From Candidatus Micrarchaeia archaeon (lineage in GTDB: Archaea; Micrarchaeota; Micrarchaeia; CABMEP01), in NCBI GenBank assembly GCA_038886535.1, contig JAVZXS010000001.1, positions 214,259 through 278,258 on the forward strand: a DNA stretch of 64,000 nt, in the 5' to 3' direction. This document shows positions 1-64,000 of this stretch, one piece after another. Every line of letters begins with the position of its first letter. Within the stretch, counting starts at the first letter, position 1. The notes beneath the pieces were generated by a model that was not told the DNA's origin, ran no database searches, and saw nothing but the letters and a program-made list of their open reading frames with translations. The translations under genes and the position numbers were made by a program.

Positions 1-39
1 TTCATTGGAAATTTCATTTTTTAATTTGTATTTTGCCAT
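1..39 (-). CDS. possible N-terminal fragment of a gene running off the left edge (MAKYKLKNEISNE...)
   Basis: ATG at 39-37 on the minus strand, open to the window edge; only 13 codons visible. Confidence 0.35.
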   Translation of the reverse strand, partial: MAKYKLKNEISNE

Positions 40-176
40 ATGAAAATAAAACATTTGGTATATATAAATATTATTTAAAGGCTACAATTTGGTTTGTTGA
101 AAATTGTGTAATTAATCAGAAAAAATAAAAAAACAAAAAAAGAAACCCACAAGGATTTATTAACGCATTGTGAATT

Positions 177-422
177 TTATATTTTTTCTCCTACTGCGCT
201 TTTTCCACGAACTTGTGTTATTTTTACTTTACAAGATTCTCCTGCAGATGTTCCAGGGACGAATATAACAAATCCTTGGATTTTTCCTATTCCATCTCCC
301 TTCCCACCAACAGCTTCTATTGTAAGGTCGACTTCGTCACCTTCCTTTACAGGTTTAGGTGCAAAATTTCCGCGGCCGCGGAATCTTCCGCGTCTGAATC
401 CGCCACGTCTTTCTTCTTCCAT
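177..422 (-). CDS. single TRAM-domain RNA-binding protein with RG/RGG-rich N-terminus
   Basis: PVKEGDEVDLTIEAVGGKGDGIGKIQGFVIFVPGT matches archaeal stand-alone TRAM proteins. Confidence 0.9.
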   Translation of the reverse strand: MEEERRGGFRRGRFRGRGNFAPKPVKEGDEVDLTIEAVGGKGDGIGKIQGFVIFVPGTSAGESCKVKITQVRGKSAVGEKI

Positions 423-671
423 TATTTCACACTCCAGATTCTGTCTTTAGTGGGACGTATTCTTTTTCTCAATCAAGCAAAGCAAAATCAGCAATCATCT
501 TAGATGTACTGTTTGTTTTCTTGTGAGAATTAGTATTTTAATCCCACATACTTTGTAATATAATATCAGATAATGTTTATATATCTATGTATCTTTTATG
601 TGCAGCCTGATTGTAATTATTAAGTTTTTAAATTTAATCTGACATTAATTAATAGAAGATAGGGTGGTATT

Positions 672-1355
672 TTGCCAAATAACAAAAAAGATGAGAAACT
701 AGATATTCAAGAGGAAACAGCTTCTTTTTTAGACATTAATCCAAAAGAGATGAAACGTTCTCTAATTTCAAATATAAAGAAACAATTAATTCTTTTTTCT
801 ATATCTCCCTTTACTACAGATGTCGTTCTTTCATATAAAATAGTCTATGATTTTCTAACTTCAAATCCAAATAAAAAGGCAGTATGGTTTTCAATCGACA
901 AGCCAGTTAACAAAGTTGTTAAGGAATTCAAAGATAATGGATTTGATATTCAAGACCATAGCGAAAGAATAATCTTTATTGATGCAATTAGTAAACCAAT
1001 TGCAGATTCAAAGAATAATAAAAATTTTACTGTCAACTTTATAGAAAATCCGGACAATCTAGTTGAGATCTCAATGACGCTTCAAGATATATTTTCCGAT
1101 CCGGCAATTGAAATTGCAGTGATTGATTCTTTAAATGGACTTCTCGCATTCAACAGTGAAAAAAATGTGTTAAAATTTATGCGTTTCTTATCAACTATTG
1201 CAGAAGAAACAGACACAGCCATTATATCAGTTTTTTATAAAGATGAATATCCTAAGGAATTAGAATCAGCATTTCAAATTCCTTGTGATGGATTGCTTCA
1301 AGTAAACGAAGATAAAATAGTCTTAAAAAAGAAATTAGAGACAATAACAATTTGA
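672..1355 (+). CDS. KaiC/RecA-like ATPase-fold protein, apparently lacking Walker A
   Basis: IIFIDAIS and AVIDSLNGLL Walker-B-like strands; no GxxGxGK[ST]. Confidence 0.6.
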   Translation: MPNNKKDEKLDIQEETASFLDINPKEMKRSLISNIKKQLILFSISPFTTDVVLSYKIVYDFLTSNPNKKAVWFSIDKPVNKVVKEFKDNGFDIQDHSERIIFIDAISKPIADSKNNKNFTVNFIENPDNLVEISMTLQDIFSDPAIEIAVIDSLNGLLAFNSEKNVLKFMRFLSTIAEETDTAIISVFYKDEYPKELESAFQIPCDGLLQVNEDKIVLKKKLETITI

Positions 1356-1394
1356 CTTATATATGGTCATAGTTGTTATTGATAGAGTGATTTA

Positions 1395-2435
1395 ATGAAA
1401 AGATTTATTCTATTGCTTGCTTTTTGTATGATTTTTCTTCCATCAATTCATTTACAAATAGCAAATGAGCAGCTCTTTGTAAGTATCAAATCAATAGACA
1501 CGATTATTAATATAAATTCAACCACAAATTTAAGTAAAATAATCCCTAATTACGAATATATTATTCCAATAACAATTAGTTGGAATGTTCCTGATACTTC
1601 TCTAAAAAATATAAATGCGGAAAATATTACTATATTTATTAAAGCCACAATTGAAAGCGGAAATGAATTTGTCTATTTTAAAGATGACAATAAAAGAGTT
1701 AATACTAGCTATATTATACTAGTTTGTCATCTAGATAAAAAATCATTAAGTGAGTCATTATGTAGTTTTAATTCAAGCTTGACAAAATCAATAAATGCCT
1801 ATGTTTATTTAAACAGTTCAAAATCAAATGAAATAAATTCAACTATACTTTTTAGTGCAAGTTTAACTCCATTTGAGGATTTTATTCCAATATATCAAGA
1901 ATCTCTGTCTCTTCGAAAAGAATTGGATGAAATTAAAAAGAATGTAAACATTTCAGATCCAGTACTAGAAACTAAAATTAACGAAATAGAGGAAGCCATC
2001 AACGCTTTTCATGTAGAAGAAGCAAGAACAGGAATTACAGATCTTAATTTAAAGACAGGAAATCTACTTGGTTTATTTTCTTTGATACCTGCTAAAATTA
2101 ATTCACTTTTGATGTCGCTCTTTAGTTTCTTAGCTCCAACTTCAAAAGTTTATATTCCAATTTTCTTATCAATTATAATAATTATATCTGCTCTGATTCT
2201 AAATCTAAGAAGAGGATCAAAATACGGAATAATAATAGCTGCAATATTGGTTATTTTTGCATCTTTATTTTCATTATTAGACCAATTAATTTTGATTTTA
2301 ATTGATTTATTACTAGTTATATTAATTCTTTCTATCATATATGCCAGAAAAAATAACGGTAAGAGAAGATTCAGAGCAAGCGACAATTATTTAGATTCTG
2401 ATTATGAGGAACTTATAAAGAGAAGAAATAGGTAA
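1395..2435 (+). CDS. hypothetical membrane/secreted protein
   Basis: N-terminal signal-like segment, many N-x-S/T sequons, about 3 C-terminal TM helices. Confidence 0.7.
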   Translation: MKRFILLLAFCMIFLPSIHLQIANEQLFVSIKSIDTIININSTTNLSKIIPNYEYIIPITISWNVPDTSLKNINAENITIFIKATIESGNEFVYFKDDNKRVNTSYIILVCHLDKKSLSESLCSFNSSLTKSINAYVYLNSSKSNEINSTILFSASLTPFEDFIPIYQESLSLRKELDEIKKNVNISDPVLETKINEIEEAINAFHVEEARTGITDLNLKTGNLLGLFSLIPAKINSLLMSLFSFLAPTSKVYIPIFLSIIIIISALILNLRRGSKYGIIIAAILVIFASLFSLLDQLILILIDLLLVILILSIIYARKNNGKRRFRASDNYLDSDYEELIKRRNR

Positions 2436-2456
2436 GTAAGAATCTAAAAATATAAT

Positions 2457-2747
2457 GGAGCGGCAGACTATAGTCGATCTTTTGTATATGCAGCATTCGA
2501 CTAAGCGGCTCAAAGGCCTTGCATCTCATCGTGTGATGTGAGTCGTTTCATTCAACTGTATCGTCTCCTTTCGTCATTCTCATCCTTTACAGTTGATTCG
2601 TTTCTAGTCTCACATCATGCCCTTAAAGCATTTTTTCACTCGATGGATCGAACTTCCTCAGAAATAACAGAGTTTTTCGAACTCTTTAGCACATCTGCTA
2701 TTTGAGATCGATAACTGTTATTTCCGTTAGCTGCAGTCCACCACTCC
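2457..2747 (-). ncRNA. rnpB: RNase P RNA (compact, type-M-like)
   Basis: P1 GGAGTGGTGGACT/AGTCTGCCGCTCC; CR-I GAGGAAGTTCGATC pairs with CR-V ACAAAAGATCGACT (P4 with bulged U); CR-II ACTAGAAAC; CR-III TGAAAC; CR-IV TAGTCGAATG; P2 GCAGC/GCTGC. Confidence 0.92.
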
Positions 2748-2836
2748 AAAGTATTTACTAAATCAGAGTATATAAATCTAACTTTTAATCTAAAAATTGT
2801 AAGCAAAGATAAATAGAACAAATTAAAAAGAAATCG

Positions 2837-3028
2837 TTAATCTTTTGTACCTAGTGCTTTGGAGATTATATCTAAGATACAGAATCCAGTAAATGCACCC
2901 TGTATCATCATCAAAGCCACAAAAGCAGCGAGTGCAATACCTATGGTTACATTACCACTATAAGCCAAAAACGCCCCTATAAGAATAAGTAATCCTCTTC
3001 CAAGGTCCCTAATTTGTGCCATTTTCAT
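2837..3028 (-). CDS. DUF2892/YgaP-like small membrane protein
   Basis: two TM helices followed by TGFC motif. Confidence 0.65.
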   Translation of the reverse strand: MKMAQIRDLGRGLLILIGAFLAYSGNVTIGIALAAFVALMMIQGAFTGFCILDIISKALGTKD

Positions 3029-3056
3029 ATTTTCTCCACCTTCGCAATGTTTTTAG

Positions 3057-3131
3057 CGGGCCCGAGGGGATTTGAACCCCTGACCTGCCGGTTAAAAGCC
3101 GGACGCTCTGGCCAAGCTGAGCTACGGGCCC
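3057..3131 (-). tRNA. tRNA-Lys(UUU), CCA not encoded
   Basis: GGGCCCGTAGCTCAG...CCGG CT TTT AA CCGG...GGTTCAAATCC...CGGGCCCG cloverleaf. Confidence 0.97.
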
Positions 3132-3263
3132 ATAAAGATATAAAAGAGATTAGTAAATATTATTGCCAGATTATTTTATTAAATGTTTCTATTTTAACTA
3201 AACGGACGTTAGAAATTTTTGTATATTATTTTTGTTATTTTTATATGTAGTTTTCAAAGAAAG

Positions 3264-3670
3264 ATGAAAGAATCAGCTAGTTTGGAAAAGGACATTAAAT
3301 TTCAAAAATCAATTTCTGAGAATATCGATGATAAATTTAGTAAGATACTTCCTTTAGGAATAGTTGATTTTTGTTTAAAATCTGATGAGCCAATAGATTT
3401 TTCTTTTATTATATCTAATGGAATTGATAATATTAAAATTATTCGATTAAATTCATACAAATGATAATTTTTTCCTTTGTTGCAAGAAAAACATGCAAGC
3501 AAATAAAAATAACTTTATAAGAAAGATATCTAAAACAGATGAATTGTGCCACAATGCAGAAATTATGACTTTGAAAACGCTTTTAATTACTTATGCATAT
3601 GCTTCTAGTCATGATCCATTTAAAATAGATTCAATTCAAGATAAAATAAAATTAGAAGTTAGTTCAGTCT
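3264..3670 (+). pseudogene. possible degraded/frameshifted hypothetical gene
   Basis: two consecutive open stretches in different frames (3219-3464, 3493 onward) fill an otherwise empty ~500 bp gap; no family recognised. Confidence 0.25.
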
Positions 3671-3671
3671 G

Positions 3672-5141
3672 TTATATTTCTATCTTCTTAAATAGCATTA
3701 CTGCTTTTAATTCATGCCCTTCTTTTAGAACTGGTTTTTCAACATCTTTCCATTCAGGTTTTATACCGAGTGATTCACATGCGATTTTTCCAGAATTTGG
3801 CATGAATGGATAATATAAAAGTACAGATGTCCTAAGAAGCTGAGCTCCGAAATTAAGGACTGAACCTGCCTTTTCTTTATCTTCCTTAATTATTTTCCAA
3901 GGTTCATTTTCTTGGATGTATTTATTTGCGATTGTTGAAACCTCTACTGCAGTTGAAAGCGCTTTTGTAAGTTCATATTCCTGCATTTCGCTTTCATATC
4001 TTTTTACAAGAGAGGAGATCTGATTAAGAATTTCATTTTCCTTTTCGCCATATTTTGCTGAAGGAAGCTTTCCATTATAGTTTTTCTGTATAAAGGAAGT
4101 TATTCTATAGAAAAGATTGCTATAATTTGCAACAACCTCGTTATTTATTCTCTCTTTAAGTGCAACTTCTGAGAAATCTCCATCCTCACCAAGAGAAATG
4201 TCTCTTAACATGTAATATCTAATTCCATCAATTGTATATTTTTCAGAGAGACTAACAGGGTCTATTACATTTCCTAAAGATTTAGACATCTTTTGACCGT
4301 TTACTGTAAAGAATCCATGCACATACATAGTTTTTGGTAGAGGATATCCTGCAGACATCAGCATACCTATCCAAGTTATGCAATGGAATCTCGCAATATC
4401 TTTTCCAAGAAGTTGGACCTCTGGTGGCCAGTATTTTTCAGGTAATAGATAATTAATCAATGCATCAAACCATACCCAAAACTTGTGATCCTTGTCTATA
4501 GGAAGATCTATTCCCCATTTTAAACCTGGTCTTGAGATAGATGTATCAATTAAACCTTGCTTAAGGAAGCTAATTATTTCATTTCTTCTTTTTTCTGGCT
4601 TTATGAAATCAGGGTTTTTTTCTATATGTTCCAATATCTTGTCTCTATACTTAGATAGTTTAAAATAGTAATTTTCTTCTCTTATCTTCTTTAGCTGTTT
4701 TTTGTGAATAGGACACAACCCATCTGGTGCATCTTTTTCCAGTTTAAACTCTTCACATCCGTCGCAATATAATCCTTCATACACTCCTTTATATATATCT
4801 CCCTTTTCATAGATTTTGGTAAAGAACTTGATAACATTTTTCTTATGTCTTTCCTCTGTAGTTCTTATGAAGTCATCATAAGTAAGATTTAGCTTCTGCC
4901 ACGCGTTTTTCCATTTTTCAGCCATTTCATCTGTGTATTTTTGTATATCACTGTATCCCTTTGCCTCTGCAGCCTGAACCGTCTTTACTGAATTTTCATC
5001 AAGTCCAGTTAAGAAGAAAGTATCGTCCCCTTTCATTCTATGCCATATTGCAAGAATGTCTGCAATTATTGTAGTGTATGCGCTTCCAATATGTGGTAGA
5101 TCATTAATATAATATATTGGAGTTGTAACATAGAATTTCAT
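3672..5141 (-). CDS. metG: methionine--tRNA ligase (short, single Zn knuckle)
   Basis: YVTTPIYY, HIGS, CDGC...CPIH, WFDAL, GKDI, KMSKS. Confidence 0.97.
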   Translation of the reverse strand: MKFYVTTPIYYINDLPHIGSAYTTIIADILAIWHRMKGDDTFFLTGLDENSVKTVQAAEAKGYSDIQKYTDEMAEKWKNAWQKLNLTYDDFIRTTEERHKKNVIKFFTKIYEKGDIYKGVYEGLYCDGCEEFKLEKDAPDGLCPIHKKQLKKIREENYYFKLSKYRDKILEHIEKNPDFIKPEKRRNEIISFLKQGLIDTSISRPGLKWGIDLPIDKDHKFWVWFDALINYLLPEKYWPPEVQLLGKDIARFHCITWIGMLMSAGYPLPKTMYVHGFFTVNGQKMSKSLGNVIDPVSLSEKYTIDGIRYYMLRDISLGEDGDFSEVALKERINNEVVANYSNLFYRITSFIQKNYNGKLPSAKYGEKENEILNQISSLVKRYESEMQEYELTKALSTAVEVSTIANKYIQENEPWKIIKEDKEKAGSVLNFGAQLLRTSVLLYYPFMPNSGKIACESLGIKPEWKDVEKPVLKEGHELKAVMLFKKIEI

Positions 5142-5388
5142 TCTATCCCCTGTTCATAATCACCAGAAATATGGTTATAAAAAATATATAAATTACACAA
5201 TATATTTATCAGTTGATATATTTTATAATTTAACTGTTTAATTCGTCTGTTCAAATAAGTTATTAATTTATTCGAATAAAGATTATTAGTAGTGGGGGGT
5301 CAGATTAAGTTTATTAAGATATCGCTGTTGAAATTTTAAATGTTTAAAGTATCTTTATTTTCTAGTCTGTGATATTTAATGTGATAAA

Positions 5389-7431
5389 ATGATTCAACCA
5401 GATCTTTCTCCAATAACTCAAAAATTCGAAGAATTCTTTACAGACAAATATAGTAAGGAGTTTCAGATCTTGAAGAATCTTTATCCGGAGAAAAGAAGTT
5501 TTTATTTTTCATATAAAGAATTGCACAAATATGACCATGAATTCGCAGAGAAATTAATTGACAATCCAGATACATATTTAAAGGCAGCAGAATTAGCTCT
5601 CATTTCTATGGCTGGAGAAGAAAAGAAAAACTTTGAACCTCATGCGAGAGTTGAAGAAGTTGAGACAGCTGAAAAAACAGTTCTAATTCAAGACATAGGA
5701 TCAGAACATATTCATAAATTGATAAGTGTAACAGGTGTGGTAACAAAACGTGCAGAAATAAGACCAAAAGTGAATGTTGCAATTTATAATTGTACAAACT
5801 GTGGAAATACTGAGAAGGTTGTAATGGAGAAAGGAGTATATATTCCAGATACATGTAGCAACTGTAGAAAAAGAACTCTTGAACTTGATGAAAAAGCCTC
5901 AAAATTTATGAATATTCAGCGTGCAGAAATACAAGAACTTCTTGAAAGAGTAAGGAGCGGTTCTCCAGCAAGCCATATCGAGCTTTTCTTAGATGATGAT
6001 CTTTGTAATACAATAATCCCTGGGGATACAATTGAAGTTGTAGGAATTGTAAGATTAAGGCACGTAGGTAAGGCAAAAGATCCTATCTATTCAAAGTATA
6101 TAGATGTAGTTTCAATAAGAAATACTCAAAGAGAATTTGAAGAAGTTGAATTGACAAAAGAAGATATTAAAAAAATACAGGAATTTGCAAGGCAACCTAA
6201 TGTATTTGAGATAATAACTAACTCAATTGCTCCTTCAATTTATGGTCATAGAGAGATGAAGCAAGCAATTGCACTTCAATTATTTGGAGGGAATCCAGAT
6301 AAAGTTCTTCCAGAAGGTGGAAGAATAAGAAGTGACATCCATATATTATTAATAGGAGATCCTGGTGCTGCAAAGACAAGGATGCTTCAATATGTGACTT
6401 CATTGGCACCTAAGAGCATTTATGTAAGTGGTAAGTCGGTATCAGGGGTAGGTCTTACTGCGAGTGCAGAGAAAGACGATTTAGGAGAGGGCTGGACGCT
6501 CAAGGCAGGAGCATTAGTCCTTGCATCAGGAGGTCTTGCAGCTGTCGATGAGTTTGATAAAATAGACGATACAGAAAGAGCAGCTCTCCATGAAGTAATG
6601 GAGTCTGGAACCGTTTCAATAGCAAAAGCAGGAATTGTTGCTAAGTTCAAGGCAAAAACATCAATTCTTGCAGCTGCAAATCCTAAATTCGGAAGATTTG
6701 ATCCTAATCAGCTTATTGCAATTCAATTCGATATTCCACCAACTCTTCAAAGTAGATTTGATTTAATATTTCCAATTAGAGATGTAATAGATGAGAATTC
6801 AGATAGAAAATTAGCAAGATACCTTTTAGAAACACACAAAAATGCAGCAGAGAATATAATTCCAGAGTCTAAAGAAGAAAAAGTTGATACTGATTTCTTG
6901 AGGAAGTATATTGCTTACGCACGGAAAAACATCAAGCCTAAACTATCACCAGAAGCTCAGAATAGGATCGAGTCATTTTATGTTCAATTAAGAGAGATGG
7001 GTAAAAGACAGGGTGCAGTTCCAATTACTCCGCGTCAAATTGAAGGTATAATTCGTTTAAGCGAGGCAAGTGCAAAGTCAAGGCTGTCTGAAGTTGTTGA
7101 GCTTAGAGACGCAGAGCTTGCAATTAGCTTAATGGAATATGTACTAAAAGAGATTGCTTTGGATAGAAGCACAGGTGCAATCAACATAGATATAATTGCA
7201 ACAGGTCAACCTAAATCAAAACAGCAACAGTACTATGATTTATATGGTGCTATGAGGGAATTAAGCAAGCAATTTGATCCAATACCTAAAGAAAAAATAT
7301 ACGAAGAAGGAATTAACAACCTGAAGCTTGAAGAAAGAACAATAAGAATGATTTTGGATGAAATGCTTAAGAAAGGAGAGATCTTTGAACCTAAGCCAGG
7401 CCACTTTAAGATAGTGCACACGTATGAATAA
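5389..7431 (+). CDS. mcm: MCM replicative helicase
   Basis: CxxC...CxxC Zn motif, GDPGAAK Walker A, VDEFDK Walker B, SRFD arginine finger. Confidence 0.98.
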   Translation: MIQPDLSPITQKFEEFFTDKYSKEFQILKNLYPEKRSFYFSYKELHKYDHEFAEKLIDNPDTYLKAAELALISMAGEEKKNFEPHARVEEVETAEKTVLIQDIGSEHIHKLISVTGVVTKRAEIRPKVNVAIYNCTNCGNTEKVVMEKGVYIPDTCSNCRKRTLELDEKASKFMNIQRAEIQELLERVRSGSPASHIELFLDDDLCNTIIPGDTIEVVGIVRLRHVGKAKDPIYSKYIDVVSIRNTQREFEEVELTKEDIKKIQEFARQPNVFEIITNSIAPSIYGHREMKQAIALQLFGGNPDKVLPEGGRIRSDIHILLIGDPGAAKTRMLQYVTSLAPKSIYVSGKSVSGVGLTASAEKDDLGEGWTLKAGALVLASGGLAAVDEFDKIDDTERAALHEVMESGTVSIAKAGIVAKFKAKTSILAAANPKFGRFDPNQLIAIQFDIPPTLQSRFDLIFPIRDVIDENSDRKLARYLLETHKNAAENIIPESKEEKVDTDFLRKYIAYARKNIKPKLSPEAQNRIESFYVQLREMGKRQGAVPITPRQIEGIIRLSEASAKSRLSEVVELRDAELAISLMEYVLKEIALDRSTGAINIDIIATGQPKSKQQQYYDLYGAMRELSKQFDPIPKEKIYEEGINNLKLEERTIRMILDEMLKKGEIFEPKPGHFKIVHTYE

Positions 7432-7547
7432 CTAATCTAACAATTGATATGCTTCTAATTTTGAATATTATTTTAAATTTATCATTTCAAATAAAAAATA
7501 AGAGAATAATATGAGTTAATGTCAGATTAATTATTTAAGTGATTAGA

Positions 7548-8429
7548 ATGAAGGCATTAGATATTGTTTTGATTTTGTTTCTGTTGGCGCAGCTAATTTC
7601 GTTAGGCGTTGGCGTTCTTCTTATTGAGGGAGCGAAAACAAATCCGGCTCTTTCTGCATTGAACATTGCTCCAGACGAATCTTATTCAATATCAAATTCG
7701 TTCTATCTTTTAATCTCAATTCTTATAGGTGCAGCTTTGATACTAATTCTATTATTAATGCCTTTCAAAAAATACTTGATACTCATAGTTGAATTTATCT
7801 CAGCTATGTTTGCTTCATTCGTCGTCTTTTTCGTTTTCCTATCTGCATTTAATATAAGCTATGCAGATTTTATAGCACTTATACTTTCTTTATTATTGTT
7901 TATATTAAGGATGGTTTTCATTTCTTTCAGGAATCTTCTTGCAATAATTGCGGCAGCAGGCATAGGTGCAGTGATCGCATTCTCAATTGATCCGATTCCT
8001 TTATTTATATTCGTTATCTTACTTGCAATTTATGATATACTCGCTGTAAGATGGACGAAGCATATGGTAAAGTTCGCCCAGTACTTTATGAAAGAGAAGA
8101 CATCTTTTTCAATTGGATTTGAAGGAATAAGACAAATAAAGGTCAGGGAAGAAGGAAAGATAATAACTAAGGAACAGCCTTGGCATATCGAACTGGGAAC
8201 AGGTGATGCTGCTGTTGCGTCCATGATAACAGTAGTATCTTATAAGCTTGGAGGCTTAATCTTTCCAACTGTTTCAATGCTTGCTGCAACATTTGGACTT
8301 TATCTAGTTTTTGTTAATGCAGCCAGAAGGAAAGAGATAATGCCAGCCCTACCATTCATTGTTGGAGCATCACTCATTGCAATATTAATAGTTTCAGGAT
8401 TGCTGAGTATATTAAATATATCTTTTTAA
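7548..8429 (+). CDS. presenilin/SPP-family GxGD intramembrane aspartyl protease
   Basis: YD, LGTGD and PAL motifs in a multi-TM protein. Confidence 0.9.
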   Translation: MKALDIVLILFLLAQLISLGVGVLLIEGAKTNPALSALNIAPDESYSISNSFYLLISILIGAALILILLLMPFKKYLILIVEFISAMFASFVVFFVFLSAFNISYADFIALILSLLLFILRMVFISFRNLLAIIAAAGIGAVIAFSIDPIPLFIFVILLAIYDILAVRWTKHMVKFAQYFMKEKTSFSIGFEGIRQIKVREEGKIITKEQPWHIELGTGDAAVASMITVVSYKLGGLIFPTVSMLAATFGLYLVFVNAARRKEIMPALPFIVGASLIAILIVSGLLSILNISF

Positions 8430-8528
8430 TTTACTTTGCTTAAATAAATGCAGCAGCACGGTAAGGCTTATTCTTTATAAACCTTCATAACAATATTATA
8501 ATACTGTAAATATTTAGTTTGTGATTTT

Positions 8529-8951
8529 ATGAGCATCGATGTAAATGATTATGAAAAATTGCTAGATAAGGCATATTCAGAACTTCCAGAAAAAAGAGTT
8601 ACAAAAGAACGTTTAGAAATTCCACTTCCAGAGACGCTTGTTCAAGGAAATAGGACTATAGTAAAGAATTTTGAATCAATAACCAACAAGATGAGAAGAG
8701 ATCCAAGGCATGTTGGAAAGTTCCTTGCAAAGGAATTGGCAACAAGTTTTAATATAGAAGGAGGAAAGCTTGTCTTAAATACAAAAGTTAATGATAAGCT
8801 CTTAAATGAAAAGCTCAAGCAATACATGGAGATATTCCTCTACTGCAAGCAATGCAAGCTTCCAGATACAAGGTTAGAAGAGGTTGAAAGAGGCCTTATG
8901 TTAATGGTTTGCGAAGCATGCGGTGCTCGTTCGTCAGTTCCAAAAGTCTGA
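8529..8951 (+). CDS. eif2b: translation initiation factor aIF2 beta
   Basis: YEKLLDKAY, CKQCKLPDT, CEACGA. Confidence 0.95.
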   Translation: MSIDVNDYEKLLDKAYSELPEKRVTKERLEIPLPETLVQGNRTIVKNFESITNKMRRDPRHVGKFLAKELATSFNIEGGKLVLNTKVNDKLLNEKLKQYMEIFLYCKQCKLPDTRLEEVERGLMLMVCEACGARSSVPKV

Positions 8952-8994
8952 TTAATTATATTTATTAGTTTATTTCATTTAATATGGTGGTTTA

Positions 8995-9300
8995 TTGACA
9001 GAACAAAATCAAGGAGAACAGGTACTTAGAGTTAGAACGCCTAAAGATAAGGAGGTTTTGGGCCTTATTATCGGAAGAGTAGGTGGAAGTAGATTCATAG
9101 TGTTATGCTCAGATAAGAAAGAAAGACTTTGCAGGGTGCCAGGAAAAATAAAACATGACATCTGGGTTAAGGAAGGGGATTATGTTATAGTAGAGCCATG
9201 GGCAATTGAGAGCGATAAGAAAGGAGACATAATTTGGAGATATACAAAGATTCAAGCAGATTGGCTTAGAAGACACGGATTTTTGAAGGATCTCGAATAA
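8995..9300 (+). CDS. eif1a: translation initiation factor aIF1A
   Basis: RLCRVPGK...WVKEGDYVIV...KGDIIWRY; TTG start. Confidence 0.95.
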   Translation: MTEQNQGEQVLRVRTPKDKEVLGLIIGRVGGSRFIVLCSDKKERLCRVPGKIKHDIWVKEGDYVIVEPWAIESDKKGDIIWRYTKIQADWLRRHGFLKDLE

Positions 9301-9334
9301 TCTCATATCTTTGTTTCCTATTGTTAGATTTGGG

Positions 9335-10144
9335 ATGATTATGCCTCTTGATGAATTCGAATTTTTAGATAAGGCAATAAAAGCAAAGAAAGAAAAGAAA
9401 AAGATCGAGAGTGAAGTTTTTGATCCGAAGGTTTTAGACATCTTGATTCATCTTTTAAATAACAAGTATATAGAGAGCATAGACTTTCCAATTTCAAAAG
9501 GAAAGGAAGCATATGTTTTCAGAGCAACTAAGGGAAGCAAACTCCTGAATCAAGATTTAAAGAAGAAAAAGTCTAAGTTTGCTGCTTTAAAGATATATAT
9601 GATAGAAACATCTGACTTTAAGCACATGCAGAATTATATAAGAGGGGATCCAAGATTTAGAAAAGTACCGCATTCCAAGAAAGAGATAGTATATGAATGG
9701 ACTAAAAAGGAATTTAGGAATCTAAGACTTTGCTATGAAGAGGGAATAAGTGTTCCAGAGCCATATTACTTTAGAAATAATGTTCTTTTAATGGATTTTA
9801 TAGGAGATGAAAACGGCACTCCAGCCCCTTTGCTTAAAAAAGTAGGACCGCCAGAGCCAAAGAAAAATTTCAATCAAATAATAAAGGAAATAAAGAAGCT
9901 TTATTCGATTGGACTTGTACACAGTGATCTAAGCGAATACAACATTCTTGTAACTACAGATTCAGAAGGGAAAAAAAGTAAGCTACATATAATAGATGTG
10001 GGACAAACTGTGTTATTAGATCATCCAATGGCTAACGAATTTTTTGAAAGGGATATTAGAAATCTAGTAAGATATTTCTCAGAATTTGGTGTTAAGGCAG
10101 ATGCAGATAAAATAATAAAAGAGATAAAAGAAACAAAAAGATAG
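9335..10144 (+). CDS. rio1: RIO1-family protein kinase
   Basis: SKGKEAYVF, LKIY, GDPRF, LVHSDLSEYN, IIDVGQ; start uncertain. Confidence 0.95.
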   Translation: MIMPLDEFEFLDKAIKAKKEKKKIESEVFDPKVLDILIHLLNNKYIESIDFPISKGKEAYVFRATKGSKLLNQDLKKKKSKFAALKIYMIETSDFKHMQNYIRGDPRFRKVPHSKKEIVYEWTKKEFRNLRLCYEEGISVPEPYYFRNNVLLMDFIGDENGTPAPLLKKVGPPEPKKNFNQIIKEIKKLYSIGLVHSDLSEYNILVTTDSEGKKSKLHIIDVGQTVLLDHPMANEFFERDIRNLVRYFSEFGVKADADKIIKEIKETKR

Positions 10145-10159
10145 TTTTTAGTTATTTCT

Positions 10160-10480
10160 TTATTTTTTTAACCTCATTATTGCCTCTGCAACATCACCAT
10201 TACTTTCTTCTAACGCCTTCCTTGCGGTTTCTTCATCTACTCCCGCTTGATTAGATACTAATTCTATATCTTCTTTTGACACCATCATTTCTTCTTTTAT
10301 TTCTTCAGCACTTATCTGGAAAGAGATATCTCCTTTTGCATTTATCTTTATTATTTTTGGATTGTTAAGAATTATCTTTTTGTCATCCTGTTCAATTATA
10401 ACTCGATTTGCAGATATTTCTTCCGTATCAATTCCCATCTGTTTCATCATTCTTTGAAGTTGTCTTGGATCTATTTGCAT
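10160..10480 (-). CDS. nac: nascent polypeptide-associated complex protein
   Basis: PRQLQRMMKQMGI; C-terminal UBA-like EDIELV...GDVAEAIMRL. Confidence 0.95.
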   Translation of the reverse strand: MQIDPRQLQRMMKQMGIDTEEISANRVIIEQDDKKIILNNPKIIKINAKGDISFQISAEEIKEEMMVSKEDIELVSNQAGVDEETARKALEESNGDVAEAIMRLKK

Positions 10481-10558
10481 ATAATCACTTGCTTATAAAT
10501 TATTTATGAAGGTTAAAAAACTTTTACTCTTATTTATATAGTATCAATTCTTTTTGTT

Positions 10559-10629
10559 GCCAGGTTGGCAGAGCGGCGATGCACCCGCCTGCAGAGCGGG
10601 AAAGGGGGGTTCGACTCCCTCACCTGGCT
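10559..10629 (+). tRNA. tRNA-Cys(GCA), CCA not encoded
   Basis: GCCAGGT/ACCTGGC acceptor stem, CCCGC CT GCA GA GCGGG anticodon arm, GGTTCGACTCC, U73. Confidence 0.95.
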
Positions 10630-10672
10630 TTTTCTTCTTGTAAGTTACTCAATTTATTCTATAGGTTTAGTT

Positions 10673-10996
10673 ATGGAAAAAGAGATGAATCACGTTTCAA
10701 ACAAAATAAAAGCTAGAATAATAGTTTCTGGTTCTGTTCAGGGCGTAGGATACCGATTTAGGACAGCAAGGCAAGCTCGAAAATTAGGAATAAGAGGTTT
10801 TGTAAGAAATCTAGATAATAATGATGTTGAGATTTTTTGTGAAGCCGATTCAAAGGAGCAGTTCGATGAATTTATAAGACAGATTTCTTTGAATGAATTT
10901 TTAATAGTAGTCGAAGAAGTTAAGGTTTTCTTTCCTTCAGATAAAAATTATATCGATTATAAGTTAAAAGAAGATCTATTCTACATTGAATACTGA
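10673..10996 (+). CDS. acyP: acylphosphatase
   Basis: VSGSVQGVGYR and GFVRN motifs; start moved downstream of tRNA-Cys. Confidence 0.9.
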   Translation: MEKEMNHVSNKIKARIIVSGSVQGVGYRFRTARQARKLGIRGFVRNLDNNDVEIFCEADSKEQFDEFIRQISLNEFLIVVEEVKVFFPSDKNYIDYKLKEDLFYIEY

Positions 10997-11016
10997 TTTT
11001 TTTTAATTATAATACC

Positions 11017-11031
11017 CGAAAAGTTTTTATA
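11017..11031 (+). promoter_or_regulatory. putative BRE-TATA promoter
   Basis: CGAAAAGTTTTTATA; similar motifs at 24655, 53027 and 56527. Confidence 0.55.
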
Positions 11032-11079
11032 TGTGTTTTGTTTCTTTATCAGTGTTATTTAAATTTTAGTGGTGGTAAG

Positions 11080-11916
11080 ATGGAAAACTTTAAAAAGGTA
11101 AAAGAGGAGAGATCTGAAAAAGAGATTGAATCATTTAAAGACATGAAAAAAGATGACATCTCTAAAATAGAGGATTATGATGAAAAAAGAGATCAAAAGC
11201 TGTGGGACTTCTATTACGCAATTGTAGACAATGATATAAAAACGATAAAGGAATTTTTAAAGGAAGGTTTTAGTCCTAATGAAGAACTTCCATTTCCATC
11301 AGAAAATACAGTATTCTTTGAATCCCTTCCTTATGTGTCTTTGGAAGCACTTGAAATTCTGTACAATCATGGAGCACAAGTTGTAGAATATGATTCTGAC
11401 GGAAACGTTTTTCATACAGCTTTTCAAGAATTGATAGCTTTAGACAGACCCGAAATAATTGAAAAATTGATTGATTTAGGTGCAGATTGGAAGGTTAAGA
11501 ATTTGGGTTGCTCAATGTTATATTATGCATCTAGCTCCGCAAGTTCTCTAAAGGTATTTCTTGAGAAAACAGATCTTGATGTAAACGAAGAAGCAGAAGA
11601 TGGCACTACCCCAATTTACATGGCAGCTGTTCATCATGATAGAGATGCAATTAAGATGCTATTAGAACACGGTGCTTTAATAAACAAACAAGATAAAAAT
11701 GGATTCACTGCTTTGCACCATATCTTCAAATCTGATGATTTAAGAGATGAAAACAAAAGAATAGAAGCGATTAGGCTACTTCTTGAAAATGGCGCAGATC
11801 CAAATATAAAATCAAATGAAGGCAAAACACCTCTTGATTATGCTATCGAAAATAAGTTTCTAGAAGAGGCAGAGGTTTTGCGAAATAAAGGCGCAAAATT
11901 AGGGAAAGAAATCTAA
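11080..11916 (+). CDS. ankyrin-repeat protein
   Basis: GTTPIYMAA...LLEHGA, GFTALHH...LLENGADPN, GKTPLDYA repeats; GGTGG SD. Confidence 0.93.
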   Translation: MENFKKVKEERSEKEIESFKDMKKDDISKIEDYDEKRDQKLWDFYYAIVDNDIKTIKEFLKEGFSPNEELPFPSENTVFFESLPYVSLEALEILYNHGAQVVEYDSDGNVFHTAFQELIALDRPEIIEKLIDLGADWKVKNLGCSMLYYASSSASSLKVFLEKTDLDVNEEAEDGTTPIYMAAVHHDRDAIKMLLEHGALINKQDKNGFTALHHIFKSDDLRDENKRIEAIRLLLENGADPNIKSNEGKTPLDYAIENKFLEEAEVLRNKGAKLGKEI

Positions 11917-11967
11917 TTTTTCTATCATCTTTTTATATTTTTTTGCTCATTTTTTATTTGTGATCCT

Positions 11968-13383
11968 ATGCTAGTTTATAATACATTATCAAGAAAACTT
12001 GAGCATTTCAAACCTTTGGAAGATAATCATGTAAAAATGTATTGTTGTGGCCCAACTGTATATAACTATGCTCATCTAGGAAATCTTCGTGCATTTACAT
12101 TTTATGATGTAGTAAGAAGAACTTTAATCCATAAAGGATACAAACTCACTTTTGTGATGAATCTTACAGATGTCGACGATAAAACAATAAAAGGTTCGCA
12201 GCAGGAGGGAATCTCTCTAAAAGAATTTACAGAAAGATACATCCAAATTTTCTTTAAGGATCTTGAGACATTGAACATAAAGAAAGCAGATATCCATCCA
12301 AAGGCTACAGAACATATAAAAGAGATGGTAAATCTAATAAAAAGGTTGATGAATCTTGGAATTGCATACAAAGGCGCAGACGGTTCAATATATTATAAAG
12401 TTTCTGCATTTAAAGAATACGGTAAACTTTCTCATATGGATATTTCACAGCTTAAGGCAGGGGCCAGTGGAAGAGTAAGTGCAGACGAATATGCAAAAGA
12501 CCAAGTTTTTGATTTTGCACTATGGAAGGCATGGACTCCTGAAGATGGAGATGTTTATTGGGATACTGAAATAGGAAGAGGGAGACCTGGTTGGCATATA
12601 GAATGTTCAGCAATGTCAATGAAGTACCTAGGAGAGTCTTTTGATATACATTGTGGGGGAGTCGATCTGATCTTTCCACACCATGAAAATGAGATTGCAC
12701 AGTCAGAGGGAGCAACAGGAAAGCCATTTGTAAAATATTGGCTACATAATGCACATATTCTCATAAATGGTCAAAAGATGTCAAAGTCATTAGGTAATTT
12801 CTGGACCCTTAAAGATGTTCTTGATAAGGGAGTAAAGCCAGAAGCAGTTAGATTCCTATTCATTTCATCCCACTATAGGGAACAATTAAATCTCTCAATG
12901 GAAGCACTCGAAGCTGCACAGAATTCAGTCAATAGGATTTTTGAATTCATGCGAAACCTTGATCGAGTAAAGAATGAATATAATAATCCAGATGTAAAGC
13001 AAATTATAGAAGACGCAAAGAATAAATTTGATATGGCATTGGAAAATGATTTCAATACTCCTCAAGCAATCGCAATAGTATTTGATTTTATCAAAGAAAT
13101 AAATATTCTTATGAATGAAAAATTATTAGGAATCGATAATGCAAGAGAAGTAAAGAAGGCAATGTTTTATTTCGATGAGGTTTTAGGAATCCTTGACTAT
13201 ATGAAGAAAAAAGAAGAACAACTTCCTATTCCAAAGGAAGAAATTGAAAGATTAATACAAGAAAGAAATGAGGCAAGGAAGCAAAAAGATTTTGCTAAGG
13301 CAGATGAAATAAGAAATAAGCTTAAAGAAAAGGGAATCCTGCTTGATGATACTAAAGAAGGAACAGTTTGGAAACTCGCTTAA
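11968..13383 (+). CDS. cysS: cysteine--tRNA ligase
   Basis: [33 protein letters not shown]. Confidence 0.98.
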
Positions 13384-13458
13384 TCTATATTTTCGTTTTT
13401 TCGTTAGTTGCCGAATAGAGATAGAAATATTTATATATTTCATCTGATTGTTTTAATC

Positions 13459-14646
13459 ATGGGAATGTGGGAGTTCTTTAAGAAGAGAAAGGAACAAGAA
13501 AGATTAGACAAGAAAGATAGAGATCCATTCCAGAATAGGATTTCAGATTCAACTAATTTCAATACTAATTACTATAATTTCGGCGTACCAAAAGAAGAGA
13601 GATATTATTTTTCAAATAATATTCCAACTCCAGAACAGATTGATTCTGTCAACTTAAATATACCGATAGATATTTCTAAAATGATAACCACATCTTCAAC
13701 TCTTGATCATAGGATAGGTTCTATGATCCTTTCAAATATATTTTTAATTCCAAAAAATATGAAGAGAGTAGAAGATTCTTGGCCTTATTATCATGAAAAC
13801 ATTGAGACTAATAAGAAAATTCAGATAGAACTTATGGAAAGAAAAGCAAAGGAAGATCTAATTGCATTGAAGGGTAAGGGAAAGAAAGTAAGAAATCAAT
13901 TCTATCAATTATTAAGAGAAAAAAGAGAGATCATGAATAACTATTATGAAGAATATTTAAAGATATTAAGTTCAAATATACAGAAAATAAGAGTAGAAAT
14001 AATACCTATTGAAAAAGAAATTTCAGAATCAAAATACAAACTTAATGATATAAAACAGAAATTGAATGGAAATCGGGTAATGCAGTTGGAAAAGATCAAA
14101 GAATATAACCAGCTTTTAGATTCAAATGTTAAATCACTCACAAAAATAAAAGATGCCGTTAAAAATATTCTTTCTTTAAAGAAATTATGGCAGGCAGCAC
14201 ATATAGTTGCATCATATATAGTTGCATTTTTCGGTGCAACTGAATTGGTCAAGACAGAACAATTTAAATTATTTATCAAAGACAAACTAGCAAAATTTTC
14301 ATTAGTTGGCGACTTTATATCAGCTAACTTTACCATAGTACAAGGTCTTGCTGCCGCATTAATCTTTTTAGTTACAGTTGGCATGTATGATAAATTTGTA
14401 ATCGATTATCTAAAGAGAAGAGCTATTAAAAGAGAAATAAATGAATTAGCAAAGAAAGAAAGGGAATATACAGAGGAACTTAATTCTATCGAACAAAAGA
14501 TATCAGTACTAAAAGAAGAGAGAAATAATAAAGTAAAGTTAGAGATTCAAAGGACTGAACAAGATCTTGAATTTCTTTATGAAGAATACAAATCTCAAAT
14601 GTCAGATATCCAAAAGCAGATGTCAGTGTTATTAAAAGAAGAATAG
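13459..14646 (+). CDS. hypothetical coiled-coil protein with two TM segments
   Basis: long K/E-rich heptad regions flanking two hydrophobic segments. Confidence 0.7.
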   Translation: MGMWEFFKKRKEQERLDKKDRDPFQNRISDSTNFNTNYYNFGVPKEERYYFSNNIPTPEQIDSVNLNIPIDISKMITTSSTLDHRIGSMILSNIFLIPKNMKRVEDSWPYYHENIETNKKIQIELMERKAKEDLIALKGKGKKVRNQFYQLLREKREIMNNYYEEYLKILSSNIQKIRVEIIPIEKEISESKYKLNDIKQKLNGNRVMQLEKIKEYNQLLDSNVKSLTKIKDAVKNILSLKKLWQAAHIVASYIVAFFGATELVKTEQFKLFIKDKLAKFSLVGDFISANFTIVQGLAAALIFLVTVGMYDKFVIDYLKRRAIKREINELAKKEREYTEELNSIEQKISVLKEERNNKVKLEIQRTEQDLEFLYEEYKSQMSDIQKQMSVLLKEE

Positions 14647-14679
14647 CAAAAAATGTATAACAAAACTTTTATGCTTTGA

Positions 14680-15765
14680 TTAGATTTCAATATAGTCACT
14701 TATTTTTACTTCAGAAACATCTTTTTTCTTATTTTTATTTTTTAAATTAGAGATTTTTAACCCAATAAGTCTAATCTTTTTTTCAAATGGATAAAATTCA
14801 GATAATAGATTCAATCCTATTTTCTTTATATCCTCTTTTCTTTTTGAATACTGATCTAAAGTTATACTTCTTGTATGCGTTTCAAATCCTTTGAATCTCA
14901 CTTTCAAAGTAACAGTTTTGAATTCTACATTCTCTTTTATACATTCATCTTGTAATTCACTACATATGGCATCAATCACTTCAACTATCTCATCCATATT
15001 ATCAGTATCTTTTTCAAAAGTATGTTCTCTGCTAAAAGATTTTGGAGAGTATTCAGTTATCAATTCAGAATCATCAATTCCTCTTGCATAATAATATACA
15101 TCTTCTCCAAATTTACCTAGCCATTCTTTTAATGTTAATTTACTAATCATCTTTAAGTCAGAGATCGTTTCTATATTTCTCTCTTTAAGAAATTCACTTG
15201 TCTTAGGTCCTATTCCAGGAATAACTCGCACGTTTAATGGATTTAAGAATTCGTCAACTTCATTTGGTTTTACTATAGTTAAACCATCTGGCTTATTGTA
15301 ATCAGATGCAATTTTTGCAATTAATTTATTTGGTCCTATTCCGATCGAACAAGTTAAGCCCATTTTTCTTATTTCGTTTTTTATATTTTCTGTAATTTTC
15401 TTAGCATCTTCGTAATCGCCCGCGTGGCTTATATCAATATATGCTTCATCTATACTTGCTATTTCAATCTTGTTGCTGAATTTTTGCAATAATCTCATTA
15501 CTTTATCTGAAATCTCTAAGTAGTATTCAAAGTCAACTGGAAGAAATATACATTGCGGACATTTACGATAAGCGATAGAGATAGGCATTCCTGATTTAAT
15601 TCCGAATTTTCTTGCTTCATAAGAGGCAGTGCTCACGACACCTCTTCCTTTTCCTCCTTTTGGATCTGCACCTACGATTATAGGCTTTCCTTTGAGCTCT
15701 GGTCTTCTCAATACTTCACATGCTGTAAAGAAACTATCCATATCTATATGCGCTATTATACGCAT
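14680..15765 (-). CDS. dinB: DNA polymerase IV (Y family)
   Basis: HIDMDSFF, STASYEAR, SIDEAY, NKLIAKIASD..KPDG. Confidence 0.97.
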   Translation of the reverse strand: MRIIAHIDMDSFFTACEVLRRPELKGKPIIVGADPKGGKGRGVVSTASYEARKFGIKSGMPISIAYRKCPQCIFLPVDFEYYLEISDKVMRLLQKFSNKIEIASIDEAYIDISHAGDYEDAKKITENIKNEIRKMGLTCSIGIGPNKLIAKIASDYNKPDGLTIVKPNEVDEFLNPLNVRVIPGIGPKTSEFLKERNIETISDLKMISKLTLKEWLGKFGEDVYYYARGIDDSELITEYSPKSFSREHTFEKDTDNMDEIVEVIDAICSELQDECIKENVEFKTVTLKVRFKGFETHTRSITLDQYSKRKEDIKKIGLNLLSEFYPFEKKIRLIGLKISNLKNKNKKKDVSEVKISDYIEI

Positions 15766-15776
15766 TTTTTCATCCT

Positions 15777-16379
15777 TTATCTAATCGCCTTTAGAATTCT
15801 TTGTATTGCACTTATATTAGATAAGATCGCGAGTATTATAATTAAATACTGAAAAATAGTCACATTAAACTGTGCTATAATTAAACTTAAAGTGTAAAGT
15901 CCTACTCTCTCAGCTCTTTCAAGTATTCCGCCTCTAAGTTCCTTTTTTAACTTCTTTTCTGCTGCAGCTGATTTTACATATGTAGTTATCATAGATCCAA
16001 ATAAAAACAAAAAGATCCACGCTTGAAAATCAAATATGATAGGTTGCCACTGGATAAATACGAGTGGAAATATAAAGAGAAATTCATTATACCTGTCAAC
16101 TACAGTATCTAAAAACGCACCGAATCTAGTAACTTTTTTAGTTTTCCTTGCAACTGCACCATCAATCAAATCTATTAAGCCAGAAACAGTTATTAAAAAT
16201 GCACCAACTAAAAAATATCTATTGATTATGGAAAGAAATGCTGTAATTGCAACAGCTAGAGATGCAATAGTCCAAGTGTTTGGAGATATATTTAATTTTG
16301 CAAAATTTATTCCTATCCATTCTCTAATTTTTTTAAGTGTTTTATTTTCAGATTTTTCAAAAAGCATTTTATCACTCAT
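15777..16379 (-). CDS. CDP-alcohol phosphatidyltransferase (archaetidyl/phosphatidylinositol-phosphate synthase-like)
   Basis: SPN..T, DLIDGAVAR...GAFLDTVVDR signature, ERAER; start uncertain. Confidence 0.9.
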   Translation of the reverse strand: MSDKMLFEKSENKTLKKIREWIGINFAKLNISPNTWTIASLAVAITAFLSIINRYFLVGAFLITVSGLIDLIDGAVARKTKKVTRFGAFLDTVVDRYNEFLFIFPLVFIQWQPIIFDFQAWIFLFLFGSMITTYVKSAAAEKKLKKELRGGILERAERVGLYTLSLIIAQFNVTIFQYLIIILAILSNISAIQRILKAIR

Positions 16380-16465
16380 ATAACTAATAACATTCATTAA
16401 GATAGTGTTCACTAGAAATGAAGTTAGAAAAGAAATATAAAATGTTTCTTGTAAGAATTAATCTA

Positions 16466-16529
16466 GTGATGATACGAGGTATTGCTGAGCTGCAATTTTG
16501 CAAGCCGTGAAGATAAGAGGATAAGCTGA
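16466..16529 (+). ncRNA. box C/D guide sRNA
   Basis: C GTGATGA (16466-72), 12-nt guide, D' CTGA (16485-88), hairpin, C' GTGAAGA (16507-13), 12-nt guide, D CTGA (16526-29). Confidence 0.8.
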
Positions 16530-16568
16530 TCTTTAAAATCCTCTTGAATATCTCATGTGTGTGGGAAA

Positions 16569-17591
16569 ATGATCGATTTAAAAAAGTTAGATCAACTTAG
16601 ATTTGCTGCTAGATATCCATTTTCAAAAACAGCAAAACAGATTCTATCACAGGGCAGCTTTAAGATTGATTATGAAAAAATCCAATTTGCAAAGAAACGC
16701 GTAATGGAAGCTCTTTTTGAGGATAAAGTTTCAGTTTTGGTAATCGGAGATGAATCACTCTATGAGAAATATCTTGTTTCATATCCACTATCAAGAATGA
16801 TAATTTCACTTTTCGATTCACAAATAAGAAATAAGTTCATAAACAATGAAGTCAAGCGTGCATTAGCAAATATAACTGCAGATAATGATGACTATATTGA
16901 AGAAGCTAAAAGAGTTGCAAGAGATATGGATATAGAATTGGATGGTTTAAAGATATCTGTAGAGAAATATCTTCTCTATGTTCCCAAAACAGAAGAAGGA
17001 AGACTAGTTTTTCAAAATCTCAAGGATGGAATGGTATTACTAAATGAAGCTACATTCATGTCCTTTATTTCAGAAGTTATACGGCAAAACATAGAATCAG
17101 GTATCCCAATTCCAAAAGAGAATTTTCCTAAAGAGATATTGAGCGATATAGAACAGGTAGCAAAGGAAATAGAGGCAGAGGTTAACAGAAGAAGAGAGGC
17201 AAAGGAAAAAGTAGCAGTTATGTTTGCGAAGTCTACAGGAGAAATAGCTCCGTGTATGGCTAAGATTTTAGAAAGAGCGAGAAATGGAGAAAATCTTCCA
17301 CATTTTGCAAGAGTTGCGATCGCATCTTATCTGCTTAAGAGAGGGAAATCTATAGATGAAGTAGTTGAAGTGTTTACCAATACCCCAAACTTTGATGAGA
17401 AGATAGCTAGATACCAGGTTGAGTTTATAGCAAAGAAGGGTTATAATCCGCCTTCATGTCAGACGATGGAATCGTATGGTTTGAGACTTCCAGAATGTGG
17501 TTGCCTTGGTGAAAAAGGGCATAAGAACCCAATTCAATACGGTACAAGATTAATTAAAACAAGCAGATTAAGAACAAGTAAGAGGTCTTAG
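16569..17591 (+). CDS. priL: DNA primase large subunit
   Basis: RYPF, APCM...LPHFAR, YQVEFI, YNPPSC Fe-S domain. Confidence 0.92.
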   Translation: MIDLKKLDQLRFAARYPFSKTAKQILSQGSFKIDYEKIQFAKKRVMEALFEDKVSVLVIGDESLYEKYLVSYPLSRMIISLFDSQIRNKFINNEVKRALANITADNDDYIEEAKRVARDMDIELDGLKISVEKYLLYVPKTEEGRLVFQNLKDGMVLLNEATFMSFISEVIRQNIESGIPIPKENFPKEILSDIEQVAKEIEAEVNRRREAKEKVAVMFAKSTGEIAPCMAKILERARNGENLPHFARVAIASYLLKRGKSIDEVVEVFTNTPNFDEKIARYQVEFIAKKGYNPPSCQTMESYGLRLPECGCLGEKGHKNPIQYGTRLIKTSRLRTSKRS

Positions 17592-17599
17592 GTGTTTTT

Positions 17600-18748
17600 A
17601 TGGATGAAGAAACATTTATAACAGAGAAGTTTAGACATTATTATTCTAATCATTGGACAAAAGCACCAAAAAAAATTCATAATAGAGAGTTTGGCTTTGG
17701 AGGTTGGTCTAAAAAGATTGAATCAAGACATTATTCATTTTCAAGCGAAAAGGAACTAAATGCTTATTTGGGAAGAAACGCACCACTTTTTATTTCATAT
17801 TCGGAGGCGTATTATAAGTATCCGGCAGCTAGACCTATCGAAAAGAAGGAGTGGATTCAAGGTGATTTGGTTTTTGATATAGATGCAAATGAATTAGGAA
17901 TGTCATGTACTGAGAAGCATGGTAAAGAATGGGTTTGCGAAAAATGTATGGATAGAGCTAAGGAATGTGCATTACGATTGATCGATGATTTTCTTGTGAA
18001 AGATTTCAACATACCAAAAGAAGAGATAGAAGTTAATTTTAGTGGAAACAGAGGTTATCATATCCATATATCAACGAGGTTTCAATCGTTAAAGACGTAT
18101 GGGAGAAAAGAAATCGCAGATTATGTTAATGCCAACGGTTTGGAGTATGAACGTTTCTTTTATCCAGATCCAATTCATAAACGAATCATAGGTCCAAAAG
18201 TAACAGATGGTGGTTGGAAAGGAAGAATTGCAAATTTTGTAGTTAAGCATATAAAAGAAAGATCTCTTGAAAAAATAGGAATTCATAAAAAAACTGCTGA
18301 AAGATTTTATTCAAGAGTTGATGCAGCAGAACAAATATCAAATGGAAACTGGGAGGCAGTTTATGTATCAGATAAGAAGAAGTTCTTTTCTCAGATTGTT
18401 GAGGCGATAAAGAAGGACCAGGCTGCATTTGTAGACGAAGGAGTAACATTTGACACAAGTAAGCTTATAAGAATGCCAGATAGTATTCACGGAGAAACTG
18501 GCTTACTCGCACAGAGATTCGATGTAAAGAGTTTTGACAAGTACGATTGGACATCAATGCCAATTATATTTTCAGAAGATCCCATGAAGATTTATGTACA
18601 TTCATGTAAAGAATTCATTCTTAAAAACCAAACATTTGGTCCTTATAATAACCAAGTTGTAGAACTGCCAGAATATGCAGCTATTTATTTAATATGTAAA
18701 AAAGTCGCAGTGCTTCTAGAAAATAAAGACAGACCAATATTTAATTAA
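17600..18748 (+). CDS. priS: DNA primase catalytic subunit
   Basis: REFGF, DLVFDID, FSGNRGYH, VTFD...LIRMPDSIHG. Confidence 0.96.
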   Translation: MDEETFITEKFRHYYSNHWTKAPKKIHNREFGFGGWSKKIESRHYSFSSEKELNAYLGRNAPLFISYSEAYYKYPAARPIEKKEWIQGDLVFDIDANELGMSCTEKHGKEWVCEKCMDRAKECALRLIDDFLVKDFNIPKEEIEVNFSGNRGYHIHISTRFQSLKTYGRKEIADYVNANGLEYERFFYPDPIHKRIIGPKVTDGGWKGRIANFVVKHIKERSLEKIGIHKKTAERFYSRVDAAEQISNGNWEAVYVSDKKKFFSQIVEAIKKDQAAFVDEGVTFDTSKLIRMPDSIHGETGLLAQRFDVKSFDKYDWTSMPIIFSEDPMKIYVHSCKEFILKNQTFGPYNNQVVELPEYAAIYLICKKVAVLLENKDRPIFN

Positions 18749-18805
18749 ATTCTAAATTTAAACTATAGCTTTATTTATTTCAAAGCTTCTTATTTTTGTG
18801 ATAAA

Positions 18806-19431
18806 ATGATTTTTGATCAAAGAAATAGCTCTAATGGATTCTCTGGAAACGATGAAATTTGGAAATAATTTTTCATGCAGTAATGAATAGATAATATCCG
18901 CGTATAAACAGTATAATTATTCACTTGCACAATATGTAAAGAAAGGTCTAATAAGTGAAGATCAAATTCAATTAGTAAGAAATTTATTAAGGAAAAAAGA
19001 TCCTGAATTGGCAAAAAGATTGAAGTGGCAGACATTGTCTTATTTAATTAAAGATTCGAATCCAGGGGTTAGAAGAATTATATCGTATGCACTCAGATCG
19101 TACTCCGATTATGAAAAAGTTAGTCTTATACTAATTAGTTCATTAAAGAGAGAGAAAGATTGGATTGTGAAGGAAGAAATGATAAATTCTCTATCTGAGG
19201 CATGTTTAAAATTTGAAAAAGAGAATCAAATAAGAGAAGAAATCGAACTTTTTATAACCCATTTTCTTTTAGATAAGCGCCACGTTATTTGGATTGCGTC
19301 TAGTGAGGCAGTTTCAAACCTAAAAATAATAGAAGCAAAAACTCAATTAGAACCAATTTCAATTAGATCCTGTATTGAGTGTTAGAGAGAAAGCATTGAA
19401 TGTTTTGCAAGATCTTATAGATAAAAAGTAA
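18806..19431 (+). pseudogene. HEAT-repeat protein pseudogene
   Basis: 5' segment in one frame stops at 18866-68; main frame has TAG at 18888; HEAT-like DSNPGVRR and EKDWIVK; final repeat LDPVLSVREKAL lies in another frame ending TAA 19429-31. Confidence 0.65.
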
Positions 19432-19559
19432 GATGATAATTTCTAAGTTACAGTTAATTATTGTGAATAGTTGAACAACCTAAAGTAATAATTAATATAT
19501 ATTTCTATTTAATTTAATTTTACTTTCCTATAAGATTTTCTTATCTTTAAGATGATTAT

Positions 19560-20108
19560 ATGGAAGAACTTACTTATGATGAACTTATGAGAATACATGC
19601 AAGAGAAAAAGGTTCGAGGCTTTCAGCTATACCTTCAAATTTCTATCAACTTGCAGGAAGATTGCTTGCATCTTATGATAAATCCGATCCAAGTGGGATG
19701 AGAGAATATAATAATGTATTGAAAATGATAAAGTACATTTATCAGAGAAGATTGGAGAAGATATTTAATTATATTCTTAGTTATGATAAGGAAATTGAAC
19801 TTCCTCCAGAAATGCTCGATAGAGAAAGAGAGATATATAATCAAATAGTTCCAATTATTAAAAAATTCAACAGTGAAACAGATCATGAGCTAGTTTGTCA
19901 GAAAAAAGAGTGCAATGATACAGAACAATTATCGGTTTTAAAGGCAAAGAGTAATAAGTTGAAGATAATACTTCTTAAAGATGTAGATGAGTTTGTAAGT
20001 GCCAACGGTTCAGTAATAGGTCCTTTTAAGCAACAAACAGAAGTAGAATTGACATATGAAGATGCAGAAATGTTAATTCAAATAGGGGTAGCTAAAAGGG
20101 TGGAATAA
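19560..20108 (+). CDS. GINS subunit (Gins15/51)
   Basis: LSAIPSNFY, RRLEKI, C-terminal beta domain with EF...IGPF; position in the priS-gins-rpl44e cluster. Confidence 0.85.
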   Translation: MEELTYDELMRIHAREKGSRLSAIPSNFYQLAGRLLASYDKSDPSGMREYNNVLKMIKYIYQRRLEKIFNYILSYDKEIELPPEMLDREREIYNQIVPIIKKFNSETDHELVCQKKECNDTEQLSVLKAKSNKLKIILLKDVDEFVSANGSVIGPFKQQTEVELTYEDAEMLIQIGVAKRVE

Positions 20109-20258
20109 GATTCTACCACTAAAAATGCTAAGTCTAGCAAATCTGCTGATATACCAATATTTTTATATTTATATGTAAATATTAATATAACAATCTCCTA
20201 ATTGTGAACATTTCACTATGGAATTGTTGTATTTTTGCTACTTAAAGGAGCTGATATT

Positions 20259-20546
20259 ATGAAGATGGTTGATACGATTAGAACATATTGTCCAAGTTGT
20301 AATAAACATACCACACAAAAGGTTAAGCTTTACAAGAAAGGAAAGCAATCACCTTTTTCAGTAGGTCAGGCAAGATACGACAGAAAACTTACAGGTTATG
20401 TAGGTAAGGTCAAGGGTAAGAAATCTGTTAAGAAAATGGGTAAACATCAGAAAGTGATTCTTGAATGTACCGAATGCAAGAAGAAACAAGAGAGAGTAAT
20501 TGGGACAAGAACAAGAAAAGTCCTTGAGATAACCAAGAAAGAATAA
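20259..20546 (+). CDS. rpl44e: ribosomal protein eL42/L44e
   Basis: RTYCPSCNKHT, LECTECKK. Confidence 0.95.
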   Translation: MKMVDTIRTYCPSCNKHTTQKVKLYKKGKQSPFSVGQARYDRKLTGYVGKVKGKKSVKKMGKHQKVILECTECKKKQERVIGTRTRKVLEITKKE

Positions 20547-20575
20547 TGGTTATTTCACACTTTTGAGGTGGTATA

Positions 20576-20749
20576 ATGAAGACATCATCAAATTCAAAAT
20601 TCTTATTAGTTAAACACGAATGTGGAAATGAACAATACGTTTTTAATACCGCTAAAAGAACTGTTTTATGTAGCTTATGCAAGAAACCGCTTGCAAGACC
20701 TACAGGTGGCTATGCAAAGATACTTGGTAAAATAATGAAAGTGGTTTAA
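20576..20749 (+). CDS. rps27e: ribosomal protein eS27 (not in ORF track)
   Basis: manual translation MKTSSNSKFLLVKHECGNEQYVF...CSLCKKPLARPTGG; GAGGTGG SD; synteny. Confidence 0.93.
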   Translation: MKTSSNSKFLLVKHECGNEQYVFNTAKRTVLCSLCKKPLARPTGGYAKILGKIMKVV

Positions 20750-20773
20750 TTTAAAATTATTAAAGGTAATTAG

Positions 20774-21556
20774 ATGGAGAAAAAGAAAAGTGTCCCAGAA
20801 TTAGATGAGCTAGTTGTTGTAACTGTTACAAAAGTTTTTCCTTATGGGGCATTTTGCAAAATGGAAGACTATAACATGGATGCATTTCTCCATGTTTCCG
20901 AAGTCTCATCTGGGTGGGTAAAGAATATAAGAAACTTCCTTAAAGAAGGCCAGAGACTTGTGGTTAGGGTACATAGAGTGGTTCCTGAAAAAAACATGGT
21001 GGATGTATCTCTAAAAAGAGTTACAGAAGCAGAACAGAAAAGAAAACTTGAGGAAGTTAAAAGAGACAAGAGAGCATTAAAGCTCCTTGAAGTTGCAAAA
21101 GAAAAGATAAAAAATGCAAATAAAACCACAAAACTTTCAATTGAAGAAGTTAAATCTATTCTTGAATCACATTTTGATGATTCGTTTTCTGCATTTGAAG
21201 AAGTTGTTAGAGAAGGAGAATCTGTTCTAAAAAAGACAAAACTTCCACAAGAATGGGTCGAAGCAATCGTTGAAACCGCAAATGAGAATATAAAGAAGCA
21301 AGTTAGGTTAATAAAAGGGAAACTATTATTAAGATGTACAAAGGAAGGTGGAATAAACATAATAAAAGATTTGCTTTCAGTAGATCCGAATTCAGGTATT
21401 CATGTTCACTATTTAGGAGCACCCTACTATCAGATAACTGTTCAAGATGATGATTTCAAAAAATGCGAGAAGAAATTAAAACAGTTTGTTGATAATATTA
21501 CTAAATTAGCTTCGAAAAATGAATGTGAAGTCAAATTTGAAAGAGAGGAAGAATAA
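20774..21556 (+). CDS. eif2a: translation initiation factor aIF2 alpha
   Basis: S1 domain HVSEVSSGWVKNIR, YLGAPYY. Confidence 0.96.
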   Translation: MEKKKSVPELDELVVVTVTKVFPYGAFCKMEDYNMDAFLHVSEVSSGWVKNIRNFLKEGQRLVVRVHRVVPEKNMVDVSLKRVTEAEQKRKLEEVKRDKRALKLLEVAKEKIKNANKTTKLSIEEVKSILESHFDDSFSAFEEVVREGESVLKKTKLPQEWVEAIVETANENIKKQVRLIKGKLLLRCTKEGGINIIKDLLSVDPNSGIHVHYLGAPYYQITVQDDDFKKCEKKLKQFVDNITKLASKNECEVKFEREEE

Positions 21557-21619
21557 TTTTTTATTGGTTCATTCTTTCCGTTTCACTCAAAGAAAAATAT
21601 CTTTAACGTGGCGATATAA

Positions 21620-21817
21620 ATGAAGAAAATAAGGAAATGTCAATTATGCAATAAATATACTCTTTCAAACATTCACTGTAATAAAGATACAGTTTCTCCA
21701 CATCCAATTGCGAGTGGAGTTGAAAAAAATATTAGAGAAAGGTTAAAATCAAGAATTAAGAATTTAGAAGAAAAAGAAATGCATAAACCGATAGAAAGGG
21801 AAAAGATACCTTACTAA
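21620..21817 (+). CDS. nop10: Nop10 H/ACA RNP protein
   Basis: IRKCQLCNKYTL...C...PHP; synteny after aIF2 alpha. Confidence 0.85.
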   Translation: MKKIRKCQLCNKYTLSNIHCNKDTVSPHPIASGVEKNIRERLKSRIKNLEEKEMHKPIEREKIPY

Positions 21818-21879
21818 ATCATTCTTTAATTCCTAATTTGTATTGATTAATATTGATTAATAAGATCATTGGTGGTTTT

Positions 21880-22749
21880 ATGGTCAAAAGATCAGAATCT
21901 AAGAAGCAAATTTCACAAAAAGAAGAACAAAAATCAAATCATATACTAGAAAAAGCGTTTCTTTCAACTAAGCATGGAATAAAAACTAACATAGAAATAC
22001 ACGAAAAAGTTTCTGGATTAGTAAATCCAATACTTGTTGAAGGACTTCCAGGAATAGGTTTTGTAGGTAAACTTGCGGCAGAACATTTGGTTTCAGAACT
22101 AAAGGCTAAGAAAATAGCAACACTATATTCATATCATTTTCCACATCAAGTTTTAATCAACAAAGATGGAACCATAAAGATGCTTGTAAATGAGTTTTAT
22201 CTTTACAAAGATCCAAAAAAGAAAAACGATCTAATTATTTTGATTGGAGACGTTCAACCAGTTAGTTCAAGAGCCCAGTTTGAAGTAATGAATATTATAT
22301 TAGAATACTTCTCTCTTTTAGGTGGCAAAAGAATAATAACTCTTGGTGGGTATGGAATAGGCAAACTTGTAGAAAAACCTAGAGTTTTTGGTGCAGTTAT
22401 AAATAAAGAAGACGTTGAATTCTATAGGAAATTTGGTGTTACTTTTGGGGAAGTTGAAGGTTCTATAATTGGAGCTGCAGGTGTTTTGCTTGGACTTGGA
22501 AAATTAAAGGGAATGGATGGTATATGTTTAATGGGAGAGACGCATGGAACATATATTGACCATAAATCTGCTCAGAGGGTAATCGAAGTTCTATCTGAAA
22601 TAACCGGAATTAAAGTTGATGTTTCTAAGCTTACAGAAAAAGCGAAAGAAAGCGAAGGTATAATTAAGAAATTAGAGGAAGAATTAAATAGAGGACAAAT
22701 GCCAATTGAACTTCCAAAGAAACCTGACGAGCTTTCATACATTAGATAA
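21880..22749 (+). CDS. PAC2-family proteasome assembly chaperone
   Basis: EGLPGIGFVGK, GDVQ, TLGGY, CLMGET, C-terminal YIR. Confidence 0.92.
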   Translation: MVKRSESKKQISQKEEQKSNHILEKAFLSTKHGIKTNIEIHEKVSGLVNPILVEGLPGIGFVGKLAAEHLVSELKAKKIATLYSYHFPHQVLINKDGTIKMLVNEFYLYKDPKKKNDLIILIGDVQPVSSRAQFEVMNIILEYFSLLGGKRIITLGGYGIGKLVEKPRVFGAVINKEDVEFYRKFGVTFGEVEGSIIGAAGVLLGLGKLKGMDGICLMGETHGTYIDHKSAQRVIEVLSEITGIKVDVSKLTEKAKESEGIIKKLEEELNRGQMPIELPKKPDELSYIR

Positions 22750-22783
22750 TTTTCGTATACATTTTAGTTTTGAAGGTTTTTTG

Positions 22784-23506
22784 ATGAAAATTAATAAGTT
22801 TAAATGTACTAATTGTGGATACTGTTGTAAAAATATGCAAAATCTTGCACTGTTCGAATGGGAAAAAGATTTACTTCTTTCTTTAGATCCTTCCATAAAG
22901 ATAATTCCTGGAAATAAGATAAAATATAAAGATACAGAAATAATTCTTTATTGGGGTTTACAAACTAAACATCAATCACTATCTAAAACAAAAGCTACAA
23001 AATCTATTCAGAAAGTATCTAAGAATGATAAAATAAAGAAAAGAAGTTTAGAGGAAATGTGCCCTTTTCTTTCTTTTGAATATGGCGTATCTAAATGCAA
23101 TATATATGAGAATAGGCCACTTGTTTGTCGTGCTTTTCCTCTCTTTCATTTAGGATTTAAATTTATGGAAGGAATGATATCTGTCGATTGTCCAGAACAT
23201 ATAATTCCATTTAATCAAGAGCAGACAATTAGTAGAGAAAAATTTTATTCTTTACTTTATGCAATATATGGCATTGCATTCTTAGATGCATTTCGACTCG
23301 AACTTGCAAGAGTTTGGATATCTGATATCGCTGAACTTGTTTTAAATCATTTAAAAGAGAACGAAATTGAAATTTCAGAAAGAGAAATCGGTCTTCTTGA
23401 ACTTGCAATTAAAATCGGAGTTCTTACCGAAGACGAGATAGAGAAAGAGATAAGCTTCATTTATTCAGAAGAGATTCAGGATATGCTAAATCAATTGAAT
23501 CTCTAA
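22784..23506 (+). CDS. YkgJ-family (CxxCxxCC) Cys-cluster protein
   Basis: CTNCGYCC...CPFL...CNIYENRPLVCRAFP. Confidence 0.9.
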   Translation: MKINKFKCTNCGYCCKNMQNLALFEWEKDLLLSLDPSIKIIPGNKIKYKDTEIILYWGLQTKHQSLSKTKATKSIQKVSKNDKIKKRSLEEMCPFLSFEYGVSKCNIYENRPLVCRAFPLFHLGFKFMEGMISVDCPEHIIPFNQEQTISREKFYSLLYAIYGIAFLDAFRLELARVWISDIAELVLNHLKENEIEISEREIGLLELAIKIGVLTEDEIEKEISFIYSEEIQDMLNQLNL

Positions 23507-23539
23507 TTATAAATTTAATTTATCCAATAGTTAATTTTG

Positions 23540-23827
23540 TTATTTTTTTATTTTACTCATCAATTCTGTTAAATCTTTCCCACTTTTTCCTTTTGGGAAT
23601 ACATTTCCATTAGGTGTAAATACAGCTATCTGAAGTTCTTCTGCGAGCCTAACTGCTTCTTTCATGTCTATTATCCTATCAGTAAATAGAACTGGATATT
23701 CGCCATAAGGTTCTTTTATTATTTTTACTGTAAATATTATCCTTTGAAACATTCCTTTTCTGTGCACTCTGTATTCGCCTTTTCCATTTCTTAGAACTTC
23801 ATCTAAAGTTGGTTCACCCTTTTCCAT
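23540..23827 (-). CDS. hypothetical protein
   Basis: 95-aa ORF with GTGAT SD-like sequence and protein-like composition. Confidence 0.7.
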   Translation of the reverse strand: MEKGEPTLDEVLRNGKGEYRVHRKGMFQRIIFTVKIIKEPYGEYPVLFTDRIIDMKEAVRLAEELQIAVFTPNGNVFPKGKSGKDLTELMSKIKK

Positions 23828-23869
23828 AAAAAATCACATTTTATAATTATTTAAATGCAAAACATCTAT

Positions 23870-24547
23870 TTATCTTAAACATGCATTTACATTCGCTTCT
23901 ATTTCTTCTTTACTCGGCATGATCGTTCCATATCTTTGATTTAGATATGTAATATTTTCAATAACAAAATTTCTCTTCTTACATATTATTTCTATCATTA
24001 CTGGTTCTGAGTACGATATAGAAATGATAAGTTCGGGACAAAAAATACCATCACATTTTTGATAATATAATTCAGATCTTGTAACTTCTCCTTCCTTTAT
24101 TGTTGGGAAAAATATCGTAAAAGGAATGAATAACGGATTAATTTTAACACTTTTTTGTGTAATATCTTTTAATTTCCATCCAGAAAAGTTATTATTATAA
24201 AACTCAATAACTGAACTGTAATTAATATTCGATATCATATATCCAATCGAATATATGTAAGAAGTACCTGTATAAATGCTTTCCATTTTTTCTTCGTGAA
24301 TATCACTAATATTTATATCATATATACCGATTGTCGACCATTTTCTTTCTGCATTTTTTATTATAGGAACATCTTTAAGGTCACCTTTAATTTCATCGAT
24401 TGCTGTCGCATTTTCTTCGTATGCATTTATTTTATCGGTTTGATCTTTTTCCATTTTATCTAATAAATTTTTGCTATTATCAGAAATAGATTTTCCTATA
24501 CAACCAACAAAAAGAACTGCCAGTATAATAAAAATCAATTTTTTCAT
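23870..24547 (-). CDS. hypothetical lipoprotein-like secreted protein
   Basis: MKK + hydrophobic stretch + LFVGC lipobox-like motif. Confidence 0.7.
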   Translation of the reverse strand: MKKLIFIILAVLFVGCIGKSISDNSKNLLDKMEKDQTDKINAYEENATAIDEIKGDLKDVPIIKNAERKWSTIGIYDINISDIHEEKMESIYTGTSYIYSIGYMISNINYSSVIEFYNNNFSGWKLKDITQKSVKINPLFIPFTIFFPTIKEGEVTRSELYYQKCDGIFCPELIISISYSEPVMIEIICKKRNFVIENITYLNQRYGTIMPSKEEIEANVNACLR

Positions 24548-24654
24548 GACAAATATTTTTTTATAAAAATTTATATTTTTTTCTTAAAGGATCGCGTATA
24601 AAAAAATAACAGGACACAGTATAAATTTTATTTACATACTTTAGCTGCTTAATG

Positions 24655-24668
24655 GAAAAGTATATATA
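24655..24668 (+). promoter_or_regulatory. putative archaeal BRE-TATA promoter of dxr
   Basis: GAAAAGTATATATA about 30 nt upstream of the ATG. Confidence 0.55.
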
Positions 24669-24698
24669 TTTAAATCGTTCCTTAATTTTGTGATTTTT

Positions 24699-25937
24699 AT
24701 GAAGAACATATCTATTTTAGGTTCTACAGGAAGTATAGGTACTCAGACATTAGACGTTATAAGAAATCATAAGAATAAATTTAGAGTAGTGGGTTTAGCT
24801 GCATATGGTACTGATAAAGATATAGATCTTATGGTTGAGCAGATACATGAATTTAAACCTAAAATCGTATCAATGTACAGAACCGATGCAGCGATTAAGC
24901 TTAAAGAAAGATTGATGCATGATAATTTAGGTTATGGTCAAAAGATAGTGATCCTATCTGGTAATGAAGGTCTTATTTCAGTTTCTACTTTCCCTATGGT
25001 TGATACAGTTGTAACTGCAGTTGTTGGAAGTGTCGGCTTAATTCCTACACTAGAGGCAATAAAGAAAAAGAAAAATATAGCTCTTGCAAACAAAGAAACA
25101 TTAGTGTGTGCTGGAAGCATAGTTATGGAAAATGCAAAAAAGTACGGAGTAAAAATTATGCCAATAGATAGCGAACATTCAGCAATTTTTCAGTCTTTAC
25201 AAGGTAATAAAAAGGAGCAAGTAAAGAGAATAATATTAACATGTTCAGGAGGTCCATTTAGAGATGAAAAATTATGGCCCGCAGAAAAAATAAATGAAGC
25301 GACTCGAGAACAAGCACTTAAACATCCAACCTGGAATATGGGTGGAAAGATTACTATTGACAGTGCAACACTCATGAATAAAGGTTTAGAGGTTATAGAA
25401 GCTCATTGGCTTTATAATATTCCTTATGAACAAATTTCAGTTGTAATACACCCTCAGTCTATAATTCATTCAATGGTTGAATATGTTGATGGTTCTATAA
25501 TGGCTCAGATTGGTGTTCACGATATGCGTATTCCGATTCAATATGCGTTATCCTATCCAGATAGATTACCAAGCGGTGATTATGCATTTTTAGATTTGAT
25601 TAAAGTTTGTAATCTTACATTTTTTGAACCAGATACAGTCAGATTTCCAGCTCTATTATATGCATACGAAGCAGGCAAGATCGGCGGAACAATGCCTACA
25701 GTTATGAATGCAGCAAATGAAGTAGCAGTTGTAGAATATTTCTTACAAGGAAAGATTAAATTCGGTGACATAATAAGAGTAGTAAGACATACGATGGATG
25801 TCCATAAGCATACAGTTGTTCAGAATCCAAACCTTCAAGACATTCTTCAAGCAGATATATGGGCAAGAGAACACGTTCGTTCGGTTTTAAATGTAGTTAT
25901 ACAAGATAAAAGTTGGAAAAATATAAATTCATTCTAA
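24699..25937 (+). CDS. dxr: 1-deoxy-D-xylulose-5-phosphate reductoisomerase
   Basis: GSTGSIG, LANKE, DSEH, SGGPF, HPTWNMGGKITIDSATLMNKGLEVIEA, HPQSIIHS, NAANE. Confidence 0.98.
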   Translation: MKNISILGSTGSIGTQTLDVIRNHKNKFRVVGLAAYGTDKDIDLMVEQIHEFKPKIVSMYRTDAAIKLKERLMHDNLGYGQKIVILSGNEGLISVSTFPMVDTVVTAVVGSVGLIPTLEAIKKKKNIALANKETLVCAGSIVMENAKKYGVKIMPIDSEHSAIFQSLQGNKKEQVKRIILTCSGGPFRDEKLWPAEKINEATREQALKHPTWNMGGKITIDSATLMNKGLEVIEAHWLYNIPYEQISVVIHPQSIIHSMVEYVDGSIMAQIGVHDMRIPIQYALSYPDRLPSGDYAFLDLIKVCNLTFFEPDTVRFPALLYAYEAGKIGGTMPTVMNAANEVAVVEYFLQGKIKFGDIIRVVRHTMDVHKHTVVQNPNLQDILQADIWAREHVRSVLNVVIQDKSWKNINSF

Positions 25938-26017
25938 AGTTATTAAAAATATAGCAAAAATCGATATAATTGAAATAATTAGAAAAGAAATAAAATAAAA
26001 AAGATTTATGTTCAGAA

Positions 26018-26398
26018 TTATTGTTCTTTCTTCCATAATCCATGGATGTTACAGTATTCTCTTGCATTTATTTTCTTTGCATTTATTTTGAATTCAGCCT
26101 CAGGAGTTTGACCTGGTTTTAGGTAATTTCTATATATTTTATCATCTGCAAGCACTTCTATAAATTCAATGTAATGTTCGGGTTCCATTGGATGTGGAAT
26201 AGAACCTATTTTAACTTTAAAGCCACCTCTAATCTTTTCGATTACAGGTACATGTTTTTCATACCCTTGATCTTCTGTTTTTTCTTCTAGTTTTTCCATA
26301 TTCTTATTGCAACAGACCAAAGTTCCAACTCCTGCATGAGCTATTTCAACTATATTTCCACATACACTGCATTTATATATCTGATTAAGTTCTGTCAT
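26018..26398 (-). CDS. dfx: desulfoferrodoxin (2Fe superoxide reductase)
   Basis: CSVCGN...CC, EKHVP, HPM...HYI, CNIHGLW. Confidence 0.96.
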
Positions 26399-26424
26399 AT
26401 TATCACCATTTTAAATATTTATTT

Positions 26425-27027
26425 TCAATATTCTTCACACTTCAATTGATAGAAAGCTTTAGGATGGTCACAAGATGGACATTTTTCAGGAGGGAATTTT
26501 CCAAAGTGTACATAACCACACTCTCTACATACCCACCAAACTTTATCGTTCTTATTAAAGAATGTACCTTTTTCAAGCTGTTCAAGTATCTTTTTATATC
26601 GTTCTTCATGGTGCTCTTCAGCTTTAGCGATGGCCCTTAATCTCTGTGCTATTTCTTTTAACCCTTCCTTTTCAGCTATGTCAGCGAATTCAGGATACAT
26701 TTTTGCATATTCATAGTTTTCTCCTGCGATTGCAGCTTTAAGATTATCGATAGTATTTCCGAATACGGTTGGAGCGGATGCCTCAACTTTTATTTCATTG
26801 TACTTCTCTATCTTTTCTCCTCTCTCAGCAGCTTTTTTCTTCAGTTCATTTATCAGTTTAAATAGCCAACTTGCATGTTCTCTCTCATTATCTGCAGTTA
26901 TAAGGAATATTTCTGCAATTTGCTCATATCCTTCATTTCTTGCCACTTTCGCATAGAAAGTATATCTATTTCTTGCTTGACTTTCACCTATAAATGCCTT
27001 CGCTAAATTTTCAATCGTCTTCTCCAT
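26425..27027 (-). CDS. rbr: rubrerythrin
   Basis: AFIGESQARNRY, EREH, EEHH, C-terminal CRECG...CPSC. Confidence 0.96.
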   Translation of the reverse strand: MEKTIENLAKAFIGESQARNRYTFYAKVARNEGYEQIAEIFLITADNEREHASWLFKLINELKKKAAERGEKIEKYNEIKVEASAPTVFGNTIDNLKAAIAGENYEYAKMYPEFADIAEKEGLKEIAQRLRAIAKAEEHHEERYKKILEQLEKGTFFNKNDKVWWVCRECGYVHFGKFPPEKCPSCDHPKAFYQLKCEEY

Positions 27028-27200
27028 TCCAACACCTCCAAAATTAGACATATATATTTGATTGAAAATGTTCATAAATATATCTATAACTTAATTTGTG
27101 ATGTTCCTGATGTAAAAGATAAATTAAGCGAGGTATAGTAATATTTATAAATCTAATATAATATTATATATTTAACGATTTTTAGATCGTTTCCCGGCAA

Positions 27201-27288
27201 AGCGGTCTCTGCGATCGATTAACGCGAGAGACTCACATATCATTTGATATGTGACAGGTATACTGCATCTTTGATGCACTACCGCGCT
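27201..27288 (+). promoter_or_regulatory. structured leader upstream of rpl3 (candidate r-leader)
   Basis: GC-enriched island with three hairpins closed by AGCG/CGCT. Confidence 0.5.
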
Positions 27289-27353
27289 ATAGAATTGAAA
27301 GCATTTCATATATAGTTTAGTATTCATATTCATAATTCAAAAAGTGATGGTAA

Positions 27354-28334
27354 ATGGGAAAAGTTATTAAGCCAAGAGCAGGTTCTCTTGCATTTAGACC
27401 AAGAAAACGTTCGAAAGACATTACTCCAAGAATGCGAACTTGGAGAATCACCGATAAAGTGCAGTTACTGGGATATCCAGTCTATAAAGTAGGAATGAAG
27501 CAAGCAGGAATAATAGATGATTCTAGATCTCCAACTAAGGGAATGGAATTAACAGTACCAGTTACAATTTTAGAAGCACCAAAGATAACTATTTATGGAG
27601 CAAGGCTTTATCAGAAAACTCTCACTGGAACAAAGTGTTTGGGTGATGCTCTTTCAATCAATACAAAAGTAGCATCAATGCTAGGTATGTCAAAGAAAGA
27701 TAAGAAAAGAAAGGATATAAAATGGCTAGAAGAAAAAATATCTTCATTTAATGATGAAGATAAAAAAGATCTTTATATTTCAGTTCTTGCCGTAACTAAT
27801 ACAAAGGAAGCAGGAATTCCAAAGAAGACTGGAGATACAGTTGAAATAGCAATAGGTGGAAATGATATTAAATCTCAATTGGAGTATGTCAAATCCATAC
27901 TTGGAAAGGATATAACTCCAAATGAAGTATTTGAAGAAGGAGAATATGTTGATGCAATAGCAGTAACAAGAGGACATGGCTGGCAGGGAGTTATTAGAAG
28001 ATTCGGTGTTCACAAACAAAGACCTAAGAATACTGGAAGAGTAAGACACAGAGGTACATTAGGTCCATGGCATCCAGCATATGTTATGTATACTGTTCCA
28101 CAAGCAGGTCAACATGGATTCCATAGAAGAACTCAATATAATAATAGAATACTTTTGATTGGAGATGATCCATCTAAAGTTAATATTCCTGGTGGTTACC
28201 CACACTATGGAGAAGTCAAATCTTCGTTTATATGTGTTAAGGGTTCAGTTCCAGGAACTCAAAAGAGATTTGTATTCCTTAGAAAATCCATAAGGAATAC
28301 TTCTGTGCAGAAACCACAGATTTTATGGTTCTGA
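27354..28334 (+). CDS. rpl3: ribosomal protein uL3
   Basis: PRAGSLAFRPRKR, GHGWQG, AGQHGFHRRT. Confidence 0.97.
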   Translation: MGKVIKPRAGSLAFRPRKRSKDITPRMRTWRITDKVQLLGYPVYKVGMKQAGIIDDSRSPTKGMELTVPVTILEAPKITIYGARLYQKTLTGTKCLGDALSINTKVASMLGMSKKDKKRKDIKWLEEKISSFNDEDKKDLYISVLAVTNTKEAGIPKKTGDTVEIAIGGNDIKSQLEYVKSILGKDITPNEVFEEGEYVDAIAVTRGHGWQGVIRRFGVHKQRPKNTGRVRHRGTLGPWHPAYVMYTVPQAGQHGFHRRTQYNNRILLIGDDPSKVNIPGGYPHYGEVKSSFICVKGSVPGTQKRFVFLRKSIRNTSVQKPQILWF

Positions 28335-28360
28335 AATTCAAAAGATAATAGGTTGATCAT

Positions 28361-29140
28361 ATGGTAAGTATTTCATTATATTCTCAAAATGGTTCACCAA
28401 CTGGAAAAATAGAGCTTCCAGAGATATTTAGAACAGAGATAAGAGAAGATCTTATCAGAAGAGCAGTTTTATCTGAGGAATCAGAAAAACTACAACCAAA
28501 AGGAGCTTTTCCAAGAGCAGGTTTGCAAACAACTGCAAGGTATATTGGTAGGAAGGATGCTTATCACTCACTCAAAAACAGAGGAATTGCAAAGCTTCCA
28601 AGAGAACTCTATCCAAAAGGAAGAATCGGAAGAGTAAGGGTAGTTCCATGGGCAGTAAAAGGTAGGAGAGCTCATCCTCCAAAAGTAGAAAAAGTTCTTA
28701 TTGAGAGGATAAATAAAAGAGAAAAAAAGAAAGCACTTCATTCTGCAATTGCAGCTACCGCTAATAAGGAAATGGTTGGCAAGAAACACATATTACCAAA
28801 GATAGACATCCCTATTGTTCTTGATGATTCGTGCGAATCTTTATCAAAAACAAAAGAAGTTGTTTCTTTATTTGAACATCTTGATCTTATGAAGGATATT
28901 GAAAGAGCTGAACAAAGAACTAAAAGAAATAATGGAAGAAAAGGTGGGGTAAAAACACCTAAGTCAATTCTTTTAATCGCTGCGAAGGATTCTAAGCTTC
29001 TTAAAGCAGCAAAGAACCTTCCAGGTGTTACAGTTACAACGATAGATAATCTTAAAGTTTCAGATCTTGCACCTGGTGGAGTACCAGGCAGATTAACAGT
29101 TTGGACAAAATCTGCAATCGAAAATTTAAGTAAGGTTTAA
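28361..29140 (+). CDS. rpl4: ribosomal protein uL4
   Basis: IREDLIRRA, GRRAHPPK, LAPGGVPGRLTVW. Confidence 0.97.
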   Translation: MVSISLYSQNGSPTGKIELPEIFRTEIREDLIRRAVLSEESEKLQPKGAFPRAGLQTTARYIGRKDAYHSLKNRGIAKLPRELYPKGRIGRVRVVPWAVKGRRAHPPKVEKVLIERINKREKKKALHSAIAATANKEMVGKKHILPKIDIPIVLDDSCESLSKTKEVVSLFEHLDLMKDIERAEQRTKRNNGRKGGVKTPKSILLIAAKDSKLLKAAKNLPGVTVTTIDNLKVSDLAPGGVPGRLTVWTKSAIENLSKV

Positions 29141-29175
29141 CTATATATTGAAATGTATAATAAGTGGGTGAAATT

Positions 29176-29421
29176 ATGATTATATATCCCGTAACAACTG
29201 AAAAGGCAATAAATCAAATTTCAAAGAACAATACTTTAGTATTTAATGTTGATCCTAAACAAACTAAGAGATCAATAAAGGAGTATATCGAAAAAGAATA
29301 TGGCGTTAAGGTTGCTTCAGTAAATGTACTAAATAATTTCTCAAATAAAAAAGTAGCATACGTTAAGCTTAAAAAGGAATATTCAGCAATGGATCTTGCG
29401 TCAAAACTTAAGATATTGTAA
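29176..29421 (+). CDS. rpl23: ribosomal protein uL23
   Basis: YPVTTEKA, NTLVF, KVAYVKL. Confidence 0.95.
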   Translation: MIIYPVTTEKAINQISKNNTLVFNVDPKQTKRSIKEYIEKEYGVKVASVNVLNNFSNKKVAYVKLKKEYSAMDLASKLKIL

Positions 29422-29458
29422 ATTATATTGATAGTTTAATGATTAGATAGGTGTGTTT

Positions 29459-30196
29459 ATGGGTAAAATGTTAAATCAACAAAGAAGAGGAAAGGGAAGT
29501 CCAGCATTCTCTGCTCCATCGCATAAATTTAATGCAAAAGTTTCATTTAGATCTTACGATGAAAAAGAAAAGAATTCTGTAGTTAAAGGAAAAGTTATAG
29601 AATTCATCAATAATCCTGCCCACAGTGGTTTAATAATGAATGTAAAGACTGAAGATGGCCAGATAGTTTCACTTCTTGCCCCAGAAGGAATTGCAATAGG
29701 AGATGAGATAGAATTTGGGGCTAATGCAGGAATTAAATTAGGAAATGTTCTTCCTCTTGCAAAGATTCCAGATGGAATGTATGTTTATAATATAGAGTTA
29801 GTTCCAGGAGACGGTGGAAAGCTAATAAGAGCAGCTGGAACATCAGGAACAGTAATATCTCATACAGATAAAGAGGTTTATGTTGCATTACCATCAAAGA
29901 AGGTTAAAATATTCAATGCTAATTGCAGAGCACAGATCGGATTAATTTCAATGGGTGGAAGATTAATGAGACCTGTTTTCAAGGCAGGAAAGAAATATCA
30001 CATGGTGGCTTCAACAGCAAGATATTGGCCAAAAGTCAGAGGAGTTGCAATGTCTGTATATGACCATCCATTCGGTGGAAAGCAGCACCACCCAGGTCGT
30101 TCAACGATTGTTGCAAGGAACGCACCACCGGGAAGAAAGGTTGGTCTTTTGGCAGCAGCTTCTGTTGGAAGAGGAAAGAAAAGAAAGAAAGTTTAA
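29459..30196 (+). CDS. rpl2: ribosomal protein uL2
   Basis: QRRGKG, WPKVRGVAM, HPFGG, PPGRKVG. Confidence 0.97.
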   Translation: MGKMLNQQRRGKGSPAFSAPSHKFNAKVSFRSYDEKEKNSVVKGKVIEFINNPAHSGLIMNVKTEDGQIVSLLAPEGIAIGDEIEFGANAGIKLGNVLPLAKIPDGMYVYNIELVPGDGGKLIRAAGTSGTVISHTDKEVYVALPSKKVKIFNANCRAQIGLISMGGRLMRPVFKAGKKYHMVASTARYWPKVRGVAMSVYDHPFGGKQHHPGRSTIVARNAPPGRKVGLLAAASVGRGKKRKKV

Positions 30197-30227
30197 TATT
30201 TCGAGATGTTCATAAAGGAGTGATTAA

Positions 30228-30611
30228 ATGGCAAGGAAATTTATATTTCGTGGAAAAACTCTTGAAGAGCTTCAGGCAATGTCTCTTGATGAATTTGCAA
30301 ATTTAATTAAATCAAGAGCAAGAAGATATATTAAGAAGATGCCAATCAAGTACAAAAAACTTCTAATAAAGGCAGAGAAAATTGGCACCTCTAAACCAAT
30401 TAAAACACATCTCAGAGAAGCAGTTATAATTCCTAAATGGGTTGGCATGAAATTTATGGTTCACAGTGGTAAGGAATTTAAGCAAGTGAACATTCAACCA
30501 GAGATGGTTGGATTTAGATTGGGAGATTTTGTCCATACAACTGGAAGAGTTATTCACAGTGGTCCAGGTATTGGTGCTACAAGAGGTTCGAAAGCAGTAG
30601 CTTTGAAATAA
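30228..30611 (+). CDS. rps19: ribosomal protein uS19
   Basis: FRGKTLEEL, KTHLR, PGIGATRGS. Confidence 0.96.
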   Translation: MARKFIFRGKTLEELQAMSLDEFANLIKSRARRYIKKMPIKYKKLLIKAEKIGTSKPIKTHLREAVIIPKWVGMKFMVHSGKEFKQVNIQPEMVGFRLGDFVHTTGRVIHSGPGIGATRGSKAVALK

Positions 30612-30657
30612 TCATTAAAGTTAAGATATGTAGTTGAATGTTTGAAACGGTGTTTAT

Positions 30658-31353
30658 ATGGTTCATTACGAATATGGTTTCAATAAGAAATCACAATACA
30701 GCGAAAAGCAGATTGCAAAGGCACAACAGTACAACATAGATGCATCCTATAAGGATCTTTGTGCAGTTTGTGATAATATAAGAGGAATGTCTGCAGAAGA
30801 GGGAACCAAATATCTAAATGCAGTTCTTGAAGGCTTTCCAGTACTTTATAGGAGATGGAATAAGAAGCTAGGTCATAGAAAAGAACTTGGAGGAAGAAAA
30901 GGAAGATATCCAATTAAAGCAGCTAAAATAGTTTTAGGTGTTTTAAAAAATGCAATCGCAAATGCAACTTCAAAAGGTCTTGATCAATTAATGATAATTC
31001 ATGCTTCAGCAAATAAACAAGCCATTTATCCTCGTCTTCAATCTAAAGGAAGACAGATGAGATCAAACTATGAAACTGCAAGAGTAGAAATAATTCTTGC
31101 AGGAAAAGAAAACGAAGAGCTTCTCAAGCAACAGAAGCAGAAAATAGAACAGAGAGCAAAAGCAAAGGCTGAAGCTGCTGAGATGGAAAAGAAAATAGAG
31201 AAAACAGTCGAAGAGAAGACAGAGGAAGTTGTTTCCGAAGTAAAAGAAAAACAAAAAGCTGAAAATGTAGAACAAAAATCAGCTGAAAAAACAGATAAGA
31301 AACCGAAGGAAACGAAAAAAGCAAAGACTGAAGAATCTAAAAACAAGGGTTAA
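30658..31353 (+). CDS. rpl22: ribosomal protein uL22 with K/E-rich C-terminal extension
   Basis: GRYPIKAA, NAIANA; synteny. Confidence 0.95.
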   Translation: MVHYEYGFNKKSQYSEKQIAKAQQYNIDASYKDLCAVCDNIRGMSAEEGTKYLNAVLEGFPVLYRRWNKKLGHRKELGGRKGRYPIKAAKIVLGVLKNAIANATSKGLDQLMIIHASANKQAIYPRLQSKGRQMRSNYETARVEIILAGKENEELLKQQKQKIEQRAKAKAEAAEMEKKIEKTVEEKTEEVVSEVKEKQKAENVEQKSAEKTDKKPKETKKAKTEESKNKG

Positions 31354-31381
31354 TATTTATGCTTAATTAAGGAGTGATTCA

Positions 31382-32113
31382 ATGGCAATTGAAAGAAAAT
31401 TCATAGAGGATGCAGTTACTAGGTATCAAATAGCGAATTTCCTAAGAGAAAAGTTAGAGAGAGTTGGATTTAGTAATGTTACAATACAGAGAACTCCAAT
31501 GGTTACACGAATAACCGTTGAAGTTGCAAATCCGGGTAGATTGATTGGTAAAAAAGGAAAATCAATAAAGACATTAGCAGATACAATACAAAGAGAATTC
31601 GGAGTTAATGATCCACAGATTGCAGTGGTTCCAGTTGAAAAAGTTGAACTAGAACCAAGACTTGTTGCATATTCAATCGCAAAAAATATAGAAGCAGGTA
31701 AACCATTAAGAGCATTAATACACTCATCTTTAAAGAAAATAATTGACGCAGGTGCACTTGGCGCTGAGATCGTTGTAGGTGGAAAGATTGCAGCAAAGGG
31801 AGCAAAGGCAAAGAGTATGCGTGTTGCTTGGGGATACTTACCAAAAGCAGGTGAAGTTGTTAAACAAATAAAGAAGGCCCAAGTAACAGCAAGACCAAAA
31901 TATGGTGCAATAAATGTAAGAGTTTCAATTGCTCCACCTACTGCAGTATTTCCGGATAAAGTTTCAAAAGTTGAAGTTCCTAATATAATTAAATATTCTG
32001 AAGAAAATGAGAGTAAAGAGCAGCAGTTGGAGTCAAAGAAAGAACAGAAAAAAGAAATGAAGATGGAGCAGCTCCAACAAAAGAAACATTCTGCTCAAAA
32101 AAGAAGGAAATAA
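31382..32113 (+). CDS. rps3: ribosomal protein uS3
   Basis: KH motif PGRLIGKKG, GALGAEIVVGGK. Confidence 0.96.
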   Translation: MAIERKFIEDAVTRYQIANFLREKLERVGFSNVTIQRTPMVTRITVEVANPGRLIGKKGKSIKTLADTIQREFGVNDPQIAVVPVEKVELEPRLVAYSIAKNIEAGKPLRALIHSSLKKIIDAGALGAEIVVGGKIAAKGAKAKSMRVAWGYLPKAGEVVKQIKKAQVTARPKYGAINVRVSIAPPTAVFPDKVSKVEVPNIIKYSEENESKEQQLESKKEQKKEMKMEQLQQKKHSAQKRRK

Positions 32114-32147
32114 TTTCCGCACTTAGGCGGTTATGTGATGTGATCAT

Positions 32148-32390
32148 ATGAAAGTAAAAGATATAAAAAATATGAGTACTGATGAAATGAAAGCTAAAAT
32201 TGCTGATCTCGAAAAAGAATTAAGCATAGAATACGGAACAAGGTCTTCAGCAGCAGGAAAATCTAGAAACTACGGTAAGATAAGAACAATTAAAAAAACA
32301 ATCGCAAGAATGAAGACCTTTATCAGAGCAAGAGAATTAGGTATTCTCGGTAACGAAACTAACAAAGAAAAAATTCAAAATAAGAAATAA
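32148..32390 (+). CDS. rpl29: ribosomal protein uL29
   Basis: KIRTIKKTIARMKT; synteny. Confidence 0.93.
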   Translation: MKVKDIKNMSTDEMKAKIADLEKELSIEYGTRSSAAGKSRNYGKIRTIKKTIARMKTFIRARELGILGNETNKEKIQNKK

Positions 32391-32439
32391 TAATTTTGTA
32401 ATTAATATTAATTGATCGATAAATTATATTATATACGAG

Positions 32440-32802
32440 GTGAAGAAAACGGCTGAAAATACATGCCCTATCTGCGGGGTACACAAATTGATAGGTGACA
32501 TATGTTCCGGTTGTGGACTTCCTAAGGACATATGTTCATGCGCTGCAATTGAGAAGGAAACAGCGCAAAAGATAAAAGTAACAATAACAAAAGCAAAATT
32601 CAGGAAACTTGTTACCATCGTATCCGGTGTTGAAAAGAATTCAATTGAGCGAGTTGCAAAGCAACTCAAACAATCACTGGCATGCGGTGGAACAGTTAAG
32701 AATGATGAAATAATACTTCAAGGAGACCACGGAGCGAAAATAAAACAATTGCTAATTAAGGCAGGTTATCCTGAAGAAAACATTTCAATAATCCGAAAAT
32801 AA
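32440..32802 (+). CDS. translation initiation factor aIF1 (SUI1)
   Basis: LKQSLACGGTVK...LQGDH; GTG start. Confidence 0.93.
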   Translation: MKKTAENTCPICGVHKLIGDICSGCGLPKDICSCAAIEKETAQKIKVTITKAKFRKLVTIVSGVEKNSIERVAKQLKQSLACGGTVKNDEIILQGDHGAKIKQLLIKAGYPEENISIIRK

Positions 32803-32819
32803 TCATTGATGATGATTAA

Positions 32820-33137
32820 ATGTCAGACCAAAAAAAATCGATTCAAAGTATTTCAGTAAATTCAAAATTAAAAAATCTGAAATACTTAATCGAATATATT
32901 GGTTTGACTGTAGAAGTAATCAACAGCTCTTCCCCAGAGCAAATAGGAATAAAGGGGTTGGTTGTTGATGAAACAAAAAATGCATTCAAAATTGAGAAAA
33001 AAGATGGAAAGGAGGTTTTGATACCTAAGAAAGGTTCTACCTTCCTCTTTGAAAAAGGAGGGGAGACCTTTACAGTTGAGGGATCAAAAATACTATATCC
33101 TCCTGAAGAGAGACTTAAAAAAATAAAATTCGAATGA
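32820..33137 (+). CDS. rnp1: RNase P protein subunit Rpp29/POP4
   Basis: IGLTVEV...GIKGLVVDETKN...IPK; synteny. Confidence 0.9.
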   Translation: MSDQKKSIQSISVNSKLKNLKYLIEYIGLTVEVINSSSPEQIGIKGLVVDETKNAFKIEKKDGKEVLIPKKGSTFLFEKGGETFTVEGSKILYPPEERLKKIKFE

Positions 33138-33183
33138 TTTGGATTAAAGATTGATATTAATAGTTTAATAAACGGTTGATCTT

Positions 33184-33498
33184 ATGGTAGGAAAAGAAGA
33201 AAACTGTGGAGATGCAAAATGTTTCATTCATGGTGATGTAAAAGTCAGAGGCCAAGTATTAACCGGTACGGTTGTTAGTACGAAGGCAAAAAAGACTGCA
33301 ATAGTAGAGAGACAGAGAATGGTCTACATACCGAAGTATAAAAGGTATGCAAGAACTCGTTCAAGATATGCTGCTCACAATCCACCTTGCATAAATGCAA
33401 AAGTAGGTGATAAGGTTAAGATAGGAGAATGCAGAAAACTCAGCAGAACAAAAACATGGACAATAATAGAGATAATAGGTAAGGATGAAACTTTGTAA
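33184..33498 (+). CDS. rps17: ribosomal protein uS17
   Basis: PKYKRY, AHNPPC, GECRKLSRTK. Confidence 0.96.
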   Translation: MVGKEENCGDAKCFIHGDVKVRGQVLTGTVVSTKAKKTAIVERQRMVYIPKYKRYARTRSRYAAHNPPCINAKVGDKVKIGECRKLSRTKTWTIIEIIGKDETL

Positions 33499-33531
33499 TT
33501 TGATGAATTTAATATTTATAAGGTGAAAATT

Positions 33532-33930
33532 ATGAAAGCACTACAATCAAAAATTCCAAAATCTTTGCCAATAGGGGCGATCATAAATTGTGATGATAAT
33601 AGTGGAGCAAAAGTAGTTCAAATAATAGGTATGTTGAAAGCTCCAACAAAGAGAAGAAGAAAACCAAGCGTTGGAATCGGAGATGTAGCTATAGTAGCAG
33701 TCAAGAAAGGTTCTCCACAGATGATCAAAAAGGTAGAAAAGGCATTAATAATAAGACAGAGAAAACCTTTCAGGAGAGCAAATGGTATACGAATAATGTT
33801 TGAAGACAATGCATGTGCATTGATAGATGATGCAGGATTGCCAAAAGGAACAGAGATCAAGGGTGTTGTAGCAAGAGAAATAGTAGACCGATATCCAAAA
33901 GTCGCTGGAATCGCATGGTCAATTATATAA
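33532..33930 (+). CDS. rpl14: ribosomal protein uL14
   Basis: DNSGAK, FEDNA, KGTEIKGVVARE. Confidence 0.96.
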   Translation: MKALQSKIPKSLPIGAIINCDDNSGAKVVQIIGMLKAPTKRRRKPSVGIGDVAIVAVKKGSPQMIKKVEKALIIRQRKPFRRANGIRIMFEDNACALIDDAGLPKGTEIKGVVAREIVDRYPKVAGIAWSII

Positions 33931-33948
33931 TCTTTGTAGGGTGGATTT

Positions 33949-34275
33949 ATGATAAGCTCAAGAAAACCGAGAACACAAAGAAAATTCAGATATACTGCTC
34001 CACTTCATTTAAGAAAGAACTTCGTTCATGTTCATCTAAGTAAGGATTTGAGAACAAAACTGAAGAAAAGAGCAGTTCAAGTAAAGAAAGGAGACAAGGT
34101 AAAAATACTAAGAGGTAAATTTAAAGGTAAAGAAGGAAAAGTAGCAAAGGTAATTCTTTCCGATGCAAAGATATTTGTTGAAGGTATTACGATTAAGAAA
34201 GCAAACGGAAAGGAAACATTTTATCCTATCGATCCTTCAAATGTAATGATAATTGAAATGACTGAAAGAAAATAA
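33949..34275 (+). CDS. rpl24: ribosomal protein uL24
   Basis: SRKPRTQRK, KGDKVKILRG, IDPSNV. Confidence 0.96.
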   Translation: MISSRKPRTQRKFRYTAPLHLRKNFVHVHLSKDLRTKLKKRAVQVKKGDKVKILRGKFKGKEGKVAKVILSDAKIFVEGITIKKANGKETFYPIDPSNVMIIEMTERK

Positions 34276-34286
34276 ATAGTGATAAT

Positions 34287-34463
34287 ATGCTGACTCAATT
34301 AAAAACAAATATTTTAGATAAGAAGAGTAATAAAATTAAGCAGTGCAATTTCCTTATCGAATCAAGATTGATAAGGAATTTAGATCTTAAAGCTAGAATT
34401 GAAAACATAATCGTTTCAAACAATTCAAAACCATCTATTAAAAATAAGAGAAGATTCGATTAA
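34287..34463 (+). CDS. small orphan ORF (58 aa) inside the ribosomal operon
   Basis: GTGAT SD-like sequence upstream of ATG; MLTQLKTNILDKK...KNKRRFD; fills the rpl24-rps4e gap. Confidence 0.35.
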   Translation: MLTQLKTNILDKKSNKIKQCNFLIESRLIRNLDLKARIENIIVSNNSKPSIKNKRRFD

Positions 34464-34489
34464 TATTTATCAATTAAGGTGTGATTTTT

Positions 34490-35176
34490 ATGGCGAAAAA
34501 AAGTGGTACAAAACATTTGAAAAGAATTGCAATGCCAAAATCTTTTGGTTTGCCTAGAAAAGAATTTACATGGTGCATAAATCCATTACCTGGAAGACAT
34601 AAGAAAGAATTATCTCTTCCATTGTTATATGCGATTATATCATTAGGATTTGCAAAAACAGCAAAGGAAGCAAAAGCAGTGCTTAATACCGGGCAAGTAA
34701 AAATTGATGGCATTGTAAGAACAGAACCAAAGCATTTAGTAGGATTAATGGATGTTATAACTATTGGAGAAAACAATTGGAGAGTTTTAGTTGACACAAA
34801 AGGGAAAATCAAATTTGAGAAAACATCTAATCCATCAGTAAAACTCTGTCAGGTTAGAAATAAGACAAAAATAAAAGGAGGAAAAATCCAATTAACTCTC
34901 CATGATGGAAGAAACATATTAGATTTTGATGCAAAGGTAGGAGATACGATTGAGATTTCAATTCCAGAAGGTAAGCCAATAGGAAAGATTGAATTAAAGG
35001 AATCAGCATTATGTTTTATAATTGGTGGAAAGAAAATTGGAAATTTGATTAAGGTCAAAGAAATTTCACCTGGATCTGCAACAAGAAACAGTGAAATACA
35101 TGGAGAACTTCAGGACGGTTCTTCTGCAATTACACTTACTAAATATGCATTTCCAGTAAAGGAGAATTTCATTTAA
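34490..35176 (+). CDS. rps4e: ribosomal protein eS4
   Basis: KHLKR, PGRH, GLMDVI, LHDGRN. Confidence 0.96.
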   Translation: MAKKSGTKHLKRIAMPKSFGLPRKEFTWCINPLPGRHKKELSLPLLYAIISLGFAKTAKEAKAVLNTGQVKIDGIVRTEPKHLVGLMDVITIGENNWRVLVDTKGKIKFEKTSNPSVKLCQVRNKTKIKGGKIQLTLHDGRNILDFDAKVGDTIEISIPEGKPIGKIELKESALCFIIGGKKIGNLIKVKEISPGSATRNSEIHGELQDGSSAITLTKYAFPVKENFI

Positions 35177-35212
35177 ATATCATGGTCTTTATCATGAATA
35201 AGAAGTGATAAT

Positions 35213-35719
35213 ATGGATATGCGGGAAGTAAAACTCGAAAAAGTGACAGTTAATATAGGTGCTGGAGAATCCGGAGAAAAACTAAAAAAAGCTAAAACAA
35301 TCATTGAAAGAATTACTGGCAGAAAAGCAGCTTATACAAAGGCAAGGAAAAGAGTTCAGGCATTTGGAATAAGAAAAGGAGAAACAATCGGTGTAAAAGT
35401 AACACTAAGAGGAAAGGATGCAGAAAATTTCCTTAGAAATGCATTTGATGCTGTAGACTTCAAACTCAATAGGAAATCGATTGATAAATATGGTAATTTT
35501 GCATTTGGAGTTAAAGAGTACATAGATTTTCCAGGTGCAAAATATGATCCAACAATTGGTATAATCGGTTTTGATGTTTGTGGAACTATGACCAGACCTG
35601 GAAAAAGAGTAGAACTTAGAAGAAGAGCTAAATCAAAGATAAGACATACTCATCATGTTACTCCTGAAGAGACTGAGAAGTTTTTGAAAGAAAAGTTTAA
35701 GGTGAATATCTATGAATAA
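35213..35719 (+). CDS. rpl5: ribosomal protein uL5
   Basis: [26 protein letters not shown]. Confidence 0.97.
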
Positions 35720-35882
35720 AAAGAGTACAAGACCAGTAGAAGTAAGGTATAAAGGAAAGGGTATAAGAAAATGTAAAATTTGTGGTACTGCACGAGGTCT
35801 CATTAGAAAGTATAATCTTAACATTTGTAGAAGATGTTTTAGAGAGATTGGAGAGTCTATCGGTTTCAAGAAATTTGGTTAA
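35712..35882 (+). CDS. rps14: ribosomal protein uS14 (not in ORF track)
   Basis: manual translation [11 protein letters not shown]...[15 protein letters not shown]...GFKK. Confidence 0.96.
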
Positions 35883-35937
35883 TAATCTCTCATGCTAATA
35901 TATAATTAATTAATAAAAGATAAAAGAGTGTGATTGT

Positions 35938-36318
35938 ATGGATATACTTGCAAATGCTTTGAATGTAATTCGTGTTCATAAAAATGCAGGAAAAAATGAA
36001 TGTAAGGTAATTGCATCCAATTTTACTGGAGAAGTTCTCAAAATTCTCCAGAGAGAAGGATATATTGAAGAATTCACAGAAGTAAAAGAAGGTCCAACAA
36101 GATATTTTATAATTAAAGGAATAGGACCTATAAATTACTGTGGTGTTATAAAGCCAAGATTTCCTGTAAAATACTCTGAAATAGGAAAGGTTGAAGAGCA
36201 ATATCTTCCAAGCAAAGATTTCGGAATAATCATAATCACAACACCAAAAGGAGTTGTTACAAATAAAGAGATAAGGTCATTAAAGACAGGTGGAAGACTT
36301 GTAGCATATGTCTACTAA
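35938..36318 (+). CDS. rps8: ribosomal protein uS8
   Basis: INYCGVIKPRF, YLPS, GGRLVAYVY. Confidence 0.96.
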   Translation: MDILANALNVIRVHKNAGKNECKVIASNFTGEVLKILQREGYIEEFTEVKEGPTRYFIIKGIGPINYCGVIKPRFPVKYSEIGKVEEQYLPSKDFGIIIITTPKGVVTNKEIRSLKTGGRLVAYVY

Positions 36319-36362
36319 AATATTAATTATAATTTATTCAATTTACTACTTAAGGTGTTAAT

Positions 36363-36857
36363 ATGGTTGAAACAATTATAGAAATTCCCTCTGGATTGGA
36401 TGTTGAAATAGGAAATGATTCATTCACTGTATCTGGTCCAAAGGGAAAGGTATCATATAAATATAAAGATGTTTCTATTTCAAAAGATGCCGGAAAGATA
36501 AAGATTTCTGGTGAATCAAAAGCACTTGTAAATACAACTCAAGCACTTATGAAGTCAGCATTTAAAGGAGTTACAGAAGGTTATACAATAAAGCTTCAAA
36601 TGGTATACGCACACTTTCCGTTTACCATTGAGCAAAAGGGCTCAGAGATTCTTATAAAGAACTTCCTTGGAGAAAAGAGTCCAAGAAAAGCCACCATAGT
36701 AGGAGACACAAAAATGAAAGTTGAAAAAGAATTCATAATATTAACAGGTCCAGATAAATATGCAGTAGGACAAACAGCAGCAAATCTTAAAAATGCAACA
36801 TACATAAAAGAGAAGGATCCAAGGGTATTCCAGGATGGAATTTACGATCCATTATAA
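36363..36857 (+). CDS. rpl6: ribosomal protein uL6
   Basis: YAHFP, NFLGEK, KDPRVFQDGIY. Confidence 0.96.
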   Translation: MVETIIEIPSGLDVEIGNDSFTVSGPKGKVSYKYKDVSISKDAGKIKISGESKALVNTTQALMKSAFKGVTEGYTIKLQMVYAHFPFTIEQKGSEILIKNFLGEKSPRKATIVGDTKMKVEKEFIILTGPDKYAVGQTAANLKNATYIKEKDPRVFQDGIYDPL

Positions 36858-36917
36858 AAATTTGCTTATGTTGCTTATAGTTATATGTTAATAAATTAAT
36901 AATCAAGGTGTTATGTT

Positions 36918-37274
36918 ATGAGAAAACATCCAAAATTTCTTCCACCAAACTATGGAAGAAAGAAAAGAGTGAAGCTTAGGTGGAGAAAACCGAGAGGAAT
37001 AGATAACAAGAAAAGAATAGGTAAGAAGATAATGGGCGCATCCCCTAATGTAGGATGGAGAAGTGCAAGAGATGATAGAGATTTTCATCCTTCAGGTTTT
37101 AAAGAGGTTCTTGTACGTTCATTAAAAGACATGGATGGAATTACTGAGAAAGGAGTTGCGATAAGAATCGCAGCTGCAGTTGGTGCTAAAAAGAGAGAGT
37201 TAATCATTAAAAAAGCAAAAGAGATGAATATCCATGTTCTTAATCCAGTAAGTTTAAAGCATCAAAAGCAGTGA
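36918..37274 (+). CDS. rpl32e: ribosomal protein eL32
   Basis: WRKPRGIDNK, HPSG. Confidence 0.95.
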   Translation: MRKHPKFLPPNYGRKKRVKLRWRKPRGIDNKKRIGKKIMGASPNVGWRSARDDRDFHPSGFKEVLVRSLKDMDGITEKGVAIRIAAAVGAKKRELIIKKAKEMNIHVLNPVSLKHQKQ

Positions 37275-37295
37275 TAATATTTGTAGGTGAAATTT

Positions 37296-37769
37296 ATGTC
37301 AATGTCATCAATAAGAAGAATGGCATCCCAAATAACGGGAGCAGGAATAAGCAGGATAAAGTTCGATCCATCAAGATTATCTGAAATAGAGAAAGCAGTT
37401 ACAAAAGACGATGTCCGTGCTCTTATAAAACAGAAGGCAATACTGATTGAAAAAAAGAAAGGTGTTTCTAGAGCAATCGGAAGAATCCATGACGAAGAAA
37501 GAAGGTTAGGAAGAGCGCATAAAACTGCGAGAAGAAGAGGAACACACTCTGCAAGAGCCGGAGGAAAGAAAGTTTGGATTAATAGAATAAGAGCACAAAG
37601 AGAATTGATTAAATCATTTAAGAAAAGAGGTTTGTTTATAAATAATGCAGCATATAGAGAAACTTATCTAAAGATTAAAGGTGGAGCATTTCCAGATCGA
37701 TCCAGAGTTCTACTTTATCTGACAGAGAAAGGTTATCTCAAATCAAAGCCGACAAAAGAGAATAAATAA
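37296..37769 (+). CDS. rpl19e: ribosomal protein eL19
   Basis: WINRIRAQR, YLKIKGG; synteny. Confidence 0.94.
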   Translation: MSMSSIRRMASQITGAGISRIKFDPSRLSEIEKAVTKDDVRALIKQKAILIEKKKGVSRAIGRIHDEERRLGRAHKTARRRGTHSARAGGKKVWINRIRAQRELIKSFKKRGLFINNAAYRETYLKIKGGAFPDRSRVLLYLTEKGYLKSKPTKENK

Positions 37770-37838
37770 GCAATGCAAATTTAGTATTATTATGAGTATT
37801 ATGAATATTAGATTATATTTAAAATAGAAGTGATAATT

Positions 37839-38456
37839 ATGGCAAAGGCAACAGGACCAACATACAAATTGGCTTTTAAGAGAAGGAGGCTTAATCTCAC
37901 AAATTACAGAAAGAGATTGGCATTACTTAAATCTGGACTTCCAAGATTTGTTGTAAGGAAGTCAAATAGAAATGTAATTGCACAATGCATAGGTTTCACT
38001 CCAACTCATGATGAGGTAATTGCAAGAGCAGATGCAAGGGAACTTACAAAATACGGTTGGAAGCAATCAACAAATCTTCCTTCAGCATATTTAGTTGGCT
38101 TTATGTGTGCAAAAAGAGCATTGGCTGCAGGAACAAAATCAGTTGTTCTTGATTCTGGTCTACACACACCTTCAAAAGGTTCATTCCTTTTCGCATGTGT
38201 GAAAGGAGCGATTGATGCAGGATTAGAGGTTCCTGTGGGTGATATAGAATTCGATGAGGAAAGAATAAGCGGAAAGCACATATCTGATTATGCAAAGCAA
38301 ATTGCAGGAACTGAAAAGTATAATAAACTATTCTCACAATATCTGAAAAAGGGAATAAAGCCAGAAGAGATTAATTCTTTATTTGAAAAAGTAAAGGAAC
38401 AAATCTCAAAAGAGAACTTTGGAGAAACTACCGCAAAGAAGAGTAAAAAGGCATGA
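37839..38456 (+). CDS. rpl18: ribosomal protein uL18
   Basis: TNYRKRLALL, NLPSAYLVG, KGAIDAGL. Confidence 0.96.
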   Translation: MAKATGPTYKLAFKRRRLNLTNYRKRLALLKSGLPRFVVRKSNRNVIAQCIGFTPTHDEVIARADARELTKYGWKQSTNLPSAYLVGFMCAKRALAAGTKSVVLDSGLHTPSKGSFLFACVKGAIDAGLEVPVGDIEFDEERISGKHISDYAKQIAGTEKYNKLFSQYLKKGIKPEEINSLFEKVKEQISKENFGETTAKKSKKA

Positions 38457-38517
38457 AATATGAACTTTGTTATTTATTAAGATATTAATTAAGTTTGTAT
38501 TGTATGAGGTTGATTTG

Positions 38518-39180
38518 ATGAAACTTAGGAAAGGAAAGCAAAAAAGAGCTTCGGCAGTCGAGCAGTCTTTATTAGATTCATGGAATCCTAAGACAGAACT
38601 TGGAAGAAAGGTAAAGGCAAAAGAAATAGTTAGCCTTTATGATGTCCTTAAATCAGGAAAACCGATATTAGAATCAGAGATAGTTGATGTTTTATTGCCA
38701 AATCTTATGCAGGAAACAATCGAATTGTCCTCAACCCAACGTATGACTGACTCAGGTAGAAAAACAAAATATAGAGCAGTTGTTGTAGTTGGGGATGGAA
38801 AGGAATATATAGGTATTGGTCAAGGAAAGGCTGACGAAGTAAGGCCTGCAATAGAGGCAGCAGTAAGAGATGCGAAATACAATATAATTCATGTAAATCT
38901 TGGTTGTGGTTCATCACAATGCAACTGTGGTTCAAAGCACTCACTTCCAATTCAGATCACAGGAAAGCATGGTGGAGTTAGAATTACATTAAAACCTGCA
39001 CCTAGAGGAACTGGAATAGTAGCAAACAAAATAGTTAAGAAAGTTCTTCAGCTTGCAGGAATCAAAGACATCTGGACAAAGGCGGAGGGAAGAACGAAGA
39101 ATAGGTTCAACACCTCCATGGCTGTAGTAGATGCTCTTGATCAGCTAAATAGAATAAGAGTTAAGAAAGAATTCAGTTAG
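38518..39180 (+). CDS. rps5: ribosomal protein uS5
   Basis: QRMTDSGR, PAPRGTG. Confidence 0.96.
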   Translation: MKLRKGKQKRASAVEQSLLDSWNPKTELGRKVKAKEIVSLYDVLKSGKPILESEIVDVLLPNLMQETIELSSTQRMTDSGRKTKYRAVVVVGDGKEYIGIGQGKADEVRPAIEAAVRDAKYNIIHVNLGCGSSQCNCGSKHSLPIQITGKHGGVRITLKPAPRGTGIVANKIVKKVLQLAGIKDIWTKAEGRTKNRFNTSMAVVDALDQLNRIRVKKEFS

Positions 39181-39241
39181 ATTCATGCGCATCTGAAAAT
39201 AGAATTGAATTATATTATGTTAAAAATATGAAGTGATTGAT

Positions 39242-39664
39242 ATGGTTATAGCAATAGTTCGTGTTCGTGGTGTTGCAGGTATAAAACCTGACATAAGAAA
39301 GACAATGGAACTCCTTAGGTTAAACAAAAAACATCATTGTGTTGTTTATCCAAAAATGACAAAACAATTAGAAGGAATGCTAAAGGTAGCTAAGGATTAT
39401 ATCACATGGGGAGAAATAAGTCAAGAAACACTAAGAGAATTAGTTTTAAAAAGAGGACGACTCCCAGGGAATAAGAGAGTGGATGAAAAAGACGTTGATT
39501 CGATAGTTAAATCAATAGAAAAAGGAGAGGAAGTAAAGATAAAGCCTGTTTTCAGGCTTCACCCTCCAAGAAAAGGATGGGAAAGCATAAAACTCAGATA
39601 TCCTGATGGTGCTCTTGGTCCAAGAGGAAAAGAAATGGATGAATTAATATTAAGAATGGTGTGA
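39242..39664 (+). CDS. rpl30: ribosomal protein uL30
   Basis: VRVRG, YITWGE, FRLHPPRKG. Confidence 0.96.
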   Translation: MVIAIVRVRGVAGIKPDIRKTMELLRLNKKHHCVVYPKMTKQLEGMLKVAKDYITWGEISQETLRELVLKRGRLPGNKRVDEKDVDSIVKSIEKGEEVKIKPVFRLHPPRKGWESIKLRYPDGALGPRGKEMDELILRMV

Positions 39665-39707
39665 TCGTTTATCTTGAAATTAAATTTGGATTAAATTGGT
39701 GATACTT

Positions 39708-40145
39708 ATGGTAAGAAGAGTTAAGAGCAAATATAAGAAATATCTTGGAAGTAGAACATTTGGAGCAGGAAATACAAAGAATAGAAGAGGAAAGGGAAGC
39801 AGAGGAGGAAAAGGATACGCAGGGGCACACAAGCACAGATGGGCATGGATACTCAAATATGAACCAGATCACTTTGGAAAACATGGTTTCGTTAATAAAA
39901 ACGCATCTCCAAAACTGGAATGTATAAACGTGAGAGAAATAAACGATAAGGCAACTGCAGGAAAACTCGAGAAATCAGGTTCAATGTTTGTTTTCAACTT
40001 CCCTGGAAAAGTACTTGGTTCAGGTTCAATATCTGTTCCAGTTCATGTTAAAGCAGTAGCGGCAACAGAATCAGCAAAGAAAAAAATAGAAGCCGCCGGA
40101 GGTAAATTGGAAGCAAAGATAGTGGGTGCAGAAGAAAATCAATAA
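39708..40145 (+). CDS. rpl15: ribosomal protein uL15
   Basis: RGKGSRGGKGYAG, FGKHGF, KIEAAGG. Confidence 0.96.
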   Translation: MVRRVKSKYKKYLGSRTFGAGNTKNRRGKGSRGGKGYAGAHKHRWAWILKYEPDHFGKHGFVNKNASPKLECINVREINDKATAGKLEKSGSMFVFNFPGKVLGSGSISVPVHVKAVAATESAKKKIEAAGGKLEAKIVGAEENQ

Positions 40146-40278
40146 TTTCATCGGTCAATCTAAGTTTTATAATTTCATTAATATAGTTAATTTGATTATC
40201 AGATTTGAGCGGTAGTGAATCATAATAACTATAACGATATAAATATTCGAAAAATAAAACGATGGAGAGGTGTGTTAG

Positions 40279-41721
40279 TTGAAATTAAATTTTATTGAAC
40301 CTGTAATTCCATTTCTTCCAGAAGTTAAAAATCCAGATCGTCCATTAGGCTTGAATGAAAAGATATTCTGGACACTTATCGTACTTATTCTGTATTTCAC
40401 CATGTATCATATTGTTCCTTTTGCAGGAGAGCTGAAAGGAGGAACTTCCCTTGAATTCATTCAAACTGTTCTTGCAAGTAAAACAGGAACGTTATTGACA
40501 ATCGGTATTGGTCCAATAATTCTTGCATCAATCTTTTTGCAGCTTTTTGCAGGAGCAAAGCTTATCGAGTTTGATCCGCATGATCCTGCTGATAAGAGAA
40601 GATTTAGTGCAACCCAGAAGGTTCTTGCAATAGTTCTTTCAATAGTGGAGGCAGCATTGTTTGTAATCCCTGGAGTTTACGTTGGCCCAGATCCAAACTT
40701 CCCATCTGCATCTCTTGCAATAGGATTGATAATTACTCAGATAGCATTTACATCCATACTTTTGATATTCCTAGATGAAGTAGTTTCAAGATATGGAATT
40801 GGCTCTGGAATTTCATTATTCATCGCAGCAGGAGTTTCATTGGCAGTTGTGCAAGGTAGCATCTCATTAATCTTTGGAGGCCATGGAATAGATCCTACAC
40901 AGACAGTTCTTGGAAGATTGGCTGTTGGAGGTTCAGGTGCAATCCCATCTGCACTCATAGCATTATTGCCGATCATATTTATGTTTGTTATAGTAGGTCT
41001 TTCAATATATGCAGAGGGTGTGAAAGTTGAAATTCCTTTGACATTTAGAGGATTTGGAACACGCTTCCCAGTGAAGTTTCTTTACGTTTCAGTTCTTCCA
41101 GTCATTCTTACATCAGCATTGCTAATGAATATTCAGCTTTTGTCAAGAGCTTTGCTTTACAACCACAGCTTTATGATAGGTGAGACAGATATAATACCTT
41201 ACATCGGATTGGTAGATGCAAATGGACAGTTGAGAGATGGAATTCTTTACATGATTTCACCCATAACAAACCCATTGTATGTTGGTTCTTATGAAGGTTA
41301 TATAGCAACAATTTCAGGTTCAACTCCTTTGTTTGGAATTCCAGAGATAGTGCACATCTTGGTCTATCTTATCGTTTATGTTACATTGTGTGTTATTTTT
41401 GGAAGGTTCTGGATGGAGGCATCAAACATGTCTGCATCCGCTGTTGCAGAGCAGATAACACAAACAGGCCTTTCTATACCTGGCTTTAGATCTGATCCAA
41501 GAATTATTGAGCAGCTTCTTGACAAGTATATAACAACTATTGCAATACTTGGAAGCATGTTCGTAGGTTTCCTTGCAGTGCTTGCAGACCTTACTGGTGC
41601 AATAGGAACTGGAACAGGAATTCTTCTTACAGTTGGAATAATATCAAAGTTCTATGAAGATTTCAAGCAACAGAACCTTCTTGAAATGTATCCGGGAATT
41701 ACAAAATTCTTGAAAGGTTAA
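40279..41721 (+). CDS. secY: preprotein translocase SecY
   Basis: LTIGIGPII, GIGSGISLFIAA, IPGFR, GTGILLTV; TTG start. Confidence 0.97.
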   Translation: MKLNFIEPVIPFLPEVKNPDRPLGLNEKIFWTLIVLILYFTMYHIVPFAGELKGGTSLEFIQTVLASKTGTLLTIGIGPIILASIFLQLFAGAKLIEFDPHDPADKRRFSATQKVLAIVLSIVEAALFVIPGVYVGPDPNFPSASLAIGLIITQIAFTSILLIFLDEVVSRYGIGSGISLFIAAGVSLAVVQGSISLIFGGHGIDPTQTVLGRLAVGGSGAIPSALIALLPIIFMFVIVGLSIYAEGVKVEIPLTFRGFGTRFPVKFLYVSVLPVILTSALLMNIQLLSRALLYNHSFMIGETDIIPYIGLVDANGQLRDGILYMISPITNPLYVGSYEGYIATISGSTPLFGIPEIVHILVYLIVYVTLCVIFGRFWMEASNMSASAVAEQITQTGLSIPGFRSDPRIIEQLLDKYITTIAILGSMFVGFLAVLADLTGAIGTGTGILLTVGIISKFYEDFKQQNLLEMYPGITKFLKG

Positions 41722-41767
41722 TTGCTTTAATGCATTGCAAATCTTCTCTTCATAGACGGTGCAATAA

Positions 41768-42358
41768 ATGATTGTTATAATGGGACTTCCTGGAGTCGGG
41801 AAGTCTACACTTCTCAGGGAGCTCATAAAGAAAAATAAAAAAATTTCAGTACTAAATTATGGAGATATTGTTTTAAGGTTTGCAAAGAATGAATTCAATA
41901 TATCTAATAGGGACGAAATCAACAATCTGCCAGAACCCAAGCATAAAAAAATTCAGAATTTAGCAATATCTGAAATAAATTCTATAGAAAAAAAAGAATC
42001 AAAAATTGGTCGTATTCTTTTTCTCGATACACATGCCGCTCTAAAAAAACCCTCTGGCTTCATGCCTGGATTATCATATAAACTTCTTTCTTCAGTACCT
42101 ATCGATGCATTCATTTTTATAGACGCTCCAACCAATGAGATTCTAGAAAGAAGAGAATTGGATGTTAGCAGAAAACGTCCAACTTTCACTGCCAACGATA
42201 TTAATGCTCTTCGCGAGGTTTCTCTTTCAATGATAAACGTTTATTCTGCAGCAACTGGAAAGCCATATTACATCATTATAAATAGAAAAGGAAAGCTAAA
42301 GGAAAGTGTGATGGAATTGAACAGAATCATATCTAAAATTTATTTGTGGAAACCATAG
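41768..42358 (+). CDS. adkA: archaeal adenylate kinase
   Basis: GLPGVGKST, NYGD, LDTHA, GFMPGL; follows secY. Confidence 0.92.
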   Translation: MIVIMGLPGVGKSTLLRELIKKNKKISVLNYGDIVLRFAKNEFNISNRDEINNLPEPKHKKIQNLAISEINSIEKKESKIGRILFLDTHAALKKPSGFMPGLSYKLLSSVPIDAFIFIDAPTNEILERRELDVSRKRPTFTANDINALREVSLSMINVYSAATGKPYYIIINRKGKLKESVMELNRIISKIYLWKP

Positions 42359-42548
42359 AGTTATATCTTTAAAAAACACATGTATTTACTTTTACTCATT
42401 TCAAAAGATTTTTATATTCTGTTTACATTTATATTATGCTTATAGATTTTATATTCAAGTATATCTACATTCAAATCATTTGATGGTTTAAATCTTATAA
42501 TAATATTAAAGATCTAAGGAAAAAATCTAAGGAAAAAGGTGGATTTAT

Positions 42549-43034
42549 ATGGATATATCAGCTACTATAATAATCTCAATTATAGCCATAGCGTCGTCAT
42601 TTGCAATAACGTATGTTCTTAAAAAATTGAACATTTCAACAAGGATGCAGGAAATACAAAAATTTAACAATGAATTGAATAAAGAGTATTTCAAGGCATT
42701 GGCAAAGAAAGATATGAAAAAGCTTGATGAACTTGAGCCTAAGCTAAAGGAGTCCCAGAAAAATTCCTTCGAGCTTCTCAAGCTTCAATTTATGTCTTTA
42801 GCAATTCTTCTTCCATTTGCGATGCTAGTTCCTCCATTTATCCAATCTTTGTTCTCTAATTTCACAATAACACTTCCATTTCAGATTCCAGTTCCATTTA
42901 GGCCCACCTTATTTAGTGTTACATTTAGAGATACATTCGGTGCCTATGGTTGGTTCTGGCTTTCATTTATTTTCCTTGGAGGTTTCGCCCAGATTTTAGT
43001 AGGTAAACTTAAAGGTAAAGAAAAGAAGAATTGA
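42549..43034 (+). CDS. EMC3/TMCO1 (DUF106, Oxa1 superfamily) membrane protein
   Basis: TM1, coiled coil, TM2, C-terminal GWFW; canonical position after adk. Confidence 0.85.
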   Translation: MDISATIIISIIAIASSFAITYVLKKLNISTRMQEIQKFNNELNKEYFKALAKKDMKKLDELEPKLKESQKNSFELLKLQFMSLAILLPFAMLVPPFIQSLFSNFTITLPFQIPVPFRPTLFSVTFRDTFGAYGWFWLSFIFLGGFAQILVGKLKGKEKKN

Positions 43035-43085
43035 TTTTATCATTTTAATCCATTTCCTAAATCTTTTCTAAATAGAGGAGAGCAT

Positions 43086-43637
43086 ATGGTTGAAATAATA
43101 TGTATAAGTGGATTGGTTGGATCAGGAAAGGATACAGTGGCAGATATTGTTGCGAAAAAGCTAGGTTTCAATCGAGTAAAGCTTTCATTCAAGGATGCAG
43201 CAAAGCAGATGGGAATATCACTTATGGAATACCATGCTTATGTTGAGAAGGACCTTACTATTGATAAAGAATTTGACAAAATGGTTGTGAAGGAAGCAAG
43301 AAAAACAGACTCAGTAATCTCAACATGGTTAGGTCCATGGCTTATACCAGAGGCAAGATTAAGAGTCTGGTTATCTGCTTCTCAAAAGGTAAGAGCTGAA
43401 AGGATTTCTATAAGAGATGGAATGGGACTAAGACAAGCAATGAAGCATATTCAAGAGAGAGACAATCACAATAGAGGAAGATACCTTGCATTGTATGGAA
43501 TAGATATTTTCGTTCATTCAAATTTCGATCTTGAAATAAATACAGAGAATTTTACACCTGAGCAGATCGCAGAGATTGTTGTAGCAGCATATAAGTCAAA
43601 GAAAAATGCTGCAAAACAGGAAAGTAAAAAGAAATAA
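43086..43637 (+). CDS. cmk: archaeal cytidylate kinase
   Basis: ISGLVGSGKDT, RAERI..RD, YGID, DLEINT. Confidence 0.92.
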   Translation: MVEIICISGLVGSGKDTVADIVAKKLGFNRVKLSFKDAAKQMGISLMEYHAYVEKDLTIDKEFDKMVVKEARKTDSVISTWLGPWLIPEARLRVWLSASQKVRAERISIRDGMGLRQAMKHIQERDNHNRGRYLALYGIDIFVHSNFDLEINTENFTPEQIAEIVVAAYKSKKNAAKQESKKK

Positions 43638-43839
43638 ATATATTTTAAAAATTATATAAAAATCACAAAAAATAATGCACAAAATATATATAAAAAAATA
43701 AAATCTTAATATGAAAATAATAATATGTCAATCGAGAAAAAATATATATCAATCGAGATGTAAAATACTAATCTTTTTAAATTTAAACAGTCAATAATTG
43801 TTAGTACTTTTATTCAGTTGGTATGTATTTATATCCAAT

Positions 43840-43988
43840 GGGCCCATAGCTCAGTCTGGATAGAGCGGCAGCCTTCTACGAAACTCTTTTAAGAAAAGAG
43901 TTTCATCGGAGGTTTTTTGATGAAACTTTCTTAAGGAGAAAGTTTCGAAGTAAGCTGAAGGTCGAGGGTTCGAATCCCTCTGGGCCCG
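43840..43988 (+). tRNA. tRNA-Arg(UCU) with 74-nt intron at 37/38 (43879-43952)
   Basis: acceptor GGGCCCA/TGGGCCC; anticodon TCT at 43875-77; BHB with central helix CTTC/GAAG and two 3-nt bulges. Confidence 0.95.
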
Positions 43989-44022
43989 TTTAGTCAATCT
44001 AAATAACATCCGAGGTGGTTTT

Positions 44023-44286
44023 ATGCCTAAGAACGATAAAGAACAGAAAATTTCACAGATAATATCACTTATTGATCTTATGCTCGAAGACGTTAGCGTC
44101 CCAAGAAATGTAAAGAAAGCAATTGAGGATGCAAAAAAGAGATTGACGGAGAAAGGAGATCCTGCAATCAGAGCAGGAGCAGCTATTTATTACATTCAAG
44201 AAATAAGCGAAGATATAAACCTTCCTCAGCATGCAAGAACTCAGGTATGGCAGATTCTTTCTGCATTAGAATCTATTTCTAATTAG
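44023..44286 (+). CDS. UPF0147 family protein
   Basis: DVSVPRNVKK, ISEDINLPQHARTQVW. Confidence 0.92.
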   Translation: MPKNDKEQKISQIISLIDLMLEDVSVPRNVKKAIEDAKKRLTEKGDPAIRAGAAIYYIQEISEDINLPQHARTQVWQILSALESISN

Positions 44287-44374
44287 ATTTTCAATTAGAT
44301 TTTACTTTATAACTCGATCATTTAATATCTATAATTTATTATTTTTAATCTTCATCTTATTTTCTCTACCTTAT

Positions 44375-45715
44375 CTATTTTTTGATCCCAAATTTCATTG
44401 TCTGTACTGTTCCTTTTTCACGGTAATAAGCTATCGTTATTCTTTCTTCTGCTATTTTTTTGCCTGTTTTTTCCTTTTTTCCTTTATTTTCTTCTTCAAT
44501 ATTCAAGATATACTTTGTAAAAATGTCTTCTGGTGCATAAACATAAGGTACATTTGCTGCAGATGCCATTATATTCGCCAGAGATCTTGTGCTTTGCTCA
44601 TTTCCAGTTGAACAGGAGATGAGTGCAATAAAGCTGTTTTTATCTTCTTTATCAATCATGCTTCCTATCTTAGACATAATGTCATAGTCGGTAATATCAA
44701 AAAGAGAGTAAGGTTTATCGTCGTTTCCTAATTTTATTCTTGTCGGCTCTCCATGTCCTGCGATAAAAATACCATTGAAAGAGCCATGTTTCTTGTACAT
44801 TTTTTCGATCATCAGCATTAGTTCAACATCACTACCTGCCTCTACTGCAATAGTCTTGCCATATTTGCTTAATGCATCGTTATGCTTTGAGTCTCCGTAG
44901 AACGCACCGTTGTGATCAGAATAAGAATAAGCGAATATAAAAATTCTCTCTTTTTTCTTTTCCTTTTTAATATTCTCTCTTCCCTCTTTTTCAGTTTCAT
45001 TGCCCATAGCGTTTTTTGCATAGTTATATAGCTGTAAAATGAATCCTGAGGAATGCCGTCCGAAATGTGTTATATTGTATTCCTCCTTTATTAAAGGTAT
45101 TATTTCGGTCATATTATTTCTTAATTCTATGAAATCCTTAATTTCTGAGTTGGATATCAAGTGAATGACTTCTCCTATAGCAAGTGCTTGCTCTTCAGCG
45201 TCTTTGTATTTTTCAGTTAGTTTTTTTACTGCATCAATTGTTTCTTTCTCATTAAGAATCTTCATTATCTCTTTCATTTCCCTCTTGTCCTTTCTTATAC
45301 CAAGCCTTCCTATTCTAAAAACAATTTCATTCAACCCGCATATGCTTTCATAATTAGTAATTATTTTATTCATCTCTTCAGTTTGGATGTAATAAACAGC
45401 TGCCTTTATCTCACTTTTAATTTTATCTTCAGAAAGATTTGCAATTCCACTCAAGAGTTGTGCTTTAATTTTTGAATCAGTGTCTAATTTCTCAATAGTG
45501 TCGATAATCGTAAAAAGCAATTCTTTATCCTTAGTGTTTACTAAAATTTTTGTTAGTTTTATTTGAAATGAAACCCATCTGTCACTTTTTTTCAGAAATT
45601 CTTGTATTTTTCTAATTTCATTTTCATTTGCTTTTATATTTGCTGATTCAAATACTTTCTTTGCTTGTTCTAAATAAATATCTTGTTTTATTGGTTCTAT
45701 TGCCAGCTGAGCCAT
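44375..45715 (-). CDS. hypothetical protein with C-terminal clan-CD (caspase/CHAT/C80-like) protease-type domain
   Basis: hydrophobic strand-GHG (FIAGHG) and strand-SC (ALISCSTG) His-Cys dyad pattern. Confidence 0.6.
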   Translation of the reverse strand: MAQLAIEPIKQDIYLEQAKKVFESANIKANENEIRKIQEFLKKSDRWVSFQIKLTKILVNTKDKELLFTIIDTIEKLDTDSKIKAQLLSGIANLSEDKIKSEIKAAVYYIQTEEMNKIITNYESICGLNEIVFRIGRLGIRKDKREMKEIMKILNEKETIDAVKKLTEKYKDAEEQALAIGEVIHLISNSEIKDFIELRNNMTEIIPLIKEEYNITHFGRHSSGFILQLYNYAKNAMGNETEKEGRENIKKEKKKERIFIFAYSYSDHNGAFYGDSKHNDALSKYGKTIAVEAGSDVELMLMIEKMYKKHGSFNGIFIAGHGEPTRIKLGNDDKPYSLFDITDYDIMSKIGSMIDKEDKNSFIALISCSTGNEQSTRSLANIMASAANVPYVYAPEDIFTKYILNIEEENKGKKEKTGKKIAEERITIAYYREKGTVQTMKFGIKK

Positions 45716-45904
45716 AATATTCTTTATTGTTAAGAGTATATAATCTTTCTTTTTTCTAAACCTAATCGCTAGCTATTTTCTAAAACATAATCACTAGAAG
45801 CGAACTTAGACAAGATATAAAAATACATAGCTGCAATAACATAATATTCTTTTGTGACACTGCGTCTTATGCGCGTGTTTTGATGCGTAAGCATCAGTGA
45901 TTTT

Positions 45905-47392
45905 ATGGAAATTCAGGAAATCAATCGCCTAGTCAGGCAGAAGAACAAGCTTCTGAAGCCTGGTGCGGCAGAGGCATTAAAAGAGCTTAAAGACGATCAA
46001 ATAAGAGAAATAATAGAGAAAATAGCAGCACTTCCTTCTCCTTTTATTTCAGAAACAGACATAAGAGAACTGACCAACCAGATCAAAAAGCCAGATTTTG
46101 TTGAAGTTAAGCGCTCTTCAGATTTTCATCCTACTGCAAAGGAATATGGCCATGAATTCAAAATTTACGAAGACCATGATATAACTGGTAAATCAAAGTG
46201 CAAGGGAGAGCTTGATGATTTCGTAAAATATTTCAATGACAGATACAGGAAAATAAGAGATTTATTTGTATCCAGAACAAATGCGAAATTTCCATTGATT
46301 GATATAGAGAAGTTTGGGGATATGAAGGTTGGAGACACTGTGAGGGTTATAGGTATAGTTTCTTCAAAAACAGTTACAAAAAACAAGCACATAATGCTTC
46401 AGATAGAAGATCCAACCGGCCAATTAGCAGTTCTTGTCCTTAACAATCAGGATAACAAGCAGGTATTTGAAAAAAGCAACAGGATAGTTAACGACGAGAT
46501 TCTAGCATTCGACATTAAGAAAGGAACCAACCTCAATATTCTTGCAGATGTTACCTGGCCTGATCTTCCATTCAAAGAAAAGAAAAAGATAGAAAAGGAG
46601 ATGGCCATCGCATTCATATCAGACATACATGTTGGAAGCTCCCATTTCATGGCAAAGAATTTTGAGAATATGATAAAATGGCTGAATGGTTCAGGCCCAC
46701 ATAAAGAATTGGCAGAAAAAGTTGGGTACTTGCTTCTAGGCGGTGATTTAGTAGATGGGATAGGCATCTACCCAAACCAGGACAAAGAGCTTATTATAAA
46801 AGATGTTTATGAGCAATATAAGGTTCTAAATGAGTTCCTAGAGCTTGTTCCAGACCATATAAAGATAATTGCAATTCCAGGAAATCACGATGCAGTAAGG
46901 CATGCAGAGCCTCAGCCCGCTTTGGGTGAAGATATGATTGCAAAAGATGGAAGAACATATTCAGTTGGAAATCCTGCATTCATGAATATTGAAGGATTGA
47001 AGGTACAAATGTACCATGGCTATACAATGGAATCCTTGGTTCAGGATGTTCAAGGATTATCGCTTGCAAGACCTGAAGAGATTGCAATAGAGCTTTTAAA
47101 GACAAGAAGTATGTCTCCAATATTTGATAAGAGCATGATTGTCCCAGAACATAAGGATTATATGTTCATAGAAGAGATAGATATGTTTCTTACAGGACAC
47201 ATTCATAAGATAGGATATGGAGAATACAGGGGTTGTGTGATAATGAATGGAGGAACATGGATTGACAAGACAACTGCATGGCAGTTAAGAAGAGGTTTCA
47301 GCCCAACTCCTGCAATAATGGGAATTTACGACATGCATAACGCAAGAGTTTCGCATGTTGATTTCTCAACAAGTGAAGTTGCATTTGAGTGA
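45905..47392 (+). CDS. polB: DNA polymerase D small subunit DP1
   Basis: SDIHVGS, GDLVDGIGIYP, PGNHD, YHG, GHIH phosphoesterase motifs. Confidence 0.96.
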   Translation: MEIQEINRLVRQKNKLLKPGAAEALKELKDDQIREIIEKIAALPSPFISETDIRELTNQIKKPDFVEVKRSSDFHPTAKEYGHEFKIYEDHDITGKSKCKGELDDFVKYFNDRYRKIRDLFVSRTNAKFPLIDIEKFGDMKVGDTVRVIGIVSSKTVTKNKHIMLQIEDPTGQLAVLVLNNQDNKQVFEKSNRIVNDEILAFDIKKGTNLNILADVTWPDLPFKEKKKIEKEMAIAFISDIHVGSSHFMAKNFENMIKWLNGSGPHKELAEKVGYLLLGGDLVDGIGIYPNQDKELIIKDVYEQYKVLNEFLELVPDHIKIIAIPGNHDAVRHAEPQPALGEDMIAKDGRTYSVGNPAFMNIEGLKVQMYHGYTMESLVQDVQGLSLARPEEIAIELLKTRSMSPIFDKSMIVPEHKDYMFIEEIDMFLTGHIHKIGYGEYRGCVIMNGGTWIDKTTAWQLRRGFSPTPAIMGIYDMHNARVSHVDFSTSEVAFE

Positions 47393-47396
47393 TAAT

Positions 47397-50300
47397 ATGA
47401 TTAATTCTGCAGACGAATACATGAAGTTACAAATTTCAAAAATCTACGAGATTGCAACAGAGGCAAGGAAAAAAGGCATAGACCCTTTAGATTCAGTTGA
47501 GATAGTGCCAGCCCCGGATCTTGCAGCTAGAGTGGAGGGAATTGTAGGTCCAAAAGGAATCGCAGAATATATACGTTCATTACCGCATGACAAATCAAGA
47601 ACACAGATTGCATTTATGGCAGCTGAGGCAGTAATAGAAGGAAAGTTTGGGGATTTTGGTGGAAGAGAGAAGCTTATAGAGCAGGCATTAAGGACAGGAA
47701 CAGCAGTTCTTACAGAAGGAGTTCTAGTCGCTCCTACGGAAGGAATTTCAAGCGTTAAGATACATCAGAATCAGGACGGCACAGAATATCTTGCTGTTTA
47801 TTATTCAGGTCCAATAAGATCTGCAGGAGGAACCGCAGCAGCTCTTAGCGTTCTCTTGGCAGACTTTCTTAGAAGAAAGATTGGCCTTGCAGAATGGAGA
47901 CCTACAGACACTGCTGTTGAACGATATCTTGAAGAGATGGAACTTTATGATGCAAGAGCAGCAAGATTGCAATATAAGCCTTCAGATGATGAGTTTAGGC
48001 ACATAGTAAGAAATTGTCCTGTATGTGTAACAGGAGATCCAACTGAGGATTTTGAAGTGGGTGCATATAGAAATGTGCCTGGAATAGAGACGAATAGGGT
48101 AAGGGGAGGAATGGCCCTTGTCCTTTGTGAAGGAATCGCACAAAAAGCAGCAAAGGTTCTTGGCCAGGCAAAGAAGCTTGGAATAGATTGGAGCTGGCTT
48201 GAATCAGTTATAAAGGCGCCAAAGGCAAAGGAGGCAAAGGTTACAAAGATTGAGCCAAATCCAAAATACATAGAAGAGGTCGTAGCAGGCAGACCGGTAA
48301 TTGCATATCCATCAAGATTCGGAGGATTCAGATTAAGGTATGGGAGAACAAGACTTAGCGGATTAATGGCAAAGGGAATACATCCTGCTACAATGATAAT
48401 ACTTGATTCATTTCCAGCGATAGGAACTCAATTCAAGCTTGAAAGACCTGGAAAGGGATGCGTTCTCACTCCTTGCGAGACAATTGAACCACCAGTTGTT
48501 AGACTTAAGGATGGTTCAGTTGTTAGAGTCGAATCCAGAGAGCATGCAGAAAAGATAAAGGACAATGTACATACAGTTCTTTTCATTGGAGACATTCTTG
48601 TTTCATACGGAGATTTCCTTAAATCAAATTCACCTCTGCTCCCAGCAGGATATAATGAGGAATGGTGGCTTGAGGAATTGAGAGATGCAATCGAATTGAA
48701 ACAAGAACTGAAGAATATTTATTCTAATATAGATCCATATAAGGTTGATTTTGATACTGCTCTAAAGATCTCAAAGGAGACAGGCATTCCTTTGCATCCA
48801 AAATTTACGTTCTTCTGGTCTAATATATCAAATGATGAAGTTAAGGAATTGATACACTGGCTTTCTTCAGGAGAATGGAAATCAGACTTATTAAATCCTC
48901 TGAATCCAAAAGAGCTTAGAGTAGTATATGATCCTGCAAAGAGTATACTTGAAAAACTTCTAGTTCCTCATAGGGTAGAAAGAGATCAGATAATAATAGA
49001 AGGAGACAATGCAAAATCAATCTTCATTTCTTTAGGTTTACATCCAGGACAAAAACCAGATAAATCATTAGTAAATTCTATTCTGAAAAGGATAGATGAT
49101 TATTGCTTGAAACTGCAACCAGATGAAGAAAAGGGAATTGGATCAGTTGATCTGGTTTCAATTCTTTCAGGAATAAAAATTAGAGACAAGGCAGGTACTT
49201 GGATAGGAAGTAGAATGGGAAGGCCTGAAAAATCAAGAGAGCGACATATGAAACCCGCTGTTCATTCTTTGTTTCCAATCGGAAATGCAGGTGGCAAGAC
49301 CCGTAACATAATTAAGGCATATAAAGATGCAAAGGCAAGGAAGCTAAAATATGATGTCACAGTAGAAATAGCAAGAATGCGATGTCCATACTGTGGTGGT
49401 TTGTCGTTTTCAAGAAAATGTCAAAGATGTGGAAAGCAGACAAAGCCAGAGAGAATATGCAGCAAATGTGGCAAACCATCGGCAACAGAATTTCACATAT
49501 GCTCTACAGTACAGACAAAGCCAGGAAAAGAGATAAAATCCAAGACAGTTTTCTATGATTCAAGACCAATAAATATAGTTGAGATTGTGGAAGAGGCAGC
49601 AGCTAAAACAAAAGTACTTCCAGAAGAAGTAAAATGCGTGAACGGATTGGTAAGTGAATTGAAGATTCCAGAGCCTTTAGAAAAAGGAATATTAAGAGCA
49701 GTCCATGATGTTTCTGTTTTCAAGGATGGAACATGTAGATTTGATGCAACAAATGTTCCAGTTACTCACTTTTATCCACGCGAAATCGGAACTCCAATTT
49801 CAAAGCTTAGAGAACTTGGATATACAAAAGATGCATATGGAAATGAACTAAAGAGTGAGGATCAGCTTGTTGAACTTCTTCCACATGATATGATAGTATC
49901 AGAGAGATGCCTTAAATACATGGCAAGGGTTGCAAGATTTGTAGATGATGAACTCGTCAAGATCTACGGACTTCCTCCATATTATAATTTAAAGGAAGAC
50001 AGAGACATAATAGGTCATTTGGTTATAGAGCTTTCTCCGCACACCTCCTGTGGTATTGCCAGCAGAATAATAGGAACAACAAAAGCACATGTCTGCTATG
50101 CACATCCATATTTATTTGCAGCAAGTCGTCGAGATGCGGATGGAGATGAAAATGCAATAATGCTTCTTATGGATGGATTGCTAAACTTTTCAAAGCATTA
50201 CCTCCCAGTAACAAGAGGGGGCCAGATGGATGCACCGATTGTTCTGATGACTCATATTGATCCTTCAGAGGTTGACGACCAGGTACATGCATTGGAAGTA

Positions 50301-50882
50301 GTACAGAGATTCCCATCTTCATTTTATGAAGCAAGCTGGAGATTTGCACATCCTTCTGAATGCAAGATTGAGATTGTTTCAGATCGATTAGGAAAGGAGA
50401 ATGAAAAGTATAATTTATGGTTCACCCATCATACTCCAGATATGAATAACGGTGCACTTACAACTCAATATGTATATCTTAAATCAATGAAAGACAAAAT
50501 AAGTGCACAATTAGGTTTGGCAAAGAAAATTGCTGCTGTAGATGCGAGAGATGCAGCCGAGCGTCTTATAATGAGTCACTTTCTCCCAGATCTCTATGGT
50601 AACCTGCGTTCCTTTAGCACACAGCAAGTTAGATGCGTGGATTGCAATACGAAATATAGAAGAGTTCCATTATCAGGAAAATGTACAAAGTGTGGAGGCA
50701 AGCTTCTATTGACTGTGAATAGAGGTGGAATTGAAAAGTATCTGAAGATAACTAAGAATTTGATAGATGAATATAATCTTCCAAATTACCTAAGACAAAG
50801 AATACAGCTTCTTGAAAGAGACATACAATCAATATTCGAAGATGAAACAAGCAAGCAATTCAACCTTGCAGAGTTCATGTAG
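47397..50882 (+). CDS. polC: DNA polymerase D large subunit DP2 (no intein)
   Basis: GPIRSAGGT, GGFRLRYGR, RMGRPEK, DGD catalytic motif, C-terminal Zn finger. Confidence 0.98.
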   Translation: MINSADEYMKLQISKIYEIATEARKKGIDPLDSVEIVPAPDLAARVEGIVGPKGIAEYIRSLPHDKSRTQIAFMAAEAVIEGKFGDFGGREKLIEQALRTGTAVLTEGVLVAPTEGISSVKIHQNQDGTEYLAVYYSGPIRSAGGTAAALSVLLADFLRRKIGLAEWRPTDTAVERYLEEMELYDARAARLQYKPSDDEFRHIVRNCPVCVTGDPTEDFEVGAYRNVPGIETNRVRGGMALVLCEGIAQKAAKVLGQAKKLGIDWSWLESVIKAPKAKEAKVTKIEPNPKYIEEVVAGRPVIAYPSRFGGFRLRYGRTRLSGLMAKGIHPATMIILDSFPAIGTQFKLERPGKGCVLTPCETIEPPVVRLKDGSVVRVESREHAEKIKDNVHTVLFIGDILVSYGDFLKSNSPLLPAGYNEEWWLEELRDAIELKQELKNIYSNIDPYKVDFDTALKISKETGIPLHPKFTFFWSNISNDEVKELIHWLSSGEWKSDLLNPLNPKELRVVYDPAKSILEKLLVPHRVERDQIIIEGDNAKSIFISLGLHPGQKPDKSLVNSILKRIDDYCLKLQPDEEKGIGSVDLVSILSGIKIRDKAGTWIGSRMGRPEKSRERHMKPAVHSLFPIGNAGGKTRNIIKAYKDAKARKLKYDVTVEIARMRCPYCGGLSFSRKCQRCGKQTKPERICSKCGKPSATEFHICSTVQTKPGKEIKSKTVFYDSRPINIVEIVEEAAAKTKVLPEEVKCVNGLVSELKIPEPLEKGILRAVHDVSVFKDGTCRFDATNVPVTHFYPREIGTPISKLRELGYTKDAYGNELKSEDQLVELLPHDMIVSERCLKYMARVARFVDDELVKIYGLPPYYNLKEDRDIIGHLVIELSPHTSCGIASRIIGTTKAHVCYAHPYLFAASRRDADGDENAIMLLMDGLLNFSKHYLPVTRGGQMDAPIVLMTHIDPSEVDDQVHALEVVQRFPSSFYEASWRFAHPSECKIEIVSDRLGKENEKYNLWFTHHTPDMNNGALTTQYVYLKSMKDKISAQLGLAKKIAAVDARDAAERLIMSHFLPDLYGNLRSFSTQQVRCVDCNTKYRRVPLSGKCTKCGGKLLLTVNRGGIEKYLKITKNLIDEYNLPNYLRQRIQLLERDIQSIFEDETSKQFNLAEFM

Positions 50883-50902
50883 TTTCTTTGTAAGGTGAAA
50901 AT

Positions 50903-52150
50903 TTGGTTTCTATAATCGCTATCCCTATAGTTATCCTAATTATTGTTTTATTTTTGATTACTCTCAGGCAACTTCTGAATCTTAATATAGAGATATGGCA
51001 GATAATGCTTTTAGGCGCAATTTCTGTTATAGCTTTAAATGAAATCTCTTTCTCTTCAGCAATAGAAAGTATAGATATGGATGTAATGTTATTCTTATTT
51101 TCTATTTTTATAATAGGTAAAGCCCTTGAAGAAAGCGGATACCTCTCCCATCTCTCATATTCTTTTTTGAAGAATTCAAGAAATGCAGAAGATCTTTTGT
51201 TTTTTCTAATATTGCTTGCAGGTTTTGGTTCTGCAATACTTATGAATGATACTCTTGCAATTATAGGAACACCATTAGTTCTGCATCTTGCAGAAAAGCA
51301 TAATTTGCCGAAAAAGATGATGCTACTTGCACTTGCATTTTCAATTACAATAGGAAGTGTAATGAGTCCGATCGGAAATCCACAAAATCTTTTGATAGCA
51401 ACTAAGGCTAATCTTCCCAATCCGTTCATTACCTTTCTTTACTATCTTTTTATTCCAACTTTGCTCAATCTTTTTATTTTATTTTTTCTTCTAAAATACT
51501 TTTATGGTTCAAACATAAAATATAAGCGAATCGATCATTACAAAGAGCCAATAAGGGATAGTTCTCTTGCGGTTTTATCTTTTCTTTCTTTAGTCTTACT
51601 TTTTATATTGATTATCATTTATACTTTATCATTTATTTTCCATTTTCAATTTCTCTCTTTAAGCCAGATATCTTTTATTTCAGCTGCCATATTAATGGTT
51701 TTTAGTAATAAAAGGTTTGAAATAATTAAAGGAATAGACTGGGGAACTTTGGTATTCTTTGCATCTATGTTCATTTTAATGCAAGCAGTATGGGATACAG
51801 GTACTATTCAAGAAGAACTTCAATACGTATCTCTTGATCTGTCATTTATTCCAGTGATTATATTCACAGGAATAGTAGTAAGTCAGCTTATATCCAATGT
51901 TCCATTTGTTGCTCTTTATCTTCCAATTCTGTTATCTAATTCTTTTTCTGAATCCTCTTTAATGGCATTGGCTGCTGGAAGTACAATAGCAGGTAATTTT
52001 ATGATATTGGGTGCAGCAAGTAATGTAATAATAATTCAGAATGCAGAAAAAAGAGGGGCTACTCTTACTGCAAAGGATTTCTTGAAAGTAGGAGTTCCTT
52101 TAACTTTGTTTAATGCGCTTATCTATTCTATTTATCTCATGATTGTTTAA
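50903..52150 (+). CDS. ArsB/NhaD/SLC13-type anion permease
   Basis: SAILMND, SPIGNPQN, ISNVP, STIAGN..ILGAASN. Confidence 0.9.
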   Translation: MVSIIAIPIVILIIVLFLITLRQLLNLNIEIWQIMLLGAISVIALNEISFSSAIESIDMDVMLFLFSIFIIGKALEESGYLSHLSYSFLKNSRNAEDLLFFLILLAGFGSAILMNDTLAIIGTPLVLHLAEKHNLPKKMMLLALAFSITIGSVMSPIGNPQNLLIATKANLPNPFITFLYYLFIPTLLNLFILFFLLKYFYGSNIKYKRIDHYKEPIRDSSLAVLSFLSLVLLFILIIIYTLSFIFHFQFLSLSQISFISAAILMVFSNKRFEIIKGIDWGTLVFFASMFILMQAVWDTGTIQEELQYVSLDLSFIPVIIFTGIVVSQLISNVPFVALYLPILLSNSFSESSLMALAAGSTIAGNFMILGAASNVIIIQNAEKRGATLTAKDFLKVGVPLTLFNALIYSIYLMIV

Positions 52151-52318
52151 TATCAACCTTAGGTAGTGCACAAGTACAACTATCTTATCTGTATAAGTTC
52201 GTCAATAAGCGATATATTTATAATATCTAATGTTTCATTAAATATTAATATTTGATTGGTAATATGCGATTCAGTTACGTTAGTGATTCGGTTATATTAT
52301 TTATCTAAAGGTGGATTA

Positions 52319-53005
52319 ATGGAAAAGTTAGCAAGAATGATAGCTGGAGAAATATTAATGTCTGATGATCCTGGCTCTGCGATGAAGAAATGGAGAGAGA
52401 TATTTGAAATAAGCCAGACAGATCTTGCTGAAGCTATGGATATAACTCCATCCACAATTAGCGATTATGAATCAAATAGAAGAGAGTCTCCAGGAATAAA
52501 GGTAGTGAAAAGATTCATAGAAACAATTATCAGAATAGATAAGGAAAGGGGTTCAAAGGTAATTCAAAAGCTGGCAATAGATGAAAAGCCTTCTGATGCG
52601 TTTGAAGTGAAGAATTTCTCATCCATACTTACAGGTGTTGACTTTCAGAAGATGCTTGAAGCAGTTCCTCTTGCGAATGCAGAGCTTTTAGAAAAGAAAA
52701 GAGTTTATGGTTATACGCTTCTAGACAGCCACAAAATAATTTTGGACTTTCAATACAATGATTTCCAAAAACTTTATGGTTCAATAAGTGAGAGAGCATT
52801 CATATTCACAAATGTCTCGAGCGGTAGAAGTCCAATGATTGCAGTTAAGTTAGCACCAATCAAACCATCACTAATTGCAATTCACGGATTAAAGAAGAAA
52901 GATGTTGATCCATTAGCAATCAAAATAGCTGAAAAGGAAAGTCTACCATTGCTTCTTTTAGAAGGAGATTTGAATAAGATAAAAGAAACTTTGCAGAAAT
53001 ATTAG
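52319..53005 (+). CDS. archaeal XRE-type HTH transcriptional regulator
   Basis: IAGEILMS..PG..MKKWREIF, STISDYE, FTNVSSGRSPMIA. Confidence 0.9.
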   Translation: MEKLARMIAGEILMSDDPGSAMKKWREIFEISQTDLAEAMDITPSTISDYESNRRESPGIKVVKRFIETIIRIDKERGSKVIQKLAIDEKPSDAFEVKNFSSILTGVDFQKMLEAVPLANAELLEKKRVYGYTLLDSHKIILDFQYNDFQKLYGSISERAFIFTNVSSGRSPMIAVKLAPIKPSLIAIHGLKKKDVDPLAIKIAEKESLPLLLLEGDLNKIKETLQKY

Positions 53006-53062
53006 ATGTTAAACAAATCCTTGAATCGAAAAGTTTAAATCATATTTATTTGTCTTATTTTT

Positions 53063-54193
53063 ATGGAAAATCTTAATCATCCTCAAAATTTCAAGAATCA
53101 AAACAAAGATGCGAATTTCTCTTTTGTGAGAGACTGTAAGTTTTCAAAATTATTGCCATCAAAAGAAGAGTTAAAACATTCACTTCTAGAAGCAGGAGTA
53201 ACACCTACAATAGAATATAAAGATTTTATAAAAATGAATTTTAAGATTAAAAATGATTCTCTTTCTGCTCAAACGTTATTAAGAAGATTTGGCGATGGAA
53301 AACGTTCTTCACAGAACCTTGCACGTCTTTTTAGCTGGATCGGTCTTACTTCTAAATATAATACTAATATCTATGATTATTCAGACCCAGCTATAATTAA
53401 GGCAATACTTCTTAATTCAAAGATAAACCTTCAAACAATAAAATTTAAGGAATTCATAAAGAAAGAGATTTGTACAGATAAGTTTATTGGAACAGGAAGA
53501 GAACTAATTATAGAATTTCAAAATTCTTTAATAGATAAACTGAAGAGAAATGAAAAACTTCCTAAAGAACTTTCTAACTTCATTAAAAAATTAAGATCAA
53601 AGGAAAGGAAGTATGTACCATTAAGATCAGGTTTTGAAACAATGCTTGAAATAATTGGGATTATAAATCATAATTATAGTTCAATAAGATATAAACCTGC
53701 TCTCTTAAGAAAGATCTTAGAGTCTTCAGGTGTTGATTTTGACAACTGGTTTGTTTCCATTGTTGATTTTTATAAAATGAGATTCAAAAGCAAAGAATTA
53801 AGGGATCTTGACAGAAGAAACAAGGGGACAATTAGTGGTCAGGCATTGGCAAAAAGGTTTTATGGAACAAATGCACTTAGAAACGAGCATATAAGAGAAA
53901 TCCTAATTACTGCAGGTTATAAACCGAAAAGAGTACTCTTTCCTTCTGAAATTAGAGATCCTAAAGTTCTTTCTCAGATAATAAAATCATGTAGACAGAA
54001 TGTTGACTTTACTAAGATAAGGTTCAAGGATTTCCAGAAGCTTGAGTTCGATTCGAAATATTTTATAGGAAAAGGGCATACGCTTCTAAAGTTGTATGGT
54101 AAGATACGTGCCACTGCTATGAGGGAGCTGCTTAGTAAGGTTGGAATTCTTAATCCAGTTCAAGTAAGTTGGAAGAAAAGAATCGGAAGGTAA
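53063..54193 (+). CDS. basic hypothetical protein with four internal repeats
   Basis: recurring units such as YKDFIKMNF...SAQTLLRRFG and FKDFQKLEF...GHTLLKLYG; BRE-TATA at 53027-53040. Confidence 0.75.
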   Translation: MENLNHPQNFKNQNKDANFSFVRDCKFSKLLPSKEELKHSLLEAGVTPTIEYKDFIKMNFKIKNDSLSAQTLLRRFGDGKRSSQNLARLFSWIGLTSKYNTNIYDYSDPAIIKAILLNSKINLQTIKFKEFIKKEICTDKFIGTGRELIIEFQNSLIDKLKRNEKLPKELSNFIKKLRSKERKYVPLRSGFETMLEIIGIINHNYSSIRYKPALLRKILESSGVDFDNWFVSIVDFYKMRFKSKELRDLDRRNKGTISGQALAKRFYGTNALRNEHIREILITAGYKPKRVLFPSEIRDPKVLSQIIKSCRQNVDFTKIRFKDFQKLEFDSKYFIGKGHTLLKLYGKIRATAMRELLSKVGILNPVQVSWKKRIGR

Positions 54194-54488
54194 AAAAAAT
54201 CAACCAATACAATTATAATTTCGGCACTTGACGAAAATGGAATTGACACATAACGAGATTTTTAAATCTTATGTTTGATAGTTATAATTACAGGTACATA
54301 TTTTATGTACTTATAGACTTCCATGTACCCAATTGGAGGCCATGAAATTGAATATTGTGGATAATGCTTTACATTGTTGTATCTGCATCTGTTGTATGCA
54401 GAAGATCTACCAATTGAAACTTGGAAGTGTCTCAAAACTATATTATACATTTTAAGCTTTATAATATAGATATTTATGAGGTGAATTC

Positions 54489-56480
54489 ATGAAAGGAAAA
54501 GATCAAGGTAATCCAAAAACACCAGAAAGAAATCCAAATCAAAAGCATTCATTACATTCAGAATCGAAAACAGTAGAAGGATTGCTTCCTAAAATAAAAT
54601 CGCCTGATGATTTAAAGAAACTTCCAATAAGTGAATTACCAAAACTTGCAGCTGAAATAAGAGATGTGCTATTAAAAACGATTTCAAAGAATGGAGGTCA
54701 TCTTTCACCAAATATGGGTACTGTTGAATTAACTATTGCATTGCACAGAGTATTTAACTCTCCAAAAGATAAGATTCTTTTTGATACGGGTCACCAGTCA
54801 TATACTCATAAGTTGCTTACAGGAAGATATGAAAAATTCCATACATTAAGACAGCCAGGTGGACTTAGCGGCTTTACAGATCCAAGAGAAAGTGAGCACG
54901 ATCATTTTATTACTGGTCACGCAAGTCCAGCTATATGTCAGGCAATAGGAATGGCAATAGCAAGGGATGAAAAGAAGGAAAACTATGAGATCGTAGCAGT
55001 TATAGGTGATGGTGCACTAACTGGAGGGGTAGCACTGGAAGGTCTTAATTATGGTGGATATGCAGGCAAGAAGTTTATTTTAGTATTAAATGATAATAGA
55101 ATGTCATATGAACAAACGGTCGGAGGTCTGCAGGCATACAACAATAGGCTTTCATTTGGAAACAGAATCTTTGAGAGCCCAATATACCACCAGGTGAGAG
55201 GAGACATTCATCTTTTATTAGATAACGTTCCAAGAGAAAGAGAAGAGCTTCATGCAGCAGTAAGAAGACTTAGGGAGGCGGCTCTTTCAGTGCTTACACC
55301 AGGGATAGTGTTTGAGGAACTTGGTTACAGATATCTTGGTCCAATAGATGGGCACAATATTCCTCTGCTGATTGAAACATTCCAGAGAGCAAAGCTTATG
55401 AAAGGACCAGTATTGGTTCATGTAATAACAACAAAAGGAAAAGGAGTTCCATTCGCAGAACCATCTTCAGATAAACACGGCAAGTACCATGGTTTAGGAA
55501 AGTTTGATCCAGAGTCTGGTGAAATAATAAAGAATCCAGGAACACTTTCACCATACTTTGAAATATTTGGAAATAAACTTATAGAGCTTGCTAGAAAAGA
55601 TAAGAGAATATATGCTTTAACTGCAGCAATGCCTATAGGAAGTGGTCTGCTTCCATTTTCAAAAGAATTTCCAGAAAGATTTATAGATGTGGGAATAGCT
55701 GAGCAAAGTGAGGTTACTATAGCATCGGGTCTTGCGAAGGGTGGAATGAGGCCTGTTGTAGCAGTTCATTCATCTTTCTTGAAGAGAGCAATTGACGAAG
55801 TAATATATGAAGTTGCATTACAGAATCTGCCAGTTGTGTTTGCATTAAATAATGCAGGTCTTGTTGATGATAATGCAACTCAACAAGGTCCATTTGATAT
55901 TGTTTATATGAGGATGGTTCCAAATATGGTTGCAATGGCACCTGCAAATGAGCATGAGTTAGAGGCGATGCTTGAATTTGCTTTGTCCTGGGAGAAAGGT
56001 CCATCTTCATTAAGATATCCAAAAGCTTCAATAACAGGCATGCCAAAGCCACCTGCAGAAGAATTAAAGATTGAGCTTGGAAAAGGAAAGATTGAAGTAG
56101 AATACGGCGAGGATGTAGCAATAATTGCAATAGGAAGCATGGTAAATGATGCAATAAAGGCAGCGGAGTTATTGAAGAAGAAGGGAATAAATGCAACTGT
56201 TGTGAATGCAAGATTCATCAAGCCTCTTGATGAACAACTCATAATAGATGTAGCTTCAAGATGTGGTAGAGTAGTAACTGCCGAAGAGGGGCATGCATTA
56301 GGTGGATTTGGAAGCGGTGTGTTAGAGGTTCTTGCACATAACAACCTTCAAGTGCCTGTCAAGGTATTAGCTATTCCAGATAGATTCTTTGACCATGGAA
56401 AGAGAACAGATATGCTTAAGAGTATCGGTCTATCAGCAGAAGGAATAGCAGAAGCAGCTGAAAGGTTAATTAAAGGCTGA
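54489..56480 (+). CDS. dxs: 1-deoxy-D-xylulose-5-phosphate synthase (divergent acceptor site)
   Basis: GGHL, DTGHQSYTHKLLTGR, GDGALTGG..LNDN, GPIDGH, KGKG, IAEQ. Confidence 0.92.
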   Translation: MKGKDQGNPKTPERNPNQKHSLHSESKTVEGLLPKIKSPDDLKKLPISELPKLAAEIRDVLLKTISKNGGHLSPNMGTVELTIALHRVFNSPKDKILFDTGHQSYTHKLLTGRYEKFHTLRQPGGLSGFTDPRESEHDHFITGHASPAICQAIGMAIARDEKKENYEIVAVIGDGALTGGVALEGLNYGGYAGKKFILVLNDNRMSYEQTVGGLQAYNNRLSFGNRIFESPIYHQVRGDIHLLLDNVPREREELHAAVRRLREAALSVLTPGIVFEELGYRYLGPIDGHNIPLLIETFQRAKLMKGPVLVHVITTKGKGVPFAEPSSDKHGKYHGLGKFDPESGEIIKNPGTLSPYFEIFGNKLIELARKDKRIYALTAAMPIGSGLLPFSKEFPERFIDVGIAEQSEVTIASGLAKGGMRPVVAVHSSFLKRAIDEVIYEVALQNLPVVFALNNAGLVDDNATQQGPFDIVYMRMVPNMVAMAPANEHELEAMLEFALSWEKGPSSLRYPKASITGMPKPPAEELKIELGKGKIEVEYGEDVAIIAIGSMVNDAIKAAELLKKKGINATVVNARFIKPLDEQLIIDVASRCGRVVTAEEGHALGGFGSGVLEVLAHNNLQVPVKVLAIPDRFFDHGKRTDMLKSIGLSAEGIAEAAERLIKG

Positions 56481-56602
56481 GTAGTGAAAAGTAGTAAATA
56501 CTAAAGTTAAGTAGTAAAAAGCAAACCGAAAAGTATATAAATATCTTTTACGTGTTTTTTTAGTCAATTACATCTACAATGTAATGTTCAATTGGTGAGA
56601 TA

Positions 56603-56794
56603 ATGGTTGTAAATAAAGCAAACACAAAATTTGACAAAGACGATATAAAGTCAATAGCAATAAACAATGCAGGTTATTGGGAGCTAGATGAAAAATCCTG
56701 TAATATACTTAAACAACAGGAAAAGAAAAAAGAAATCAAAGAATTTATGAGACTTCATCAAAAACAAATAGCTGAAATATTGAGATCCTGGTGA
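56603..56794 (+). CDS. small hypothetical protein
   Basis: GGTGAG SD; upstream CGAAAAGTATATAAA promoter-like motif. Confidence 0.6.
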   Translation: MVVNKANTKFDKDDIKSIAINNAGYWELDEKSCNILKQQEKKKEIKEFMRLHQKQIAEILRSW

Positions 56795-56855
56795 TTTTTT
56801 TATTTTGTTTAATATTTTTCATTTTCCATTTCTTATTTTCTTGTTCCTTTCTGAA

Positions 56856-57578
56856 TTAATTTACTCTAACAATAAACGTTGTTCTATAGAGTTCTTTTCC
56901 CTCTTTCATTGTCCATAGTTTTTTGCTTCTTATTATTTTTATTCCTAGCATACTTAATGCTTTAAAGGTGGATGCGGTCGAAGAGACATATAGATCTATT
57001 CCTTTTTTGAGCGTTTCTTTTTTGATGTAGATATCAGGTTGAACTTCCTGTAATCCATATATTATTTCATCAGTTTTTCTCTTTATTTTTGCTTCCATCT
57101 CTTTTTCTTCCTCATCAGTTTCAGCTCTCCAATTTTCTGGAGGCCTTATCTGAATAATGGCCTCATAATAACCTCTTACAGATTTTGTATGGACATCACA
57201 TAATGTGTATCTAATATCTAATGGTATCTCTTTTGTTATTTTATTTTTTTCATCTCCTTCAAAAATTATATCAACTATAGCAATTTTTTTGTTAAGATCA
57301 ACATCTTTACATTTAACTTCTGCACCACTTACCTTTATCATATTTTCAATTTGTTCCAGTATCTCTTTCCAACTTGTAACCCATGTTTTAGGATTGTTTC
57401 TAGCATTCATCTTGTCTTCATATTTGCATATCTGAAGAAGTATTTTTGAAGGAATTTTCATTTTTTTCTCTGCAAGAAAGTCATCAATGCATATGAAACC
57501 ATGAAACGCTACTTCCTTCTCGCTCTTTCCGCACTTTGGACATATTTTTTCCCTAAGCGATTTTCTTTCTTCTGCCAT
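56856..57578 (-). CDS. NMD3-family ribosome biogenesis protein
   Basis: CPKCG, YYEAIIQIR, GIDLY, G..LYRTTFIVR. Confidence 0.88.
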   Translation of the reverse strand: MAEERKSLREKICPKCGKSEKEVAFHGFICIDDFLAEKKMKIPSKILLQICKYEDKMNARNNPKTWVTSWKEILEQIENMIKVSGAEVKCKDVDLNKKIAIVDIIFEGDEKNKITKEIPLDIRYTLCDVHTKSVRGYYEAIIQIRPPENWRAETDEEEKEMEAKIKRKTDEIIYGLQEVQPDIYIKKETLKKGIDLYVSSTASTFKALSMLGIKIIRSKKLWTMKEGKELYRTTFIVRVN

Positions 57579-57628
57579 TCTTTTCACCAAATGCAACGCT
57601 TAACTAGATATGATTCCAATAGATGCAA

Positions 57629-57982
57629 TCACAGTTTTTTAATTATGTATTTTATCTCTTCTTTTGCTTTTCTTAATAGATCTCTTCCTTTTTCAGTTAT
57701 TTTATAATATCTTCTCCTGCCGGAATCATAACCTCGGATATAATCGTCTTCTTCAAGCTTATAAAGCACAACATAGGGTGTAACTAACCCAGGTTTAATT
57801 TCGTATCTCTTACTCATTTCCTTAAATATGCTATATGCGTGCATGTCTCTCTCTTTTAGAACTGATAGAATATAAATCCAAAGATTCTCGATTGTAAGAG
57901 ATCTTTTAAGTCTTTTCAATGGCTTTTCAATTTCATCTTTGCTATTACTTTTTCTTTTTTTAATTTTGAGTTGATTCGCCAT
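57629..57982 (-). CDS. PadR-family transcriptional regulator
   Basis: YVVLYKLEEDDYI, RRRYYKITEKG. Confidence 0.92.
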   Translation of the reverse strand: MANQLKIKKRKSNSKDEIEKPLKRLKRSLTIENLWIYILSVLKERDMHAYSIFKEMSKRYEIKPGLVTPYVVLYKLEEDDYIRGYDSGRRRYYKITEKGRDLLRKAKEEIKYIIKKL

Positions 57983-58120
57983 CTGATCACTATTCTAATT
58001 ATCAAAGGGAAGATTTTTATATTTTACATGCATCATATATTTTATTACAATAAAATATTTTATAATTAAAAAATAATCATTAAAATAGCTAAGATTTATG
58101 TAATAATTTAAGGTGAGATA

Positions 58121-59410
58121 ATGGCCAAAACTCAAAAAAACTCGAAAGAAAGATTAGGCGTGATGCTTGTCGGCTTGGGTGCGGTTAGCACGACATTTAT
58201 TGCTGGTAACTATATTTCATTGAAGCGTGGAACTCCATTCTATGGAAGTCTTACACAAATGCAGACAATTCGCATTGGAAAAAGAGAAGACAACAGATTC
58301 ATTCCAATAAAGAATTTTCTAGATCTCACTGACACAAAAAACTTTGTCTTTGCAGCATGGGACCCGATTCCTGATGACGCGTATACTGCTGCAAAAAAAG
58401 CACAGGTGTTAAATGAAAGTGATTTAAAATCGGTGAGAAACGAACTTCGATCGATTAGACCAATGAAAGCAGTTTTTGATAAAACTTTTGTTAGAAATAT
58501 AGATGGACCAAATAAAAAACAATACACATCCAAATTAGATGCAGCAAAGATGCTTATTGAAGACATAATTAGATTCAAGGAAAAAGAAAAGTGCAAACAA
58601 CTTGTTATAGTTAATTGTGCTTCTACTGAATCCTATCTTGAACCATCTTACATTCATTCAGATATAGAGCTTTTTGAAAAAGGATTGGAAAAGAATGCGC
58701 CAGAAATCTCTCCAGCAATGATATATGCTTATGCAGCAATTAAAACAAGAACACCTTATGCAAATGGAACTCCAAGCCTTGCAGCGGATATTCCTGCACT
58801 CATCTCTCTTTCAAAGGAACTAAAGGTTCCTATCGCAGGAAAGGATTTCAAAACAGGCCAGACATTTATGAAAACCGTTATTGCACCAGCACTTAAGGCA
58901 AGAATGCTGGGTTTGAAAGGATGGTTTTCTACAAACATATTGGGAAATAGAGACGGAGAGGTGCTTGCAGATCCTCTCTCTTTTAAAACAAAGGAAAAAT
59001 CAAAATTATCAGTTCTTGATTCTATTCTTCAGCCGGATCTCTACCCCAACCTTTATAGAAACTATCAGCATCAGGTCCATATCAATTATTACAAGCCAAG
59101 AGGAGACGATAAGGAAGGATGGGACAATATAGATATATTTGGATGGCTGGGTTATCCGATGCAAATAAAAATCAATTTCCTTTGTAAGGATTCAATTCTT
59201 GCAGCACCGTTAGTTTTAGATCTTATCTTGTTTCTAGATTTTGCAAAGAGAAAAGGTCTTTATGGTGTACAAGATTGGCTAAGTTTCTACTTCAAGTCCC
59301 CAATGACAGATGGCAAAACTGTAGAACACGACTTTTTCATCCAACATATGAAGCTGAAGAATATGTTAAGAAAACTAAAGAAAGAGAAGCTGATCACTCA
59401 TCTTGAATAA
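58121..59410 (+). CDS. ino1: myo-inositol-1(3)-phosphate synthase
   Basis: GLGAVSTT, GKDFKTGQT, STNILGNRDG, DNIDIFGWLG, DSILAAP, FYFKSP. Confidence 0.96.
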   Translation: MAKTQKNSKERLGVMLVGLGAVSTTFIAGNYISLKRGTPFYGSLTQMQTIRIGKREDNRFIPIKNFLDLTDTKNFVFAAWDPIPDDAYTAAKKAQVLNESDLKSVRNELRSIRPMKAVFDKTFVRNIDGPNKKQYTSKLDAAKMLIEDIIRFKEKEKCKQLVIVNCASTESYLEPSYIHSDIELFEKGLEKNAPEISPAMIYAYAAIKTRTPYANGTPSLAADIPALISLSKELKVPIAGKDFKTGQTFMKTVIAPALKARMLGLKGWFSTNILGNRDGEVLADPLSFKTKEKSKLSVLDSILQPDLYPNLYRNYQHQVHINYYKPRGDDKEGWDNIDIFGWLGYPMQIKINFLCKDSILAAPLVLDLILFLDFAKRKGLYGVQDWLSFYFKSPMTDGKTVEHDFFIQHMKLKNMLRKLKKEKLITHLE

Positions 59411-59570
59411 TCAATAACCTACGCTAACATGTGAATTAATATACTCTTCCGGAATTTTGATTGTCAGAGTTTTGATTATTTTAATCTATGGTTGATCTTT
59501 TTGATTGACTGCTTTTTAGCAAGAGCAAAGGCTTTAATATTCTCACTATAATTTATTATGTGGGGTCAGC

Positions 59571-59867
59571 ATGGGATTCGATGAGGAAGATTCGATAAAC
59601 AGCGAGATAAGATATATGACAATTGAATTAATGAAAATAGCAGCACAGAAAGGGATAACATTTGAAGAGGTAGCAAGAGAATTTCTTAAGAACGCAAAAT
59701 TTCTCAAGAGGCTAATAGAAATAACTGAAAGCACAGACCAGATGTCAAGGGTTCTACTTTCCAAGATAAATATGGAAGATTTGCAAAAAGAGTATGCAAA
59801 AGAACAAGAAAGATTAAAATTTGATAAAGAATCAAAAGAAAAAAGCATCTCAAAGAAAAAGAAATAA
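59571..59867 (+). CDS. hypothetical protein
   Basis: 98-aa helical ORF with GGGGT SD-like sequence. Confidence 0.65.
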   Translation: MGFDEEDSINSEIRYMTIELMKIAAQKGITFEEVAREFLKNAKFLKRLIEITESTDQMSRVLLSKINMEDLQKEYAKEQERLKFDKESKEKSISKKKK

Positions 59868-59938
59868 TTGTTCAGAAGTTAGTTGTAAACAGTTTGCTGC
59901 TACTAATAGACAGTAAAAAATGTTTGTAAGGTGTTTCT

Positions 59939-60943
59939 ATGTTGTTGCTTTTGATCGTGATGTTCTTAATTTCATTTATCGTAACTGCAATATCAATTCC
60001 ATTTATAATAAAGGAATGCAGCAAGCGAAAAATTGGGGGAAACGACGTCCACAAAAAAGGAAGACCATTTGTACCAGGTCTTGGTGGAATCGGAATAGCA
60101 CTATCACTTATTATTTCAATGATTTTAGCTTATATTGTATTTTCTTCCCATGCTTTGTCTCTTTTCTTTGATTCATTTATAAGTGACAGACTAGCTGAAG
60201 TGATGCTTTATTCTATAGTGGTCGTAGTAATCGCTGCAAGCATCGGATTGTTCGACGATTTTGTTTCGATTCCACACAAAATCAAACTTCTTCTCCCTTT
60301 ACTTATTGCAGTTCCAATAATAATATTAAAATCCTCTTGGCTTCATATTTTTTCTCTTCCGTTTATTGGTCCACTTTCCATCCCAATTTCATTATATCTT
60401 CTTCTACTCATCCCCATTGGAGTAATAGCAGTGACAAATGTGACCAATACTTTTGCAGGTTATAATGGATTAGAAGCAGGTCTAGCTGCTATAATTTCAT
60501 TTTTCTTTATCTTACTTGGCTTCCTTCATAACCTTCCAGTAGTTCTTCTTCTCTCTATCCCTCTTTTTGCTTCTTCACTTGCATTTCTTTTTTACAACTG
60601 GTATCCTGCAAGGATATTCATAGATGATGTTGGTACACTTACTATAGGCGCTGTTTTTTCTGAGATTGTAATTCTCGGAGGATTAGAAATAGAAGGTTTC
60701 ATTCTACTGCTTCTTTACATAGTTGATTTTCTTTTCTTCAAAGTTCCAAACAATCTGCCAACAACTAAATGGTGGGGAACTTACAGAAATGGAAAACTAT
60801 ATCATGAAGGAAAAAGCATTCATCTTGGTCAGTTCGTCTTGAGCAAATTTAATGGGTTGAGAGAATATGAATTAGTATCTTTATTTTTAATAATCCAGCT
60901 TCTTCTTGGTGTTCTTTCCATTTTTGTTTCTTTTCTTAAGTAA
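59939..60943 (+). CDS. glycosyltransferase family 4 (GPT/AglH/MraY-like polyprenyl-phosphate GlcNAc-1-P transferase)
   Basis: GNDVHK, GLFDD, NTFAGYNGLE, YNWYPARIF..DVG. Confidence 0.9.
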   Translation: MLLLLIVMFLISFIVTAISIPFIIKECSKRKIGGNDVHKKGRPFVPGLGGIGIALSLIISMILAYIVFSSHALSLFFDSFISDRLAEVMLYSIVVVVIAASIGLFDDFVSIPHKIKLLLPLLIAVPIIILKSSWLHIFSLPFIGPLSIPISLYLLLLIPIGVIAVTNVTNTFAGYNGLEAGLAAIISFFFILLGFLHNLPVVLLLSIPLFASSLAFLFYNWYPARIFIDDVGTLTIGAVFSEIVILGGLEIEGFILLLLYIVDFLFFKVPNNLPTTKWWGTYRNGKLYHEGKSIHLGQFVLSKFNGLREYELVSLFLIIQLLLGVLSIFVSFLK

Positions 60944-60979
60944 TTTTATATATTGTACTAATGTTTATATGGTGTATTA

Positions 60980-61624
60980 ATGAGATGTAATATTTGCGGA
61001 AAGGATGTTCCAGCGGGTGAAGGAGAGGATACAGTTCTTGGTTTTGTCTGCAGAGACTGCTATCATGCAAGAGACTTCAAGTTATGTGCAGAGTGCGGAA
61101 GAAGATTTCCAAGAGATGAAATGGTTGAATGGAATGGTTTGTTTTATTGCAGATCTGATTACTTTAGAGCAAAGGAGCGTTTGGAACGCATAAGAGAGGA
61201 GGAAAGAAAGAAGAAGGAAGAAGAGGAAAAGAAAAAACAGCCTCCGCTTCTTAGACCCGGTAGCGGAATAGGAATTCCAATCAAAAGAGAAAAGAAAGAA
61301 GCATTAACAAAAGATGAAATAAATTCTTTACTTGGAAAAATAAACGAAAGAACAACAAAAATGAATAAAATGAAAATTAAAGCAGGCACTGAAGAAATGT
61401 ATGGAGAAACATCTGAAAAAGAAACAATTTCAAAGAAAGATTTAATCTCTATTATTGATTCTTTATCTTCAAAATCTTCAGATATTTTCGATACAGTTAC
61501 AGATGCCACCATAGAATCATTCGGAGATATCTCTCTTTCTGATTCTTCTAGAAGAAAAAGAAGAGACGCAATCAGTGCTGCATTAGAAGAATTAAACGAA
61601 TTATTAAGAAAAAAGAGGAAATGA
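60980..61624 (+). CDS. double zinc-finger (LIM-like) protein with charged tail
   Basis: CNIC...CRDC, CAEC...YCRSDY. Confidence 0.75.
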   Translation: MRCNICGKDVPAGEGEDTVLGFVCRDCYHARDFKLCAECGRRFPRDEMVEWNGLFYCRSDYFRAKERLERIREEERKKKEEEEKKKQPPLLRPGSGIGIPIKREKKEALTKDEINSLLGKINERTTKMNKMKIKAGTEEMYGETSEKETISKKDLISIIDSLSSKSSDIFDTVTDATIESFGDISLSDSSRRKRRDAISAALEELNELLRKKRK

Positions 61625-61840
61625 ATTTAAAAGATTTAGAAGATTTAAAAGAAACCGATAGTTTAATAGACGCGATTTTTAGATTAACAATGGAAAGATT
61701 ATCTTTTTAAATCTTCTAAAAAAGAATGTTTTAAAAGAAAATGAATTCTTTAAAAAAGAATGAATAGATCAATATATCAGTTAAGACTATTGATTCTTTA
61801 AATCAGTACTTATGAAGGTAGCATATAAAGGTAGGTATCA

Positions 61841-64000
61841 ATGAAAGTAATCTTTCCAAATGTTTCTTTATACAAATCATCATCTAAAATTATAAATGCT
61901 ATTAATATGAATACTAAAATAAATAGTTCTCTTTTGCTTTTATACATAATCTTCTTTTATTCACTCATTCCCTTTGTCTTTGCAGGAAATTGTGGAGGTT
62001 CAACCCCTTGCAACTGTGGAGATACTATAATTCAAGATTATGTGATGACAAGTGATCTTATTTGTCCTTACGATGGTCTAATAATTTTAACAAATAATAT
62101 AACTCTTGATTGTAGTGGACATACTATCGTTTATGGCGGAGGTAGCAATTCAGAAGGGGTAACTATTAATACATATAGTAATATAACGATTAAGAATTGT
62201 ATAATCATCGCAAATTCTTCAGGTTCAAATAATATAGGGATTTCATTTGCTGGTTCATACAATAATCTCGTTTATAATTGTACTATAAAAGATAATCCAT
62301 ACGGTATAGTTTTAGAATTATCGCAAGCCAGTATAATAAACAATAACATTTCAAATAATAATTATGGTATAATAATTCAATTTAGTTCCTTTAACAATCA
62401 TCTATCTAATAATTTCTTTAATAATACAAATAATTTCCTTTTATATGGAAATGCCACATGGAACACAACTCTTGACTGCTTATCGGGTCCAAACATAGTT
62501 GGAGGACCCTGCATAGGTGGTAACTTCTATGCAACTCCTTCAGGAACAGGATTTTCTGAAACATGTACGGACAATGATGGAAATGGAATATGTGATAGTA
62601 ATTATACACTTGCAACTAATAATATTGATTTTCTCCCACTTTCTGTTCCTCCAATTCCACCGATTGAACTTACAACATGTGGAACACTTGACCAGGAAGG
62701 GAAAACTTACGTTCTTACTCAAGACATCTCTTCTTCAGCTACATGCTTCACAATTGATACAGATCACATTACCCTTGACTGCCAAGGATATACAATCACT
62801 CACACCGGTTCAGGCTATGGAGTGTATGCAGATGGAAGGACAAACATTACCATAAAGAATTGTAATATAATTGGAAATAGTTTATCGTCTTATGGAGTTT
62901 ATTTTATTTCAACTAATAAAAGTATTCTTTCTAATATTACTGTAAGTAATAGTAGTATTGGCATATACCTTAAGTATAGTTCAAATAATTATTTAGTAAA
63001 ATTAAATACATCTAATAATTATCCTGGAAATGGTATATACCTTGAGTACAGTTCAAATAATAATATTTCTAATAGCATTGCATTAAATAATTCTCAAGGT
63101 ATAAATTTATTTATTGGTTCAAACAATTCCTTCTCCGATATAATTAGTTCTTACAACTCCGTAGATGGTATTTCCCTTTACTCAGGTTCTAATAACTCCA
63201 TCTCTAATATCACTACTTCAAGCAACGGTAGAGGATTAGTACTCAATTCAGTATCCAATACTCTTATCTTTAACGTTACGTCATTTGATAACTCTCTTAA
63301 AGGCATTTGGCTTTACGGGGCCCAAAATACAACTTTTATTAATTCAACTATATATGATAATACTTATAATTTATTTTTGGAAGGGTATGAAGAAACTCAA
63401 AATATAGACACCTCTAACTTAGTTGATGGAAAACCAGTTTATTGGATTAAAGATGCCACCAATACTGTATACGATTCTTCTACAAATGCAGGATTATTTG
63501 CATGTTTTAATTGTAATAACATCACAGTTAAGGATTTAGTTTTAAGTAAAAATAGTCATGGAATATTATTGAAAGGGACGACTAATTCATTTATTTCCAA
63601 CATCACTGCCTCCTCAAACTACTTCGGTATCTACCTTGAGGACAGCTCAAACAACTCCCTCTCCAACAATACAGCTAACTCAAATGAGAACGGCATCTAC
63701 CTCGACTCCAGCTCCAACAACTTTATTTATAACAATTTCTTTAACAATACTAATAACGTAGTTTTTGATGGCAATATTTACGAAAACTTCTGGAACACAA
63801 CTCTCAACTGCACTCCAGGATCCAGCCAGAACATCATCGGCGGCGACTGTATCGGTGGCAACTTCTGGGCTGATCCTTCAGGAACAGGATTTTCTGAAAC
63901 ATGTACGGACAATGATGGAAATGGAATCTGTGATGAAGCGTATGAACTCGCAACAAATAACATAGATTTCTTACCATTGGCAGTATACACCGCTCCTTCT
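61841..64000 (+). CDS. NosD/CASH-type right-handed beta-helix surface protein (partial; not in ORF track; alternative start 61907)
   Basis: manually translated, open to window end; signal peptide, ITLDCSG and ITLDCQG, ITIKNC, G(I/V)xLxxSSNN turns, GGNF(Y/W)..PSGTGFSETCTDNDGNGICD twice. Confidence 0.9.
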   Translation, partial: MKVIFPNVSLYKSSSKIINAINMNTKINSSLLLLYIIFFYSLIPFVFAGNCGGSTPCNCGDTIIQDYVMTSDLICPYDGLIILTNNITLDCSGHTIVYGGGSNSEGVTINTYSNITIKNCIIIANSSGSNNIGISFAGSYNNLVYNCTIKDNPYGIVLELSQASIINNNISNNNYGIIIQFSSFNNHLSNNFFNNTNNFLLYGNATWNTTLDCLSGPNIVGGPCIGGNFYATPSGTGFSETCTDNDGNGICDSNYTLATNNIDFLPLSVPPIPPIELTTCGTLDQEGKTYVLTQDISSSATCFTIDTDHITLDCQGYTITHTGSGYGVYADGRTNITIKNCNIIGNSLSSYGVYFISTNKSILSNITVSNSSIGIYLKYSSNNYLVKLNTSNNYPGNGIYLEYSSNNNISNSIALNNSQGINLFIGSNNSFSDIISSYNSVDGISLYSGSNNSISNITTSSNGRGLVLNSVSNTLIFNVTSFDNSLKGIWLYGAQNTTFINSTIYDNTYNLFLEGYEETQNIDTSNLVDGKPVYWIKDATNTVYDSSTNAGLFACFNCNNITVKDLVLSKNSHGILLKGTTNSFISNITASSNYFGIYLEDSSNNSLSNNTANSNENGIYLDSSSNNFIYNNFFNNTNNVVFDGNIYENFWNTTLNCTPGSSQNIIGGDCIGGNFWADPSGTGFSETCTDNDGNGICDEAYELATNNIDFLPLAVYTAPS
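62536..63927 (+). repeat. 54-bp identical direct repeat (62536-62589 and 63874-63927)
   Basis: TCCTTCAGGAACAGGATTTTCTGAAACATGTACGGACAATGATGGAAATGGAAT twice, in frame, 1338 bp apart. Confidence 0.95.

Follow-up and report, generated by a model that had tools for sequence, protein, structure and literature searches.

The split between an archaeal mevalonate and a bacterial MEP route to isoprenoid precursors is part of the 'lipid divide'. MEP was reported for Woesearchaeota between 2018 and 2021, by Castelle and Banfield (2018, as cited in PMC8204110) and by Castelle et al. (2021; PMC8204110), who found the MEP genes clustered in 52 Woesearchaeota that form a monophyletic clade, and in late 2025 for the Micrarchaeota orders Norongarragalinales, Zaosheniarchaeales and Micrarchaeales (Natl Sci Rev, November 2025; PMC12892359). 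According to the latter report, the Zaosheniarchaeales have a complete MEP pathway, GGGPS and DGGGPS but no G1PDH, are metabolically reduced and host-dependent, and acquired every MEP gene 'except dxs' horizontally. Its text speaks of MEP as something that these orders 'also' have and ascribes to Zaosheniarchaeales an apparent reliance on an ipk-based route, a wording that suggests coexistence rather than replacement; its own Dataset S8 gives for this order dxr 0.875, HMGCR 0.0625, MVK 0.0625, araM 0 and ipk only 0.0625.

The window analyzed here is a stretch of 64,000 nucleotides from a metagenome-assembled genome of about 1.14 Mb (33% GC, 40 contigs, 88% complete, contamination estimate 0.25%). 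Judging from sequence, the source organism is a small hot-spring archaeon that belongs to the Micrarchaeota and has close kin among MAGs assigned to Zaosheniarchaeales (o__CABMEP01); its nearest named relative, a 'Candidatus Micrarchaeia' MAG represented by locus L007, is recorded in Dataset S1 of PMC12892359 as o__CABMEP01;f__CABMEP01;g__DTQF01, and the organism and the Zaosheniarchaeales of that report are very probably of the same order. The GC content of 33% and the hot-spring sequencing runs also match the description of the order given there. The first-pass annotation had proposed a domesticated MEP route in a lineage other than Woesearchaeota, and both parts of the proposal hold: the lineage differs, as seen by the 13-kb collinearity with L007, and the genes are intact, with ispD to ispH present and no mevalonate genes found. 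Most likely, a complete MEP pathway of bacterial type supplies the organism with IPP and DMAPP, in place of the mevalonate route usual in archaea. The presence of MEP in this organism is real, yet the trait was already known for the order, since PMC12892359 reports it in Zaosheniarchaeales, and the window represents a confirmed and well-assembled example.

The dxr gene (24699-25937, forward strand) encodes a full-length DXR, scoring 513 bits against TIGR00243 (equivalog cut-off 316) and 523 bits against NF009114 (cut-off 461), with all three Pfam DXR domains present (148, 135 and 134 bits). The listed open reading frame opens at GTG 24690 and closes at 25937; however, the start is likely ATG 24699, because residue 1 from there (MKNISILGSTGSIG) aligns with residue 1 of the solved DXR 6mh4. 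In an alignment to solved DXRs, the GSTGSIG, LANKE, DSEHSA, HPTWNMG and NKGLEVIEA stretches are all intact, which we take to be the NADPH, metal and substrate motifs whose retention had been claimed. Upstream of the gene, a candidate promoter can be read at 24654-24676 (forward strand), where a TATA-like stretch, tatatatttaaa, is preceded by the purine-rich ggaaaag, about 25-35 nt before the ATG. As the intergenic DNA has a GC content of about 30%, such an A/T-rich stretch is weak evidence for the BRE-TATA motif claimed earlier, and it is just possibly the archaeal promoter of dxr.

The dxs gene (54489-56480, forward strand) encodes a full-length DXS of 663 aa, reaching 722 bits against TIGR00204 (cut-off 466) and 350 bits for DXP_synthase_N, while the best transketolase model gives only 194 bits, placing the protein in the DXS family and not among the transketolases. 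The TPP-binding GDG...NDN stretch is intact in the alignment to E. coli DXS (2o1s), and the predicted Shine-Dalgarno-like GAGGTGA is indeed found at 54477-54483 (forward strand), 4 nt upstream of the ATG. An Rfam scan of the window returned three tRNAs only; the 295 nt of spacer that precede dxs had no match.

The remaining genes, searched for in the whole genome as ispD, ispE, ispF, ispG and ispH, were all found. A fused ispDF of 413 aa (C2:115312-116553) adjoins PCNA and Cdc6/Orc1; its two parts are marginal, each just 1-2.5 bits above the cut-off of its domain model (IspD 182.3 bits against TIGR00453, cut-off 181.3; IspF 118.9 bits against TIGR00151, cut-off 116.45), and the protein fails the equivalog for proteobacterial bifunctional IspDF, NF006899 (212 versus 417). 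On the same contig, ispG (TIGR00612, 376.7 bits, cut-off 280.25) and ispH (TIGR00216, 295.2 bits, cut-off 187.85) lie near RadA and KaiC, and ispE (TIGR00154, 159.9 bits, cut-off 138.7) lies on C4 near Pus10, DtdA and TFE-alpha. Altogether, the MEP genes are spread over contigs C1, C2 and C4 at five separate loci, each beside archaeal core genes.

Regarding the window itself, dxr and dxs flank archaeal core genes as the first-pass annotation had stated, with Pfam placing both the ribosomal operon and the PolD genes between them. The ribosomal-protein operon with SecY (27354-41721, forward strand) comprises L3, L4, L2, S19, L22, S3, SUI1, RNase P p29, S17, L14, L24, S4e, L5, S8, L6, L32e, L19e, L18, S5, L30 and L15 (L3 to L15 spanning 27354-40145), followed by SecY, and adenylate kinase is also located between dxr and dxs. 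The PolD subunits follow on the forward strand, with the small subunit DP1 (45905-47392; Metallophos and OB fold) and the large subunit DP2 (47355-50882; PolC_DP2 N-terminal, central and catalytic domains at 349-414 bits). The primase is unfused, as noted before, PriL (16557-17591; DNA_primase_lrg, 81 bits) and PriS (17600-18748; DNA_primase_S, 59 bits) being adjacent but separate genes on the forward strand. Two further genes could be related to lipids: a CDP-alcohol phosphatidyltransferase (15777-16412, reverse strand; PF01066, 64.5 bits), a candidate for transferring lipid head groups at a step that follows the isoprenoid route, and a myo-inositol-1-phosphate synthase (58121-59410, forward strand; NAD_binding_5 299 bits, Inos-1-P_synth 115 bits), which possibly supplies an inositol head group. 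The latter sits 1.6 kb downstream of dxs.

Considering the mevalonate pathway, neither HMG-CoA synthase (TIGR00748) nor HMG-CoA reductase (PF00368) gave a match in this 88% complete genome, and mevalonate kinase (TIGR00549) gave only a 24-bit cross-match on ispE; HMG-CoA reductase was likewise found in 0 of the 8 other family genomes, while the same PF00368 search matched in 5 of 5 mevalonate-using genomes taken as a positive control. As a single genome of that completeness is not proof alone, the claim of absence rests on the family-wide pattern. In a sample of 61 genomes, the family (nine, including the source genome) has true DXS and IspG in 9/9 and DXR in 7/9, the two without DXR being 54% and 81% complete. 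Across the class Micrarchaeia, the MEP and mevalonate routes hardly ever occur together, and bona fide DXS is confined to MEP-bearing lineages; 'dxs' matches in other lineages were split transketolases in both of the two cases examined. In addition, two families (f5 and f10) keep DXR, IspG and IspH with no detectable DXS, which may point to another or a host-supplied source of DXP.

Since bacterial-type enzymes are encoded here in a metagenome assembly of 40 contigs, it could be argued that dxr and dxs come from a bacterium and reached an archaeal MAG through faulty binning or joining. However, both genes lie amid archaeal core genes inside one 278-kb contig, with GC z-scores of 0.08 (dxr) and 1.42 (dxs) relative to 508 long genomic ORFs and with unremarkable codon usage, which agrees with the host-like composition reported earlier, and the contamination estimate for the genome is low. 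Moreover, 13 kb around dxr are collinear with L007 at 70-95% amino-acid identity, the order hyp-dxs-NMD3-PadR is preserved in five genomes of the genus, and dxr and dxs share a contig, at a distance of 27-35 kb, in three genomes (G001, G004 and G005). Metagenome contigs of 26.7 kb and 5.2 kb span the dxr junctions with 0 differences, although both runs may be the source of the assembly, and a 1.2-kb contig from another study has dxr at the same site. Contamination or a chimeric assembly is thus very unlikely, as the first-pass annotation had held, and with synteny, bridging contigs and composition together it can be regarded as effectively refuted. Because they are scattered over five loci by archaeal replication, translation and transcription genes, with host-like composition and positions conserved in sister genomes, the MEP genes appear to be old residents of this genome. 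A coexistence of both pathways, with the mevalonate genes in the unassembled 12%, would fit an 88% complete genome and the 'also have' of PMC12892359, but it is highly improbable, given that HMG-CoA reductase is found in 0/9 family genomes and in one of the 29 other Micrarchaeia with DXR, versus 46 of the 52 non-family genomes of the sample, and given the HMGCR value of Dataset S8 for the order; it was rejected on the family and class counts. DPANN archaea often scavenge lipids, and DXS and DXR might instead serve something other than bulk isoprenoids, for example by providing DXP for thiamine or pyridoxal, with lipids or their precursors taken from the host. The reduced and host-dependent metabolism described in PMC12892359 would agree with that, as would the lack of a match for G1P dehydrogenase (PF13685) in this genome, which also leaves the source of the lipid backbone, glycerol-1-phosphate, unexplained. 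Nevertheless, the genome holds a polyprenyl synthase (208 bits), PcrB/GGGPS (169 bits) and a UbiA prenyltransferase (121 bits), and genomes throughout the family retain MEP but lack the mevalonate route. IspD, IspE, IspF, IspG and IspH are all intact, and we know of no role for them outside IPP and DMAPP synthesis. With the later steps intact, the lipid genes present and the retention family-wide, a non-isoprenoid role was rejected as improbable, if somewhat less so than coexistence.

The question of origin was addressed with neighbor-joining trees (Kimura-corrected distances, 100 bootstraps), in which the bacterial sampling was skewed toward DXR similarity. A cassette spread from DPANN to DPANN, in which the MEP genes came from the Woesearchaeales (Nanoarchaeota) clade, the first for which MEP was reported, or share one acquisition with it, is suggested by DXRs labelled Woesearchaeota and Nanoarchaeota, which at 51-56% identity rank with the best matches outside the family, by the fused IspDF in both lineages, and by a first DXR tree that set both clades adjacent. 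This adjacent grouping has only 4/100 bootstraps, though, and the other trees separate the two lineages instead of nesting one in the other: for DXS, all Micrarchaeia fall in one clade (86/100), apart from the Woese-type clade (81/100), and for IspG, the gene of this genome is in a 100/100 clade with other Micrarchaeia, with the Woese-type clade (83) elsewhere. The gene order also differs, as the four Woese-type loci with all six genes (L011, L012, L015 and L035) have a single dxs-ispG-dxr-ispDF-ispE-ispH cluster, parts of which are carried by L008 and L017, instead of the five scattered loci seen here. An origin from, or an acquisition shared with, Woesearchaeales is consequently unlikely, although less remote than the explanations weighed above. 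Of the two trees proposed earlier, that of DXS groups the gene with other Micrarchaeia, and that of DXR has supports of 0-30 at its deep nodes, so that a bacterial donor cannot be named.

Preferring, then, a complete MEP pathway in place of mevalonate, DXS would convert pyruvate and glyceraldehyde-3-phosphate into DXP, DXR would convert DXP into MEP, and the fused IspDF with IspE, IspG and IspH would lead from MEP to IPP and DMAPP, from which the polyprenyl synthase, GGGPS and the UbiA-type prenyltransferase would build archaeal ether-lipid cores. What we observed is that the genes are present and intact, where they lie and how they are distributed, and that mevalonate genes gave no match; that the enzymes are active, that their products enter lipids and where glycerol-1-phosphate comes from is inferred. 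All seven activities of the E. coli MEP/DOXP pathway (Dxs, Dxr, IspD-H) are matched by equivalog-level models, and the alignments of DXR and DXS to solved bacterial enzymes run over the full length and score 300-520 bits. The differences from the canonical bacterial pathway are the archaeal host, the fusion of IspD and IspF, about 30 extra N-terminal residues in DXS, and products that presumably feed G1P-based ether lipids. The archaeal mevalonate pathways (classical, haloarchaeal, Thermoplasma-type and archaea-type), found in sister lineages within the class, likewise yield IPP and DMAPP but share no homologous enzymes with this route. Compared with Woesearchaeota (PMC8204110), a bacterial-type MEP pathway in DPANN, the fused IspDF and a downstream archaeal prenyltransferase are shared, while the phylum and the clustering of the genes are not. 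The pathway is also shared with the Micrarchaeota of PMC12892359; there, however, MEP is presented as additional to mevalonate and dxs is set apart from the acquired genes, whereas in the present counts HMGR and DXR almost never share a genome, and lineages without MEP have no true DXS.

What is new here is this near-exclusivity, the restriction of true DXS, the scattered layout, the neighbor-joining grouping with other Micrarchaeia and the DXS-less sets of f5 and f10. A tentative reading of these, to which we give somewhat less than even credence, is that in Micrarchaeia MEP fully displaced mevalonate wherever it is present, and that the pathway of this family is a mosaic built within the class and independent of Woesearchaeales, with DXS and DXR nearest those of families f8 and f27 and IspG nearest that of f5, f10 and f12; the published view of dxs as vertically inherited would in that case stem from split transketolases that had been counted as dxs, and f5 and f10 would draw DXP from another or a host source. 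The near-exclusivity, the DXS restriction, the scattered layout and the DXS-less sets may be useful for revisiting the published inference of gene history. Regarding the biology of the family, an archaeal lineage appears to make archaeal ether lipids from bacterial-pathway precursors, so that the precursor route would be swappable without a change of membrane type.

The dxr and dxs genes were both found as open reading frames where the first-pass annotation had placed them. The dxr gene (24690/24699-25937, plus strand) encodes all three Pfam DXR domains, and its product scores 513 bits against TIGR00243 (cut-off 316) and 523 bits against NF009114 (cut-off 461). When read from the ATG at 24699, it is matched from residue 1 by solved DXRs, the best being 6mh4 (365 bits), and GSTGSIG, LANKE, DSEHSA, HPTWNMG and NKGLEVIEA, which we take to be the NADPH, metal and substrate motifs already described for it, are all intact in that alignment. 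Regarding dxs (54489-56480, plus strand), its product reaches 722 bits against TIGR00204 (cut-off 466), and its alignment to E. coli DXS (2o1s) spans 620 residues, the GDG...NDN TPP stretch among them; its N-terminal stretch of about 30 residues (54489-54590), rich in K, N, P and S, lies outside the family model and is kept in the closest sister genomes. The proposed Shine-Dalgarno sequence GAGGTGA is present 4 nt before the dxs ATG. Of the BRE-TATA motif proposed for dxr, a TATA-like A/T run is seen about 30 nt 5' of the ATG, a putative promoter signal that spacer DNA of 30% GC makes weak evidence. The 295-nt spacer upstream of dxs (54194-54488) contains short inverted repeats, and no Rfam family matched it at the gathering threshold.

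The two genes flank archaeal core genes, as first described: ribosomal proteins L3 to L15, SecY, adenylate kinase and both PolD subunits lie between them, and MCM, aIF2-beta, aIF1A, RIO kinase, NAC, PriL, PriS, L44e and aIF2-alpha lie upstream of dxr, with PriL and PriS as separate genes, in line with a primase-unfused lineage. Two further genes of the window, for a CDP-alcohol phosphatidyltransferase (15777-16412) and a myo-inositol-1-phosphate synthase (58121-59410), would be consistent with lipids that carry an inositol head group. Immediately 3' of dxr, the opposite strand encodes a desulfoferrodoxin (superoxide reductase) and a rubrerythrin (26018-27075), an oxidative-stress pair of anaerobe type. 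The window also carries an ankyrin-repeat protein of 292 aa (11038-11916, plus strand), a large NosD/beta-helix repeat protein continuing past its end (61841-64000, plus strand) and an Rfam tRNA match spanning 149 nt (43840-43988, plus strand; 52.9 bits), not reported by ARAGORN, which is probably an intron-containing archaeal tRNA.

Contamination or artefact is very unlikely for dxr and dxs, given composition, sister synteny and metagenome contigs. GC across all contigs of the genome is 28-38%, and the GC, GC3 and codon usage of both genes are host-like, as first stated; ispG is rather GC-rich (z = 2.35). Over 13 kb around dxr, each gene has its counterpart in the same order, at 70-95% amino-acid identity, at the dxr locus (L007) of the nearest named relative, a separately assembled Micrarchaeia MAG. 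The order hypothetical-dxs-NMD3-PadR occurs in five genomes of the window's genus and partially in two more, and three related genomes (G001, G004, G005) have dxr and dxs on one contig at a distance of 27-35 kb. In addition, Logan hot-spring metagenome contigs match 22870-38000 (26.7 kb) and 23536-28707 (5.2 kb) with 0 differences, both from runs that are possibly the source, and in a run of another study a 1.2-kb contig has dxr (94% identical) in this position, preceded by a different spacer. Both dxr junctions are bridged by metagenome contigs.

The remaining genes were sought by whole-genome family searches (1,136,835 bases in 40 contigs, 88.3% complete, 0.25% contamination, with the window at C1:214259-278258), and ispD to ispH were all found: a fused ispDF of 413 aa beside PCNA and Cdc6/Orc1 (C2:115312-116553), ispG (C2:43298-44524) and ispH (C2:47934-48803) near KaiC-like genes and RadA, and ispE beside Pus10, archaeal D-aminoacyl-tRNA deacylase and TFE-alpha (C4:46364-47293). 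All products exceed NCBIfam equivalog or domain cut-offs, IspD and IspF barely. In the same 88.3%-complete genome, HMG-CoA reductase and archaeal HMG-CoA synthase had no match, and the sole match of the mevalonate kinase model was a 24-bit cross-hit to ispE. At 2.5 kb from ispDF lies a 1670-aa SMC protein (C2:119066-124078; L098:13066-18078) with an intein, carrying a LAGLIDADG endonuclease domain, inserted close to its N-terminus.

Among 61 related genomes, nine from the window's family (its own included) and 52 from elsewhere, DXR is present in 7/9 and 2/52, IspG in 9/9 and 2/52, and HMGR in 0/9 and 46/52, respectively; DXS above the cut-off occurs in all nine and in one genome elsewhere (G026), where HMGR is also absent. 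Completeness is 54% and 81% in the two family members that lack DXR. Of 401 genomes sampled evenly across the class, 38 have DXR (35 over the cut-off; one, G085, flagged unpublished), representing at least eight families, and HMGR is present in one of the 29 DXR-bearing genomes outside the window's family. As seen by these counts, given with no statistic because kin are not independent, the two routes are nearly mutually exclusive within the class, and the MEP route replaced the mevalonate route rather than joining it. In families f5 and f10, 18 of 19 DXR-bearing genomes (83-94% complete) have no DXS above the cut-off, and many carry a dxr-ispH-ispG cluster; with G032 added, IspF occurs in 8/20 and HMGR in 1/20. 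These genomes (G032, G133, G281, G395, G200, G267, G263, G158, G347 and others) look like DXS-less, possibly partial MEP sets from which the mevalonate route is absent.

Bona fide DXS is restricted to MEP-bearing lineages. The many sub-threshold matches in mevalonate-bearing Micrarchaeia extend over only half of the model, at 180-210 bits, and lie in ORFs of some 300 aa that adjoin an ORF for the N-terminal half; both examples examined score best as split transketolase. Such halves, adjacent ORFs of about 285 and 325 aa, occur at L113 (G055), L117 (G035) and in some 40 more genomes of the class; KO-based surveys might wrongly count them as dxs. Since true DXS is so restricted and the half-length matches are split transketolase, the published statement that horizontal transfer brought in most MEP genes 'except dxs' (a passage of PMC12892359) may be based on KO mis-assignment.

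Regarding gene layout, the Woesearchaeales-type loci L011, L012, L015 and L035 hold dxs-ispG-dxr-ispDF-ispE-ispH in a single cluster and L008 and L017 parts of it, whereas the genes are completely scattered in the genus of the window; partial clusters occur in several other Micrarchaeia. In another genus of the family (G007; L104/L095, C1:88494-93153), dxs, 68% identical to that of the window, lies directly beside ispG and a very divergent dxr (33% identity, 195 bits, below cut-off), which may represent an ancestral cluster, or a DXR that was replaced or is fast-evolving. Of the species-representative genomes, the one with the best-matching DXR (76% identity) is recorded as 'Candidatus Micrarchaeia archaeon'; Nanoarchaeota- and Woesearchaeota-labelled MAGs and assorted bacteria come next (51-56%). 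Neighbour-joining trees (100 bootstraps) were built from a sample biased toward query similarity, omitting the duplicate L091, two loci of genomes flagged unpublished and the partial IspG of L136 and L021; the IspG/DXR run used 40 of 80 named loci, thinned by hand against redundancy. For DXS (39 sequences, 633 columns), all Micrarchaeia form one clade (86), the window's family plus G111 has support of 100, and the Woesearchaeales-type clade (81) stands apart. For IspG (32 sequences), the window groups with f12, f5 and f10 (100), the Woesearchaeales-type clade (83) and f8/f14/f33 lying elsewhere. For DXR (69 sequences), the Woesearchaeales-type clade reaches 99, and the family is placed with low support (59 without G007; 21 with f8, f27 and L062). 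These distance trees speak against an origin of the genes from Woesearchaeales and in favour of exchange among Micrarchaeia, naming no donor. Three archaeon-labelled MAGs, one labelled Thaumarchaeota, also carry DXR and DXS (L064, L069, L062; DXS loci L172-L174); their DXS form their own clade (100), and in the DXR tree L064 and L069 are paired (100) next to a CPR Curtissbacteria sequence, with L062 placed elsewhere. They may be a further independent lineage of archaea with MEP, or bins with wrong labels.

Passages of earlier papers report co-located MEP genes in a monophyletic clade of 52 Woesearchaeota (Castelle et al. 2021, PMC8204110, citing Castelle and Banfield 2018 as earlier notice), sparse MEP enzymes in DPANN, ascribed to transfer (Hoshino and Gaucher 2018, PMC6107057), and MEP in Woesearchaeota and Nanoarchaeota MAGs (mBio 2024, PMC10936187). 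For Micrarchaeota, a 2025 paper (Natl Sci Rev, PMC12892359) describes the MEP pathway in Norongarragalinales, Zaosheniarchaeales and Micrarchaeales. The closest Micrarchaeia MAG in Dataset S1 of PMC12892359 is p__Micrarchaeota; o__CABMEP01; f__CABMEP01; g__DTQF01, in the proposed order Zaosheniarchaeales (about 33% GC, 0.5-1.0 Mb, springs at 60-80 C), a description that the window's genome and the runs holding it appear to fit. Dataset S8 gives for this order dxr 0.875, HMGCS 0.125, HMGCR 0.0625, MVK 0.0625, ipk 0.0625 and araM 0, in agreement with replacement of mevalonate, whereas passages of the paper's text read otherwise. Because of these passages and Datasets, published in late 2025, the MEP trait is already known for the order.

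DXS would form DXP from pyruvate and GAP, DXR would convert it to MEP, IspDF and IspE would lead through CDP-ME and CDP-MEP to MEcPP, IspG would yield HMBPP, and IspH would release IPP and DMAPP, from which GGPP, GGGP and DGGGP would follow. The genome encodes a polyprenyl synthase (C5), PcrB/GGGPS and a UbiA prenyltransferase (both C1); G1P dehydrogenase was not found in it at 88.3% completeness. Activity of the MEP enzymes, the electron donor of IspG and IspH, which are Fe-S enzymes, and the supply of glycerol-1-phosphate are inferred. The complete gene set, the lack of mevalonate genes, sister synteny and Micrarchaeota kin support the domesticated MEP route first proposed for a lineage other than Woesearchaeota and, judged from the genes, an intact, long-resident pathway of bacterial type, presumably active, has replaced mevalonate in a lineage of Micrarchaeota.

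Follow-up and report, generated by a model that had tools for sequence, protein, structure and literature searches.

A single-copy DXP synthase homolog with substituted acceptor-phosphate ligands in a family of MEP-dependent Micrarchaeia

DXP synthase (DXPS, or DXS) is a much-studied enzyme and an antibiotic target, and both its mechanism, in which lactyl-ThDP is held until D-glyceraldehyde 3-phosphate (D-GAP) binds, and the bisubstrate inhibitors developed for it are built around R420, R478, Y392 and H431 of the Escherichia coli enzyme (Ec numbering is used for these positions below). D-GAP-gated decarboxylation is the defining trait of bacterial DXPS. In the crystal structure of the M. tuberculosis enzyme (MtDXPS; PDB 7a9g/7a9h), the phosphate density is hydrogen-bonded to Tyr387, Arg415, His426 and Lys473, which correspond to Y392, R420, H431 and R478, and H431 is described in the same report as conserved across all bacterial DXPS (PMC9068908). 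With its natural Lys473, MtDXPS shows a D-GAP Km of the same order, and the "active site network" around its His426 is also altered (PMC9068908), while the R478A substitution brings the D-GAP Km up to 1400 uM (PMC11019550). Plant DXS3 proteins are DXS-like, with altered ligand-binding features; they occur as extra paralogs beside a true DXS and were without DXS activity in complementation tests (PMC10675008). In archaea, the complete MEP pathway has been published for the Micrarchaeota orders Norongarragalinales, Zaosheniarchaeales and Micrarchaeales (PMC12892359), and the pathway has also been published in Woesearchaeota (PMC8204110); the available parts of both reports treat dxs as a gene only and do not discuss the active site.

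The analyzed window, the whole stretch of 64,000 nucleotides, comes from a tiny hot-spring archaeon that obtains its lipid building blocks via the bacterial MEP route, and it contains a 663-aa ORF (dxs, P0001; 54489..56480, + strand). The profile search gave this ORF a TIGR00204 score of 721.9 bits against a cut-off of 465.95, and scores of 703-726 bits were obtained across all 9/9 genomes of the family. Pfam assigned DXP_synthase_N, Transket_pyr and Transketolase_C, the three-domain architecture of DXS, and the top PDB match was E. coli DXS (2o1s_A, 3e-156). The AF2 model had a pLDDT of 88.7, with residues 1-26 below 50; the first ~26-30 residues form a low-complexity N-terminal extension. 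The top Foldseek matches of the model were DXPS structures (TMt 0.93-0.94), a result that, like the model, confirms the fold only and not the pocket geometry. A transketolase identity was rejected, as the transketolase models scored 56-194 bits against cut-offs of 488-788. By homology and orthology, the protein is a member of the DXS family.

The ThDP-binding and catalytic motifs, which the preliminary description of this DNA had read as intact, were all found unchanged. The ThDP/Mg site of domain I (54693..55097, +) was recognized by motif scan and alignment as GGHL at residues 69-72, containing the H49 equivalent, GDGALTGG at 173-180 and NDN at 201-203, and DGHN (287-290) and IAEQ (403-406) were likewise intact, with the catalytic Glu (E370) kept in IAEQSE (55695..55712, +). 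Both the GDG-X(25-30)-NDN motif and this cofactor-activating Glu were invariant in the alignment, as were the equivalents of H49, D152 and N181 in clade and non-clade sequences alike. The proximal acceptor site is unchanged, with the equivalents of H49, H80, R99, H299, E370, R398 and D427 all kept; the residues that hold LThDP and the aldehyde (H49, H299, R99 and D427) were kept in 11/11 clade proteins. D427 is known from transketolase work to hold the aldehyde/C2-OH end. H372, the His that follows the catalytic Glu of the IAEQ segment, is replaced by Ser or Asn in the variant clade.

The flagged acceptor segment of domain II, which forms the D-GAP phosphate pocket (55764..56030, +), translates as VHSSFLKRA...LNNAGLVDDNATQQG...RYPKAS within the 663-aa ORF. 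The substitutions previously claimed for it were confirmed by this translation and by residue equivalences taken from a HMMER alignment to 2o1s_A and a MAFFT mapping onto E. coli DXS from NC_000913.3. H427 (CAT; 55767..55769, +) replaces Y392, and N454-N455 (55848..55853, +) replace D419-R420, so that DRAG reads NNAG. In the stretch D461-N-A-T-Q465 (55869..55883, +), D427 is kept as D461, whereas G428 becomes N462 and H431 becomes Q465, and one residue is deleted immediately upstream of D461. Finally, R478/G479 are replaced by K512/A513, K512 lying at 56022..56024 (+) and aligning with Lys473 of MtDXPS (PMC9068908). The canonical phosphate ligands Y392/R420/H431/R478 accordingly read H/N/Q/K, and the claim that these four positions line the D-GAP phosphate site agrees with the MtDXPS crystal contacts (PMC9068908). 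Within the clade, the Y392 position is H in genera g1 and g3 and Y (TAT in G230, genus g2) in G230 and in P0011/P0012. Second-shell changes in the clade comprise V78T, T125P, I185Y, N188T, H405Y and D406E, and the alignment showed about 15 altered positions that are near-invariant elsewhere, a pattern suggestive of a directed shift rather than of drift. Judged from side chains, three of the four replaced ligands would be smaller and the pocket would lose net positive charge; His, Asn, Gln and Lys can all still donate hydrogen bonds to phosphate.

The combination of N420, Q431 and N428 was found in 0/370 other DXS sequences examined, made up of 110 next-best database homologs, another 110 that a search with the variant region itself retrieved, and 150 representatives at 50% clustering. 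R420, H431, Y392 and G428 were each present in 110/110 of the next-best homologs and likewise in 110/110 of those recovered with the variant region; among the representatives, 141/150 had R at 420, 147/150 had H at 431 and 147/150 had Y at 392. The nine representatives with a non-Arg residue at 420 carried H (six), K, N and M (one each), and another, P0274, had Q at 431; none of these ten, when looked up, was characterized. A word search with residues 420-520 retrieved the variant, among the best 120 of 146 matches, only in the same 10 clade clusters, the remaining matches being canonical or K478 DXS. By contrast with this scarcity, N420, Q431 and N428 were fixed in one Micrarchaeia family (9/9 genomes), with N at 420 in 11/11 clade proteins. 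Because R420, H431, Y392 and G428 are near-universal in other DXS, the concerted variant is not a matter of chance; the substitutions are concerted, as first proposed, and fixed in a single clade. Their portrayal as unusual was right for N420, H431Q, Y392H and G428N, which are rare, and went too far for R478K. K478 (RYPK) is an ordinary variant of many bacterial DXS, found in 38/150 representatives, in 3/110 next-best homologs and in 81/110 of the homologs recovered with the variant region, a search biased towards K478. Among verified enzymes, K478 has a precedent in MtDXPS, whereas the other three replacements have no characterized one, and the pocket variant appears to be undescribed. MtDXPS retains Tyr387, Arg415 and His426, all three of which are replaced in the archaeal enzyme.

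In the DXS tree, the variant family formed a clade with 100% support and an ordinary stem length of 0.33, placed inside the Micrarchaeia/Aenigmatarchaeota DXS group beside families f26 and f16. Both of these share the one-residue loop deletion and yet keep R420 and R478; f16 also has I185Y/N188T, and f26 has A at H431. The canonical DXS of Micrarchaeia and other DPANN (families f4, f9, f12, f16, f23 and f26, and P0113 of Aenigmatarchaeota) belong to the same orthologous group as the variant and share its DPANN-type linker insertion and pathway context, but unlike it they retain DRAG, T-H-x-G (except in f26) and RYPRG. The variant is therefore an ortholog of canonical Micrarchaeia DXS and not a paralog. 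It resembles bacterial DXS in being a three-domain ThDP enzyme with the GDG...NDN motif, at 48-53% identity, and in its genomic partners, Dxr and IspD-H; it differs in R420N, H431Q, Y392H, D419N, G428N and H372S/N, in the deletion before D427 and the second-shell changes, and in its archaeal host. Three close pairs gave dN/dS values of 0.031-0.037 at dS 0.32-0.39, and N420, N428, Q431 and K478 were retained through synonymous codon turnover, the orthologs that conserve the variant residues being 65-98% identical. The variant dxs is under strong purifying selection. Intact copies were present in 8/9 family genomes; in the remaining member, G304, an in-frame TGA stands at the G212 codon. Among public runs, none is listed as containing RNA from the gene.

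The genomic context of the variant was that of a complete MEP pathway. The own genome (88% complete) contained one DXS match over the cut-off, as did each of the 9/9 family genomes, and a second canonical dxs, which had been proposed for a search, was found neither there nor in any of the nine. Dxr, IspG, IspH, a fused IspD-IspF ORF and IspE of the own genome all scored over the NCBIfam cut-offs. The gene for the next MEP enzyme, dxr (24690..25937, +; TIGR00243, 513 bits against a cut-off of 316), lies ~28.5 kb upstream of dxs on the same contig, and its product keeps the metal, substrate and phosphate residues D150, E152, S186, H209, W212, M214, S222, N227, K228, E231 and H257, four of which we take to be phosphate ligands. 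All 11 of these were kept in the seven aligned family Dxr sequences. As the phosphate site of Dxr is kept, DXP is still needed. Dxr was detected in 7/9 family genomes, the two misses being genomes 54% and 81% complete, and IspH in 8/9; a gap of 46 bp separates the variant dxs from dxr in G230, where ispG and ispH are their neighbors. HMG-CoA reductase was found in 0/9 family genomes and mevalonate kinase over the cut-off in 0/9, its weak matches lying in IspE, and neither was found in the own genome. Triose-phosphate isomerase was detected in the own genome as well as in 7/9 family genomes, which makes GAP a metabolite of these archaea; searches for GAPDH in the own genus and for archaeal GAPDH (TIGR01546) and DeoC in the own genome found none, and G230 (94% completeness) showed neither triose-phosphate isomerase nor GAPDH. 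A candidate split transketolase with a sub-threshold TIGR00204 match (G000:C1:115504-117071) was identified by Pfam as a 2-oxoacid dehydrogenase E1 alpha/beta pair, the only other ThDP-enzyme match, and therefore provides no evidence about GAP. The RibB gene adjoins these E1 genes in the own genome.

Genomic context thus points to DXP as the product. Since the canonical phosphate-ligand signature is absent, we infer DXP-synthase activity from this context rather than from the site, and the homology and orthology to DXS stand. On balance, we think it probable that the variant still makes DXP, with the phosphate held by the His/Asn/Gln/Lys pocket. The enzyme would condense pyruvate-derived hydroxyethyl-ThDP with D-glyceraldehyde 3-phosphate, and its product would feed the complete, archaeon-hosted MEP pathway. 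The distal, phosphate-holding end of the acceptor pocket would have been rebuilt along the stem branch of a single archaeal family, with the Arg/Arg/Tyr/His set of R420/R478/Y392/H431 giving way to Asn/Lys/His/Gln, accompanied by D419N, G428N, the one-residue loop deletion and the second-shell changes; the proximal site, responsible for placing ThDP, the aldehyde and the C2 hydroxyl, is untouched. The new pocket, polar but less cationic, may then still hold a phosphate monoester, with Lys, His and amides as the donors. Judged by the Km of R478A (PMC11019550), however, a pocket lacking R420 should bind GAP poorly, unless the loss is compensated. The reported conservation of H431 in bacterial DXPS (PMC9068908), the roughly 15 changes at near-invariant positions and the failure to find GAPDH in the own genus, and either GAPDH or triose-phosphate isomerase in G230, speak against this reading as well. 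Both D-GAP affinity and D-GAP-triggered decarboxylation of lactyl-ThDP are probably altered in the variant, because R420 and H431 take part in both in E. coli.

The preliminary description had favored a different, perhaps non-phosphorylated acceptor. Such a switch could be to D-glyceraldehyde, giving 1-deoxy-D-xylulose and then requiring some kinase, or to a longer sugar phosphate; the protein would then serve as an alternative entry to the MEP pathway or as a new ThDP carboligase. This agrees with the replacement of all four phosphate ligands, three by smaller side chains and with loss of positive charge, with the near inactivity of E. coli R420A towards GAP, with a combination unique against 370 other sequences and held by selection, and with the failure to find GAPDH in the own genus; since D427, H49 and H299 are kept, the chemistry would accommodate a 2-hydroxyaldehyde that differs in length or charge. 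We nevertheless regard it as a minority reading and an unlikely one. The variant is the only DXS found in its genome, which encodes the complete MEP pathway, it lies within an MEP gene cluster in G230, the Dxr phosphate site is kept, and triose-phosphate isomerase is present. A kinase route from 1-deoxyxylulose was dismissed, as the FGGY-type kinase that could phosphorylate it (FGGY_N) was found in 0/9 family genomes in a search that covered the FGGY family. Moreover, the replacements are phosphate-compatible donors, and K478 is functional in MtDXPS (PMC9068908). A broader proposal, which we consider doubtful, is that the distal pocket has been re-engineered off the Arg pair, either to accept a non-phosphorylated or longer aldehyde or to make DXP without D-GAP-gated decarboxylation.

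Loss of DXS function, with a non-catalytic or other role and with DXP supplied by a side activity of E1 or RibB, seems quite improbable. In E. coli, mutations in aceE or ribB can provide a bypass of dxs, and the ribB homolog here stands beside the E1 alpha/beta genes; the known bypass routes, however, need mutations and are weak. Plant class-3 proteins are a precedent for DXS-like proteins inactive in complementation (PMC10675008), but a DXS3-type identity was rejected for the variant, which is a single-copy ortholog and not a diverged paralog, has all ThDP, Mg and catalytic residues intact, scores far above the TIGR00204 equivalog cut-off and is clustered with dxr in G230. Under relaxed selection, the gene would be decaying as the symbiont genome shrinks, and its substitutions would be mildly deleterious drift. 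This reading, for which the small, fast-evolving genomes of DPANN and the TGA codon in G304 might speak, is highly improbable and largely refuted by the dN/dS values of 0.03-0.04 and the codon analysis, and it also fits poorly with eight intact copies of nine, a stem branch not unusually long, retention of the rest of the MEP pathway and the failure to find MVA markers.

A natural DXS devoid of three canonical ligands would mean that Lys, His and amide groups can take over the recognition of phosphate, or that another acceptor has been explored. If true, independence from the Arg pair would be a natural counter-example to the rule of an essential R420/H431 in the mechanism and inhibitor design of DXPS; should kinetics with GAP prove ordinary, the finding would be an unusual but functionally silent sequence variant. 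As the only enzyme by which an MEP-only archaeon enters the pathway, the protein is a good test case, and it is also relevant to the upkeep and adaptation of a bacterial pathway that has come to make archaeal isoprenoid lipids.

Directly upstream of dxs lies a gene for a conserved 376-aa protein of unknown family (53063..54193, +), with no Pfam or NCBIfam match and no usable match in the ESM Atlas. The ORF that precedes dxs in G230 bears no resemblance to it; its identity to the corresponding ORF was 37% in G051 and 31% in G391, and its synteny is kept in the g1 and g3 relatives.

The flagged stretch (55764-56030, + strand), which reads VHSSFLKRA...LNNAGLVDDNATQQG...RYPKAS, lies within a 663-aa ORF of the dxs family (54489-56480, +), whose product, P0001, is a DXS-family protein on all available tests. 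P0001 scored 721.9 bits against TIGR00204 (cut-off, 465.95), carried the Pfam domains DXP_synthase_N, Transket_pyr, and Transketolase_C, and had E. coli DXS (2o1s_A, 3e-156) as its closest solved structure. The top Foldseek matches of its AlphaFold2 model (70-sequence alignment; mean pLDDT, 88.7; pTM, 0.86), in which disorder was limited to residues 1-26, were DXPS structures (TMt 0.93-0.94). The clade formed by P0001 and its ten closest database clusters also shows a predicted N-terminal extension (54489-54580, + in P0001) of 25-50 Lys/Gln/Asn-rich residues with little conservation, which is predicted to be disordered (pLDDT below 50) and is absent from bacterial DXS.

P0001 was aligned with the product of the E. 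coli K-12 dxs gene, and the E. coli (Ec) numbering was transferred through this alignment. Y392 was replaced by H427, D419-R420 by N454-N455, G428 by N462, H431 by Q465, R478-G479 by K512-A513, and H372 by Ser, and a single loop residue was missing directly before D427. H49, H80, R99, D152, N181, H299, E370, R398, and D427 were unchanged. The altered motifs that the preliminary description had read from the sequence were thus the same substitutions, and its observation was correct. About 72 positions set the clade apart from other DXS, including V78T, T125P, I185Y, N188T, H405Y, and D406E at positions near-invariant elsewhere.

N420, N428, Q431, and K478 were common to all ten nearest clusters (68-98% identity to P0001; those with names are Micrarchaeota/Micrarchaeia MAGs), and H392 occurred in 9 of the 11 clade proteins, with Tyr retained in P0011 and P0012. 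Among the 110 next-best homologs (48-53% identity, not counting fragment P0002 or the reference from E. coli), R420, H431, Y392, and G428 were each present in 110/110 and K478 in 3/110. A search with residues 420-520, which took its candidate words from the variant region and could therefore recover NATQQ-type carriers, again gave 110 homologs with all four canonical residues in 110/110; K478 occurred in 81/110 in this search, which was biased to RYPKA words. Its variant carriers were the same ten clusters only, among the 120 of 146 matches listed. In 150 representatives from 50% clustering (P0234-P0383), we counted R420 in 141, H431 in 147, Y392 in 147, and G428 in 148; the nine exceptions at Ec420 were six His, one Lys, one Asn, and one Met, and those at Ec431 were two Gln and one Pro. 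Ten odd representatives that we checked were MAG or nameless entries, none of them characterised. By the residue counts in these three comparison sets, three of the four replacements are restricted to the clade, and their joint occurrence most of all. R478K, counted as part of the rewiring in the preliminary description, is ordinary, as K478 occurs in 38/150 representatives and the corresponding Lys473 is natural in place of Arg in M. tuberculosis DXPS, whose D-GAP Km is of the same order in the accessible text (PMC9068908). K478 was found in 6/9 non-Arg420 versus 32/141 Arg420 representatives (Fisher p = 0.009, relatedness ignored), which hints that a K478 background tolerates change at Ec420 and suggests that an alternative configuration of the phosphate site recurs among DXS lineages that are uncharacterised.

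The window is archaeal, with an archaeal ribosomal-protein operon, PolD, MCM, PriS/PriL, and aIF2, and its genome comprises 1.14 Mb in 40 contigs (88% complete). Full-length DXS was present in 17/401 sampled genomes of the phylum; within the window's own family (f1), the variant was carried by 7/7 such genomes, and by 9/9 f1 genomes after two more were added. Ten DXS from six other families (f4, f9, f12, f16, f23, and f26) retained DRAG, T-H-x-G, and RYPRG, the f16 protein having the same loop deletion as f1 plus I185Y/N188T. The nearest canonical relative (55% identity), from the f26 genome G196 (L019), has Ala at Ec H431 with the His displaced by one (TAHG). This f26 protein may be an evolutionary intermediate, because it combines the f1-type single-residue loop deletion and the altered H431 with retained R420 and R478. 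In a quick IQ-TREE analysis (LG+G4, SH-aLRT) of 35 hand-picked rows (6 f1, 10 other Micrarchaeia, 1 Aenigmatarchaeota, P0124, 16 bacterial sequences, and E. coli; G304, G401, G402, and most bacterial matches omitted), the f1 clade received 100% support on a stem of 0.33, not longer than neighbouring stems, and grouped with f26 and f16 (support 93) within a DPANN group (support 89). The variant is thus an orthologous DXS altered on one stem, neither a divergent paralog nor a contaminant.

Selection was examined in six of the nine f1 genes, G304 (stop), G401, and G402 being omitted. Three close pairs gave dN/dS values of 0.031-0.037 at dS 0.32-0.39, and in more distant pairs the synonymous sites were saturated with the proteins still 65-86% identical. 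N420 and N428 (both AAT/AAC), Q431 (CAA/CAG), and K478 (AAA/AAG) were kept despite synonymous codon change; the variant residues are maintained rather than drifting. In G304 (L015, G304:C6:13256-15244), an in-frame TGA replaces the GGA codon of G212, a change that might come from a sequencing error, mark a pseudogene, or reflect recoding.

All later MEP enzymes were above NCBIfam cut-offs in the window's genome, namely Dxr (dxr, 24690-25937 in the window), IspG, IspH, IspE, and a fused IspD-IspF ORF. A second canonical dxs, which the preliminary description had suggested looking for, was not found: each of the nine f1 genomes has a single DXS over the cut-off. Dxr was present in 7/9 (missing in two genomes 54% and 81% complete) and IspH in 8/9; HMG-CoA reductase, FGGY kinase, and mevalonate kinase over the cut-off were found in 0/9, weak matches to the last falling within IspE. 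Triose-phosphate isomerase occurred in 7/9, the window's genome among them, and GAPDH (PF02800) in G391 only (1/9); archaeal GAPDH (TIGR01546) and DeoC were not found in the window's genome. In the f1 genome G230, dxr starts 46 bp after the variant dxs, with ispG and ispH alongside, in a compact cluster (L040/L018, G230:C1:87369-93234) ordered ispH(-), ispG(+), dxr(-), dxs(-). The G230 Dxr is unusually divergent (TIGR00243, 194.7 + 42.2 bits, under the cut-off) and retains all 11 active-site residues checked. Dxr of seven f1 genomes retains D150, E152, S186, H209, W212, M214, S222, N227, K228, E231, and H257, of which we take S186, S222, N227, and K228 to be the phosphate site, as in E. coli Dxr. 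The downstream enzyme is thus suited to a phosphorylated substrate.

The accessible text of published work assigns R420, R478, and Y392 of E. coli DXPS to its conserved D-GAP pocket, gives a D-GAP Km of 1400 uM for the R478A variant (PMC11019550), and describes R420A as turning over pyruvate + D-GAP "extremely inefficiently" and R99, D427, and H431 as a lactyl-ThDP persistence network (bioRxiv 10.1101/2025.03.03.641193), variants of which show moderate activity differences (bioRxiv 10.1101/2025.10.24.684457). In M. tuberculosis DXPS, a phosphate-like density is H-bonded to Tyr387, Arg415, His426, and Lys473 (PMC9068908). In openly accessible main texts, we found no report of a natural R420 or H431 replacement in DXS. 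The variant of this known enzyme appears to be new, and the archaeal MEP pathway itself is already published, for Woesearchaeota (PMC8204110) and, in complete form, for the Micrarchaeota orders Norongarragalinales, Zaosheniarchaeales, and Micrarchaeales, in a report whose accessible text names dxs once, as a gene (PMC12892359).

In the variant, the acceptor site is left as in canonical DXS in its proximal half, and its distal, phosphate-gripping half has been rebuilt from Arg/Arg/Tyr/His to Asn/Lys/His/Gln, with gain of Asn at Ec428 and loss of Asp419; the D419N/R420N pair involves no net charge change. All replacement side chains remain able to donate H-bonds to phosphate, and Lys is a proven functional residue at 478. 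Because the gene is a single-copy ortholog under strong selection in MEP-only genomes, with a dxs-dxr cluster, an intact Dxr, no obvious deoxyxylulose kinase, and phosphate-compatible donors, the best-supported reading, and a fairly probable one, is an active DXP synthase whose phosphate pocket is non-canonical and whose GAP affinity or gating is probably altered. The preliminary description had proposed a new acceptor. This interpretation was supported in part: its placing of the residues at the GAP site and the concerted nature of their substitution held, and an acceptor switch would fit the near loss of activity of E. coli R420A, a larger and less cationic pocket, and the questionable GAP supply in f1 genomes; the genomic context favours a DXP synthase, and we consider a switch unlikely. 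A loss of function like that of plant DXS3, DXS-like proteins described as being without DXS activity (PMC10675008, accessible text), seems more improbable still. Gene decay is hardly credible against the strong selection on f1 dxs and the maintenance of its variant residues. If the variant were inactive, a run of consecutive genes for RibB (DHBP synthase), 2-oxoacid dehydrogenase E1 alpha and E1 beta, and deoxynucleoside kinase (L002, G000:C1:114657-118571, in the window's genome) would be relevant, since E. coli can dispense with dxs through mutations in aceE (PDH E1) or ribB.

The ORF immediately upstream of dxs, in the same orientation (53063-54193, +), encodes 376 aa with internal repeats and gave no match in Pfam, NCBIfam, or the ESM Atlas. 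Homologs occupy the same place in G051 (37% identity) and G391 (31%), and none was found there in G230, the one f1 member examined that retains Tyr at Ec392. A 214-aa ORF (60980-61624, +) matched the Pfam LIM zinc-finger domain (E = 1.3e-5), which is usually eukaryotic. An ankyrin-repeat protein (11038-11916, +) had NCBIfam matches to the ankyrin regions of Ank effectors from Legionella (best E, 4e-15; far under cut-offs), which most likely reflect the ankyrin repeats only.
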